From Raja brachyura (Eukaryota): a stretch of 64,000 bases of DNA. The stretch's first letter is position 1. Every line of letters begins with the position of its first letter. This document shows, piece by piece, positions 1 through 64,000 of the stretch. The translations under genes were made by a program, and so were the position numbers. The notes beneath the pieces are model-generated. The model was not told where the DNA came from, searched no databases, and worked only from the letters and a program-made list of their open reading frames with translations. Location of the stretch: NCBI GenBank assembly GCA_963514005.1, contig OY740809.1, forward strand, positions 22,692,001 to 22,756,000, read 5' to 3'.

Positions 1-29
1 ATGATGTACAGATATCTTGGGGTGGGAAG

Positions 30-290
30 CAATAGCTCCCTGAAACATTGGTCAGAATGCACTGATGGTAGTGTGCACTGTACTGGTTGTCACACTACAG
101 GAGGAATGTGTTCGCACTAGAGAGTGCAGAAGGGATTCACCAAGATGTTGCTGGAAAGGAGGGCTAATAAGACATTGAATAGGTTAGGTTTATCCTCACT
201 GAAATGTAGGTGGCTGAAGGGTGACCCTTTGAGGTTCATAACATTATGAGAGTATTAGATGGGATAGGTAATCAGAATCTTTCATCCCAA
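30..290 (+). mobile_element. Old CR1 LINE 3' fragment
   Basis: Decayed 'agagtgcagaagggattcacc...gggtgacc...gataggtaatcagaatcttt' CR1 ORF2 end. Confidence 0.5.
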
Positions 291-299
291 TTTACAATG

Positions 300-544
300 G
301 CTTCATAATTCACAACTCTTCAATCCTTTTGTCTCATAACCTTTCATCTCTGACCTTCACCTAACAATTTGCTTATCAACCCCCTCCCCTCAGTTCACCT
401 ATTAACTGTCATGCTTTGTCCTGCCCCTCCTCTCTTCCAGCTCCCCCCTTCCCAACAATCAGTCTGAAGAAGGGTTCCAACCTGAAATGCCATCTATCCA
501 TGTTCTCCAGAGATGCTGCCTAACCTGCTGAGTTACTCCAGCAC

Positions 545-545
<1 letters not shown>
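300..545 (+). mobile_element. Penelope-type terminal-repeat fragment with degenerate hammerhead core
   Basis: cagtCTGAAGAagggttccaacctGAAAtgcc at 460-491, followed by the family tail tctccagagatgctgcc...gagttactccagca. Confidence 0.6.
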
Positions 546-578
<33 letters not shown>

Positions 579-597
579 TGTGCGTATATATATGTGT
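545..597. repeat. (TG)n microsatellite
   Basis: Direct observation. Confidence 0.95.
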
Positions 598-3539
598 TTT
601 ACTAAAACCAGACATGGGCAACATGACCTAATTGTTCATGGCACTGTTTGGTAATGACATGATTATATTTATAAGCATTCGACAAACAAAATGGCTAGTC
701 CATACAAGCATGATTCATTATAAGAAGTAATCGGTTGAATTCTCAGGTTGGCATGATTCAGCTTGGAAAACCACGCGACTGTTTTGCACTCAAGGACATC
801 TATTATTATTTGCGTGGGGCTAAGAAACGCAGCTCCTTGACTGAAACTCTTTGGCAAATAAGTTTATCTAAGGCAGATTAGCAAGTGAAATATAAATCAC
901 AATGAGTTTAAAACAATTTATTTGGAAATAGAATGAGAGTTATTTCTACAAATTCTAAAAGCAAACACTGCAAATGCTCGAAGCTTAAAAACAAAACCAT
1001 TAAATATTGGAAACACTCAGAGAGCGAAGAATCAAGATCAATGGAGAAAGAGGAATAATGTTTCAGATAAATGGCCTTTTATCATTATCTATATAAAATG
1101 TCATAATCTCACCACAAATAAATGTTTTACAACACTTTAATAAGTATCTCGTCTAGAATGTCCCAGATAGAACAATGAAATTGTACATCTTAAGATGGCG
1201 CCTGTCTGCGGTGACATGTTGCAAGCAATACAACAGAAATAATCAAATATAGTATCTGAGGAAATAATGGAATCAATTGCCAGTCAATTTGTGGATTATC
1301 AGCACATTACGTACGACAGCAAGGAGCTGTATGCATGGTTCATCAAGATCAACTAAGATCAAATGAGCCTCCTCGCTCGCCCTGCGGTACTGAGGCAAGT
1401 ATCCTTTTTAATTGCTAGTCAGGTCATTGGAGTAGGCCTTGAACCTTCTGATCATGCAGAAGTCCTGAATACCTTCTAACAGGGAGATTAAAATAATTAG
1501 GCCAGAATCACTGAATAGCTATGCAGAATATAAAAACATGTAGTTAAAAGACTAACATCAGGAAAAAATAAGTTTTGATGTCACAAGCATTGATGTCGTG
1601 AAAGATAACACCAGATGGTGGTCTACAAGTTAGTGGGCTGGCAAGTTATAAGGGATTAGCATGCATAATTGAACCAAATCATCCTTTTGATCCTCACTTC
1701 ATTATAAATTACAATGGTGTATAATTTTGCAGGTAATGCTTTTGATGAAGAATTTAGTGCAATTACCTTGGATGCGTGGAAATCCTTGTGAATAAATGTT
1801 TAATTCCATGTTTGGCCTCCACCCGTTGCTAAGTACTTTAAACCTTCAAATCGGGCAGTGGAAACGCAGCTCCTCCCCCCAGGGCACCCCTCCTACCCCA
1901 ACTGATTGTTGGCCCCAGATTAAACGTGGTAATTGGAGTTAAGATGGAGTGCTGCAGATTGCAGGGACCTTGCCCTGGGCTCTGGGATGTTACCGCTGTA
2001 AAAATGCACAGATGCTACTTGCAGTTTTTCCTGAACTTGTGCTGAGGGAGTACACAGATTGAACTGCCATACAACCCTAGTCACATTTAATAACTCTTCT
2101 CTCACTGGGTCCCAAGCCCTGAGGGTACCATGGCGATTTCTCAGAAAACCTAATCTCTGATCTTTAAAAATATAATTATCCCAACAATACTAAAAATCAA
2201 TGGTGAAACCTGTTTTCTTCAGTTCCAACACACATGTTATAATTTGCAGCATCAGTCTATTCAGTTCTCCAATGTCTGCTCTAAATTTATTTGTGCTTGT
2301 AATGGGGAGCTCGTAATCCCAATTTCTCATCTGGATTTATTCAGCAGGCAGTGACATCCCTCAGAAAAACAAAGGTGGTTGATTCAGAGTTAAAAATGAC
2401 AAGGTACATGAACTGAACCAAAGAAAATGACTTCAGGCCATAATGTGTTCTTGAGGAAAACTAATAAAATAAGTAAAAAGATTGCTTTAGAAATTTTACA
2501 AAATGGTTCATAAATTATATATTCAATTCAAGGATGAAGGTTATTCACAGGATAGTTATTTATGGATAACAAAGCAAAGTGTAGGAACGGATGGTAGTTT
2601 GTTATACTGAGTTCCAACAGATTTGGGACTTCCTGAAACTACCAAATTTCCAAGAGGGTAACATTTACTTTTTTTGAGAATACAGGGTAGAATGAATTAC
2701 TTTGAGGTCACATAATGTACGCAGACTGTTACTCTCATTATATTCTGAATATTGTTGGGATGACCTTCTTCAGTCCTTCACTGAGCAGGTTGACACTTTC
2801 TTCTTCGCTATCAGCAGCAGAAAAAAATGACCAAAGAAATAAAGATCCTTTGACCTAGTGTGTGTATGCCAGTCATTGTACCACTATATTCTACTCCCAT
2901 TTCCTAATTCAGCCTGTAGCCTTCTATTGCTACTGTATGCTCCAAGTGCCATTTTAATTTTATATCCTTCTTAAATATTATGACACCCTCTCAGTCTGTG
3001 CATTTCTGAATTCAATCTCGCAATGAAAAAAATTAAAGTACTTCTCAATCACCTACCCTTTACCTTTAAAGCTTAAATGTTCTGGTCACGTTTACCGTTT
3101 ATCATTATCCACCCCTGACAACACCCATAATAATTTTGTATACCCATATCACCTTCTCCCCCAACCCTCCTTTGCTCCAAAGACAACATACCCAGCTTAT
3201 TCCTTGTAACTGAAATGTTCCATGCCACATCATAGTGATCCAGGTCCCTGTCTAATGAAACAAATATTTTCTGCATGCCTTCTTCATCATTCTAGCTAAC
3301 TGTGGAGGCTGAGAAAATTGTACCGAGTAAGTTAAACTACCTCAAGTAAAGGCACATTGAAATTAGCAGATGAAAGATATCAAGGAAAGAATCATATCTA
3401 TAAACAACTCAAAATTAGATTAATGCCAGGTTTATGGCTGGACTGTCTTAATTGCAGGATTATTGTTCTTTAATCTCAGAAAAATTGAATAAATATCTGC
3501 CCCATCTCTCCTAATAGAAGGATAAAGTTGAGTTTTCTG

Positions 3540-3980
3540 TTTGGTGTAGTTTATTGTCACATGAACTGAGGTACAGTGAAAAGCCTTTTTGTTGTGTGCT
3601 ATCCAGTCAGCAGAAAGATTATACATGGTTACAATCAAGCCGTCCACATTGTATATACAAGATAACGGAATTACATTTAGTGCAAGATAAAACCAGTAGT
3701 CCAATTAAAGATAGTCCAAGGGTCTCCAACAAGATAGATGGTAGGTCAGAAGCACTCTCCAGTTTGTGATGGAATGGTTCAGTTGCCTGATAACTGGGAA
3801 CTGCCCCTGAATCTGGAGGTATGCGTTTTCACACTTGTGTACCTCTTGCTTGATGGGAGAGGGAGTGACCGGGGTGTGGCACTCCTTGATTATGCTGGTG
3901 GCTTGCCGACGCAGCGTGAATTATAGGAGTCAATGGAAGTGAGGTTGGTTTGCATGATGGTCTGGGCTGTGTCCATAATA
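3540..3980 (-). mobile_element. Rex1/L2-like LINE 3' fragment
   Basis: tttattgtcaca...ggtacagtgaaaagc tail pattern, shared with similar copies at about 11.7 kb and 43.6 kb. Confidence 0.5.
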
Positions 3981-5009
3981 CAGCAGCAGAAATCTGTACT
4001 TTTTTTCATGTCATAAGCTGTTATATTAACAATAAAATAGCGAGAATCTAAAATACAACACATCAGCGTTCTTTAAAAAGACACAGCAAGTGGGCCTTAC
4101 CTATTAGTGATAGCGCTGTGTACACAGAGTGAGATTAACGAGTTGTTTTAATCTGCACTGATTTAATGATGTGCTCATCATTCGAAGCAGGGTTAAATTC
4201 AGTTTGAAGCATCTTTTTGCTAACAAGCAGCAGGTATAGCTGATGACATCTTTCAGCCCATTAATTGCATTAATAACCACCTTTTTACTATTTCCATTAG
4301 CGTACTTTGTCATAATTCCATCACCGTAGGAATAATAATTTTCTTCAGCCTGGTGCACAGATAAAGTAATCTGACATTTAGTTTAATGAGGAAAAATGTA
4401 ATTGATACAAATTGCTCATTTCAGTCTAATGCAATGCAGATCAAATTTTACAACGGATGTCACTTAAAATTGTTTTTGCTTGTAATGAAGCAGGAAAATG
4501 TATCTTTCACATAATCTTGCAAACTGCTCAGTAACTGTATACAAGGTTTCCCTCTAGTGTTGAAATCCACTGATGTTTACATTCCAACTTCACTTAAGGG
4601 AACACTTAACATTTTGTTTAGCCTCCTGTCATAACAACAGCTGGTATAACTAAAGTGAACAGTGGCATATGCCAACTTGCGAATGCAAGCTATTAAAATA
4701 TGTTTGGGAACAACTTTTAGCAAACATTAGTCTTCTCAAATATGCATCTTTTGGCATTGGTCATGAAGATAATAAAATCTCTTTTGCTGTAAACATTGGT
4801 CTCCTATTTATTTTTACCATGCCCACCAACAACTTACTCTGACGATGAATGCCACTGAAACGAATTAAACCAGTCCATCCAATGTCATATTTTGTTTTAA
4901 TTTAGTGCACACTTTCATTTAACACAAAAGATCTTTAGCTTGAGAGTCTAATCTTCTCATTGCTTTCCTTTCAATTATGCCAATAAAGCATTGTGATCTT
5001 TAATTTTTG

Positions 5010-5310
5010 AGTTATAGTTTTAGATGCAACGTGAAAATAGACCTTCGGTTCACCGAGGCCATGCCAACCAGCGGTCCCCGTTCATTAGCGCTATCCTAAA
5101 CACACTAGGGAGAATTTACAATTTTACCAAGCCATTTAGCTGACAAACCTGCAAGTCTTTGGATTGTGAGAGGAAACCAGAGCACCCGGGGAAAACCCAC
5201 GCAGGTCATGGGGAGAATGAACAAACTCCCTACAGACAGCACCCATAGTTAGGATTAAATCCGTCTCCCTAGCACTGTAAAGCAGTGACTCTACTGCTGC
5301 GCCACTGTGC
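5010..5310 (-). mobile_element. HE1/V-SINE-like tRNA-derived SINE
   Basis: On minus: gcacagtggcgcagcagtagag... head, V-domain-like ttctccccatgacctgcgtgggttt, CR1-like tail. Confidence 0.75.
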
Positions 5311-6949
5311 CTCCCCTTCTATTCTGTTCAAAGTAATCCGCCCCAGTTCTCAAACTGGTCCTGGGAATCAAAGATGCTCAAACATGTGATATCAGCTCCT
5401 ACTCAACATTTTAAAAATGGAGCCAACAAGTTATAATTTATTTAATATATTTAACACTAACACTATTTTTTCTTTTGTATTATTTGTCTGGGACTAGAAA
5501 AATGAAAAGATCTTCTGATAGACACAGGCTGATTTTTCCTTCCTCCACCCCATCAGATCGCAACCAGAAGTACACATATCTTAGTTCCCTGAATGATATT
5601 AAGATAATCAACAAAGAAAAAAAACATCTTACAACCCTTATGGGATCCCATTAATGGCTAGCTTCCAGAAATCATTCAATAATGTAGTTCTGGTCAGTTT
5701 TAGTAGTAAATAAATCTATCTCCCAAAAGTCACAATCATTCTTTACCTTTCCACTGTCTTAATTTGGAGCAGGTCATGGTATTTTCAGCATGATGTTATT
5801 TTAGTAGGCATTTGAACAATGTCCTCTACAAAGATCACCTAGTCCATAACAAAAACTTAACTGGAAGCAATCTATTCTATAGCATTAACGAGTAGCATAA
5901 TCAAATGTGATATATGCACAATTTCCATCCCTGCTAATGATGCAGACTTGAACACATTGGGCATCATTTCAAAGTTTGCAGATGGAAATTAATAAATAGC
6001 GAGGACCACAACAGATTCCAGATGGCCAGATTTACGTGAATGCAAGCGTGAAGTTAACACTTTAGTAGGAATAAGTAAATAACCCATGTAGAGTAGTACA
6101 CAGTCTAAGAGTGTACATATGCAAGTCTTTTAAGATGGCAGTAAAATTAGGAAGGTGTTAAAGCTCAACTTTCTAAATTTTACATTGAGGAAATAATGAA
6201 GAATTAGCATACATGTAAAATTAAAAAAAATGTTTATTTCAACTGGAGAAATGCATTCACTTTTGAATCCCATACTTTACGAAGAACGACCAAACCGTGA
6301 ATCGGGTGCAAATTAACTTTGTGCTCAACATTGTGAAGTGTTTTAATTTTTCTCTTGATCACTGGACCAAAACAAAAGACGCAACATGAGTAAACTACTG
6401 TTTTATGCAACCAGTTATGTCTGCAACACCTGAAAATATTGTGGAAGTGGACACACTTTAAAACTACATTGGATAAACACTTGAAAGGATATTAATTTAG
6501 AAAGGGAAGGATAGGATAGGAAATGATGACTAATAGAGTAACTCATTATGTTGTACTACCAAGTAATCTAAACGGTTTGCATGGACAGTCCACTCTAATA
6601 ATTCTAATTCAGTTTGGTCAGAGGAGAAACTATATGCTTCTCAGACAGCAACAAGCTAAATGTATAGGGTAGCATATCTGGGAACATTGGTAAAGCATTT
6701 ACAGAGTGTGTTAATGAGCAGTGGCATACACTCCTATAAATTCATATAGATCCTTGATTAGCCCACACTTGTGAGGATTGAACACAGGCAGTCTATACAC
6801 CACTACAAATATCAAAGTGTTGGGAGTATGAAGATATACAAGATTTCAAAAATTAGGCAAATGTTAAGAGTGCGGATGTCTGTTCTCTGGAAGAGATGAG
6901 ATTTGGCAAAGGTTTATGAATTAACTCAGTTTGTTTCTCAAATTGCCAC

Positions 6950-7745
6950 CATACTGAGGGTTCTGAGTCTCTGCTCATCCCTGTACAACTGGATGTCCAA
7001 CATGCTCATTGACAGACCACAACCAGCACAAATTGGCAGTACAAATCTCCTCGATAACCATCAGCTCAGCACAGCACCTCAGGGCTGTGTGCTTAGTCCC
7101 CTGATCTGCTCTCTCTACACCCATCACTGTCACTGGATGCCATCTTTAAATTCACCGACAACACCACAGTTGCTGCACCGCCGTGGATGAATAATGGGTA
7201 ATAATGTCGGAGTACAGGAGGGAGATCTGAAATCTGATTGAATGGTGCCAGGGCAACAACCTTGTTGGTCTGAAGAAGGGTTTAGCCCGAAACGTTGCCC
7301 ATTTTCTTCGCTCCATAGATGCTGCTGCACCCGCTGAGTTTCTTCAGCATTTTTGTGAACTTTGCTCTCAATGTCATCAAGACCAAGGAGCTGATTTTTG
7401 ACTTTAGAAAGGGAAGGCTGACGATTACAAACCTGTCGTCATCAATTGGTTGGAGGTGGAGTGTCAATAACTATATAGTTCCTGGGTGCGCATATCACTG
7501 AAGATCTGTCCTGGACCAAGTATACCAATGCTTCTATTTCCTTAGAAGATTGTGGAGATTCGGTATGTCGATGAATTCACTCATAATTGTGTACAGATGT
7601 ACTGAAGCGAGCATATTGACCTTTTGCCTCGTGGGCTTGTTTAGCAACTCGAACCCCCAGAAAGAAAGAAAGTTACAAAAGTAGTGGACACTGCCCGGTC
7701 CTTCATGGTCACTGACCTCCTTACCAAAGAAGGAATCCATAGGAA
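6950..7745 (+). mobile_element. Rex1/Babar-like LINE RT fragment, interrupted by a Penelope repeat
   Basis: CSSLYNW...DRPQ, STAPQGCVLSPLICSLYTH, LNVIKTKELIFDFRK; frameshifted. Confidence 0.75.
7267..7299 (+). ncRNA. Minimal type I hammerhead ribozyme motif, best-preserved copy
   Basis: GGU-CUGAAGA-A-GGGU(UUA)GCCC-GAAAC-GUU^GCC. Sits in a 93-bp insert (7265-7357) flanked by aaccttg/aactttg. Confidence 0.6.
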
Positions 7746-7903
7746 TATTAAAAAATGATTTTAAAGTTTATATGATGCACGCACACAATACATTGTGGTA
7801 TGTGTAGGGACTTTGGGAAATAATAACGAATTATTTTTATATTGAATGCATCAAATGTGCAACTCAGTGAATAGGAAATTGCCACAGATTTATAAAAAAG
7901 GTA

Positions 7904-7909
7904 TTTATT
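7904..7909 (-). terminator. Candidate CLSPN polyadenylation signal AATAAA
   Basis: tttatt on + strand, about 110 nt downstream of the stop; other sites possible. Confidence 0.4.
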
Positions 7910-8020
7910 TCTCAGATAAAACAATCTAGCAAGAGCATTTATAATCATATACAAGCAGAACACACCTAATTTACAAAACAAACTGAATACCAAGTGAAAC
8001 TATATTTATAATTACAATAA

Positions 8021-8137
8021 TTATTTCTCTAAATATCGAAATATACTTCTAGTTTGGGGGGTCGTTTTTGGTGTCTTCTCAGTGCGTGGTCGCTTTGCTA
8101 ATGAAGTAATCGGGGTAGCAGCAGTCTTTCGTTTTGT
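8021..8137 (-). CDS. CLSPN: CLSPN exon 26, terminal ([38 protein letters not shown])
   Basis: ttccag acceptor; ends [13 protein letters not shown], like the vertebrate Claspin C-terminus. Confidence 0.9.
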   Translation of the reverse strand, partial: TKRKTAATPITSLAKRPRTEKTPKTTPQTRSIFRYLEK

Positions 8138-11100
8138 CTGGAAAATAAAGTGGATTCTTTATTTCTGCTGGCAATATTCTTTTTACACCATTACCAAAGC
8201 TATACGCAAAAACCAATGAATCTATGAATGGACACAAGACAATAAGAGCATTTTCTCAGCCAACCAAATGGAGTCATATTTTAATTGTTGCAAAAAATGA
8301 TGGAAGCCCCTTCTTGGAGATATTATTAATCTATGGAAGCATATTATTTGTAGGAACATACTAAATGACTCAACTTTCTAAACTAAAGAATACATGTGCT
8401 CTGTTCAGAAATTAAGTCCCTGGTATAATTCAGCAAATCTGGATTGTATGCACTCTGAAGTCGCTCTCTCCTTAAGCTAAATGCCCAACACTAATCGCAT
8501 TATTCCCAATACTGTCTTACCAAGATTCTGATGAATTTGATGCAGTATTTGATTTTTCAATTCAACATCATCCACCCAACATTAAGGGCCAACATGTTTC
8601 TTTCAGAATGTTTATACCAACAATTTTATGTGCTTGTCTGGCTGGGGCAATGAATCTTTGGAATTTCCTGTACCCAAAGAGTTATGGAAGCTCAATAATT
8701 GAAGATATTTAAGAGATTGCAAGGATTTGTACATATAAAAGGATCGGGGGATCTGGACCAACTCAGGTAAGTGGCAGTAAGGTTAAAGATTACCTTATTG
8801 AATGACAAAGCAGACATGAGATGCCAAATGGCTACTTCTGTGACAGCCTGGAATATTTCATTCGGATCTGGCAATTATGCTATCAAGTATGCAACACCTT
8901 CTAATGCTACCTCTTGTGTTTATCTCATCCAGTATTTTAAACTCCTTTGCCTGAACTATATATAGGAGCATCACATTCTTTTGTCAAAATGGTCAGAACA
9001 TATTAAGAACTTTACCTACATAATGAGTCTACATACATATAATCATTGTAGTACCCAAAAGGCCAGATCCTTTTGAACTTACTAGCATGCTCATTTGGTG
9101 CTCACAACATGTCTTTACAATTTCTTGTCAATATTTTTTATAATTGCTCTTTGCTTTCCTAATTTCACTCCTATATTTCCTCTACACTTACAGAATGACA
9201 GTGTTTGACATTAGCTTCCCTTCACCGACTTATCTTGCTCTCTGTGATATCGTCATCAGGCAAGCTAAGGATTTGGCAATCTCACCTTCTCCCTGTGCAG
9301 TGGTGCACTCATCATGAATCCACTGAAAGAAACCCTTGTTAAATGGCTCCCACTGCTTTGTCATGGATAAACCTTCAGGCAGCTTCTTCCACACAATTTT
9401 TGCTCAATAATTTATATAAAGCAAAATTAGTCTTGCCATGATTTACTCCTGTTTTGTAATTATGTAGATTGATTTTGATCACCATCAACAAAATGTCCCC
9501 CTCTGATGTTTCTTCCAAATGCCCACCTTTCCCCAAGACTAAATTCAGAAATACCCACGCCCAATGTTTGGAAAATCTCCTGAGTGCGAGACACAGTTGC
9601 AGCTTTCCAATGGTACCTATCCGGTACATCACTCTTTTTCAGTCTTACCTGTGGTTTTGATTCCAGGTTCTTCATGTCATTCTTTTGTGGAGATAGTGTG
9701 TGGAAGACAAAATTCCGGGAGCTGGCACGAGGAGCATTTAGATTCAAGTCTGATATTGCTGCCAGCTTCTGTAGTACCTCTCGAGGTTGGTTCAGTAGGG
9801 ATCCATTCTTCCTCTATGCCACAATAAAATATAGAACACAATAACTTTACATTCTCTAGCCTTTATCTGACATTTCATTCTCAAGATATGGACCAAAACA
9901 TGAAATGCAAATGTTTCTACATAACTGTTATCTAACCGATCTAACAAGCACTATGTCCTGGAATCATTGTTTGAGATGACTTTAAATGATTTTAATTAGA
10001 TTATTTAACTCACCTACATATACAACATACTATTAAGACTTCACTAAAAACACAGACACCATTTCAAATAATTTATTTCACAGGATTTCACAAGAGCTAA
10101 ACAATTTATCTGAACCACTTCCAATTTCTCCTCATTTTTCCACACCCAACAGCAGCGGACCTGCCTTGCCCCAGCCCCAAACCAGGAAATAATTGTCCCT
10201 TTTCTAAAGGCAAGTATCTCTCCAACTAAAATGCTGGGTATACTTCTTGGGATACTTGCTTTCAGTTGCAGTCAAAATCAGACTTCTTCACAATACACCA
10301 TGCTAGTGATCTCACACCATTAAAAAAAAAAATACTTGGCACCTTGTGTTCAATTGCCTTCTTAATACGTTAGATCTAAAATTTATAAAAGCTACAATCA
10401 TTTAGCCAATGAAGGAAAAGTTAATTACAGCCACATTTTCAACACTGCCCAATGAAAATAAAAGCAATTAAAATCAAATAAACACACTCTTAATTTATGA
10501 CATTATCAGTTTAAGAGCACAGAATCAATATTCCAAAATATTCATACATCTAAAAAACAAGTTTCATTTTTACTCACAATGACATTATTGTAAAGTAGTA
10601 ACATATTTTGAAAATAGATCAACACATGTAAAAAATAACACTGATCTATGTGCTTCCTTCACCTCTCATTTCTGGAAATTGAGAGTCAAAACATATTTGA
10701 CAAGGTTGATTACATACCCAAAAAATAGATTTGTGAGGCTCGACTCCTATTGATTCCTGCGTTTTTGTTTCTGGAACCACTTCTGCAGAGCTACCTGCAA
10801 ACCGGATATGACCAATATTAGTTTGGCTTCTCTTAAGAATGTAATCTCATACACAAGGCAATTTTGAGCTGAAAATAAATCTACATTTTATGACACAATT
10901 GAGTTTTATATTCACACGTACAAGTTTTAGCAGTTTCCTCACACACATTTTTGATGAAAACTTTAAATAATGTCATCGTTACAACTGCAATATTTAAGAG
11001 CAGAACTAAAATTGGTTTCATTTATTGCGTGGTATTGACTTTCTGCAGTTCATTTGTGATTTTTCAATGTTTATACACAGGATGTGAATATTGATTTGAA

Positions 11101-14100
11101 CAGATGTACCTACTTTTATGTAAAGTTTTGATGGTAATTTTCTTTGCCAGTTTCATGAATTGGCTTCCTTCACCAACCTCTTCCTCACTATCTGCATCCT
11201 GGGACTGAAGGTGGGAGCAGTAAAAAAACATTTTTGCTGTCAGTAAGCAAAATAAGTAGTGAGCCAACAAATACCGTAAACTTCAGAAAATGCTTTTCTT
11301 CCTTTATCGCTATCTTACATGCAAAAATTGTCCACTACCACTATACCGGTAGAGGGCAAAATAAAAATCCTATAATATTTGAACTAAAATCTTATGCAGT
11401 ATGATATGAAGTTTTTTCATCTCTATAGTTCACACCTTCACATACATTATCAGAAAACAGACTAGCTTATTTTCTGACTAAGTGGAAGAGTGGCAGTTTT
11501 TCGGCTAGTGTACTTCGGCTAGCGACAGCAGCATTGACTATTACCAACGACTATTCTTGGACCAGTTTCCTGGACAGGGTTTGCAACGTCTCTGGACAGA
11601 AATCTCCAGCATGGAGATGTTGAACATTGCAACCTCCAAAGATTCTCCAAACTACATAGGCTTGGGAGCATTATTTTTGTTTTGCCACTATTATTGTTTG
11701 TTATATATACTGAACTTTTCTTGTTGTTTGTAATGGTGTTTACAGAGTACAAGGTTTACATATCTGTTTCTGCAAGTAAGAATTTCATTGCTCGGTTTAG
11801 GGACATACAACAATAAAACACGACTCTCTTGACTTGTAATCTTGTATAGTCTTTTCGTTGACTGGATAGCAAGCAAACAAAAGCTTTATATTGTACCTCG
11901 ATACATCTAACAATGATAAACTAAACTAAGAGCACCCTTGAGCCAGCAGAAACATATCATTTATTCTCGTGATACTTCTGCATATCTGATAGATTTACAA
12001 GACAAAAGCAAATTTGCATGACAACAAATATCTATGAATGCTATGTAGCAGGTCTGGCTAATTAACCAGAACTGATTCCAATATTTATATTACACAATAA
12101 TGTTAACTTAATCAAATATAGTTGCTTCAGGGATGCAACGTAAAAGCAGAATCACTTACATAACTAATAGATCAAATTAAAATGTAAAAAAACTTGTATG
12201 TAGAGAAAGCACCTTCTCACGAAGCCACTGTTCGCGTTCAAACCGATCCTTCCGCCATTTTACTTCTGCCTCATCTACTTCCTCATTTGTTTCATCTTCA
12301 GAATCTGCATTCGACTGGTCAATGGGCGAGAAATCATCTGAAGCAATACATTTACAAATATTCAAAATGGAGTTTAGATATGATCAATATTTTCTGTTAA
12401 ATGATTTGCAGCTGAGCCAGACATGCATGCTGAACAGCTGCACAATACATCTGCATGCAACAACAGTTGAGATAAACAATGGATGGATAGGGAAGAAATT
12501 AAAACCAAAAGTGTTTCAAACTCTATCTTGCCAAAGTCAACCAAATTCAAACTTGGCTTAGACAAAAGGAAATAGCATTGGATTAATGAATCAGCTCTAC
12601 TGGCACATACCATTACTAACACACAAATAAGATATATTAACATAAAATGTAAATTGTTTTTATATAGTCACTATGAATCAGTCTCCTTTTCCCCGGAGCA
12701 TCTTGCTAAGGTAATCAGAGAATAACACACGAGAAATGCTGACAATTTACTAACTCCTGCTGAAACGGAAAAATGCCAAATCCAAAAGGCACTCCAAAAA
12801 ACACTTTGAAACTCACCAATATTTTTCCAACGGAATCTTCGTGCCCGCCCTGGTCCATCGTTGTGCAGGTCTCCATCGGCCAAGTATTGTTCCTGATAAA
12901 GACGCAATTGTCGTTTATCGTCATCCATCAAAACCTTCCTGCAAAACGTTGGTGTGCGGTTGTGGTGGAAGGAAAATAGTAATTAGAAGGTAGGAGATTT
13001 TTTAAAATCAGTTCTATCTACATCACCGTACAATCTTGCTTTAGTACATAGTCTTTAGCTCTAAATGTCTACATCCACCTGATTGTTGATTTAAGGACAT
13101 CAAGAGACTGCAGAGAGCAGTGAACTTTGCCACAGCACTTCTGTCATCTAACACCGACATAAGGTAGTGACATCTATCATCAAGGTTCCCCACCATGCAG
13201 GCCTTACGCTCTTATCACCATCACCAATGAACAGGAGGTACAGAAGCCTGAAGCCGTACACCATCAGGTTCGGGAACAGGAACTTTCCAATAACTATCAG
13301 ATTCTTGAACCAACCCGCTCAACGATAATCCCAACTCAAAAAACGAACAATGTGGACTACATCTTGCACCACCATGTAGTGATATAATTTGTTCAAATCA
13401 TTTTTTGGACTAATATCTTGTTTTTTTTGTAGTTTTTTTCTATTCTATTTTACAGTCTTGCAGAATTTATGGATAATATGTATAATTTGTGTTTTAATGT
13501 ATTTGTCCGAGTCTGTGATGCTGCTGCAAGGAACATTTTCATTTAATCTGTACTTCACCATACTCATGCGTATACTAGACTTGTCCAGTTATCTGTGAAC
13601 ATTTAATGAGCTAATAAAAGGCACAGTTCTTTTAACCCAGTGTATGTTCTAGCACATCGCAATCAAACAGGTCAGAAAGCTGCTGGGCCCCTCAATCAAA
13701 CTGAAAAATAACCTCAGACAGAATCCCAAAAACTATGCATAAAGCTGGAAATACAGATTATATTTAAATCATGCATAAAGCAAAACAAAAGGTGAGGAAA
13801 GCTAAATATGAAAAATTGTCTTGCGTTCTCTGCGGAGACAGAATAAATAATCCTTCATCATAGCAAAAAGATCGAAGATGTGGGGTGGGAGGGTGGAGAT
13901 GGACAATCAACTGTTTTTTCCCTAAAATATTTCAACACAAATCATCTTTTTGAAGATTGAAGCTCAGGATTTATGAAATAACATTTTCAGGGCAGTGGGT
14001 TTGCTTGGTAGCAGTCATCATGCCGTTAACATTTCACTAACTCCCAAATACATAACTCCCAGCTTCTCATCATTATCAGTATGAAAGCTAGGTGCCGAGT

Positions 14101-17100
14101 ATTATAACTTTATGTTATTGCACTCGTTGGTAAGCTTCTGCCAGTTCAGCCTGTTGAAGCTTAATAGGGATCGCAAAGACTACATTTACATGGTTAGGGT
14201 TCATAGGATCACAGAAACAGCCCTTTCAGCTCAACACAAAGCTGATCTTTTTGACCATCGACACTAATCCCATTTGCCCATCTCAGATCCGTATCCTTCT
14301 ATACCATACCTATTTAAGTGTTTGTCTGAATGATTCATTAACATAGTGATTGTATCTGACTTCTCTACCTCCTTTGGCAGGGAATTCCAGATATCAACCA
14401 GTGTAAAAACACTTTCCTCTCCAATCCCCTTCAAAATTTCTTCCTCTCACTTTAAGCCTAGTGATAAAGATTTTGACTACCTACACTTTCTTGTCTCATA
14501 AATTGATATGCTTCTATCATGTTATCCCTCAGTTTCCTATATCCCAGGGAAAACAAACCCAGTTTATTTAATTTGTCCCCAGATGCAAGTCCTCCAATTC
14601 AGGCAATATCCTGGTGAGTCTCGTCTGGGCTCTGTCTCATTTTGCTGTATTCGTTCTCACCTAGCAAACAGCTAACAATGGCGTGTTTCCTTTATCATCG
14701 TTACTTTTTTGCATATCTTTCATTCATCTGTTTCATATCTTTCTACATCACCGTCTATATCTCTCAGTTGCTTTTCCCCCGACTCAGTCTGAAGAAGGAT
14801 CTCGACCCGAAATGTCACCTATTCCTTTCCTCCAGAGATGCTGTCTGACCAGCTGAGTTACTCCAGGTTTTTGTGTCTTTCCTCACCCTCCTATAATGTG
14901 GAAATCAGAACTGTGCATGATACTCCAAATTTGGTTGAACTAGTGTTCGTAAAGGTGTAACGCAACGTCTCTAGAATGGAGCGGCTAGGCTTGTATACTC
15001 TGGAGTTTAGAAGGATGAGAGGGAATCTGATTGAAACCTAAGATTATTAAGGGCTTGGAAACGCTAGAGGCAGGAAACATGTTCCTGATGTTGGGGTAGT
15101 CCAGAACCAGGGGCCATAGTTTAAGAATAAGGGGTCAGCCATTTAGAACGGAGACGAGGAAAAACTTTTTCACACAGAGAGTTGTGAGTCTGTGAAATTC
15201 TCTGCCTCAGAGTGGAGTGGGGGCTGGTTCTCTAGATGCTTGCAAGAGAGAGCTAGACAGAGCTCTTAAAGATAGCAGAGTCAAGGGATCTGGGAAGAAG
15301 GCAGGAACGGGCTGATTATGGATGATCATCCATGATTACATTGAATGGCGGTGTTGGCTCGAAGGGCCAACTCCTGCATCTATTGTCCACTTTAGTATTT
15401 TAAGCCCTAATCTAAGAAGGTAAGCATGCCATATGCCCTCTGATCATCTTCTAGCTGCTGCAGATATTTGTGTGCATTAAGAGAGTACCGATAGTCATTT
15501 AACAGCAACACAACGCAATATACTTCCACTCAGCAGCTAATATTTTCATTTAATTGTTCATATCTTTCTACATCACTGTCTATATCTCACATTTGCATCC
15601 GCCCCCCCCCCCCCCCGACTCAGTTGGCTTGACATTAATCAATGATAACTGACATTTAAATTCTTGGATTAAGCAAGCAGATGTTACTCTCCCAGAAGTT
15701 GTCTTTTTTGTTGTTGAAAATTTGATTAAAAATAACTTTTCATCCAATTAAAATGTAGTGCCCAAGTAATATTAGATAAGAAGGCGCCAGGATTTTAAAA
15801 TGGGATTGAGTGAACCATTTTCATTATTTCAACCAAATCCTTTTAGATGAAATAAATAATTTTACTTGTTCAGCAAAAACTCACATGTGAATTTTGTTCA
15901 CTTGTTCCTGTAGTTCCTCATCCGAGGGCAGATCTTCATCAATTTCATCTTCTTCGTACTCGTCAGATTCTGCATCGTATTCCTCATCGCTTGCCCCGTC
16001 GTCGCCAGAGAGTTCAGCCTCTTCTTCTACAAAGTCTCCAAGTTTCCTGTCAAATAATTTCAGTATTAGTGTAGTAGCTAATAATCTACTGCAGATTGCT
16101 ATACGACCACCAGGTAACATAAACAAACAACATTCCACCTTTATCAGAAATAATAAAATAATGCGAGTAGATGGAACGATTAGGAAGAATGCAGAGGACC
16201 ACGGTTGACAGCCACCCCCCCAAACGTTTAATCAAATAGTATATTTTAGAAATGCACAGAGAAGGTGTATAGAAAAGGTATGGTTATGATTTTGAGGGAA
16301 GGAGTAAAAAGAACCACGGCTGTACTAACAATTTATTTTTCCTTTGAATTTTCTGAGCCAACTGCTCCTCTTCGTCTTCCTCACTATCTTTATTTTCTTC
16401 ACCACCTTCATCTTCCTCACTATCTTTATCTTCTTCACCACTTTCGTCTTCTTCACCACCTTCGTCTTCACTTTTATCATCCTAAGTAGAGAAATTTGCC
16501 ATAAATAATAACTCAACAATATCAGTCCTTTGCTACATGGCACACATGACATCTCTCTAAATTATCAAACTTTTGATAAGTAGAACTTATCATATTAAAT
16601 ATTTACACACAGAATCATTGCTTCAAATTTCATACAATCTCTCACCTCACTCTCAAAAACTTCATCATCTGTTTGCAACTGAAACTGGTCGTCTTCGTTT
16701 TCATCATTCTCCCTGGATGGAGGATAGATGGTTTACGTTTATTATGTAAAGTAATGAAGACAATTAAAAACTTTTCACTCTAGAAACATATGTGACACTG
16801 AAGTGCAAATTATAAAATGCTCCTCATCCAGACAACATTAAGCTCCAAATAACACCATTTTGCAGATTTGAAACATTACCTGTTTGTGGGAAAAGACCCT
16901 AAGGAAAGTGCAAGCACCTCAGTCGTAGGATCATCCGATACTGAGTTTGTTGCTTTTTGTTCCTTTGCAGCTGAAGTGATGGAAGACATTGAATCTACTG
17001 CAAAGAGAAAAAAAGTTACAAATAAATTCTAGTGATAGTTACAAATTTCTGCTGTAAAGCCATTGACTCTCTGCGATATTCATCTTCAATTTCTGAATCT

Positions 17101-20100
17101 AATTTTACAAATAACCTGCCACTCGCCATGCATAGGAATCCACATAAAAATGTGTATTATGTACTTAATCAACCTAGCTGTTGAGGTTTACGAAGCTCCA
17201 CTTAACAAATTATTTTCCCAAGAGCAGTAAATTGAGTCAAAGTACCATAGCACGCAAACAGGCACATCATCCCACTGTGTCCGTGCCAACCATCAAGTGC
17301 CTATTTATACTAACCCCATTTTCCAGCAATTCCCCGTGACCTTATCTGCTGCAACACTTCAATTGATTGTTATAGTTCTGACGCCGTCCCCACCAGGTCC
17401 CCTGGCAGAGCAGTCCCAGATGACAACCATTCGTTAAACGAAAATATTCTTCCTTACATCCCCTAAATCTTCCACCCCGAGAAAATGACTGTTCTATGTG
17501 TTTTTAATTAACAAATTAAACACCTATCCAATTATTATAGACACAAAATGCTGGAGGAACTCAGCGGGACAGGAAGCATCTCGGGAGAGAAGAAATGGGT
17601 GGCGTTTTGGGTCGAGTCCCTTCTTTAGCCCAAATCTTCACCCATTCCTTCTCTGCAGAGATGCTGCCTGTCCATCTGAGTTCCTCCAGCATTTTGTGTC
17701 TATCTTGGGTTTAAGGCAGCATCTGCACACCTATTCAATTATATTTTGCAATAATCAGCACAGGCCAATCTATAGTATGTACACATTACTTGTATATGCA
17801 TATGGAATTTAGAATGCAAGTTAAAACTGCAAGAGCATACCTGGAGAAATAAATTTCCCAGAGCAAAGTCCAAGCAGCTCATCAATGTTTTCTTTTTCTT
17901 TGTTATCCTTTAATGTATCAAGGTTTTGAGGTTTGAACTCTCCTGAACAAAGACCCAACAACTCGCCCATATTTGCATCCATTGCATTTTCATCCATACT
18001 ATCCAAGATCAGTTGCCGCTTTAAGGGCTGCCACTTGTTGCTGCGATGACCCACATTCAGGAACCTAGTTCAAAAAATAAATCTCAAATTGTTTGCAATG
18101 TCTTAATAACTACCAGGAAGGTTTAAAACCCAATCTTTCATACAATCAGTCTTAGAATAAAGGGGAGGCCATTTAAAACTGAGGTGAGAAAAAACCTTTT
18201 CACCCAGAGTTGTGAATTTGTGGAATTCCCTGCCACAGAGGGCAATAGAGGCCAAATCACTGGATGGATTTAAGAGAGGGTTAGATAGAGCTCTAGGGGC
18301 TAGTGGAATCAAGGGATATGGGGAGAAGGAAGGCACGGGTTATTGATTGGCCTCCTCCTGCACGGTAAAATAAGAAAACATATTCATGGCTGTTTACTAC
18401 AGCAATCTTCAACTTGAAATGGTATAAAATGATCAAATTCTCAAGAACTTAAACCATTGTTGTTTCCGTAGCTTTTATCTACAACTCCACATCTTGATAG
18501 TTTCAAAGTACAGTCGTATGCAAAATTCTAGGCTCTAAGCAAAAATAGAGTTATTAATAACAAAAACGTATTTTCCTGGCTCTGATCCTTTTAATGAATA
18601 TAGCAACTTACCCATCTGCATCAAGTAGCTGACTTTGTGTTTCATCTTCGAGGGAGAACCTGAATTGAGATTCACCGGTTGAGTTTTTGGGTTCTGGAGA
18701 TGCATTGTACAAGTCTTGCGAATCTTCTACTGGCATAGAAGGCTCAGATAGCTTCCCAGAACTCTGATGGCATTAAAATGCATTGTCATATATTTTGTTG
18801 TTGGTTACACAGTATTTTCACTCTTCCAGGCGTATTCCTTTTACCCCACCCAAAAGGTCACAGCTTTGGAGTCATATAGTGTGGAAACAGGCGTTTTGGC
18901 CCAACAATGTCCCAGCTACATTAGTCCCACTTGCCTGCGCTTGGTCCATATCCCTCTAAACCCGTCCTATCCATGTACCTGTCTGTTTCTTAAACGATGG
19001 GATAGTCCCAATCTCAACTACCTCCACTAGCAGCTTGTTCCATACACCCACCACCCTTTGTGTGAAAAAGTTACCCCTCGGATTCCTATTAAATCTTTTC
19101 CCCTTCACCTTGAACCTGTGTCCTCTGGTCCTCGATTCCCCTGCTCTGGGCAAGATACTCTGTGCATCTACCTGATCTATCCCTCTCATGATTTTGTACA
19201 CCTCTATAAGATCCCCCCCTCATCCTCCTGCACTCCATGGAATAGAAACCCAGCCTACTCAACCTCTCCCTATAGCTCACACCCTCAAGTCCTGGCAACA
19301 TCCTCATAAATCTTTTCTGAACCCTTTCAAGCTTGACAATATTATTCCTATAACATGGTGCCCAGAACTGAACTCAATATTCTAAATGCAGTCTCACCAA
19401 CGTCTTATACAACTGCAACTTGACCTCCCAACTTCTAGACTCAACACTCTGACTGATGAAGGCCAAAGTGCTAAAAGCCTTTTAGACCACTTTATCTACC
19501 TGCGACTCAACCTTCAAGGAACCATGCACCTGTACTCCTAGATCTCTCTCCTCTACAACACTACACAGAGGCCTACCATTTACTGTGTAGGCCCTGCCCT
19601 TGTTCGACGTCCCAGAATGCAACACCTCACACTTCTCTGTATTAAAATCCATCAACCATTCCTCTGCCCACCTGACCAATCGATCCAGATCCAGCTGCAA
19701 TCTTTCACAACCATCTTCACTCCCTGCAAAGCTGCTCACTTTTGTATCATCTGCAAACTTGCTAATCTTGGCATGTATGTTCTCATCCAAATCATTGAAG
19801 CAGATGACAAACAGTAACGGGCCCAACACCGAACCCTGAGGCACACCACGAGTCACAGGCCTCCAGTCGGAGAACCAACCTTCCACCAACACCCTCTGCT
19901 TCCTTTCTTTTTACTCAATTAAGACTTTTCAATTTTCCGTGCCCTGTTCATTAAGGTTAATCTTGATATACTGCCAGACATACAGAATCATTGTTAAATA
20001 TTTGTAAAAAGCACAACTTTCAGTGGCAACTTTTTATTTAGTGTTTCCAAACAGAAAAAAACTGTTTTGCCTCAGGGCATTGAGACCAAATGTTTTGTGA

Positions 20101-23100
20101 AATATATTGTATAACTTGTTGACAAGATACAAAAACTGGAGTAACTCAGCAGGACAGCAGCATCTCTGGAGAGAAGGAATGGGTGATGTTTCGGGTCGAG
20201 ACCCTTCTTCAGATTATTTAAGGATAAGGGAAACAAGAGATATAGACGATCATGTGGAGAGATAAAGGACAATGAATAAAAGATATGCAAAAAAGTAATG
20301 ATGATAAAGGAAACAGGCCATTGTTAGCTGTTTGTAGGGTGAAAACGAGAAGCTACTGCGACTTGGGTGGAAGAGCGATAGAGAGGGAATGCCGGAGCTA
20401 CCTGAAGTGAAATAACTCAATATTCATACCACAGGGTTGTAAGCTGCCCAAGTGAAACATGAAATGCAGTGCCTCCAATTTGCATTTAGCCTCACTCTGG
20501 TAATGGAGGAGACCCAGGACAGATAGGTCATGTTAACTTGTTGACTTTTGCAATAGCTAGTATGGGAGCTATTTATGCTGCAGTCCTCAATCCAGGAGAT
20601 CAATAAATGTAAAAACAAATCTGGCACATCAGAATTTAGCATTGTATGCTTACCTTAGATGCTGAACTAATGAAGCTTGTTTTGAACTGACTATTTGGAT
20701 TAAAGAGGTTAGGTGACGGTGATCGGAATCCTCCATGCAAAGCAATTCCTAATCTGCCAGGATGTTTATTAATTGGTTGATATGAAGGAATCATTGATCC
20801 AATTAGTTCAAAGCTGCTGTTGTGGCTATTGTCCTTTGTTGTGGATGCCTGGGAGATGGAATCATCTTCATCTGAAAAATTAATGCATATATTGTCAAAC
20901 TATTTTATTCAAACAATGGTTATAAATACCTTGTGCCACTTTAAATATCTGCTATATTCTGCAGTCTGCCTTCGAGGAAGCTTCAAGTTACCCATGCTAA
21001 GTTTCAAAGGGCTACAAACAAAAACATTTTCAACAAAGCACATAACAAACCTGAGGTATGTGTCGTTGAAATACTTACATTAAAAAAAGTAAGTACTGGT
21101 TTGCAAAATTATCAAGTCCAGATAAACCAGTTTGGCAGTTAAGATATTAGGACTGACTGCGGTATTTGTACAAGGAAGGAAAACGTATATTCGTGAAGAA
21201 AAATAAATTACAGTTCAGAAAACTGTATAAAAGTAAAAGCAGGATAAGATGTTGCTGGGTGAGGTTCTCTTAGAACAACAATCTAGCTATCAGACATGGC
21301 TGCAACTTGTAGAATCGTAACAAGGCACTGCCCAGTTAAGTCACAATAGAAATAAAGATAATAACAAATCAAATTTAATTCTGCTCGATCAGTCACCAAG
21401 CCAAAGGTCTGTCTTTCTTTATATATTGCTTTTTTGATTGATCAAGTGGAAGGCATGAAATAAGGGCAAGACATGAGAACAGAATAGTTTCTGCTTCCAG
21501 ATATTGAAATAATATCTTTAAATAATCCTTGCCTGTATTGCTCTTTAGTAGTAGTGAGACACGAGAGGAAAATTCTTTACCAAGTTTACTGTTTCCTTTG
21601 GGTGGGGTTTGTTGAAGTTGCAGCCTCAATTTGTTGCCTGAAGCCTGCTCACTGAAAACAAAACAAAAATTTCTCAAATTGATATAATTATAGGTTATTG
21701 TTAAACACGTCAATTACTAATGCTATTCTAAAAACAGCATGTAGAAAATTCTTCAACAGTGAATTGATCGAAAATTCCATTCCACAGCTTTGGTGCTGTC
21801 GCACCACCATACAGTACAAGCACAGTAACGGTTGAATTCTTATTTTGAATATCACAAATGTGACATTACATTTTAAGGTGTTTGCAAAGATCATTACTTC
21901 ATGCACGTCCTACCATAATCGTATCATACAGATAATATTTTTCTCCCACAAATATAAGTAGCAAAATTAAGCAACAGTCTCAAATGTATTTGCATCTCAA
22001 CCTGAACCAATAATTTTCACAAGAAAGCAAAAATGGAGAAACGGTACTTTCAACAAGTTCAAATCGAATTAAGTTCCATTTTCAAATGTTAGCCAATACT
22101 GGCAGGGAAGAAGAAAAAAGGAAATTAAATTACATTAGACTTCCCCACTGAAAGTGCAATTTTTTAAAGTGATTTCCAGTGAAATCTAGGGTCCATCATT
22201 GGATGAGAATGAATACTATTTTAATAGTTCATATCAAAGGATCAGTACTAAGTAAATTATGGAACAAATATCTAGAAATTACCTTGTTTTAGAAGAAGAA
22301 TCTGTACCAAAATTGAAGGACTGTAAAAAATCTGACTTGACAGGTTTTGGAGTAGATTCCTTCTGGGTTTCTGGGTCTAGAAATGAAATCAAGTATTCAC
22401 ATAAAATTAGGGCAATATATATTATGGTCCCACATAAAATTGGCAGTCTACAATCAATCTGCTGCCTGAAGAGACATTCGAGATTAGCAAATTTAAGCAC
22501 CTTTTAAAAATGCACACCATTAATTTATCCATTTATCAGAATATGAAATTGCAATTTGAAAGTGAACATAGTGAATATGCATTACTGCATGTAGATTCAC
22601 AAGATAAACTGATTCTTTCTTGGGCTTGACATATGTTCCTGAGAGACTGACCTTAGCTCGCTGTTCACAAGCTTTAAAAGCGGGCAGGTAAAAAAAGTTG
22701 CCGTATAAAATCTCGGCAACAAATCACATTTAATCACCTTTTGAAAATGTCTTACTTTGAGTGTTTCCTAGTCAAAACATCAAATGTTGCACATAAACTA
22801 ATTAAATATCTGTTTCACTAACATTTAGATCAGGGGTCAGCAACCTTGTTCTGCATAGGGGCCAGGACGCATGTCTGTGAGCGGATGACAGTCCACCCCT
22901 TTGAAGATGCCACCCGGAGCACTGGCCCCTAGTTACGGGTGCTCACGAACTTGGCGCGCCTACGGACCATTGCCTTGGCTCTGTCCTGAAGGCGGTGGCT
23001 CAAATACTCATACTCACTCGTACCCGGCCTATTGACAACCCCGATCCCGACATTGAAACCCAGACATAGAAGGTGCGCGGCCATGCCGGCGGCTTTGCGC

Positions 23101-26100
23101 AGGATGCACTACAGCCAGAGCTCGGCACTCGGCCGTGCTCAGCCATTGCGGCCTCCTTGCGTCACCGCACCTGGGCGCCTCGGCCTCGGGAGGTACCTGA
23201 GATGACGGGAGTCTGCGGGGCCGGATGATTACAGGGGAAAGAAAAATACACCTGCGGGCCGGATGATTTCAGGTTATGGGCCACATTCGGCCCGAGAACC
23301 GTAGGTTGCCGACCCCTGATTTAGATGTTCCATTGTTTTAAGCTACATCATGCGGAAAGCTGAAAAAAGATACAAAAAGTATTTAATATTTTAAATAACG
23401 AAAACATGGCAGAAATAAACCCTGTAAGGACTACTGGTATTCAACATATGGCTATTAATCTGAACAGAGCTTTGGTGTATTTAAAATAACCTGCCAAATC
23501 AAAACCACTATAAAATGTTGATTCATATAACCTATTAATAAGAATGTACAGCCTTTTCGTTCGGGCCATTAAAATATAGTAGTACTTCATTCACTTCGCC
23601 CCAATAGAACAGTGCCAAATAATATTAATAGATAATATTAGAGATACAGTGCTGACACAGGCCCTTCGGCCCACTGAGTCTGCGCCAACCAGCGAACTCT
23701 GCATATTAACACTATCCAACACACACTCGGGGCAATTTACATTTATACCAAGCCAATTTACCTACAAACTTGTACAACTTGAATGTGGGAGGAAACCAAA
23801 GATCAGTTATGGGGAGAACGTACAAACTCTGTAGACAGCACCCGTACTTGGGATCGAACCCGGGTCTCTGGCGCTAAAAGGCAGCAACTTTGCCACTGCG
23901 CCACTGTTCTGCCAGTGCCATGTTATGTTATAACATGAAGCCATAGAGAAATCAGGAAAATCCCACATTGAATTTGGATACATTTTTCTCTAAAGATAAA
24001 GGTTTTTAAATATATAAACTTGAGTCATGCACCACATGTTGATCATATTCAGAAGACATCGAAAGACTGATCCAACTGGCAAAGTGCCTTTTAATTGGAT
24101 TCCACCTACTCTGAGCAGTGTCAGTAGATTGAGTATCATCCTCTGCTTCTGGCTCTCTTCCATCACCAAGAAGGAATTCTACAGTCTAAAACAAACATAA
24201 TCATTCCATTAATGCGAGAAAACATACTTGACAAATACAAAAACCTTATTGATAACCAATTAATGTTCCTTCCACAAATTACCTTTAATCTATGTTCCCT
24301 ATTTTTTATATTTCAGTTAAGAAAACTGGGCCCTCCTTGTTCTCTTTGTTTTGATCTCTCCCTTTTATACGTCTCATTTAAATCTCTTCCTCAAAGAAGG
24401 AGGAAACTCTTTAACTCAAAGAATTCAATTCTAAATTCGCCTCATAACTTATGGCAAGGTTTTCATAAATCTCTGCTGTAGCTTTTTTTGTGTGTTGACC
24501 AGAAATATACACCATATTAGATCTCTTCCCCAACTAGTTATATATAGTTCCAGTGTGACCTTTCACATATTTACTATGCCAGGACAAAAAAGACGAGGAC
24601 ATTTCTTATCTTGCTATCTTTATGAATCTGTCAATTTGATTTCTCGATTCATTTACTCCGTTCAGTATCCCATCATTTATTATGGCCTGATCCATGAAAG
24701 CAAACATCAGTAGAACAAATTCTATTTGCCACTTTTATGCTTACTTATACCACTAATCTTTCTACAGCCTAAAGTTTTCTTCCCCATCAATTTAATTACC
24801 AATTTTTATATCAGGACAAAATTTATTTAATTTGACTATTGCAATCTGGTCTAAATCTTTGATATGCAGACATGGTATCCTAATTTTGCACAATTAAAAA
24901 AAAAATTTTTTTAAACGGTAAGTAAATTCACTCTTTCTTCATAGATGTATTTTGACCCCTCGCGTATTAACCTGATTTAGTTAATTCAGATTCACATTTT
25001 TTGGTGAATTAGCAGGACAAAAGAAGAAATAAACTTATAGAATGAATGTGAATCTCTCTGCCACCCTCCTCCCTCCCTCGACTGCACCCTGCTATGATAC
25101 AGATCAGCAGAATGGTCAAAGTTGAAATGAAAAACTGAACAATGTTCCCTGTAATGTGTAAAAAACAAATTGAGATCTGCCCAGAGTTCTTTTGTTCAAT
25201 TGTAATAGATTGGGGAATACTTTCTACATTATCAACAACGTCTCCTTGTGCTATTTTGTTTTCCTTTCATTTTATCAAGCTTTAAAAAAAGATTGAATTT
25301 ACCTCAGACTCGTCCTCTTCAGACTCAGTCAGCTCTTCTTCTTCATCCTCTTCATCTTCAAAACCCTGCTCGTTATCAAGTTTGTAGAGTGCTTGCCGTT
25401 TCTGGCGCTCTTCTAGCCTCCGCAATTTCATTGCTTCCTGCAGTTTGGCTTTCAAAGCTTGCAGCTTCTCCCCTGCATAATGCAACAAAAAATTAATGAT
25501 GAAGGATTACTTAACTATTATAATTTAATAAAAATACATAAATCAAACATATCATATTGCCATGTCTGTAAAATTAGTTTATTGGCAAAATACTTGTCAA
25601 AGTTTTTAATTCAATGCCCTTGAATCAGAAACTAGATCTAGCAAAATTGTAGGACATTTAAGAATATTTTGCTTGTATTCGGGCATAAATCCACCTAGAA
25701 AGAATCAACCTGGCCAACATACTGTTATTGCAAGAGGGGTGCAAGGTAGTTTCATGCACAATGTAACTAACCTCGAACAAATGTTGTCAGCGTCTTGAGG
25801 TTAATAAATATTGCTATTGTCCTTTATTATTTATTCTGCTTCGTTGGCTTTCAATTTTCCTAACTACCTCATAACATGTAGCTAGGAAATCTTTATTTTT
25901 TAGGTTTGGCAAGGTGATTAGTAGTTTAGAGAAATGGTTGAAAACAAACAGGGTTGAATTTCAGTTTAAAATAATGCGATCAACATTATAAGAATAAAAC
26001 CACAATAACAATCAAGCAAACACGAAATGTGGTGATTGTGAGCAGATTGTATACAGATGCCACAATTAATCACAAGTATTGCCAATATAGTCACAGAAAC

Positions 26101-29100
26101 CCATTAATTTTAAATGTAGTAGTGAACATCTGTGCTGATTTTATGGCCAGAGGAGGAATTAATTATGGCTCAGAGTCTACATTATTTTCCAAGATGAAAA
26201 TTAATGCTCAGACTGATCAGCAGTCCCCTGTATTATTACTTGCCTGGTTTTGTCAGCACAAATTCCTCCACTTCTTTTTTACCCACGGTCACGGTTACGG
26301 AATCTGTTTTGAGCTCCTCCTTCCCCTCAGCAGTGATTGCTTTTCGAATAATGTTAAGTTCAACACGCCGTTCTTTATTCTGCTTAGCAGACTTGACACC
26401 ATGTTTAAGGAAACGCTCCTTTAATGCTTGAAGCTCTGAATACAAAAACAAATGTATCCAAATACTGGTCAATGAGTGAGTGAAGAATAGAAAGAATGCT
26501 CTTTTGAATTCATTTTCGTTCAATTAAAATTTCCTTAATTAATTTAAAAGCAAACGTATGCAAAAACATCATGCATTGAAAAGATACAATGTTTTATAGA
26601 AATTTAATGCATTTAGCAAGAAGTATGGTCAAGCCAGAGACTTAAGGGAGATGGGAGCATATTTTGGTGTCAAGTGCATTGCCAAAAGGACTGTTGAAAC
26701 ATTCAATAACTGGAAATCATATAACTAACAATCGATATTAGTTCTGGGGTACAGCAGGGGGGTGATTTATTTAACATGAATCTTTCAGGTTATGATGACT
26801 CAAGTAGTCTCCCGCTATTGCTGTATCATTCTCTGACATTCACTAATTCAGTTATCATTCTGTATGAATCACTGTGATCATAGCATTGGCAGTTGAATAA
26901 ATACACTGAACAAATTCAGGTTCAAACAACTGTAGACAATACTGGCTAATAATTCACAAATTCTAACTTTCTTAAATAATAAACCTCTCTTATACATCAA
27001 CCAAATATAATTTGGCACCTCGTCTTCACCCATTTCTTAAGTTAGATGATGCCTGAAAAATTACTAGAGCTACATTTCCTAAAGAGCCTTCCTTCCACAT
27101 AAGTAAATGTTTTTTCACAATTAAGCCCATCAGAAATTCATCTCAGAAAACTCAGAAGTATCAATTTGTACCCTACCATCATTTAGACACTCCAACTAGA
27201 TGTGGCATTATGATAACTTAACAGGAAGTTAAATTCTCAGAATGTGCCCCTCAAGAGAAAATGACTAATGAGAAAATGAAAATCTCATGATTATTTACTA
27301 CGTGCAACATATGAGAAATATAACCTTTGTTTACTTTGGGCTCCTCCAGGTTAACAAATGCACCTTCATCGGCGCAAAGGTGAGGTTTCAATGTTAGATC
27401 CACTCCCAGCACCCGTAATTTATCCAATTTGGATTTTCTGTGCTTGTTCATTGAAGCTGCTGCCAATTGCTGCCGCTCTTCTTCCGTAACAGTTGAGACA
27501 TCATCAGAAAGCTTCACAGTGGCATCAGGTTGCATTTTATCCACAGGAGGATCCTCGGGCATAATTGCAAGTTTTTCATTCGATACAGTTTCCTCAGATA
27601 GTTTCAAAGAGAAAGAGTGATGGTCAGATTCTGTGCTATGCACAAGATTTACTAATTCTTTTCCTCCATCCTCTATGTCAGTGGAGAAACTCAACTGGTC
27701 CACTATTTCTGTTTGTCCCTCATTTTTTTCAATGTGGATTTCAGTCACAGGCCAGTTAGGGCATGTATTTTCTTTATTGTCTGAATTGTTTAAAGGCGAT
27801 TCTTCTATTTCTGGAGTTGTTGTAGATATGGAAATGTTATTATTTGGCACCATTTGATCAATTAGCCTATCATCTTGAGGGATGCCAGTTAACATTTCAA
27901 TCGCTGTTGTGGAATCAGAGGTGTCCTGCTGTAAGCAAGGTTGATACTTAGATGATCTGAAAGAAGATTATGCATTGTTTAGTCACAACATAAAAATTCT
28001 AAATCCAAGTAAAAATAAGAGCAGTGGAACCAAAATGTTGCAATATTATTCAACATGTTAACTATACAAATAATTTCAACCATGTTGAGCATACCTGCAG
28101 CAGGCAGATCCATTTCAAAAGCCTACATCGCTAACAATGTAGCCCACTTTCAATATTTAAATAATGTGCTGGTTTATATCACAAGTTGAAACATCTGGAT
28201 TCAAAATCAAATTACCACGATTAATTTTGGAAATGTGGTCACTTCCCATGTGCTGAAAATTATTTTAGCCTTTTAATAAATAGTTTAATAAACAAATACA
28301 AGACCAGGATATTTAGTTACATGGTTAAAGTTTGATTTGCAGCTAAAACAGCTAGTATTATATATTTATTACACCGCAGATGGCGACTATTTACTCCACT
28401 GTAACCATTGTAGTTTCCAGGAGAGTATTAAGTGCAATGTACAAAATAAGCTAAACTATTTTAGCCTTTTACTAGAAAGTCATAAAATGAAGCAAAGCAC
28501 AAGTACTTCTGAAGTTCTACCACATATATACATACTCGTTGTTGTCCCTCCAAAACAATACATGCTTACTTGAGCAATGACATGGCACTTCCTTGGCAGA
28601 CTGGACGTGGGCGTTTCTTGAAGAAATCATGAATGGTTTGTGGTTCTGGCAGGTGATAGGGCAAAGATAAATTTGCCTCTGAAAAAATAAGATCACAATA
28701 TAACAAATATTTAGTTGCTGGTAACTTTTGCGTCAGTACAAACGGGCACTTAGACGGGTGAAATAACGTAGAATTCCCCCTCTTTTTCACACCTGCTCCC
28801 CCGCTTTGACAGGACCCTCAATGATTGAGTAGAACCGTTAAATTAGATGAGTGATTTAATTGACCATATTCTCACTCACTGCTTCTTTTGGGGTTTTAAA
28901 ACAAAATAACCTTTTATTTACTGCATTATACAATAACCAAGATACTAGGCTAGATATGCAAATACCAATTTGTTTAAAAACGCTGGTCATCTTATTAAAA
29001 TCTCACTTGCTCCTTCCTTAGCCTTGATTTCAATCTTAAAGCAGGTGACAAAAAAACTTAACACAATATTATAATTGTAGCGGGCATGGATTTTAATTTA

Positions 29101-32100
29101 TTTAAGATGATTTCAGCGTTACCATTAGACCAAGATCTGTCACATTCCTTTCCTAATAAAAGAATCAAAAGCAAAATTTGAACAATTGCACCTCTAACTC
29201 TGTCTTTACTCCATTTTAAACCGGGTTGCGCCGTACGATGGCAGCCTCACCAATAGTCTGTCTTGTCCTTTTCTTCTTTTGTTGTTTTAGTCTGTTGTTA
29301 AATGTATGTTTTAGTGTATCTTTAGTTTAGTTTAGAGATACAGCTCAGAAACAGGCTCTTCGGCCCACCGAGTCCGTGCCGACCTGCAATCTCCACACAA
29401 TAACGCTATCCTGCGCACATTAGAGACAATTTACAATTATACCAAGCCAATTAATCTACAAACTTGTACTTCTTTGGAAAGTGGAGGGAAACCGAAGATC
29501 TCAGAGAAAATCCAAGCAAGTCACAGGAAGAATGTGCCAACTCAGTTCACATAGCACCAATAGTCAGGATTGAACCCGGGTCTCTGGCGCTGTAAGGCAG
29601 CAACTTTACACAAGCCTAACTCTACTTCAGCAATGGAACATTGCGGACCATGTCTTGCACTACCATGTTTCTAACTGTGTTATTGCACAAACATTGCGTC
29701 TTATCTTTTTCTTTACACCGAGTCTGTTACTGTGATACTGCTGCAAGCAAGGTTTTAATTGCACCTGTATCTCACCGTACTTGTGCCTATGATAGTAAAC
29801 CTGACTACAGTGGCATAAATCTCCCCCACCTGTCATGAGCGGTTTCACATCATGATCAAGGTCCAGGGAACTCAAGACCATTGGCTACTTCTCGCTGAAG
29901 AAGGGTTTTGTATTATGTGGCGAATGCGGTAAACTTTAAAATCTCTTTCCTCGATGGAGATTAGACTTTTTCCGTATCGTATCTCCGTCCATACTGCGGC
30001 CTAACATCATGAAGCTGGCGGTCCCTTTGCTGGGGATCGGCTTCAGGAGCTCCAACCGCGGGAGCCTACGGATTTAACATTGTGGAACTTGCGATCGCTT
30101 CGTCAGGGATCGACTTCGGAAGCTCCAACTGTGGAAGCCCGCGGGCTTAACATCATGGAGCTCACATTCCCTTGGTTAGGGATCGACTTCGGGAGTTCCA
30201 ACCGTAAGAGCTTCGACCACCCCGACTGCGAATGGTTCGACTGCCCCGACCGCGGGTGAAAAGGACGGAAGATAATACATTGTGTAGCAATGTTACAAAA
30301 TTTTGAGATTTTAAAAATCAAGTCTGCAATTTATCCCATCAGATAAAGCATAACAAGAAGTTTAATTTGACACCTAATTTACTTTCATATCTTCAGTATT
30401 AAGAAAGTTATGGCCATTTTCATGCTCGGAAATGAGTATCTTGCTTCCCATTGCCTTTCAATTGACTTAACTCAAAAGCTGTGATCTGGAAAAATTAAAA
30501 GCCCATAACTTTATTAAAAATTAAGAGAACTCAATGAAATTTTCAGTCATTATAGATTGAAGCATTGTGAAACAAATATTAAACAATCTTACTTGGATTA
30601 CCTGAAATTAAAGTATATAATTAGTTAGTTATCTAATTGTAGCTAATTACAAAATTCAATGAGTAGATCTAAACATCTATCAATTTCTTAAGAAAAGATA
30701 AACTTTTTTTTAATTGCCTAAGTGTCCAAATAACATTCACACAATAATCCACAATATAACATAATTTTTAAATCTCATTTTCATGAATTTCTGGGCCAAA
30801 TGGAAGGAATTTAGTGTTTAATGCCTGTAAATAAATGGCCATTTAAATCAACTAGCGAGTGGGTTTTAGTGGAATGCGGTGGATTAGAACGTTGCGGTTA
30901 GCGGTGAAGTCGGGGGGGAAAATACCGGGTGTTTCATACATTTTTTGGGGACCCCATTTCGCAACATTAAAATAGTATTAATGCCTCCCGAAAAACCAAC
31001 TTCTAATAAAAAAATAAAGTATTTACCTTTTTTTCTCCCCTACGGAAAATGCTTCCGGTGGTCTGCGGTCACGGCTTTTGAAGGTGATTTTTAAATTACT
31101 CTAGTTAACAAATAACTTAGAGTAATTTAAAAATACCTTAATGGATGAAATGTCGGAGCGATTTTTCTTCCGCAATTAAATCGCCCGACATTCATCGATT
31201 TTCCTGGTCTGGTGAAAATCGGCACTTTAAGCCCGCCCCCCTCTGAAAGGCGCTAAAGTCGCGCACACGGGGAGCGGCAGAAGTGCAGCGCTGGTAAAGG
31301 TAAGTTTTGTAACATACCTACATTGTAACATATTCATGTTAATTTTTATGTAGTTGTGGGTCTTGTTGCTTTCTTGGTATGACTGTATAGCAAATCAAAT
31401 TCCTTGTATGTTTTTACATACTTGGCTAATACATTAATTACAATTACACATAGATTCGGGAGGATACAGAACTCAACTTTTTTCTTCAATTCGTTACATA
31501 AATCGTTTCACGCGATTGTTTAAATCCCCGCAACAATCTGAACATTGCTTACAGCCTTCTTTCACACTCCATATTTCCTCACAATTGACATGCCCACCCC
31601 AACTGCAAAATCAGAATATATATGGTGGCATAATGGTAGAGCTATTGCCTTACAGTATCCAGGTTCGATCCTGGCTACAGCTGCTGTCTGTACAGAGTTT
31701 GTACGTTCTCCCCGTGACCTGTGTGGGTTTTCTCCGAGATCTTTAGTTTCCTCCCACTACAAAGACGTACAGGTTTGTTGGTTATGTAGGAAAGAACTGC
31801 AGATGCTGGCTTAAATCGAAAGTAGACACAAAATGCTGGAGTAACTCCTTCTCTCCAGAGATGCTACCTGTCCCGCTGAGTTACTCCAGCATTTTGTGCC
31901 TACCCCCAGGTTTGTAGGTTATTTAGCTTGGTGGGAAAAAAAAATGAAATGGGCCCGCCGACTCTGTGGGCCGAAGGGCCTGTTTTCACACTACATCACT
32001 AAACTAAACTTAGGAAAAGCATGAAGCATTAACTTCTGGACACAACAGTTTATATAACTTCACTCCAAAAAAAACATGTTTTACCTTGCTTATCACCATG

Positions 32101-35100
32101 TTATGCAATTCAACATAAAACACAATGGAACCTGTCATTAAAGCAACAATACCAAATAGCTTGGGGATATAAAAGTGACAGTATATTCTTAAAGCTCACC
32201 TCGCAACAGTCGTTGAGTTTCACTATGAATCTGGCGCATTGCCTCCTTACTCATTTTGGCTGCCTTCCTCTCTGTACGCACCTTTTAATTATAAGAATCA
32301 ATAAAAGCTGATTTATCCAAGGCGAAATAATCAAATTAATAATCAGAATCAAAATGAAACAAACATTATTCTACAGGGACTGGATAACAGATGGTCATTG
32401 GAGATGCCTCCAATGATCCCATAATCTATCTTCATAAAGTTTATATCCATGACTCTGGATGGACTAAATTCGTCAAGACCATTTTATAATAATTGATCAC
32501 ATGGGAGATGTTAGCATTAATACTTGTGATTCTGTGTCCAGGAAAGTGGCACGCATGTGAAATCTCAATGAACAGAGCAGCAGAACTGTATGTTGGTTGA
32601 GGCAAAAAATTACTCTAATTCAAGACTGGGAAATTCACTTGGGCTTTTGCCTCAGCTGCCCATTCTTTCTGTAAAAGGCAAGCTCATATAAAGGTGCCAT
32701 GCAAAGTTTTTCTGGTGGACAGATGTAACAAAATGCTTATGTATGTGGCAGATGATGGCTCAGATTGTATACATATTGTCAGCTCAGTGTTAAACAGACG
32801 CTGTGCATATTTTTCCAAATAATAACAATGCAGATTGTTATTATAACTGTGGCAGCTAATTGTCTGAAACCCCTGATTGTTGCATTTAACTGACATCCTA
32901 CAGCATTTATATTGCACGCTTTAACAAAGGACAAAGAAGCATTTATTTAGTCCCATTGGGGCGACTGGGGCATTTCTTTCAGTATAAACCAGCATCTGCA
33001 AGTACTTTCTACACAAAATGTCTTGTGTTTGGATTATATTTGTTTTAAATTGCAGGTGTTCAAACTTAGGGCAGACCAGCCTCAAATGACTAATAGATTA
33101 AAACTGCAAATTCTAGGACAATGTAAAGCTCAGAAACTTACAAGAAGTTGTTCAGATTGTTCACAAAGCTGAACATGCCTTTAATCTAATATATTAAACA
33201 AATTCTCAGGCACAAAAGTCATTAGTTTACACTGTAGTGAAAAAATGTTCTTGAGCTTTCCTGGATTTTTTTCATGTAAAATTAGCCACCATATCAAAAG
33301 ACGTACATGATTAAGTTAATGAAATTACGATGCCAGTAACATTTTCTTTATGATATTGCAGTTAAACCCCAACAGTAAAATTTAATTAATACAGCATACT
33401 TTGTACGACCAGAATATTGGCTGTCATTCCAAAATATCTTACTCATGAGTTCCAAAAACTCATACAAAAGATGTTATAGATAGAAAGATACATTGGATAC
33501 CCGACAACTTTAAAGGAAGTGTGGAATCATGGCCCAACGATTGGAATGGGAATATAGCTGGTGAGCTAGATGGCAAACTAATCAGGATTTCCAGATAGTC
33601 AGATTATTGGATTTTACTCCATGCTTATGCACAAACTTAAATATCAACCCATTCAAGGTGAGCACTTAACAACTCAGTTAACCCTGTGAACATTACAAGT
33701 AGTAACATTAGGCAGATAGGACATCGGTGAGGCCACATTTGGAGGACTGTGGACAGATGTAGTCGCCTTACTGCGGGATGGATGTCATTATATTAGAAAG
33801 GTGCAAAAATGATTTGAGGATGTTACTGGAACTGGAGGGTTTCAGTTATAAAATCATGAGGGGCATAAATAAGGTGAATAGCCACAGTATTTTCCCCAGA
33901 GTATGGGAGCCCAAAACTAGAGGTAACATAGATTTAAGTTGAGAGGGGAAAGATTTAAAAGCGCACCATTTTCACAGTGGGTGCTATGTATATGAAACAA
34001 GCTGCCTGTTGAAATGGTACAGGTGGGTAAAATTATGCCATTTAAAAAGACACTTGGAGTGGTTTGAAGGCTTTTGGGTCAGGTACAGGCAAGTGGGATA
34101 GCTCGGTTAGACAACCGGTCGGCATTGACATATTGGGAGCGAAAGTTCGGTTTCCACACTGTACAATTGACCATTCGTATAAATTTAAGGAAGTTATTTT
34201 GTTAAATTGCATTTTATATGCAAATGAACTAGCATGTTAAACAATGAAGCAACCAAAGTTTACATATGCTATCACCTTCTTTTCATCTTTTTGCACCTGC
34301 TCCTCAGAGTCATAATCATGAAGATTTTCAGAAGGAACAAGTTGTCGACTCTATAATTAAAAGTGAAAGAGATTGAGAAATAAAACAACGATCTGAATTA
34401 CATGATTAAATGTGCAATCTAATTGCGGCACACTGATCTCTAAAAGCTTCACTGAAGGAATCCTCATTAAAAGGAATAAAGTGTGTTCACAAAAAAGTAA
34501 CTTGCATTATGAAAATCTATTAACCATCACATCACCAATTAGATAGGACGTAGGGAACAGACATCCAAAGACATTATCTGCTTGGTTCCTTAGTTTAAAA
34601 AGAGAGTAAATAGAGCAACATCATGGTCTGGTTTAGACACAAAATGCTGAAGTGATTCAGCGGGCCAGGCAGCATCTCAGGATAACTAGGAATACCTAAT
34701 AATTCATTGTATTTTTTATCTGTTGTAGTATTTAATGTGTCTGTCAAGGCGCAGCAAATAAGAATGGTATTGTTCCGGTTCATATCTAGTACCTTTGAAA
34801 ATAATAACAAATGAATCTCTTAAATCTTTATTTCATAATAAAAGCTATATACACAAGCTTTGACCAGGGAAAAATAGGCATTTAGTGCAAACTTTTACAA
34901 TTAAATTTTAGTTCAAAGTTAAGTACTTTTCTATCAAACACCAACATCCTACATTCGTGTGCAAATCAAGTATACACTGGGATATAACAAGTCGCCATTT
35001 ATATGTCGCCTTTTACTCATTATCATCACACCGTAATGTCTTTAGTAGATTATGTGTCCACCACAGGTCTTTACCAAGTCTTTACTTGATTTGGCATGGA

Positions 35101-38100
35101 ATCGACCAGATTCTGACAATTTCCAAGGAAGTTTCCAAGGATTTTGACATTTCGATACAACAGGTAAATCATGGCCTTAATGAGCTTCTGTCTCGTGGTA
35201 CAGTCCTTTCTTTTGTAGTCACTACTTGATAATTGATCGCAAATTCGCAATCGGATTCAGGCCAGACGAGTTACAACGCCTGTCCAAGACGCGCATACCC
35301 TTCTGCTGGATAAATTGGGTCACCATCTTTGATATGTGGCACACTGCAAGGTCTTGCTGCAATATCCCAGATCAATTTGGAAAAGTCTTTGTCATCTTTA
35401 GCACCATCTTTCTCTGCAATACATCAATATATTGCGGCAATCTCATCTTTCTGTCAACTGGATGCAGCAGACCTACGCAGAAGTAGCTGAAACAATCCCA
35501 GAACATAATCTTTTCAGGATGTTTGATGAATTGGTTGATATGGCATTTTCTCAACGGCTCTCCAACTAATATCTGAACATGTTGGCCATGTGGCCCTGAA
35601 TCAGGCAATGGATTTTGTCCCAGAGCAATACCTTTCTCCAGTCCTCACATGACCAATCTTTATATTTGAAGGCTCGCTGGTATTGTTGTTTCTTCATTGT
35701 GGCAGTTAGAAGTTGATTTTTCACAAGTCTTCTGGCTATACAATTTCAATGAGGCGCAGGATGCTTAAGCTTATTGAGACTCCTGCTGCCTCCAAATCTT
35801 TATTCGGTGCATCGCTTCTCTTTCTCAGATCTTTCTTACTTTCCCCGAGTCAGCAAAGCTTCATTTCTCGGCATCGTCTTCCTTTTGTGGCCACACCAGC
35901 CCGTCCTCTTGGGCGATAGCGATCCAGTTTCATAGCCTTGTTTGACAATCTTGGAAGCTTGGCCCATCCTTACCAACTTTGTGATCTCTCATTGTGACTG
36001 AGCTATATTGATGCAATGTTATAATCTTTGTTCACCTCCTTGGAATTATATCTAGTCTTGATTAGTTCTTCTCAAATAAAACCGGATGGTGCAATACTGA
36101 TGCAAAGCTGGTGTAAGGTTGTTATTTTGCCTTTGAATTTATTTTGAACATTAGCGGTTTTAAATACAAGAACAAATGGAGGACATAGAAACTCATCTTA
36201 TGAAAAAATATCAAAATCAGTCCATTATTCAGCTAATTTGCACAAGGATGTAAGTTTGCGCAAATTCAGAATGGTGAACGGGATTCCACAGAGTTCAACA
36301 ATGGAGCTCTATCTGGCTGAGGTTCCCCTGTATTCATGCTCAGAAAATTTATGCCAGGTTATAAATACAGGTTCATGCCCACATTTATATAAAATGTGGA
36401 CTTGGGTCTGCATTTAGAATTGTATGGTTTTGCTAAGCAAAGCAGCAGTTATTTTAAAATAATTTCAATTTAACAGTGAATTCAATTTATCTTTGGGTAT
36501 TTTTAGCTGCTTTTCATTTTCCTAATGTCAGTTAATTGTATTTTATCAATGCCATGGATCAAAGGTTTGAACTCCCTTGCACTTCTGGAAACTTCCTGCC
36601 ACTCACTTCACAAACAACTGGAATACAGGATAGCCTCGCAAGGTAGTCCCTCCATACATGGATATGACATGGATGAGCATGCTCACTATTCCATGCAGCG
36701 GACACAGAACAATATGATTCAGTTCATGGAAAAATAGTCTGCATATTATAATACTAATTGCGCACAAATAGTGAAATCTCCCATTTTAGAAACTTGTTGG
36801 AAACGTATGCTTGGCCAATAGGTTGAGCTCAAAACTTCAAAATTAGATAAGTGCAAGGAAGTCAAAGCTAGCAGGAATTTTATATTTTAAACCATGACTA
36901 GCAGCCAATCATCAGCTTTATGGTAAATGAATTAAGGAAAGCATTGTGGAAAACCAGTTAACTTTCACTTGGTACACAAAACGGCAGTTAATATTGTGAT
37001 ATAAAATAAGCAAATATAAAACATAAAAAACTTACTTTGGGGTGTTTTGCTTTCTTTTTCACTGCTGCTCGTATGGCATCCAATGAAAACTCCTCTTCCT
37101 CTCCATTGAGTTCATTCTCATCGTCCATTTCAGTCTCAAACAGGTCACTGTTGTTGAGCAGACAGCCACTGTCATCCGCAGTCTTCAATTCTGTTGGCAC
37201 TTCCTAAATACAGTTGAAATGGTTCAGATAACTTAACGTGATTCATTATTCAAACAAAGATAAAACTTTTTGTTTTTTTAAATTGGGAAATACAATTTTT
37301 TTGTTGTCTTAAAGCAGTGCTAAGCATCAATTTTTCTTTTAACACACCTGTTTTTTTTGTTTCTTTTTTCTTTTCAACTTTTCAACCATTTCCAATTGTT
37401 TCTTCTTTTTGTCTCGTGATCTCTGAGATTTGTTCTTTGGATTTACTTGCCCTTCTCGATGCATAGAATTTTTAGTAATTTGTTGACTAGCTGAAGAATC
37501 ATCCAGACTAGAAGTTCTATGTTGTCGGTCTTCTGTGGATAATTCCTCATCTTCATCACTGACAGAACTGGATTTTACTGGTCCAGCTTGGCATTCATTG
37601 TCAACATCAGAATCACTCTCACCACTATTCTTTATCACTCTCTGAACACGATGCAATTTCTTTTTCTTGTTTTTATCATTAGCATTTAAGCTTTGCTCCT
37701 CATTATCAGTCGCGCTATCCAATTTGGTGCTCCCAATTTCTTTTACGTTGCTTGAATCATCATCACTATCACTATCTCGTAGAGCTTTTCTCCTCACTTT
37801 TTTGCAGGCAAAAATTTCTTCATCTGAATCTGGAAAGAAACAAAGTGTTAAGTTCTTCTGAAGAAGGGTTTTGACCCGAAACATCACCTATTCCTTCGCT
37901 CCATAGATGCTGAGTTTCTCCAGCATTTCTATCCATCTTTGATTTTTTCCAGCATCTGCAGTTCCTTTTTAAACTGTTCTGACAATATTAGTTACATTGT
38001 CTTCTCTCAATTTAACAATTAACTTTGTTATCATTGTTTTTATTCAATTAATTAAAAAAATAATATTTCGTATTTAAATCCTTGCTTTAACTGCCATTAA

Positions 38101-41100
38101 ATTGGGACTGAAATATATTATTTTGTGTGTTGATTTAATAAGCACTTTGATGTACAACCAATTGATAATTTGATAGAGAAAAAGATTTGCTGTATTGAAA
38201 CTGTATATACATTTGAAGTGTCAGAAGCAAGTGTTTTGGTTTTCTTAGTAGTTCACCATCAGCAAGTTTTACTCATTTGTAGTAGCCAGCTGCACTCAGA
38301 GTGATCATTCTGTTCATCCACTGAGGCAATATGTCATCATCATCATAAAACATCAACGGGCATGGTGCCTTATAGTGCGACAGTGATTGCAATTTCTACT
38401 GAAGAGTGGATGGCCATTAGCTCGCTAGCAGCTCATCCGCCCTTTGACAGGTCTTGTTTTTGGTCCTGCTGGGGGTCCACAGCCCCCTCTTCACCTGCCA
38501 AACCAGGTGGGAGAGACGGTTTAGTCGCCGACTATCCGACCATGGAGCTGGTAGCACATGATATCATGGTGTCCGTGGCGGGGGGCTCTCCCCGACCTGA
38601 CAATATGGAATAAGCTCAAAAATAAGAAAGATGCGATCACTCTAATGGGATTGTGCTTTTAGCCTCCCAATACCCAGCAGGGTAGCAGAACTTTGTATTG
38701 GAAAGCTCATTGTTTCACGGAATGACTGTCAGGTGGTTAGAGCGAATCAATATGACAAGGGTTATCTGTAATGTGTGCTGTTTCAGTTGCCGAATTACAG
38801 GAAGGATGAAGAGGCTTTTGAGAGGATGCAAAAGAGGTTTATCAGAATGCTGCCTGGATTGGGACGTGCCGTGGTAGTCTGGCGCGCTGACCTCCACCGG
38901 GCTGAGGCCAGGCGACAAATCTCAGGCACCTCCTCCTACTTATCCTTGGACCATGATCCCACAGATGAGCACTCGACCTTAATCTCAAACACCATTATTG
39001 ATTTAATCACTTCTGGCTATCTTCCTTCCACAGCCTCCAACCATATCGTTTCCCAGCCCCGCACAGCCCGTTTTTCCCTTCTCCCCAAACACAACTTCCC
39101 TGGCAGACCCATCATTTCTGTCTGCTCCTGTCCCACGGAAATGATTTCCATGTACTTCGACTCCATCCTATCCCCCCCCTCAACTCCATCCTGTCCAATC
39201 TCTCTAGACCCATGTCCAAGATGTCTCACATGCCTTTCATCTCTTTAATGACTTCCGCTTTCCGAGCCCCCACTCCCTCATCTTTACTATGGACATACAC
39301 CTCCATCCTCCACCAGGAAGGCCTTAATGCCCTCCATTTCTTCTCTGACTGCAGAACCACCCAATGTCCCTCTATTAACACTACTTTGCCTAGCAGAGCT
39401 AGCCCTCACCCTCAGCAGCTTCTCCTTTGACTCCTCCAACTTCCTCCAAGTCTAAGGCTATGGGTAGCTATGGGCACCGCATGGCCCCAGTTATGTCTGT
39501 CTCTTTCTAGGGTACGTTGAACAATCGCTGTTCCAGGTGTACACTGGCCCTATCCCCAAACTCTATCTCTGTTACATTGATGGCTGCATCGGTGCTACCT
39601 CCTGCACCCTTGCACAACTCATGGACTTAACCATTAATTTTCATCCTGCACTCAAATTTACTTGGACCATCAACAACTCCCTCCCCTTTCTTGATCTCAG
39701 TCTCCATCACAGGAAATAGACTATTGACTGACGTCTACCACAAACCCACCGACTCCCACAACTATCTTGACACTTCTTCCCACCTTGCTTCCTCCAAAGA
39801 CTCTATCCCTAACTCCCAATTCCTTCGTCTACGCCGCATCTGCGCCCAAGATGAGGCGTTCCATACTAGAACATTCGAGATGTCCTCATTCTTTAGGGAA
39901 CACGCGCAGGTGCCGGCTGAAAAATGTGAGCAGCTGCCAGCGACCGTCAATAAACTGTTCGAGGACTCCCCCCCGCCCCCCCCCCAAACGACGAAGTCAG
40001 AAGCATCGACAGTGAGGGCGGTTGGGGCAGCAGAGCGCAGGTGTACGAGCATGGTGATGTTAATGAGAGCTTTCATGGCCCCGTCAAAAGCGGCCGTGGT
40101 CCCTGCGTCCCACACCAGGTCCCGCTGCTTGCCTGCCGTTGACGGTGGCCAGGGTGAGGTAAGATGCTGAGCTCGGCCCCGGTGTCCATTAGGAATCTGA
40201 TCCCGGAATAGCGGTCCCAGACATTGAGGCGATGTTTTTGGCCGACCGTGACAGCCTCTACTGGCGATCGGCCGAGGCATTTCCCGGATGCGAGCAGGGA
40301 GCATGGCATTGGCGGGTCTCCGCACCCAAGCGTTGGTGGTAGTAGCACTACTGGCGCTTACTGAGATCCGCAGCAGTCGTTTGCGGCGCAGCAGTCGGCC
40401 GATGGTGGAATGGACCATCGAGGCCATTGCGGAGCTGTGGACACCCGGCTGATGGAAGCCTGGTGGTCGGTGAAGTCGCACCCAGCGAGGAGCAGGAGGA
40501 TGTCGTCGGGCATCTGCTCCAGGAAAGCCTGCTCGAAAATGAGACAAGGTCGGTGACCGTCCATCAGAGACAGCATCTCGCTCATCAGCACCGACGGCTT
40601 GTGGTCACCGAGGCCGTACATGTGCAGGAGCCTGACCGTGCAATCGCGGCGGCTCAGCCCGAAGGTACGCAGTAGCAGCGCCTTGAGGCCCTCGAATTTG
40701 TTGTTGCCATGCAGACTTTGGAGGTAAGGGAGCAATCAGGTGGCAGTTTCCTGATTGAACGTGCCGACCACGTAGAAGTATCTGGTGGAATCCGCAACAA
40801 TTTGCTGGATGTGGAACTGGTCCTCGATGAGATGGAACCACACAAGAGGTTGGACTGCCCAGAGAACGGGAAGTTTAAACAAAACCGCATTCTGTTGGGC
40901 GGGGTTGGGGTCAAGGTTTTCGGCAGCGTCTCCAATCATTTACCACACTTTTCTGGATTAAGTTCTAGTTTTCAATGTTCTGCCCAACTGTACAGATCAT
41001 CTGCACCTTCAGTCTAAAGCCTTCATCCACTAATAATTTCTGTAACGTCCACAAATTCCTCATAATTCCATCTTAAACGCAAGTCTTAGTCATTTATATA

Positions 41101-44100
41101 TAAATCGCAAAAAGCAAGTCTGAGTTCCGAGCCTTAGCGAACCACACTGTTAACAGCCTTTCACCCAATTGCCTTTTCTTCCCAGCATTGAATCAATTTT
41201 AGATAACATTTTCAGCTCTTCTTTGGATCTTAAAAGCCTTATTTTTTAAACAAAAGTACGTTAGAAAACATATCAAAAGCTTTAATAAATTCCGCATAAA
41301 ATACTAAATGCGTGGCCGTTCAAACATCTTATTACAACTTCAAAAAATCCACAAATTTGACTATCCATGTTTAATCTGTGCCTTTTCTAAATAAGGTTCA
41401 GCCCGATCCCCGAGAAAAGATTCCAATAATTTCCCAACACCAATATGAAAATCATTAGCTTTCAATTAATTGGTTTATACCATCTTCTACAGGAACAACA
41501 GTACAACTTTGGAATTCCTCCAAATATTGATCAAGCAGTTCTCCATGCCCATGGGACACCTTACATAGAAGAACAAGTACAAAAGGAGGGAAGTTATTTT
41601 GAATGGTTTAAGAACACTGGATTGATCATGACTGGAAAACATTACCAGATACTGGTCATTGCAATTTAAGATGCATATAAAAGGTCTAAGAGAATCTGCA
41701 GAAACTATTTATTATGTTTCTTGGTTGCAATGAAAAACTAGAGTTCTCCTTTAAGCAAAGAACTTTGAGAAACATAGAAAATAGGTGCAGGGGTAGGCCA
41801 TTCGGCCCTTCGAGCCTGCACCGCCATTCAATATGATCATGGCTGATCAGCCAAGTGATTTGATTGTAATGGGTTTATGGTATATGTTAAACAGAATGAA
41901 GCATGTCCTATTTTTGAATGGTTCTGGAATCAGGAGTCACAGATTCAAAAAGATTACCAAACAATATGGCAATGTTGGATGCACAAGGAAAAAAATAAGT
42001 GATGATGATCTGGAACTCTATACCTGCAAGGGTGACAGGCAAAGTCAATCATGACTTTAAATGGGAACCAGATATCCACTTGATGGAAAGTAATTTGCAA
42101 GGATATAGGAGCGAAAAAATGGGACTGGCTGGATTAGCTTACGTAGAGTCAATATGAGCATGATGAACCAAAGCCATCTCCTGCACAGTAGAACGCCAGT
42201 CTGAATTTCATTTGGATCATATCAATTTTAGATAGGTTGATTACATTATTTGCATCATTATATCAAGGAATACAACAAATGGACACAAACCTCCATTAAA
42301 GTGTCCTTTGTTAGAATGCATTCCATAACTTCCACCACTGTCCGTATCATTGCCATTTGTTGATTCTTCACCACCAGGGTTTAGCTGGAAAGGAAGATAA
42401 ACACAGGATGACGATTTTAAACACGAGAAACGGCTGCTATTTTGATTACACATTATTGAATTGACAATAGACAATAGTTGCAGGAGTGGACCATTCGGCC
42501 CTCCGAGCCAGCACCGCCATTCACTGTAACCATGGCTGATCATACACAATCAGTGCCTGTTCCTGCCTTCTCGCCATATTCCCTGACTCCGCTATCTTTA
42601 AGAGCTCTAACTAACTCTCTCTTGAAAGCATCCAGAGAATTGGCCTCCACTGCCTTCTGAGGCAGAGAATTCCAGATTAACAATTCTCTGGGTGAAAAAG
42701 TTTTTCCTCATCTCCGCTCTAAATGGCCTACCCCTTATTCTTAAACTGTGCCCCTGGTTCTGGATTCCCTAACATCGAGAACATGTTTCCTGCCTCTAGT
42801 GTGTTCAATCCCTTAATAATCTTGTATGTTTCAATAATCCTGAGTATACAAGCCCAGCCGCTCCATTGAATCAACACACGACAGTCCCGCCATCCCGGGA
42901 ATTAACTTTTTGAACCACCCTCAATAGCAAGAATGTCCTTCCTTAAATTTGGAGACCAAAACTGCACACAATACTCAGGTGCAGTCTCACTAGGGCCCTG
43001 TCCAACTGTAGAAGGACCTCTTTGCTCCTATACTCAACTCCTCTTGTTATGAAGGTCAACATGCCATTAGCTTTCTTCACTGCCTGCTGCACCTGCATGC
43101 TTACTTTCAGTATGATGGTGAAATGGCTCAAAATGAAGGTTGTGGATACACAACACACAATTCTTCATTTATATTTTGGGCACTTTATATAGGCAAATAT
43201 AAATAATCAATTTTACTATTGTAATTTCATGTTTCTGTAACAAAAATGTAATGGATGGAAGCGCGCACTAGTATGAGACTTTAATATGCAATATTTTTGT
43301 AACAGTACTGCACTTGAAGTTGCACACGTAGCAACAAAGTATTTATGTAATCGTTCATGGCTCATGGACATTGCTGGCAGTAGTAGCAGCAATGTTTTTT
43401 TGTACTCCTTGCCTAATTTCCCCCAGAACAGTCTGGATTTCCAGCCTTCTCATAGAGTACATAAGAAGCAACTGCATCGTTTCGCGAGTGTGTCGTCCAT
43501 GCTACTCAGATTTAAATATTTCCTTGCTTTAAGGACATGTGACACTATTATTTGTACTGACATATTACTGTCACTGGTACCAAGATACTGTGAAAACCTA
43601 GGTTTGCAAGCGATCCAGTCAATTCATACTGAACGCGACAGTAATCACGTAATACACAAGAACAATAGGTTGTACAAAGTGAAAAGTACCAGAGTGCAAT
43701 ATAGTGTTACAGCACCACAGCATTACATTTGCAGAGGAAAAGTCCAAGGTCTGCATTGAGGTAAGTTGGAAAATGAGGCAATACCCTAGCCAATGGGAGG
43801 ACTGTTCAATAGTCTGGTAATGGCAGGAAAGAAGCTGTTCTTGAACACGGTGATATACTATTATGAGTCCCATTACTGATACTAGACATTTTTATTCCAA
43901 ATTTAACATCAGTACGAGTAGCAGGCTTTGGGATACTAATCCAGTAATTTAATCACTCTGTAATGTATATGGTTAAACTGCAACAGTTACGGTATTTCAA
44001 CTGGAAATACTGAGAGATTTGTTACAATAGACAATAGGTGGAGTAGGCCATTCGGCCCTTCGAGCTAGCACCACCATTCAATGTGATCATGGCTGATCAT

Positions 44101-46158
44101 CCCCAATCACTACCCCGTTCCTGCCTTCTCCCCATATTCCCTGACTCCGCAATCTTTAAGAGTCCTATCTAGTTCACACTTGAAAGTATCCAGAGAACCA
44201 GCCTCCACCGCCCTCCGAGGCAGAGAATTCCAGACTCACAACTCTCTGTGAGAAAGAGTGTTTCCTCGTCTCCGTTCTAAATGGCTTACCCCTTTTATTC
44301 TATTTAACTATAGCCCCTGGTTCTGGACTCCCCCAACATCGGGAACATGTTTCCTGCTTCTAGCGTGTCCAAACCCATAACAATCTTATATGTTTCGATA
44401 AAATCCCCTCTCATCCTTCTAAACTCCAGAGTGTACAAGCCCAGCCGCTGCATTCTCTCAGCATATGACAGTCCCGCCATACCAGGAATTAACCTTGTAA
44501 ACCTACGCTGCACTCCCTCAAAAGTAAGAATGTCCTTCCTCAAATTAGGGGACCAAACTGCACACAATACTCCAGGTGTGGTCTCACTAGGGCTCTGTAC
44601 AACTGCAGAAGGACCTCTTTGTTCCTATACTCGACTCCTCTTGTTATAAAGGCCAACATGCCATTTGCTTTCTTCACTGCCTGCTGTACCTGCATGCTTA
44701 CTTTTCATAAACTGATGAACAAGGTCCCCCAGATCCCGTTGTACTTCCCCTTTTCCCAACTTGACGCCATTTAGATAGTAATCTGCCTTCCTGTTTTTGA
44801 TACCAAAGTGGATAACCTCACATTTATCCACATTAAACGTCATCAGCCATGCATCTACCCACTCCCCCAACCTGTCCAAGTCACCCTGCATTCTCATAAC
44901 ATCCTCTTCACGGTTCAGAAAACAACTGAACCCATCACTCCCACACCCAATTTCCACTTCCAAACAGAGGTAAAAGCCCAACAATAAAATAAAATACATC
45001 AGACATTTTAAAAAATGTAAATGCGAAAAATTGAAATAAAAACAGAATGTGCCAGAATCATTTAGCACCTCAGGCCACCAACAGAAAGAGCAAAGTTAAC
45101 ATTTTGGTTCGAAAACACTGAACCTGGCCACACTATTAGGCATGATACAAATATGATTCTCGGATATTATAAAAGTGTATTTTTAGAATGAGATGCAAAC
45201 GGAATCTATTGTTTTGATTGTAGGATCTTTTGACTCTTCAGTAATAATCAACGCGATACCGAGCAATACACCGAAGTTTGACAACGATTAAACTCTACTC
45301 CTTTACTTGGAAAAACATAAAGAGTTTAAATATTACTCTTTCCCAAATCCCCACCTTCCTGAGTCTCGTGGTTCAGACGTAAATATTGCGACCCAACAAT
45401 GTCGTTCAAACTAGTTCGAATCCTCGTGGAATTTAATCCCACTCAGCCACAAGAAAGCAGCAATAGTCTGTAAATGGCAACTATAACAGCTGTACTCAGT
45501 ATGAATACCTTACGTGAATTGGAATAGTCATTTATAGCCATTGAATACCTCACGGACCGCGTTTTATCTCGAGCCGTTGCATGGAAATATATTTTACATG
45601 TTTTTATTTTACAGTTAAATGATCCCAAGATTGCTCTACAATAAACGTCAACTTATGTGGCGATGACCCGAGAAGTTAAAATACAAGATACAAAATGTGT
45701 GAATGTTCACTCTGTTGAACCACACAAGGAGTTACCCGCCAACCTTGTCACGGCTAACCTAACTACCAATCAAGCTGCCGCCAAAACGAAAAAAGACTAG
45801 GAACAAAGATTAATGCTGCATCCATCTGAACTAGAGCAAAGATTAATGCTGCATCCATCTGAACCAGGCACTGGGTATAAAATAGGAACAGGCACAGTTA
45901 AATTGCAGCCGAAGTCACATTTAAATACAGGGAAAGGGACAGCCCGCGGCGAATGACAGGTCTGCAAAATGCCAGCAGCCACTTCGCGGTTCCCTTAGTT
46001 CTTGGTGCACCGGCGGCAGGTTTCAGCCCCTTTGTGGGAGATCAGTAGCTGCGGCCACAACGTTTGCCCCATCGCGGGATTCCCAGAGCGGCCCGCTGCC
46101 GCCGCCCGGCTCCATTTTGCTGGCTCCTTACCTCGCCGCGCGGCTCCTCCACAGACAT
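8021..46158 (-). CDS. CLSPN: Claspin (Chk1 adaptor / replication-fork protection), complete gene; 26 coding exons, 4062 nt, about 1353 aa
   Basis: Exons join in frame with consistent splice phases. Recognisable Claspin segments: [65 protein letters not shown](E/K)F Chk1-binding repeats, [33 protein letters not shown]-terminus [10 protein letters not shown]. Confidence 0.96.
9649..9813 (-). CDS. CLSPN: CLSPN exon 25 ([24 protein letters not shown]...[10 protein letters not shown]...KPQ)
   Basis: Conserved motif; catag acceptor, CAG|gtaag donor. Confidence 0.93.
10718..10794 (-). CDS. CLSPN: CLSPN exon 24 ([26 protein letters not shown])
   Basis: tgcag acceptor, TGG|gtatgt donor; phase 1 to 0 bridges exons 23 and 25; weak sequence conservation. 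Confidence 0.68.
11114..11204 (-). CDS. CLSPN: CLSPN exon 23 ([30 protein letters not shown])
   Basis: Conserved GE.SQFM.LAKK; ttcag acceptor, A|gtaggt donor. Confidence 0.88.
12213..12337 (-). CDS. CLSPN: CLSPN exon 22 (DDFSPIDQ...[18 protein letters not shown])
   Basis: Conserved WRK.R.EREQWLR; ttcag acceptor, AAG|gtgct donor. Confidence 0.92.
12817..12938 (-). CDS. CLSPN: CLSPN exon 21 ([40 protein letters not shown])
   Basis: Highly conserved Claspin C-terminal motif; tgcag acceptor, G|gtgag donor. Confidence 0.95.
13120..13600 (+). mobile_element. Rex1/L2-like LINE 3' fragment
   Basis: Decayed 'aggaggtacagaagcctgaag...caccatcaggttcgggaacag' ORF end plus 3'UTR. Confidence 0.5.
14200..14960 (-). 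mobile_element. Old CR1 3' fragment, split by a Penelope repeat
   Basis: CR1 3' end on minus; interrupted at about 14640-14880. Confidence 0.55.
14640..14880 (+). mobile_element. Penelope-type 3'UTR/pLTR with hammerhead core at 14786-14819
   Basis: agtCTGAAGAaggatctcgacccGAAAtgtcacc; upstream sequence matches the 3'UTR following the GIY-YIG ORF end at 20.2-20.5 kb. Confidence 0.7.
14970..15390 (+). mobile_element. CR1 LINE 3' fragment
   Basis: [25 protein letters not shown]-encoding sequence and CR1 3'UTR. Confidence 0.85.
15885..16046 (-). CDS. CLSPN: CLSPN exon 20 ([14 protein letters not shown]...[16 protein letters not shown])
   Basis: Conserved acidic patch; acag acceptor, AT|gtgag donor. 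Confidence 0.93.
16330..16481 (-). CDS. CLSPN: CLSPN exon 19, acidic hexapeptide repeats
   Basis: ttag acceptor, TT|gttagt donor; [50 protein letters not shown]. Confidence 0.85.
16646..16712 (-). CDS. CLSPN: CLSPN exon 18 ([22 protein letters not shown])
   Basis: ccag acceptor, GAG|gtgag donor; phase 2 to 0. Confidence 0.85.
16880..16997 (-). CDS. CLSPN: CLSPN exon 17 (VDSMSS...[19 protein letters not shown])
   Basis: tgcag acceptor, AG|gtaat donor; degenerate third Chk1-binding repeat. Confidence 0.88.
17540..17725. repeat. Head-to-head inverted pair of Penelope-type terminal repeats (hairpin)
   Basis: gacacaaaatgctggaggaactcag... vs ...ctgagttcctccagcattttgtgtc are reverse complements. 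Confidence 0.75.
17841..18064 (-). CDS. CLSPN: CLSPN exon 16, Chk1-binding repeats 1 and 2
   Basis: [21 protein letters not shown] ... [10 protein letters not shown]; tag acceptor, G|gtatg donor. Confidence 0.95.
18143..18362 (+). mobile_element. CR1 LINE 3' fragment
   Basis: cagagttgtgaatttgtggaattccctgccacagagggc...gggatatggggagaag. Confidence 0.8.
18612..18763 (-). CDS. CLSPN: CLSPN exon 15 ([19 protein letters not shown]...[16 protein letters not shown])
   Basis: Highly conserved Claspin motif; cag acceptor, GG|gtaag donor. Confidence 0.94.
18870..19902 (-). mobile_element. CR1 LINE fragment (RT plus 3' end), frameshifted
   Basis: ORF 19482..19892 has [10 protein letters not shown] and FADD; ORF 18956..19201 has [11 protein letters not shown]. 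Confidence 0.9.
20122..20530 (-). mobile_element. Penelope-like element 3' end: GIY-YIG C-terminus, 3'UTR and hammerhead core (20182-20215)
   Basis: Minus strand encodes [39 protein letters not shown], followed about 185 nt later by CTGAAGAagggtctcgacccGAAAcatcacc. Confidence 0.75.
20654..20871 (-). CDS. CLSPN: CLSPN exon 14 (DEDDS...[18 protein letters not shown]...GGFRSPSP...SSASK)
   Basis: Translated by hand; strong Claspin motifs; ttcag acceptor, AAG|gtaag donor. Confidence 0.93.
21581..21651 (-). CDS. CLSPN: CLSPN exon 13 ([24 protein letters not shown])
   Basis: ttcag acceptor, G|gtaaag donor; phase 2 to 1 bridges both neighbours. Confidence 0.75.
22283..22376 (-). CDS. CLSPN: CLSPN exon 12 ([31 protein letters not shown])
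   Basis: ttctag acceptor, AG|gtaat donor; DSSSK resembles the end of mammalian exon 11. Confidence 0.75.
22831..23318. mobile_element. Non-autonomous hAT (Charlie-like) MITE
   Basis: TIRs CAGGGGTCAGCAACCT / AGGTTGCCGACCCCTG; perfect 8-bp TSD ATTTAGAT (22823-22830, 23319-23326). Confidence 0.88.
23640..23906 (-). mobile_element. HE1/V-SINE-like SINE
   Basis: B-box ggttcgatccc on minus; same family as the 5.0-5.3 kb copy. Confidence 0.78.
24110..24185 (-). CDS. CLSPN: CLSPN exon 11 ([25 protein letters not shown])
   Basis: tttag acceptor; T.EFLL resembles the start of mammalian exon 11; phase-1 donor A|gtaggt chosen to match the next exon. Confidence 0.75.
25303..25472 (-). CDS. CLSPN: CLSPN exon 10 ([19 protein letters not shown]...acidic tract)
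   Basis: tgcag acceptor, GAG|gtaaat donor. Confidence 0.92.
26244..26435 (-). CDS. CLSPN: CLSPN exon 9 ([12 protein letters not shown]...EELKTDSV...TKPG)
   Basis: ttcag acceptor; the phase-1 donor is CCAG|gcaagt (GC-AG intron). Confidence 0.9.
27325..27956 (-). CDS. CLSPN: CLSPN exon 8 (SSKYQP...[36 protein letters not shown])
   Basis: Overlaps ORF 27251..27895; ttcag acceptor, G|gttat donor; 632 nt, phase 2 to 1. Confidence 0.9.
28570..28678 (-). CDS. CLSPN: CLSPN exon 7 ([37 protein letters not shown])
   Basis: ttcag acceptor, AA|gtaag donor; includes the PIP-like TIHDFF motif and basic patch. Confidence 0.93.
29325..29605 (-). mobile_element. HE1/V-SINE-like SINE
   Basis: tttagtttagtttagagatacag tail and gacccgggttcaatcct B-box on minus. 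Confidence 0.78.
30032..30220 (+). repeat. About 73-bp degenerate tandem repeat (3 units)
   Basis: gggatcg(g/a)cttc(a/g)g(g/a)ag(c/t)tccaac at about 30033, 30106 and 30179. Confidence 0.7.
30284..31321. mobile_element. Non-autonomous DNA transposon, superfamily unresolved
   Basis: TIRs GTAGCAATGTTACAAAATTT / AAGTTTTGTAACATACCTAC; flanking direct repeat ATTGT (30279-30283, 31322-31326). Confidence 0.75.
31623..32012 (+). mobile_element. HE1/V-SINE-like SINE interrupted by an inverted Penelope-type repeat (about 31785-31905)
   Basis: A-box tggcataatgg, B-box ggttcgatcc, V-domain, aaactaaact tail. Confidence 0.75.
32200..32281 (-). CDS. CLSPN: CLSPN exon 6 ([27 protein letters not shown])
   Basis: Conserved ERKAA..SKEA..Q.HSETQRL.R; G|gtgag donor; acceptor (aag) less certain. 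Confidence 0.88.
33715..34170 (+). mobile_element. Old CR1 3' fragment
   Basis: ggtgaggccacatttggag...aaactagagg...agatttaag CR1 signature. Confidence 0.65.
34276..34350 (-). CDS. CLSPN: CLSPN exon 5 ([25 protein letters not shown])
   Basis: tatag acceptor, AAG|gtgat donor; 75 nt, phase 0-0, open frame; poorly conserved region. Confidence 0.72.
34900..36100 (-). mobile_element. Decayed Tc1/mariner transposon
   Basis: [31 protein letters not shown] (QQDNAPCH-like) and [11 protein letters not shown] (SPDLNPIENL-like) across broken frames. Confidence 0.75.
37036..37203 (-). CDS. CLSPN: CLSPN exon 4 ([16 protein letters not shown]...KAKHPK)
   Basis: tttag acceptor, AAA|gtaagt donor; conserved DSGCLL/DLFET/IRAAVK. 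Confidence 0.92.
37348..37829 (-). CDS. CLSPN: CLSPN exon 3 ([11 protein letters not shown]...KKQKKQ)
   Basis: Within ORF 37339..37887; ttccag acceptor, CAG|gtgtgt donor. Confidence 0.9.
37858..37888 (+). ncRNA. Minimal hammerhead motif in a Penelope-type repeat (37858-37975), next to the CLSPN exon 3 acceptor
   Basis: CUGAAGA-A-GGGU(UUUG)ACCC-GAAAC-AUC^ACC. Confidence 0.45.
38335..38610 (-). mobile_element. Probable RTE-related short non-autonomous element
   Basis: GC-rich block with a (GAT)n tail on minus and an agtcggcgactaaacc motif; family assignment from memory only. Confidence 0.35.
38862..39900 (+). mobile_element. Penelope-like element RT fragment (frameshifted), fused to a short CR1 piece at about 38770-38860
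   Basis: [36 protein letters not shown]..., YIDG (YIDD), [29 protein letters not shown]: PLE RT/thumb motifs. Confidence 0.82.
39900..40940 (-). mobile_element. Internally deleted Gypsy LTR retrotransposon (gag, protease, RT-RNaseH linker)
   Basis: Gag [11 protein letters not shown]...[20 protein letters not shown]; CYYHQRLG Cys/His box; protease [13 protein letters not shown]; AFDGAMKAL...LTVDASD. Confidence 0.82.
41767..41851 (-). mobile_element. CR1 3'UTR stub
   Basis: Reverse complement of the 59.86-59.94 kb CR1 tail. Confidence 0.75.
42291..42384 (-). CDS. CLSPN: CLSPN exon 2 ([31 protein letters not shown])
   Basis: ttccag acceptor, G|gtttgt donor, phase 0 to 1; contains the DSG.SY degron region. 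Confidence 0.85.
42463..43111 (-). mobile_element. CR1 LINE 3' fragment
   Basis: [32 protein letters not shown] and CR1 3'UTR with (ctattgt) tail. Confidence 0.88.
44024..44911 (-). mobile_element. CR1 LINE 3' fragment
   Basis: [37 protein letters not shown]; same subfamily as the 42.5-43.1 kb copy. Confidence 0.9.
45797..45864. repeat. 33-bp tandem duplication
   Basis: caaagattaatgctgcatccatctgaac repeated at 45804 and 45837. Confidence 0.85.
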
Positions 46159-46600
46159 TCCGGGAAAATGCGGTTAAAAAACTTGTTCGAGTAAAATGTT
46201 TTAAAAAGCACCGATTGCCGACGGCCTGGTAATACTCGAGTCATTCAATGTGAAAGTAAAAGAGCGCCGTCGCTCCCCATCTCGGTTTTGAATAGCGGGA
46301 AAAGCGACACCAACACAACCGATGATTCAAAACAGCTTCCCGCTCAGCCGGGATGCGCAGGCGCCTCGGTCGATTCCACCCGCCCCTCCGCTCTGTGATT
46401 GGCTTTGACCAGCGAGGCCCTGCCTCCCGTCCTGCCATATATAGCCAGCGAGTGCAGAGTCCCGCCCCCTCCGCGCGGTGATTGGCTTTCACCGACTAGT
46501 CCCCGCCTCCTTTCGTACCATATATGGCAGGAGAGGGGAGGGAGTGGCCGCCGCCAACCCGGTCACGTGGCACCAACAGAAGCTCCGCCCTTTTCCAGGG
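45900..46600 (-). promoter_or_regulatory. CLSPN CpG-island promoter with cell-cycle-type motifs
   Basis: CpG-rich island in an AT-rich background. E2F-type GCGGGAAA 46295-46302; CHR-type TTTGAA 46287-46292 and TTCAAA 46326-46331; NRF1-like TGCGCAGGCGC at about 46354; ATTGG (CCAAT) 46398 and 46481; GC boxes; CArG CCATATATGG at about 46518; E-box CACGTG at about 46564. Confidence 0.8.
46132..46158 (-). CDS. CLSPN: CLSPN exon 1 (MSVEEPRGE)
   Basis: ATG in a CpG island, then GAG|gtaagg donor, phase 0; matches the very short first coding exon of vertebrate CLSPN. Confidence 0.82.
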
Positions 46601-46737
46601 TTATCTCCTTGTCAGCAAAGATGCTTGTCATATCTTGAGCGCTCTTTGACCATAATTTGGGTCATCGAGTCATACAGAGTGGAAACACCCTTCGGCACAA
46701 CTTGCCCACATATCCTATCTACACTAGTCTCACCTGA

Positions 46738-48165
46738 CATCAGTCAGAGTAATGAGCATAGAAGTTGGGAGGTCATGTTGCATTTGTATAAGACGTTGGT
46801 GAGACCGCATTTAGAGTATTGTGTTCAGTTCTGGGCACCATGTTATAGGGGGTGTGCACGTAAGGTCACTGGGTCATAGGGCTTGACGCACGGAGCAGCT
46901 CAATCCATCTGGAGAACATCCGTAACTTCCGGTATATGTTATTAATGCAAGAAACGCGAACTTTCCTACCTGTTAAAAACCACCAAAATGTTGAATTTTT
47001 GTGCTGTAAAACATTGGAAGTTGGGGAGAGACGTACCCAACTAAGCGTGAGAAACGTACCCAACTTCAGAATTCCAAAAGTGAAGCGAAAGGAAGTTAAA
47101 GAGTGCTTGGCGAACATTGGCCGTGCAGATATTGGAATTGAAAATATTGGGAATTATCGCATTTCCTCACTGCATTTCATCAACAGTAAGGCATTATTTG
47201 TGGTTTTTATTGATTCCTTTGGTATCTAAAAAGTCTCAGAAGTGATAAATCTGGCTGTAAAGTTTGCTTCAGAGACATTTTCTTTTTGTATGTAAAAACC
47301 CACTTGAGAACCATGGGCGATTTTAAAATTTTACACCCAGATTTATCACTTCTGAAACTTTTTAGATGCCAAAGGAATCAAGAAAAAACACAATTAATGC
47401 CTTAGTTGATGAAATGCAGTGAGCAAACGGCCAATGTTCGCCAAGCACTCTGGCTGTTGTTGTCCCTTCAGCTCTCGCTTCTATCTACCGTCATTTCTCC
47501 TCACTTTTGGAATTCTGAGGTAGGCTAAATGTCTCACGCTTATCCCGATTTCCAAAATTATTTACAGCGCAATAATTGACAATTTTGGCGGGTTTTAACG
47601 GGCCCGCTACGCTGGAAACAATGGTAAGTGCTTACCTGCAGTTCATCGCGTGTACTCCACTTGGCATGGCGTAGCAACAGTACGGGTCATGGGCCATGAC
47701 CCAACTCGCGTGAAACCTCCCTATAGGAGAGATGTTAAGCTGGAAAGGGTACAGAGAAGCTTTACGAGGATGTTTTCAGGACTAGATAGTCTAACCTTTA
47801 GGGAGAGGTTGAGTCGGATGGGACTCTATTTCTTGGAGCACAGGAGGTGGAGGTGATTTTATAGAGGTGTAAAAAATGAGAGGAATCGACCGGGTAGATG
47901 CATAGAGTCTGTTGCCCCGAGTAGGTGAATCGAGGACCAGAGGACATAGATTTAAGGAGAAGGGGAAAATATTTAATCGGAATTTGAGGGGTAATATTTT
48001 CACACAAAGGGTGGTGGGTGTATGGAACAAGCTGCCAGAGGAGGTAGTTGAGACAGGGACTATCCCAACATTTGGAAATTATAGGCAAGTACATGCATAG
48101 GACAGGTTGGGAGGAATGTGGGCCAAATACAGGTAAGTGGGACCAGTGTAGCTGGGACAACTAGC
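46738..48165 (+). mobile_element. CR1 3' fragment split by a foldback DNA element
   Basis: [16 protein letters not shown] stops at 46847 and resumes YRRDVKLERVQRSFTRM at 47722. Confidence 0.85.
46848..47721. mobile_element. 874-bp foldback/MITE-type DNA transposon
   Basis: GGG...CCC termini flanked by TATA (46844-46847, 47722-47725); long internal inverted arms around about 47300. Confidence 0.8.
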
Positions 48166-48499
48166 TGTCAAACTCTCGCTTCTGTGGTTTGAAGTTCCTA
48201 CCTGTTCAAAAGGACATGTATCAGAATAGCAAAATAAAATGTAGAGTTTGTAAAACATTGGGCAGTGTTATCAAGGTTGCCAATTAACTAGATTGTGATA
48301 AATTGGCCCCTGCAGAGAATCTTAGCATGGGGGCTGAAGAGGGCTTGGAGCTCGGGGCTGCACACAAGGCTGACATTATGAGATGGAGAAAAAACTGGTA
48401 TTTAGAGGGAGAGGGGTGATTGTGAATTGCGGGTAGGGTAAGAAATGTGCTATAATCACCACCTCAGTTCTACCTCTGATTTGCTGAAGCTGGGGAATG

Positions 48500-49075
48500 T
48501 ATGTTGAGGTGGTGGTGGGGGGTGGGGATGGTGACAGAAGGAGAAGGGTTTGATCATTCATCATTCAGATGCCTCCTCGTGAGCCTCCTCGTAGCCGAGG
48601 CCAGAGCTTCCGTGGGTCGGCATGGCCGGAGCCCCCGCAGATTTGAGCCGGGGGAGCACATGGCTGACGGAGCAGGGTGGCCGGAGCCCGTAACCAAGAT
48701 CGGTGCCCACGAGTCGACAAAGCCTTGCGGCTGAGGTCTGGGTCGGCGCCACAGAGGCATCCGGGGAGGACTCAACAGCGATAGGGGCGTGGTCTGCTGA
48801 CCGGCGGACCATGTGGAGTGAGGACGCCCCTGCCTCGGGACAGAACAAAGGAGGACCCAGCTTGGGGGGACTGCCGTGAGGTAGGAGGGGAACAATGGAC
48901 AACCCAGTGTGGGAGGACTGACTCGAAGGCGGAGGGGAGGGGGAGAACAAAGGTGGACCTATGTATACTTTGTAACTTTGTCAGCCCCTTTATGTGGTGA
49001 CTATTTGCATATCTTGGGTATGCAAGCAAAGAATTTCACTCGCTTGTTGCATGGCAATAAAGTATTCATTCAATC
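48500..49075 (+). mobile_element. GC-rich non-autonomous retroposon with L2-type tail
   Basis: Ends gcaataaagtattcattcaa; CpG-rich body; no coding homology recognised. Confidence 0.5.
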
Positions 49076-49886
49076 CTCTAGTTGCATGTCCATCTCTTGG
49101 GTTCTCAAAATAGAAATAGTCCCAACATGGGGGAAAAAAAAAAAATGGTGTGAAATTTTGGACGTTAATGGAATTGAGCCACAATATCACTTCATGTCAA
49201 AAGCTCTTGTTTAACTGGAATAGCGAGTTTCATGAGATGGGAAAACAATGACGACTATGAAAACTCAGGTTATGCTGACAAAATATTTGTTGATTCAATT
49301 TCAAGCTTTGCTTCACATGGATACATCTAGTCTTTTCTTAATTGTTTCTGGATCTATACATTCTTTGAAAGCAAAACACAATCTCCCTTATAGGCATCAG
49401 GTATTAGTGCATAATTTGCATACAGCATGTTCCACCAATCCCTCTAACTTTCATGGTTAGCAGCATATTGCCAAACACAAAATACATTGCTTCAACCCAA
49501 ATTAGTCCAAGGACAATTACAGCAATATCTATAATCTTTACAAAATTGGAAAATTTAACATTAGGAGAAAATAGTGATTTTGTTGCTGGGAGAACAATTG
49601 CACATAATCTGACACATCTAACTATTAGATCATTAAGATCTGAATTAACTAAGAGTCACCATCAAGAACCTCTTTATAATTTCAGAGATATTTATGTGCT
49701 TATTAAGAGCATTGAAAGTTCACAGTTCTCTTTCAATGTTGAATAAATGTACCCTAAAACAGTTTTCTACTCTGTCTCAACACAGTAATGTAATCCAAAT
49801 CCAGATCACATTACATATCCACATTTTTAAATTGTGGGTACTAACAAGAATATGTCAATTGAAGAAGTTACTACCATATTGATGAA

Positions 49887-49892
49887 TTTATT
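49887..49892 (-). terminator. Candidate NCDN polyadenylation signal AATAAA
   Basis: tttatt on + strand, about 520 nt past the NCDN stop. Confidence 0.3.
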
Positions 49893-50414
49893 TTCATTAT
49901 GAACAGAACTAAGCCCATCAAACAAACTAGATTATTCCAAAATATAACAGCACAACAAGAGTCAATCACATTGATGGCTGACATTACATACACACTCTAA
50001 TTATTTTTACATTAAGCAAAAATAGTTATGACACATAATTCTTTGCAATAAGCTCACTTTTTAATTGTATGCTGTGGATGACAAGATATCTTCAGACATA
50101 AGCTTTTCAATCAAACTTACCATAAAACCTTTAAAACCAGGGACAAAAGTGAGTAAGTGCAAGAAAACAGTCATGAGATTTCTGGTTACAAAAGTGTGCA
50201 GGGCCAAACCTGCTCCGTCTGCTAAGTTTGACTGAATTTAAAAACATTCAAGGATGAAACTTTAAATGGCAGAAAGACTCAAAGCATAAAATTCATGTGA
50301 CTACTTAAAAAATCTTCACAGGTAAACATATTAAGCTTCTGAGAGCAGACTGAAGCTTCAAATAGTTACACTGGTTGTTTAATCTAGCAAATTCAGGACA
50401 GCAAGTGTAAGTTT

Positions 50415-50851
50415 TTAATTTTTGCAGAGAACATCTTTCAAAATAGACATTCCATACAGGTTTGCTCTCTCTGCACCATTCTTGAGTAACATAAAGTCCT
50501 TGCATGATTTATTGTTCTTTGCTAGCTCAGCTAACACACATTGAAAGGCAGCAACAAGGTCAAGCTCAACAGACGTGGGGGAAGCTCGAGTTAGCAAATC
50601 AAAAATATTATTCATCCACTTCGATTCAATTACATTTTGTGCTAGCCATGGCAATAAAGGTATGCAACTACTAAAAGCTTGCATTCCTAGAAACCAAAGC
50701 TCAGAGATTTGATCCCAAATTTCCTGGTATCGCTCAGTCAGGACAATAAGTGTTCTTTGATCTGCCTCTTCCTTTTCAGCTGCATGTGCTTTTGAAAGAA
50801 ATTGAATTGCTTCTCGGAAAAATCCCTGGGGCACTGAGGTTTCCTGAAGCA
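50415..50851 (-). CDS. NCDN: NCDN terminal coding exon (VLQETSVPQGFF...LKDVLCKN*)
   Basis: ttccag acceptor; ORF 50415..50900 ends in TAA. Confidence 0.93.
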
Positions 50852-53800
50852 CTGGAAAAAAAAGATTGCTTTTCAAAATACAAACGACACGACAACCCAA
50901 TGACCAGACTTTTATTTAATATCAAGTACAAGGTCAACCACCTCTGCTTGAAAGTAAAATAATGATTTTGGCTGTCTCACTTCTCTTCCAACAATCTGTA
51001 ATTTTTCTAAAGTCTTTCAGTCTTTAAGTATTTCAGCTCAGACCAGAAGATACCACACAGGTCTGTTCCCAAATCCCATATCTTCATTTGATCTTTACAC
51101 TCTCAGATCCACTATCTTCAAAGTTTACCATTAAGAAGCATATTTTTCTTCACTATTCTACCATTATCTTTGACTTCGGCAATGCATTTATTAAAGTTCT
51201 GCATGGTAGGCTGGTCTGGAAGGTTACATCCCATGGGATCCAGGGAGAGATAGAGACTAAATTTCGTGGAAGAAAGCAGCGAGTATTGGCAGAAGATTGT
51301 TTTTTTGGGCTGGAGGCCTTTGACTGGAAGTGTTCCTCAGGGATTGGTACTGGGCCCATTGATGCTTCAAAGATTTCAAAGGTCTTTTATTGTCATGTGT
51401 ACCAATTAAGGTACAGTGATATGCGAATTACCATACAGCCACACTAAAAATAAAATAAAAAAACACACAACTACATAAAAGTTAAAACAATTTGGTTGAG
51501 AATGTAGAAGGTATCATTTTGCAAGGTGAGAGGGGAGAGGGGAAAGATTTAATAGGAACCTGAGGGGCAACTTTTTCTTCACAGAGAGTGGTGCGTGCAT
51601 GGAACGAGCTGCCGGAGGAGGCAGTTGAGGCAGGTACTATCAGAAGCATTTAATAGACATTTGGACAGGTACGTGGATAGGAAAGGTTTAGAGTGATATG
51701 GGCAAAATGTAGGCAGGTGGGACTAAAGGGCATCTTGGCCGGCATGTGCAAATTGGGCCGAAGGCCCTGTTTCTGTGCTGCTTGACTATTTGTCCCAGCT
51801 TTACTGTTGGAAAGGCTATTCCTACTATCCTTGCACAATGACGTCCACCTTCTTATTAAGCTGCATCCTTTGCTGCCTCATTCATTATACATAAACGTAG
51901 CTTTTTGATAATGATATGAACAAACAATGAACTAAATTCCATCTCATTGACACGCTTAAAATCATTAAAAAAACGCACCTCGTGATTCAGCTTAAACTTT
52001 CTCCAAATGAATAACTTAACATATCTTTCACCAGCACCCAGGAAACCAGTTCATGATTTTAATCTCTCTTCTGATTAGTCACTGGGGTTACACCCAAAGG
52101 TAGGCTAACCATTTTGTCCAAGCTATACTTCACACAGTTACTTTCCACCTTGTAACTTCATTTCTACCTCACATTCATAAAGTCATCTCCACAATTATCA
52201 CTATTGACCAACATTTTCTGGATTATCTTTCCAACCCTCAACTATTCATAAGATTTCTATCCAAATCAGATCAGACTCACCTAAAACTTGTCTTCACTAA
52301 CCATTAATGACCTATCCACAACCTTTCACTCTTATCAACACATTAAAAAAAAAATTGAATTATGGCTCCATTGCAAATTTCACCAAGGCACATATATACA
52401 GGAAATTTCTTCCACTAAAGTCACAAGTCAGATTATCTAATCTTCAAACACCAGCTACTTGCTATTAGTTTGTCACTAAACTCGACCTTGGTGATAGAAT
52501 CTTTACCAATTTTGCCTGCACTTGCAGTTTTCTTGGCAACATTTTTCTTTCCCCACCCCCCCCCCCCACCCACCTCCCATTACATTCAAAGGCACCCTCA
52601 AAACTGACTTCCATAGCCTTAGCTTTGCTAATTTTTCTGAACACTTATTCAGCGTTTACTATGTAAAATGATTTTAAATTATTTGCATTAGCATTGCTCT
52701 AGTGCAGGTGGACATTACTGTAAAATATTGTACAATCTCCATTTTCTAAAGTACAGATATATTTAATTACTTTTACATTAGATACAATAGATAACAATTT
52801 AGCTTTTTTATTTTGTACCTGGAGTGCCAGCCAATATGCGGCTCATCATTAATCCCAAAGTGGTAAAATTAGCAGCAAGAATCAGGTAACTTTGGTTGCA
52901 GAGCAGTGAAGGCAAGGATTTCATTAACAAATTAAGTAAAGTTAAGAAGCACTCTTCCTGTCTGCAACAATAAATTAAAAGAAAACAAGGGTAAGCAATG
53001 TTTAATAAAGATGAATTAAAAACAGAAAATGTTGATATTAATTTTATGAATTGAAGACTTATGATATTGGCAATATTTTACCCGTGCAAATTTGGTAAAT
53101 CCACATATGCTCCTTAATCAGGGTCAGAACAAAATGTTGTGGAACCAGTTAGTAATATCATTCTTAGTAATGTAATTGAATGAGAAGCCAATTAACTATA
53201 ATCAATCATAATCACCGATCCACTTGTAATAATGCATACCCACATTATATTACTTGAATATTTAGTGTTATTGTTATGTTAACCTGTGCATCATCAAGAA
53301 TCCCGCAGTGCCTCCTTATGGTAACACAGTCAGACAAAACTGTGTGGGGATCTTGGAGGAACGTTGGCCCCCAGAAATTTCACCTGTGGAAGCTGCGGGA
53401 GGGTATGCCTGTCAAAGATAGGCCTAGCCAGCCACCGCAGGGAATGCAACCATAGGTGAAACATTTCCCTCTCCAGGAAATCAAAGCATCATCCTATCAG
53501 ATGGACGGATGTTAACTATTTAATGTGAAAACAATAGGTCAATAGTGGCCTTCGAAACCATCGAAAACTCCACAGATTAACGTAATTAGCAACAAAATTA
53601 TAGAGATTAGGAAGGAGGCAGGATTAATCCATGCTCTGTTTAGACATTACACCTGGATGCAATGGCAGAATTTTGGTTTGGGGAAAAAAAAGATTTATCC
53701 AACAATTACAATGTTGGACATATATACAAGAATGTGGGGACAAGTTAGAACTGCAAAGGTAGCTGTTGGCAAGGATCTATCAGTTTTACCTAGGCTGACT

Positions 53801-56800
53801 CACAACTCACCCGAACATTGAAAGTGGCGAAACTGAATATGCAAGTTAGGAACAGGAGTAGGCCACTTGCCCCTCATACCTACCTACTGCAGACTCTACC
53901 CACAGAAATCTTTCAACTTCTTGCTTGTCAAGAATCAAATGTGACACAGTGGTACTGCCCCATAGCTTCAAGGTCCAGGGCTCAGTTTTGACCTTTGGTG
54001 GTGTTAATGTGGAGTTTACATTTTTTTCCATGCGTCTCGGTGGGGTTCCTTCAATTGCTCTGGTTTCCTCGCTTATCCCAAACATCTGCCGGTCGTTAGG
54101 CTATTTGGCTGCTATAAATGAACACTCAAATAATGGCTAGTGAGAGAATTGGGTGAGGGACAGCGTGAATAGGCATGAGAGAATAGATAACGGGGAATAA
54201 GATTGACATAATCGATTTGTGAACTAGCACAAACTCAATGGGCCAAATGGTACGTCTTAAGAAAATATGGATAATCTCTGGCTCACACATATTCAAAGAC
54301 TATTTCCACAGCCCTTAGACAAAGAGAATTCCAAAATACAATACCTAAGGAGCAAAAAAAATCCATCACATATTGGCCATAAATTAGTGATTATATAAAG
54401 GCTCTATATAGATTCTCCCCCAAGAGGCAACATCCCCTCCACATTCATCCTGTCCACACCCTTCTCTCTTCTGGGTACAAGCATAGTCTGTTCAATCTTT
54501 CCTGATGGGAGCCGGGTGAAATAATGATGGGGCTGAGACTAGACTTCCTTTATGTTGGCTGCTTTTCTGAGGCAGCATAGATGGAGTCAATGGTGTGGAA
54601 TCTGGTCTGCATGATGTTCTGGGCTACATCCACAACTCTCTGCAATTTTGTGCAGTTTTGGGCTGAGCAGTTCCCAAACCAAGCTGTGATGCAACCCAGC
54701 TGTATGCTTTCTATGGTGCATCTGTAGAAGTCTGAAAGTAATTGAAGACATGCCAACTGTTCTCAGTCTCCAGAGCAATTAGAGGCATTGGTGTGCCTTC
54801 TTGGCTGTTTCTTCAATGTGCTTGGTCCATGACCGATCATTGGTAATTATACTTAGGAAAGGGTGACAACCATATCCAGAAAAAGTTAATTCATTATAAA
54901 TAGTGGTCACAATTACAATTCTGTCTTGGGACCAAACAGGAGCAGGTATGCAACGTAAACTATGGTTATCTTGCAGAATTATCATTGCTGGAACCTGGCC
55001 AAGATGCTTGACATTTAACAGAAAAAATAGCAACAAACTTAAACCGTAACCCATGGATTAGGTTTTCTTGCAGCTGATTATGATCAGCAAGCAACATTTA
55101 AGCACCTGTGCTCAAGCTGTAAACTGAAACCCAACCAATGTTTTGTTTATTGTACCCAAGTCTAGTTCTTGTGTAATGAATTTTCCAATTTCTCTTTGTT
55201 CCCTCCACTGATGTATTACTTAAATATTAGAGATGTAATTATAAAGAGGTTAATTTTGGTACTCTTGTGGATTCTTTTCACTATCTTAATATACATTTCT
55301 TTTTCAATATATATAACTAACTTTCATCAAATTACAGAGTAATTCTTCAGCTGAGTTGGAAATACCTTATCAGTGCAGGGTCAGTTACTACAAGATTCAG
55401 GAAAATTCCACAGGCCGTTCGGAGATTCATCTCCGTTTTATCTGGTGAAAGCGGTGCATTGTGGCATGTATTGAAAACTTCCCACTGTTGTGTAAAATAG
55501 CGGAGGAGCAAAACATGAAACCCATGTGAAATTAAGATTCTCCGAGGAGCATCCTCAACTGAAAGGTGACAAAATCCAGGTAGCAAGAACCTGTAAGTAG
55601 AGACATATAATCAGCACTATATTTTAAGTATACCAAAGTATTAAGAAACAGGTTCTACCAGTAATCCTCATCTTTTCAAATAACTCTTGCCGTGCCCCTA
55701 TGAAATGGAAGGACAACACAAACCTGATTAAGTTAATGATAAATCACAAGATACATATTTTATTTTGTATGCATGAAAAATATTCAAAGAATTGATTGAC
55801 CCTATTCTGCTATTCAACATGTGATCTACAGCTGTGTACCCACATTTTCCTGTATTTTATACATTTATCTGCATTGCTCGAAATGTAAACTATCTGTATC
55901 AATATCTAATTTGAATACATGGCTTTTCACAGTCTGAAGAAGGGTCTCAACCCGAAGTGTCACTCATTCCTTCTCTCCAGAGATGCTGCCTGTCCCGCTG
56001 AGTTACTCCAGCATTTTGTCTACCTTAGAGATAAAATGTAGTCGGAGACAGTAAAACTGGTCGGAGAACTGGGAAGGGGGAGGGATGGAGAGAGAGAGGG
56101 AAAGCAAGGGCTACTTGAAGTTAGAGAAGTCAATATTCATAATGCTGAGGTGTAAGCTGCCCAAGCGAAATATGAGGTGCTGTTCCTTCAATTTGCACTG
56201 GGCCTCACTCTGACAATGGAGGAGACCCAGGACAGAAAGGTCAGTGTGGGAATGGGAGTTAAAGTGTTGAGCAACTGGGAGATCTGGTTAATCTGCTTCA
56301 TCTACCATGTTGCCCTTGGCATGTAATAGCCCTATGGTGAATACAATAATTTCAGATTACCAGTCTTATGTCAGAATTGTCTAGTTCTGATGCAAGATCA
56401 TCCACTGGTAAAATTAGCTCTTTTTCTTTTAACCTGAATGCAAATAGATACGACGGATATTTCAAGCATTTTCTTTTGTGTTAAATTTCCTGTATCTGCT
56501 ATATTCTAGATTTCACTGTGCCAGTATGTTATTTTGAGGGGGTTTTTTTGACACCATGCAACTGCCTGCATTCTTCAATGAAATAGATGTAATCCAAAAG
56601 CATCTAACACCTGAACAACTTTGTTCTTTACCCTTTCTCAGATTTTGTTTTACTCTTTCCATAAACCTCTACCCCACCCCTCCCAATCTCACTCCACTCT
56701 CGCAGTTTAAAATCCAGTTCTAATGCAGGGTTACCTACCTCTGCTGCAGATACTGCCGGACCTGCTGTGAACATAGAACTTTCCACTGTTATATTTCATA

Positions 56801-59800
56801 CATCTGGAGCTCTTTTCTTAAATCAATCTAGACGTTTTGGGGGAACTCTAGCAAGTAGGAAGCAATGTTTAAGAAGGAACTGCAGATGCTGGAAAACGAA
56901 GGTAGACAAAAATGCTGGAGAAACTCCGTGGGTGAGCCAGCATCTATGGAGCAAAGGAAATAGGCGTTTCGGGCTGAAACCCTTCTTCAGACTGAACTCA
57001 ATGTTGCTTTTCTGCTCACCACGACTGACTGCTTTCTTAAAATCGAATTCTAGATAGGCTGCAATGTCTTCCAATGAAGCACAGCAAAATACAAACTATG
57101 GTCTTTAATCCCCGTCCTCAAATGCTGTTAAGCAGCAAACAACCCAATTATTTTCTGAGGTTAAAAAATCTGACATGGTCCCAGTCTATAGTCTTGTTGT
57201 CATATTTAACCCCAAGAGAAACTCCCAAACACATAACCCACATCAACGCTTAGGCTGCCTATTGCTATTTGCCCATCCCCATCCAAGCTCAGAGCATCTG
57301 CTGCTAACCTGTGTCTTTGTCGCGAGGGTCTTAGGCAGAAAACGCTAGTGGGAGCTGTGTACAGGCCACCTAACAGTAGTATTGGAGTTGGGGATGGCAT
57401 CAAACAGGAAATTAGAAATGCGTGCAACAAGGGTAACACGGTTATAATGGGTGACTTCAATCTGCATGTAGATTGGGTGAATCAAATTGGCAGGGGTGCT
57501 GAGGAAGAGGATTTCCTGGAATGTATGCGGGATAGTTTTCTCAACCAACATGTGGAGGAACCAACGAGAGAGCAGGCTATTCTAGACTGGGTATTGAGTA
57601 ATGAGGAAGGGTTAGTTAGCAGTCTTGTTGTGCGTGGCCCCTTGGGCAAGAGTGACCATAATATGGTTGAGTTCTTCATTAGGATGGAGAGTGACAAAAT
57701 TAAGTCAGAAACAAGGGTTCTGAACTTGAACAAAGGTAACTTTGAAGGTATGAGATGTGAATTGGCCAAGATAGACTGGCAGGTGATTCTTAACGGGTTG
57801 ACAGTGGATGTGCAATGGAAGGTATTTAAAGCCTGCATGGATGAAGTACAAAAGTTGTTCATACCAGTTTGGCAAAAGAATAAATCGGGGAAGGTGGTGC
57901 ATCCATGGATAACAAGGGAAATCAGGGATAGTATAAAAACAAAAGATGAGGCATACAAATTTGCCAGAAAAAGCAGCCTACCGGAGGACTGGGAGAAATT
58001 CAGAATCCAGCAGAGGAGGACAAAGGGCTTAATTAGGAAAGGGAAAATAGATTATGAAAGGAAACTGGCAGGGAACATAAAAACTGACTGCAAAAGTTTT
58101 TATAGATATGTGAAGAGAAAGAGACTAGTTAAAACAAATGTTGGTCCCTTGCAGTCAGAAACAGGTGAATTGATCATGGGGAACAAGGACATGGCAGACC
58201 AATTGAATAACTACTTTGGTTCTGTCTTCACTAAGGAAGACATAAATAATCTGCCGGAAATAGCAGTGGAACGGGGGTCAAATAAGATGGAGGAACTGAG
58301 TGAAATCCAGGTTAGCCGGGAGGTGGTGTTGGGTAAATTGAACGGATTGAAGGCCGATAAATCCCCAGGGCCAGATAGTCTGCATCCCAGAGTACTCAAG
58401 GAGGTAGCCACAGAAATAGTGGATGCATTAGTGATAATTTTTCAGAATTCCTTAGATTCTGGAGTAGTTCCTGAGGATTGGAGGGTAGCTAATGTAACCC
58501 CACTTTTTAAAAAAGGAGGGAGAGAGAAAGCGGGGAATTACAGACAATTTAGTCTAACATCGGTAGTGGGGAAACTGCTAGAGTCAGTTATTAAAGATGG
58601 GATAGCAGCACATTTGGAAAGTGGTGAAATCATTGGACAAAGTCAGCATGGATTTACGAAAGGTAAATCATGTCTGACAAATCTGATAGAATTTTTTGAG
58701 GATGTAACTAGTAGAGTGGATAAGGGAGAACCAGTGGATGTGTTATATCTAGACTTTCAGAAGGCTTTCGACAAGGTCCCGCATAAGAGATTAGCATACA
58801 AACTTAAAGCACACGGTATTGGGGGTTCAGTATTGATGTGGATAGAGAACTGGCTAGCAGACAGGAGGCAAAGGGTAGGAGTAAACGGGTCCTTTTCAGA
58901 ATGGCAGGCAGTGACTAGTGGGGTGCCACAAGGCTCAGTGCTGGGACCCCAGCTATTTACAATATATATTAATGATTTGGACGAGGGAATTCAATGCAAC
59001 ATCTCCAAATTTGCAGATGATACCAAGCTGGGGGGTATAGTTAGGTGTGAGGAGGATGCTTGGAGGCTGCAGGGTGATTTGGATAGGCTGAGTGAATGGG
59101 CAGATGCATGGCAGATGCAGTATAATGTGGATAAATGTGAGGTTATCCACTTTGGTGGCAAAAACATGAGGGTAGACTATTATCTGAATGGTGGCAGATT
59201 AGGAAAGGGAGAGATGCAACGAGACCTGGGTGTCATGGTACACCAGTCATTGAAAGTAGGCATGCAGGTGCAGCAGGCAGTGAAGAAAGCAAATGGTATG
59301 TTAGCATTCATAGCGAAAGGATTTGAGTATAGGAGCAGGGAGGTTCTACTGCAGTTGTACAGGGTTTTGGTGAGGCCACACCTGGAGTATTGCGTACAGT
59401 TTTGGTCTCCAAATCTGAGGAAAGACATCCTTGCCATAGAGGGGGTACAGAGAAGATTCACCAGACTGATTCCTGGGATGTCAGGACTTTCATATGAGGA
59501 AAGATTGGATAGACTCGGCTTGTACTCACTGGAATTTAGAAGATTGAGGGGGGATCTTATAGAAACGTACAAAATTCTTAAGGGGTTGGACAAGCTAGAT
59601 GCTGGAAGATTGTTCCCGATGTTGGGGGAGTCCAGAACAAGGGGTCACAGTCTAAGGATAAGGGGGAATTCCTTTAGGACCGAAATGAGGAAAACATTCT
59701 TTACACAGAGAGTGGTGAGTCTCTGGAATTCTCTGCCACAGAAGGTAGTTGAGGCAAGTTTATTGGCTATATTTAAGAGGGCGTTAGATGTGGCACTTGT

Positions 59801-62800
59801 GGCTAAAGGGATCAGGGGGTATGGAGAGAAGGCAGGTACGGGATACTGAGTTGGATGATCAGCCATGATCACATTGAATGGCGGTGCAGGCTCGAAGGGC
59901 CGAATGGCCTACTCCTGCACCTATTTTGTATGTTTCTATGATTCTATGTCTATAGATTCATTGAGAGATATAGCACAGAAATAAGTCTTTAGTTCAGCAA
60001 GTCAATACTGACCATAAACCACCCATTACATTAATCCTACATTTATTCATTTAACAAAAATATTCACATCACATTTTCATGTTCTTCCCCCAATCACCTG
60101 GGAGCAATTTGCTTATCCAATTGAGGTCAGGAACAAACCCTGTCTCTAGTGCTGTGGGGTAGGAGCTCTTCTGCTGCACCTTTAGAACCAATTATTCCAA
60201 AGCACTCTCTCATGCTTTACCCTCTTAATATGATATTTAAAAAATTGTGTCAGTTAAGAAGAGGACAACAAAGTCCCAATAACTTAAATTGGTTACCCGT
60301 TTTAAAATATTCACATTCATCCATAATCTCAGTTATCCATGTTATTGTTATTTTCCACTACCTTTCAACTCCCTGAGATATACGTTTCTCCAATATAGAT
60401 ACAAAATGCTGGAGTAAGTCAGCGGAACAGGCAGCATCTCTGGATGGAGTTTCGACCTGAAATGTCACCCATTCCTTCTATCCAGAGATACTGCCAGTCC
60501 CGCTGAGTTACTCCAGCATTTTGTGTCTGTCTTCCGTTTAAACCAGCATCTGCAGTTCCTCCCTACTACGTTTCTCCAATTCTGTCCTCCCAAGCTTCAA
60601 TAACCTTTAACATTTTTCAATTGCAAATCCAGCCTTTACACGGCAGAGATCCAAATTCTGGAATTTAACAAGTCTCCATGTTATCATTGTTGCGATTGTA
60701 CAATTACAGCTGAATTTTCATTCAGGGCAAGAGTAAAATTACACGACCACAGTTTCTGAAATAGACCATAAAATGTTATATTGCAATTTTTTCTTACCTC
60801 AAAGCATCCCTCGACCAGGTTTTTGCCTCAGAACTATCAGTTAGAGAGAGTTCTTTTACTTCATTGTCCACGTTATCTGACCTAATTGGACATTCAAACA
60901 GAACCCGAGCATAATGAATCAGAAAAGGCAGCACATCACAGACTTCTTGTTTTAATGCACACGTCTCTTCAGCCAACCATGCACCTAATACTCTGATTGA
61001 GGCAAACAGAAATGGGTCTCTCAGTTGTTCTTCTTTCACCTGCGTTATAGGAAGAATTTTAAGGTAAAAACCAAATTGATTTAGTTACAACCACATTTTA
61101 AAAAGTGAAACAGAAGTAATACATTCCCATTAAAAGGAATTATAGATAATATTTGAAGTTTAATGCAATTAACGATAAGGGAAAGCTTCTAAACAATAAG
61201 CCACTGATTGGAAATTCTGTTTGGCTACATAAATAAATTGTGGACATGGTGTCTTATTCTTTGCTACACCAGAATACAGAAAATTACAGAAGATTTGTTT
61301 TAAATCAGTTTCGCTGCACCCTAAAGAGAAAATGCTCTCAGAGCAAATAACATAATTGAAGTTTCAACTCTAGCTGTCCATTATCGAAATTCCACCCTTT
61401 AACATAGGCTGTATGAAACTCCATATACATTTGACAGCAATTCTACTTCCCATGGATATTTGTTGTCAGTCTATTTTGAATATAGCCATAAGCCAATGTT
61501 GATGTTTATTTACATTACATGCATGGCCAACTCAGCTATCCAAACTCAATCTGAGGTTTGGTCATTTCCGGTTTTTCACACAGTCTAAAGTAGATTCAAA
61601 ACACATGAACGGTAAATAATCCAATCATTCTCCCCAACTGCTGCCTCTTATTCCGATTAAAAAATATACTGTCTGGTGAATTCTACTATTTGCAGTACAT
61701 TATTTAATAAATATTGGATCACCATATCACAATTATGTATTTTGCTGTCCAAAATGCATTCATTTAAATAGCATTGTTATTAAATTTGTATTAGAATTTG
61801 CATTAATCTAATATTACAGCAAACCAATTGTACATTTGTCATGAACTGAAAAATGACGCACAATCTGTACAATGTAGCATACAACCGTATGCAGTTTTAT
61901 GCAAACGTACAATTAGTCCTCTTGCCAAATTTATATAAAGTATAATTTTAAAAGTTCTATTAAAACCAAAGAGATAATGAACTATGAAACAGCATTAGAG
62001 CTGTGGAATTAAAACAAATCTCTGATAGGTGGGTGCTCTTCAACACAGAAAAAACAACCACAGAAAGTGAAAGACATAAGTGGAGTCTATTCAGCACATT
62101 ATGTTCTGGGCTGGGCAAAAAAAAGTTACTCAGTTTAATCCCGACTTCCAACACAGGTCTGTAACCACATAGGTCGTAGTTCTTCCAAGTATTATTCTGA
62201 GGCAGCAAGTTCCAGACATCCTATGTGAAAGTATTTTTCCATGTCTCCCATCTAATGTTTTGAAAAATATTGTAATCCATATCTGCTGTTTAGGACCCCG
62301 CAAAGAGAAATAAGTGATTCCTATTTATTCCCCCTCAATCCCTCAAAATGTATACACTTCAATTAAGTCTCCTCTGTTCCAAATTAAATATTAGTCTGTC
62401 CCATTTTATCTTGTTTCTACAAGTTATTGTTCTGTAACAAAGCTCCTCTAACCTCCTTCCCCCAACGGAATCACAATGTTTTAATATGCTGACCAGGTTC
62501 ATGATCCAACACTGAATAAGATTCTAGTGTAATTTCCCTTTCTCTTATCTTCAGTAAAGCAAAATATCCCTATCCCTAACCTTATTTAGCTCAAGATATT
62601 GAGACAAACATTTCAGGGTCACTTTGTTACCTCTGCACTAAATCAACAATTTACTATTTACTGTGCATTCCCTTGCTCTGTTGCACCTTCATAAATGCAT
62701 TACCTCACACTTGTCTGGATTAAATTTTTGCTAAATGAGCAAATCATCTGAATGTTCATAAAATCTAGTTTCCCACTTCACAAACACATGCATCATCTGC

Positions 62801-64000
62801 AAGCTTACTTTCCTCTGCCACCCAGCAATACACAACATGCAACACTGAATCACTAAAATATTTTAAAAGGTATTGGTTGAGCATTTATCTCAGCAGAAGC
62901 CAATTGATAACAGTCTTCCATTCACAAAAATATAAATCCACTATCACCCTTTATTCGTGGCGAATCAATTTTCGATCTAATTCGCCAACACTGACAGATC
63001 CCTGAAGCTTTTATATGTTGACTAGTTCTTTATAAATGGGATCTCAAAAACCTTGTTAAAATCTGCATACCAATTAAATACATAGGCCTCATCATCCATC
63101 CCTGCTCAAAAAGTTGAATCAGTACTGAATACCGTTCCGGTAACCTGCTATAAGAAATATGTAATTAAACTGAAAAGGATGGAAAATACAGTTAGAGAAT
63201 ATTATCAATTCTGAGAAGGTTGAGCTACAAGGACAGCTCAAGTCCTCCTCCACTCTCCCCCCACCCCCCAAAGGCATAAGAGGCTGGCCTTGTAAAGGTC
63301 ATAAGAGTGGCCTTGTAGAGGCATATAAAATCATGAATGGCATAGATAAAGATGAGCAGTCACAGCCTTTTCCCCCAGAAAAGCATGAACTAAAACTAGT
63401 GGGCATAGATTTAAGTTGAAAGGGGAAAGATTAAACAGAGATCTGTCAGGAAGGGACTTTTTTTTTTTTTTTAATGTGAAACCAGTGCCTCTGCATCCTG
63501 GTTAGTGTCAAGGTACTACAATTTCCCCCGCTATTACTTCACAGATCTGTACATACAGTGGCGCAGCTGGTAGAGCTGTTGTCTCAAAGTGCCAGGGACC
63601 TGGGTTCAATGCCGATATCAGATGCTGTCTGTGTGCAGTTTCCACGTTCTCCCCGTGGCTGCGTTGGTTTCCACTGGGTGTTCTGGTTACCTCCCACAGC
63701 CCAAAAAGATGTTCAGGTTTGTAGGTGAATTGGCCTCTGTAAATTGCCCCTTGTGTGGGGATCAAATGCTAAAGAGGGATATCAGAACTAGTGTAAAAGG
63801 GTGATTGATAGTGGTATGGTGGGCTGAAGGACCTGTTTTTATGCTGTATTTCTAAACTAGAAAATGGAGGCAAAAGATACAAATTTAAAAATGCAGTAAA
63901 TTCATATGAGAAACTGTTTTCCACACCTCACCTGTTTAATATAGTCAATGATCGCTCCAAAGGCCTCCACCATTATTGCAATTAATTGTCTACTTTCAGC
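50415..64000 (-). CDS. NCDN: Neurochondrin, 3' part (last five coding exons; 5' part lies outside the window)
   Basis: Motifs FASIRVLGAWLAEET..L..EVC..LPFL, DALRFLLPGFCHL.VED.PR.ILI, CGIFLNLVVT.P, LAANF.TLGL, ELWFLGMQAF..C.PLLPWL match neurochondrin; splice phases consistent. Confidence 0.94.
51165..51790 (+). mobile_element. Fragmented CR1 LINE with an inserted Rex1/L2 tail
   Basis: AFIKVLHGRLVWKV..HGIQGE, KQRVLAE; 3' end agagagtggtg..tggaacgagctgccggaggagg. Confidence 0.65.
52819..52961 (-). CDS. NCDN: NCDN exon (QEECFLTLLNLLMKSLPSLL...LAANFTTLGLMMSRILAGTP)
   Basis: Translated by hand; gcag acceptor, G|gtac donor; phase 2 to 1. Confidence 0.92.
53370..53520 (+). mobile_element. RTE-clade LINE 3' fragment
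   Basis: FTCGSCGRVCLSKIGLASHRREC*: C-terminal Cys/His motif typical of RTE ORFs, followed by gatggacggatg 3' end. Confidence 0.7.
53940..54255 (+). mobile_element. Diverged V-SINE-like SINE
   Basis: gtggagtttacatt...gttcct..tgctctggtttcctc..atcccaaa core. Confidence 0.55.
54500..54855 (-). mobile_element. Rex1-like LINE fragment
   Basis: FYRCTIESIQLGCITAWFGNCSAQNCTKLQRVV (Rex1/L2 C-terminal region). Confidence 0.75.
55366..55590 (-). CDS. NCDN: NCDN exon (FLLPGFCHLSVEDAPRRILI...LNLVVTDPALIR)
   Basis: acag acceptor, AG|gtatt donor; ORF 55347..55586. Confidence 0.93.
55931..56290 (-). mobile_element. Penelope-like 3' end (GIY-YIG C-terminus) with an adjoining inverted hammerhead-bearing repeat (55931-56025, + strand)
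   Basis: Minus strand: [58 protein letters not shown]. Plus strand: agtCTGAAGAagggtctcaacccGAAGtgtcact. Confidence 0.78.
56865..56995 (-). mobile_element. Penelope-type terminal repeat with degenerate hammerhead
   Basis: Minus: cagtCTGAAGAagggtttcagcccGAAAcgcc...ccatagatgctg. Confidence 0.65.
57333..59953 (+). mobile_element. CR1-clade LINE (HER1-like), 5'-truncated, young; antisense in an NCDN intron
   Basis: ORF2 fragment, then CR1 3'UTR (gatcagccatgatc...ggcctactcctgcacct) and a (TTCTATG)-type tail. Confidence 0.93.
57348..59849 (+). CDS. CR1 ORF2 fragment: C-terminal part of APE endonuclease plus reverse transcriptase (833 codons, uninterrupted)
   Basis: VYRPP, GDFN, ILDWVL, SDHN (APE); [34 protein letters not shown] (RT); [18 protein letters not shown] (CR1 C-terminus). 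No native start. Confidence 0.92.
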   Translation: MGAVYRPPNSSIGVGDGIKQEIRNACNKGNTVIMGDFNLHVDWVNQIGRGAEEEDFLECMRDSFLNQHVEEPTREQAILDWVLSNEEGLVSSLVVRGPLGKSDHNMVEFFIRMESDKIKSETRVLNLNKGNFEGMRCELAKIDWQVILNGLTVDVQWKVFKACMDEVQKLFIPVWQKNKSGKVVHPWITREIRDSIKTKDEAYKFARKSSLPEDWEKFRIQQRRTKGLIRKGKIDYERKLAGNIKTDCKSFYRYVKRKRLVKTNVGPLQSETGELIMGNKDMADQLNNYFGSVFTKEDINNLPEIAVERGSNKMEELSEIQVSREVVLGKLNGLKADKSPGPDSLHPRVLKEVATEIVDALVIIFQNSLDSGVVPEDWRVANVTPLFKKGGREKAGNYRQFSLTSVVGKLLESVIKDGIAAHLESGEIIGQSQHGFTKGKSCLTNLIEFFEDVTSRVDKGEPVDVLYLDFQKAFDKVPHKRLAYKLKAHGIGGSVLMWIENWLADRRQRVGVNGSFSEWQAVTSGVPQGSVLGPQLFTIYINDLDEGIQCNISKFADDTKLGGIVRCEEDAWRLQGDLDRLSEWADAWQMQYNVDKCEVIHFGGKNMRVDYYLNGGRLGKGEMQRDLGVMVHQSLKVGMQVQQAVKKANGMLAFIAKGFEYRSREVLLQLYRVLVRPHLEYCVQFWSPNLRKDILAIEGVQRRFTRLIPGMSGLSYEERLDRLGLYSLEFRRLRGDLIETYKILKGLDKLDAGRLFPMLGESRTRGHSLRIRGNSFRTEMRKTFFTQRVVSLWNSLPQKVVEASLLAIFKRALDVALVAKGIRGYGEKAGTGY
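60399..60562. repeat. Inverted pair of Penelope-type terminal repeats
   Basis: acaaaatgctggagtaagtcagcgg... vs ...ccgctgagttactccagcattttgt. Confidence 0.7.
60798..61039 (-). CDS. NCDN: NCDN exon (VKEEQLRDPFLFASIRVLGAWLAEET...DALR)
   Basis: gcag acceptor, AG|gtaag donor; ORF 60794..61039. Confidence 0.93.
63555..63860 (+). mobile_element. HE1/V-SINE-like SINE
   Basis: A-box tggcgcagctgg, B-box ggttcaatgcc, V-domain ttctccccgtggctgcgttggttt, CR1-like tail. Confidence 0.78.
63932..64000 (-). CDS. NCDN: NCDN exon, partial (AESRQLIAIMVEAFGAIIDYIKQ)
   Basis: Open frame to the window edge; CAG|gtgag donor. Confidence 0.85.

Follow-up and report, generated by a model that had tools for sequence, protein, structure and literature searches.

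Truncated Penelope-like pseudo-LTRs with a minimal, probably non-cleaving hammerhead motif in the genome of the skate Raja brachyura

A Penelope-derived repeat in and around CLSPN

The window, a stretch of 64,000 nucleotides of Raja brachyura DNA, contains on its minus strand the coding exons of the host gene CLSPN (claspin, 8027..42387). It also contains many copies of a short repeat: the truncated end of the pseudo-LTR (pLTR) of a Penelope-like element (PLE). Fourteen arms of this family possess a 3' end, and three subfamilies are named among them: A, B and a third. With bounds set by eye, the family covers about 2080 bp, or 3.3% of the window. A preliminary description had located a hammerhead motif at eight sites and two partial sites, and we find it at every one; the attribution to a chondrichthyan host is likewise supported, and so is high abundance, as 82,268 contigs of one run align to a 251-nt copy, a figure distinct from copy number.

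Several copies are single arms. On the plus strand, a tailless arm of the third subfamily (449..551, motif 464-491) has lost U16.1; it continues into a (TG)n tract. The tailless subfamily-B arm 7268..7357 (+; motif 7270-7296) begins at -2 from C3 and sits in a LINE-like reading frame, about 730 nt beyond the last coding exon of CLSPN and antisense to that gene. Subfamily A is represented by 14651..14878 (+), a tailless arm placed antisense in a CLSPN intron (C3 at 14789, G12 at 14809, scissile bond at 14816/14817), whose 138 nt of upstream pLTR are common with the copy at 20.2 kb. A middle fragment of the pLTR (15540..15624, +) ends one base short of C3. The tailed arm 37857..37976 (+) combines an intact core with a 1-bp helix I; it begins at -1 and is in antisense orientation to CLSPN, with a splice acceptor about 25 nt away. 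Another subfamily-A arm, 55930..56026 (+), starts at -4, has A15.1 changed to G and lacks a tail. It is joined tail-to-tail to a minus-strand fragment (56030..56287) holding a GIY-YIG C-terminus (56281-56114), a stop codon and the start of the pLTR. The tailed subfamily-B arm 56870..56995 (-) begins at -5, shows a 3-nt deletion at the cleavage site and may be flanked by a weak 7-bp target duplication. The smallest pieces are a pLTR 3' fragment with neither motif nor tail (34632..34686, -) and a match to the motif 5' half (29895..29910, +), which at 16 nt is too short for certainty.

Three further insertions are head-to-head foldbacks. The first, 17536..17726, is bounded by a 16-bp target duplication (17520 and 17727); its minus arm (17628-17536) has a broken core and no tail, and its plus arm (17629-17726) the 3' half of the motif and a tail. 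The second, 31786..31906, is devoid of a hammerhead core, has a 16-bp duplication (31770 and 31907) and carries a tail on its minus arm alone. In the third, 60395..60566, with a 14-bp duplication (60381 and 60567), the tailed plus arm begins within stem II and the minus arm is tailless. The tail is thus found on exactly one arm in 3/3 foldbacks.

Link to PLE open reading frames

The copy at 20.2 kb belongs to a tailless 5'-truncated PLE (20124..20533, -), inserted sense in CLSPN intron 20648-18766, as had been claimed, between 12-bp duplications at 20112 and 20534. It comprises a GIY-YIG C-terminus (20529-20401), a stop codon and the pLTR with the motif at 20212-20185; the reported proximity of the copy to a GIY-YIG end is confirmed, the distance from the stop codon being exactly 185 nt. 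In tblastn searches this end matches the batoid proteins P0011 and P0027 (E 6e-10 and 4e-11). The PLE reverse transcriptase (RT) fragment announced earlier is also present: 38823..39921 (+) encodes a frameshifted RT and thumb, similar to P0001, a protein with RT plus GIY-YIG (E 1.6e-36). In the window, RT and GIY-YIG are separate fragments that match the same proteins, with no full copy; the RT fragment is linked to the pLTR via shared homologues, not by a physical junction. The copies themselves are connected by 229 nt common to those at 14.7 and 20.2 kb and by 123 nt common to the ends at 20.4 and 56.1 kb.

The same arrangement recurs elsewhere. Among 124 matches in 118 unrelated loci found by the motif, where 67 of the matches had at least 400 nt of upstream sequence, 20 have a PLE endonuclease end 65-164 nt upstream on the same strand, and none has one downstream. 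A CxxxxCxxC linker occurs in the batoid relatives P0029 and P0056, in a region outside the window fragments. The structure of the source element and its clade, likely of the Neptune/Nematis type, are inferred.

Insertion hallmarks

Target duplications of 12-16 bp flank 4 of the 14 intervals tested, a score equalled by 1 of 999 random pairs. The 3' ends fall into two classes, and a tail is present on 5/14 arms. Together with the GIY-YIG ends, the duplications and tails support the Penelope origin proposed in the preliminary description. Inverted copies and a one-sided tail have been described for PLEs (PMC8557442, PMC3846280 and PMC11167929).

Published PLE work suggests how such copies would form. 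The RT-endonuclease would cut both target strands, and reverse transcription would begin at either of two sites inside the RNA, one about 60 nt and the other about 85-100 nt beyond the scissile bond. Often primed from both sides of the cut and halting early, it would leave single arms or head-to-head pairs. The copies continue across the scissile bond, so the RNA that templated them was presumably uncleaved. Any cleavage would be limited to intact source elements and would probably require a tandem partner or the element's protein. The anole PLE ribozyme cleaved only with protein, and the insertion substrate there was uncleaved RNA (PMC11167929). On the genomic side, the window insertions cleanly support internal priming at two sites and two-ended insertion, both observed in vitro with that element.

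The preliminary description also called the family retrozyme-like. Were the repeat a non-LTR retrozyme, or a SINE-like non-autonomous element cycling through circular RNA of its own, it would be short and abundant with a preferred 5' end, as it is; retrozymes derive from pLTRs and are reported in one chondrichthyan genome, and a few joints that go back along the unit occur among the aligned contigs. Tandem arrays of the unit are nonetheless absent from the window, which argues that the family is not a retrozyme. Its copies reach into GIY-YIG coding sequence, their 5' ends also range from +70 to -350, and tails and foldbacks of this kind belong to PLE insertions of the autonomous type. We consider either possibility very unlikely and read the copies as PLE insertions that are truncated and bear target duplications and tails.

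The hammerhead motif and its decay

The motif agrees with the published minimal type I hammerhead, as first proposed. The core CUGANGA ... GAAA NN U H is present in the family majority; 7 of 7 aligned copies have the extra A after A9 and G10.1, and 6 of 7 have C11.1. Stem II, 4 bp in the family, lies within the published range of 3-7 bp. When the published descriptor is relieved of its helix I requirement, it matches four places in the window, three of them in the family, compared with 0.115 on average over 200 dinucleotide shuffles; with a helix I of at least 3 bp it matches one place, compared with 0.005. The motif is therefore more than chance.

All 11 invariant core bases and H17 are kept in four of the eight copies: 7267, 14786, 20182 and 37858. 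Defects in the others are U16.1 to C (460), G5A, G12A and U16.1C (17598), A15.1 to G (55931) and loss of three cleavage-site bases (56961). The AC-GU palindrome described for helix III is indeed the family form, but it is intact only in copy 7267, its CpG having decayed in most other copies; C at 15.2 accounts for 49-66% of contig depth. Variation of the stem II loop is real as well, though largely a subfamily difference plus CpG decay.

Helix I departs from the preliminary description, whose 3-bp arms (GGU/GCC and AGU/ACU) are each private to one copy. At 7267 the third G lies in the junction with the flank, where the family base is A; at 55931 AGU/ACU depends on a private C-to-T change, and the core of that copy is broken. 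The family helix I has 2 bp: its 3' arm ACC and 5' arm CAGU are found in the window and in the loose-end consensus lines of all four runs. It falls short of the 3 bp in the published descriptor, which 7267 alone of eight copies passes, by its junction base; at least 3 bp with covarying arms are seen in 86/124 non-shark matches. PLE hammerheads with a 2-bp helix I are published from Culex, Drosophila and Oikopleura (PMC4209133), so we file the family as an atypical member of this class, and its short helix I does not by itself exclude activity.

The core is not protected relative to the rest of the repeat among the window copies, which are not young: changes number 6/54 in the core and 47/620 elsewhere (Fisher p=0.42, a small test on 10 subfamily-A arms). 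The preliminary description had named equal mutation of core and flanks, in young copies, as an outcome that would speak against it. A naive count suggesting protection (2/76 vs 91/507, p=0.0002, 7 copies) was set aside, as its copies had been chosen for their motif and its second figure is raised by differences between subfamilies. G12 is read as A in 12, 19, 13 and 17% of contig depth in the four runs. Two subfamily-B copies share 11 differences, none of them in the core, and changes inside the motif preserve pairing; this hints at possible selection in source elements (not significant, about 0.19).

Improbable cleavage by the dispersed copies

Working ribozymes among the dispersed copies, as the preliminary description implied, are not what the copies suggest, with a whole core in 4/8 and the descriptor passed by 1/8. 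Judged by their sequences, the scattered copies likely cleave no RNA. That they would be active or conditionally active, alone or as dimers, and cut host pre-mRNAs such as that of CLSPN, is highly improbable, even though half of them keep the core, 7267 meets the descriptor and the repeat appears in contigs from runs that may be RNA. Copy 7267 is antisense to CLSPN, and in the sense copies either helix I is 1 bp long or the core is broken. At 20.2 kb helix I measures 1 bp and the helix III pair is broken, so that an effect on CLSPN pre-mRNA is unlikely. No intact core in the window has a same-strand tandem partner within 7.5 kb. In the four intact copies the minimum-energy fold is more stable than the hammerhead fold by 9.0-12.7 kcal/mol; across 121 non-shark matches the median gap is 6.4 kcal/mol, and in 24% of them it is likewise at least 9. 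Monomers in the literature failed to cleave and dimers cleaved little (PMC4209133), and 8/9 Xenopus dimers stayed uncleaved (bioRxiv 10.64898/2026.07.22.740005). Such motif matches should not count as working ribozymes.

Altogether, the repeat very probably consists of 5'-truncated, decaying PLE pLTR copies, likely of Neptune/Nematis type, with the published minimal hammerhead in a likely non-cleaving state.

A cluster of 5' ends at the edge of the hammerhead

Six of the nine arms that hold C3 begin between -5 and 0 from it (7267, 17598, 29895, 37858, 55931 and 56961), compared with 3/78 non-shark copies (Fisher p=1e-5, for an interval picked after seeing the data); without the 16-nt match at 29895 the count is 5/8 (p=8e-5). 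Plain random truncation leaves this cluster unexplained. The arms start on an Initiator-like motif, not at the cleavage site. No such cluster is described for Neptune/Nematis-type PLEs in the accessible parts of PMC8557442 and PMC3846280.

One explanation, slightly short of an even chance, is a hot spot of breakage or joining, through RT stalling at a pyrimidine tract, microhomology joining at the interrupted palindrome 14784-14792 or an endonuclease cut. The fragment at 15540 stops at the same place from the opposite side, which suggests a break point at the DNA level; copy 37858 has six bases common to target and element start, the anole PLE protein cuts within its own pLTR (PMC11167929), and palindromes at inverted PLE junctions have been described (PMC3846280). 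A hot spot would nevertheless leave the Initiator/DPE-like spacing unexplained, unless it arose by chance (about 1.5% for a pLTR this long), and the non-shark families have no such cluster.

The second explanation, tentative and rather unlikely, adds to the PLE origin without replacing it. The short copies would be full run-off cDNAs. Transcription would begin at an Initiator that shares bases with the 5' arm of helix I and is followed by a DPE-like motif at the cleavage site; from priming sites 90-130 nt downstream, the RT would then copy up to the RNA 5' end. The candidate Initiator, a sequence match overlapping that arm, is 14784..14789 (+), an exact TCAKTY whose A is 14786; GWYV follows at +29 to +32 (14814-14817), a spacing that recurs by chance at 6 of the other 224 TCAKTY hexamers in the window, and the DPE-like match is 4/5. 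The hexamer is found in 0/124 non-shark motifs. Besides the cluster itself, contig ends are consistent with a start here. In run X14, 765 contigs break just before 14786, compared with about 40 per place on average, although contigs cannot show starts; their loose ends are long and dissimilar (median 255, agreement 0.31, among 24 of about 1005 loose-end rows listed). In each of the four runs, 14784-14787 is one of six places listed, and foldback joints often fall at 14784-14785. The pile at 14783-14784, however, belongs partly to another subfamily with different upstream sequence, and the site is also an interrupted palindrome adjoining a pyrimidine tract. The Drosophila virilis Penelope pLTR has an internal promoter of Inr/DPE type (PMC2377424), but transcription there starts ahead of an intron, about 120 nt upstream of the hammerhead.

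It is conceivable, if doubtful, that in this batoid lineage the hammerhead doubles as, or was overwritten by, a Pol II core promoter, with transcripts from the first bases of the ribozyme. Such a start would limit helix I, and copies of 90-130 bp would be strong-stop-like run-off cDNAs from an internal priming site to the cap. The genomic copies would then preserve, like fossils, the place where the element's transcription started and both RT start sites, and the genome would hold very many small promoter cassettes, many in back-to-back pairs. This would account for how numerous solo hammerhead-bearing pLTRs can become, and make the role of PLE hammerheads testable by genome statistics alone.

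Comparison with known systems

The association of PLE pLTRs with a minimal type I hammerhead is already published and now extends to an abundant batoid family. With the motifs in the pLTRs of metazoan PLEs (Cervera and de la Pena 2014, PMC4209133) it shares the core CUGANGA, an extra base between 9 and 10.1, the G10.1-C11.1 pair, a palindromic 15.2/16.2 and the absence of loop 3. The repeat position after the GIY-YIG ORF and the mostly single, dispersed motifs in thousands of copies are also shared. The 56 motifs of their Fig. S3, however, include no cartilaginous fish; the published 2-bp helices I contain G-C only, whereas that of the skate family has A-U or G-U; and the published descriptor asks for a helix I of at least 3 bp, against 2 bp here beside a 4-bp stem II.

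Non-LTR retrozymes (Cervera and de la Pena 2020, PMC7229834; Li et al. 2026 preprint) are also pLTR-related, with a type I hammerhead and an occurrence in one chondrichthyan genome, but they form tandem arrays with a ribozyme per unit, while the copies here are dispersed or inverted. The Poseidon element PAc of Anolis (Frangieh et al. 2024, PMC11167929) has in common with the skate family a pair of internal RT start sites, which account for the tail, the cutting and extension of both strands and an uncleaved RNA template; it belongs to another clade, and its ORF begins within stem II.

By its features the family, known in the window from its ends and one RT fragment, also resembles endonuclease-bearing Neptune/Nematis PLEs. 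As described by Craig et al. 2021 (PMC8557442) and Arkhipova et al. 2013 (PMC3846280), these form partial tandems and have inverted pLTRs and an optional tail; they share with the skate family a C-terminal GIY-YIG, the cysteine linker of its batoid relatives, 5' truncation, head-to-head copies, a tail at one end and target duplications.

Minimal hammerheads on truncated Penelope-like element ends

The dispersed repeat consists of truncated pseudo-LTR (pLTR) ends of a Penelope-like element (PLE), with an inherited, eroding minimal hammerhead. Positions within the motif follow the hammerhead numbering scheme, with its 11 invariant core positions. The motif was found at every place cited in the preliminary description, at a frequency far above chance. 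Only four of the eight copies hold the core in full. The extra base noted after A9 agrees with the PLE minimal hammerhead consensus (PMC4209133). The palindromic 15.2/16.2 pair fits that consensus as well, but the AC-GU palindrome itself is kept in one copy of eight. One of the eight satisfies the descriptor of the same authors (PMC4209133). Hammerhead families are absent from the 12 Rfam matches obtained over the whole window with E up to 5, all of which lie below the gathering score: the Rfam hammerhead models do not catch the minimal form seen here.

The link to PLEs shows in the 20.2 kb copy, at 20182. As first described, it lies 185 nt downstream of a GIY-YIG end: a GIY-YIG C-terminus, 185 nt of pLTR, the motif and the 3' end follow one another uninterrupted, and a 12-bp target duplication encloses the insertion. 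A second GIY-YIG endonuclease end was located by sequence match at 56281-56114. The PLE reverse transcriptase (RT) fragment already noted was placed at 38823-39921; the PLE RT fragments of the window were matched by tblastn, and by no Pfam family. The nearest proteins to the endonuclease fragment at 56.1 kb come from Leucoraja, Rhinoraja and Hypanus. In close batoid relatives a cysteine linker precedes the GIY-YIG motif, a mark of the Neptune and Nematis clades (PMC8557442). Four predicted batoid gene models (P0027, P0030, P0056 and P0089) terminate in the family's PLE endonuclease sequence; such models, among them a neuromedin-U receptor and an ATP synthase subunit C-like protein, may be cases of exon capture or annotation artefacts.

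Insertion structure

Among 14 arms (single pLTR copies) that have a 3' end, nine stop ~60 nt past the scissile bond (17/1.1) and five add a tail of ~25-40 nt. Three insertions are head-to-head foldbacks of two arms, flanked by target duplications of 14-16 bp, and in all three the tail is present on exactly one arm. The copies at 460, 14786, 34682 and 29895 and the 56 kb composite showed no clear target duplication. Candidate duplications at 7267, 37858 and 56961 are within chance, a score of at least 7 being reached by 174 of 999 random pairs. At 55930-56287, a plus-strand hammerhead arm is joined by its 3' end, tail-to-tail, to a minus-strand endonuclease end with the first ~85 nt of a pLTR; this join differs from the three head-to-head foldbacks and showed no target duplication. 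The family had also been called retrozyme-like. Tandem pLTR units are absent from the window, and for this reason the repeat falls outside the retrozyme definition there.

Distant comparison set

Scans for the motif returned 0 and 1 loci in viral contigs and at least 117 in metagenomes. None of the metagenome loci listed has DNA similarity to the window; therefore they serve for distant comparison only, and their core conservation is not evidence, because the motif was the criterion for choosing them. Of the 124 matches from unrelated loci, 20 have an endonuclease end 65-164 nt upstream of the motif and none has one downstream. The metagenome contig L006 holds a near full-length PLE at 1061-3608, with an inverted upstream pLTR and the hammerhead motif at both ends, and four others (L040, L041, L047 and L115) hold four symmetric head-to-head pLTR pairs. 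Two 3' end classes also occur in the families of these five contigs.

Ribozyme activity of the copies

Judging from sequence and predicted folding, the window copies are probably not ribozymes. Over ten subfamily-A arms found by BLAST, departures from the majority base number 6 of 54 in the core vs 47 of 620 elsewhere (p=0.42). The core thus mutates as freely as the rest, a behaviour that the preliminary description had named, for young copies, as refuting its view; the window copies are not young. This count replaces a first one, in which the core seemed protected; that result was confounded, the copies having been selected on the motif.

Genome-wide statements on the family come from contigs aligned to one 251-nt copy, at 14.7 kb. 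Among the 40 of 115 rows listed, the share of depth with A at G12 is 12-19% over four runs, higher than the 7.5-11% at the neighbouring non-core base G16.2; these figures are weighted by depth and biased towards the reference. G12 is the general base of the hammerhead (PMC6155905). In the family it sits in a CpG.

The two 3-bp examples of helix I proposed earlier are each private to one copy. The family helix I has 2 bp; its 5' arm, ahead of the core, is CAGU, and its 3' arm, after the scissile bond, is ACC (GCC in subfamily B). ACC also appears in the consensus lines of loose ends, the contig parts departing from the 14.7 kb copy, in four of four runs. Among the unrelated metagenome loci, helix I reaches at least 3 bp in 86 of 124 motif matches and its arms covary (ACA/UGU 33, CCA/UGG 20, GCA/UGC 7, CUA/UAG 6).

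In the four intact copies a rival helix is predicted between the purine-rich core and the pyrimidine-rich sequence past the scissile bond, with the hammerhead fold 9.0-12.7 kcal/mol above the predicted minimum. This gap is weak evidence, because 24% of the non-shark matches show an equally unfavourable fold energy. Other points count against the reading of inactive copies: neutral decay of copies is uninformative on the source elements, the core is spared by all 11 differences shared within a subfamily (not significant), and variants with a 2-bp helix I are among the PLE hammerheads published in PMC4209133.

An AG acceptor-like site at 14786-14787, where D. virilis Penelope has an intron end (PMC4209133), raised the possibility that a spliced RNA supplies a better helix I. 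This form was set aside on the DNA evidence, since no exon-like sequence is common to the upstream sides of the short copies.

A cluster of 5' ends at the hammerhead edge

Six of the nine arms holding C3, the first core base, start at -5 to 0 from it (six of ~17 when all arms are counted), compared with 3 of 78 non-shark copies. No arm in the window starts at the scissile bond, and the bond is absent from the loose-end piles listed, among which 14783-14787 appears in four of four runs. In one run, X14, 765 contigs break off ahead of 14786 and continue as long dissimilar sequence.

It is possible, if rather unlikely, that the cluster reflects run-off reverse transcription up to an RNA 5' end. 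An exact match to the Drosophila-type Initiator has its A at 14786, a DPE-like match (4 of 5) follows at +29 to +32, and an internal promoter of this type is known in D. virilis Penelope (PMC2377424); the 5'-end evidence consists of contigs, which cannot show RNA starts. A hot spot for joining or cutting, where an interrupted palindrome adjoins a pyrimidine tract, has close to an even chance of being the cause, and is favoured by the 15540 fragment, which ends at the same site from the opposite side.

CLSPN and other elements of the window

The window comes from a cartilaginous fish, likely a skate or ray. CLSPN coding exons extend over 42387-8027 on the minus strand, with Pristis claspin as best named match (75%). 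The 20.2 kb copy is sense to CLSPN, as previously noted, and its helix I has 1 bp; the sole descriptor-passing copy, at 7267, is antisense. Another antisense pLTR arm, at 37857-37976, precedes a splice acceptor of CLSPN by ~25 nt, near the expected place of the branch point. A CLSPN intron contains three tandem 73-bp units, 70-76% alike, at 30002-30220. The last coding exon of neurochondrin is at 50418-50915 on the minus strand (Pfam PF05536, E 3e-5).

A young LINE occupies 57237-59849 on the plus strand, with an unbroken frame of 870 codons (Exo_endo_phos_2, E 4e-10; RVT_1, E 4e-31); many older 3' fragments of it are spread over the window. The flank at 7.2 kb is presumably LINE-like. Minus-strand frames at 39765-40735, which match RT_RNaseH_2 weakly (E 0.003), adjoin the PLE RT fragment at ~39925 and probably belong to an LTR retrotransposon fragment. 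A dispersed family of ~300 bp (5008-5308, 23629-23907, 29323-29623 and 31668-31757), with a box-B-like segment recognized by eye, is likely a tRNA-derived SINE. An imperfect, MITE-like inverted repeat lies at 47167-47424, with 79-nt arms that are 91% complementary.

Comparison with known elements

In the literature covered, which was largely open-access, we found no minimal hammerhead family described for skates or rays, nor any account of 5' ends clustering at the edge of the hammerhead. One preprint (bioRxiv 10.64898/2026.07.22.740005) sampled one chondrichthyan, and its supplements may list the window family. The two 3' end classes, the foldbacks, the one-armed tail and the target duplications are described PLE hallmarks (PMC8557442, PMC3846280). 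The 3' ends and foldbacks of the window also fit the anole PLE, for which RT was shown to start at two internal sites and both strands to be extended (PMC11167929).
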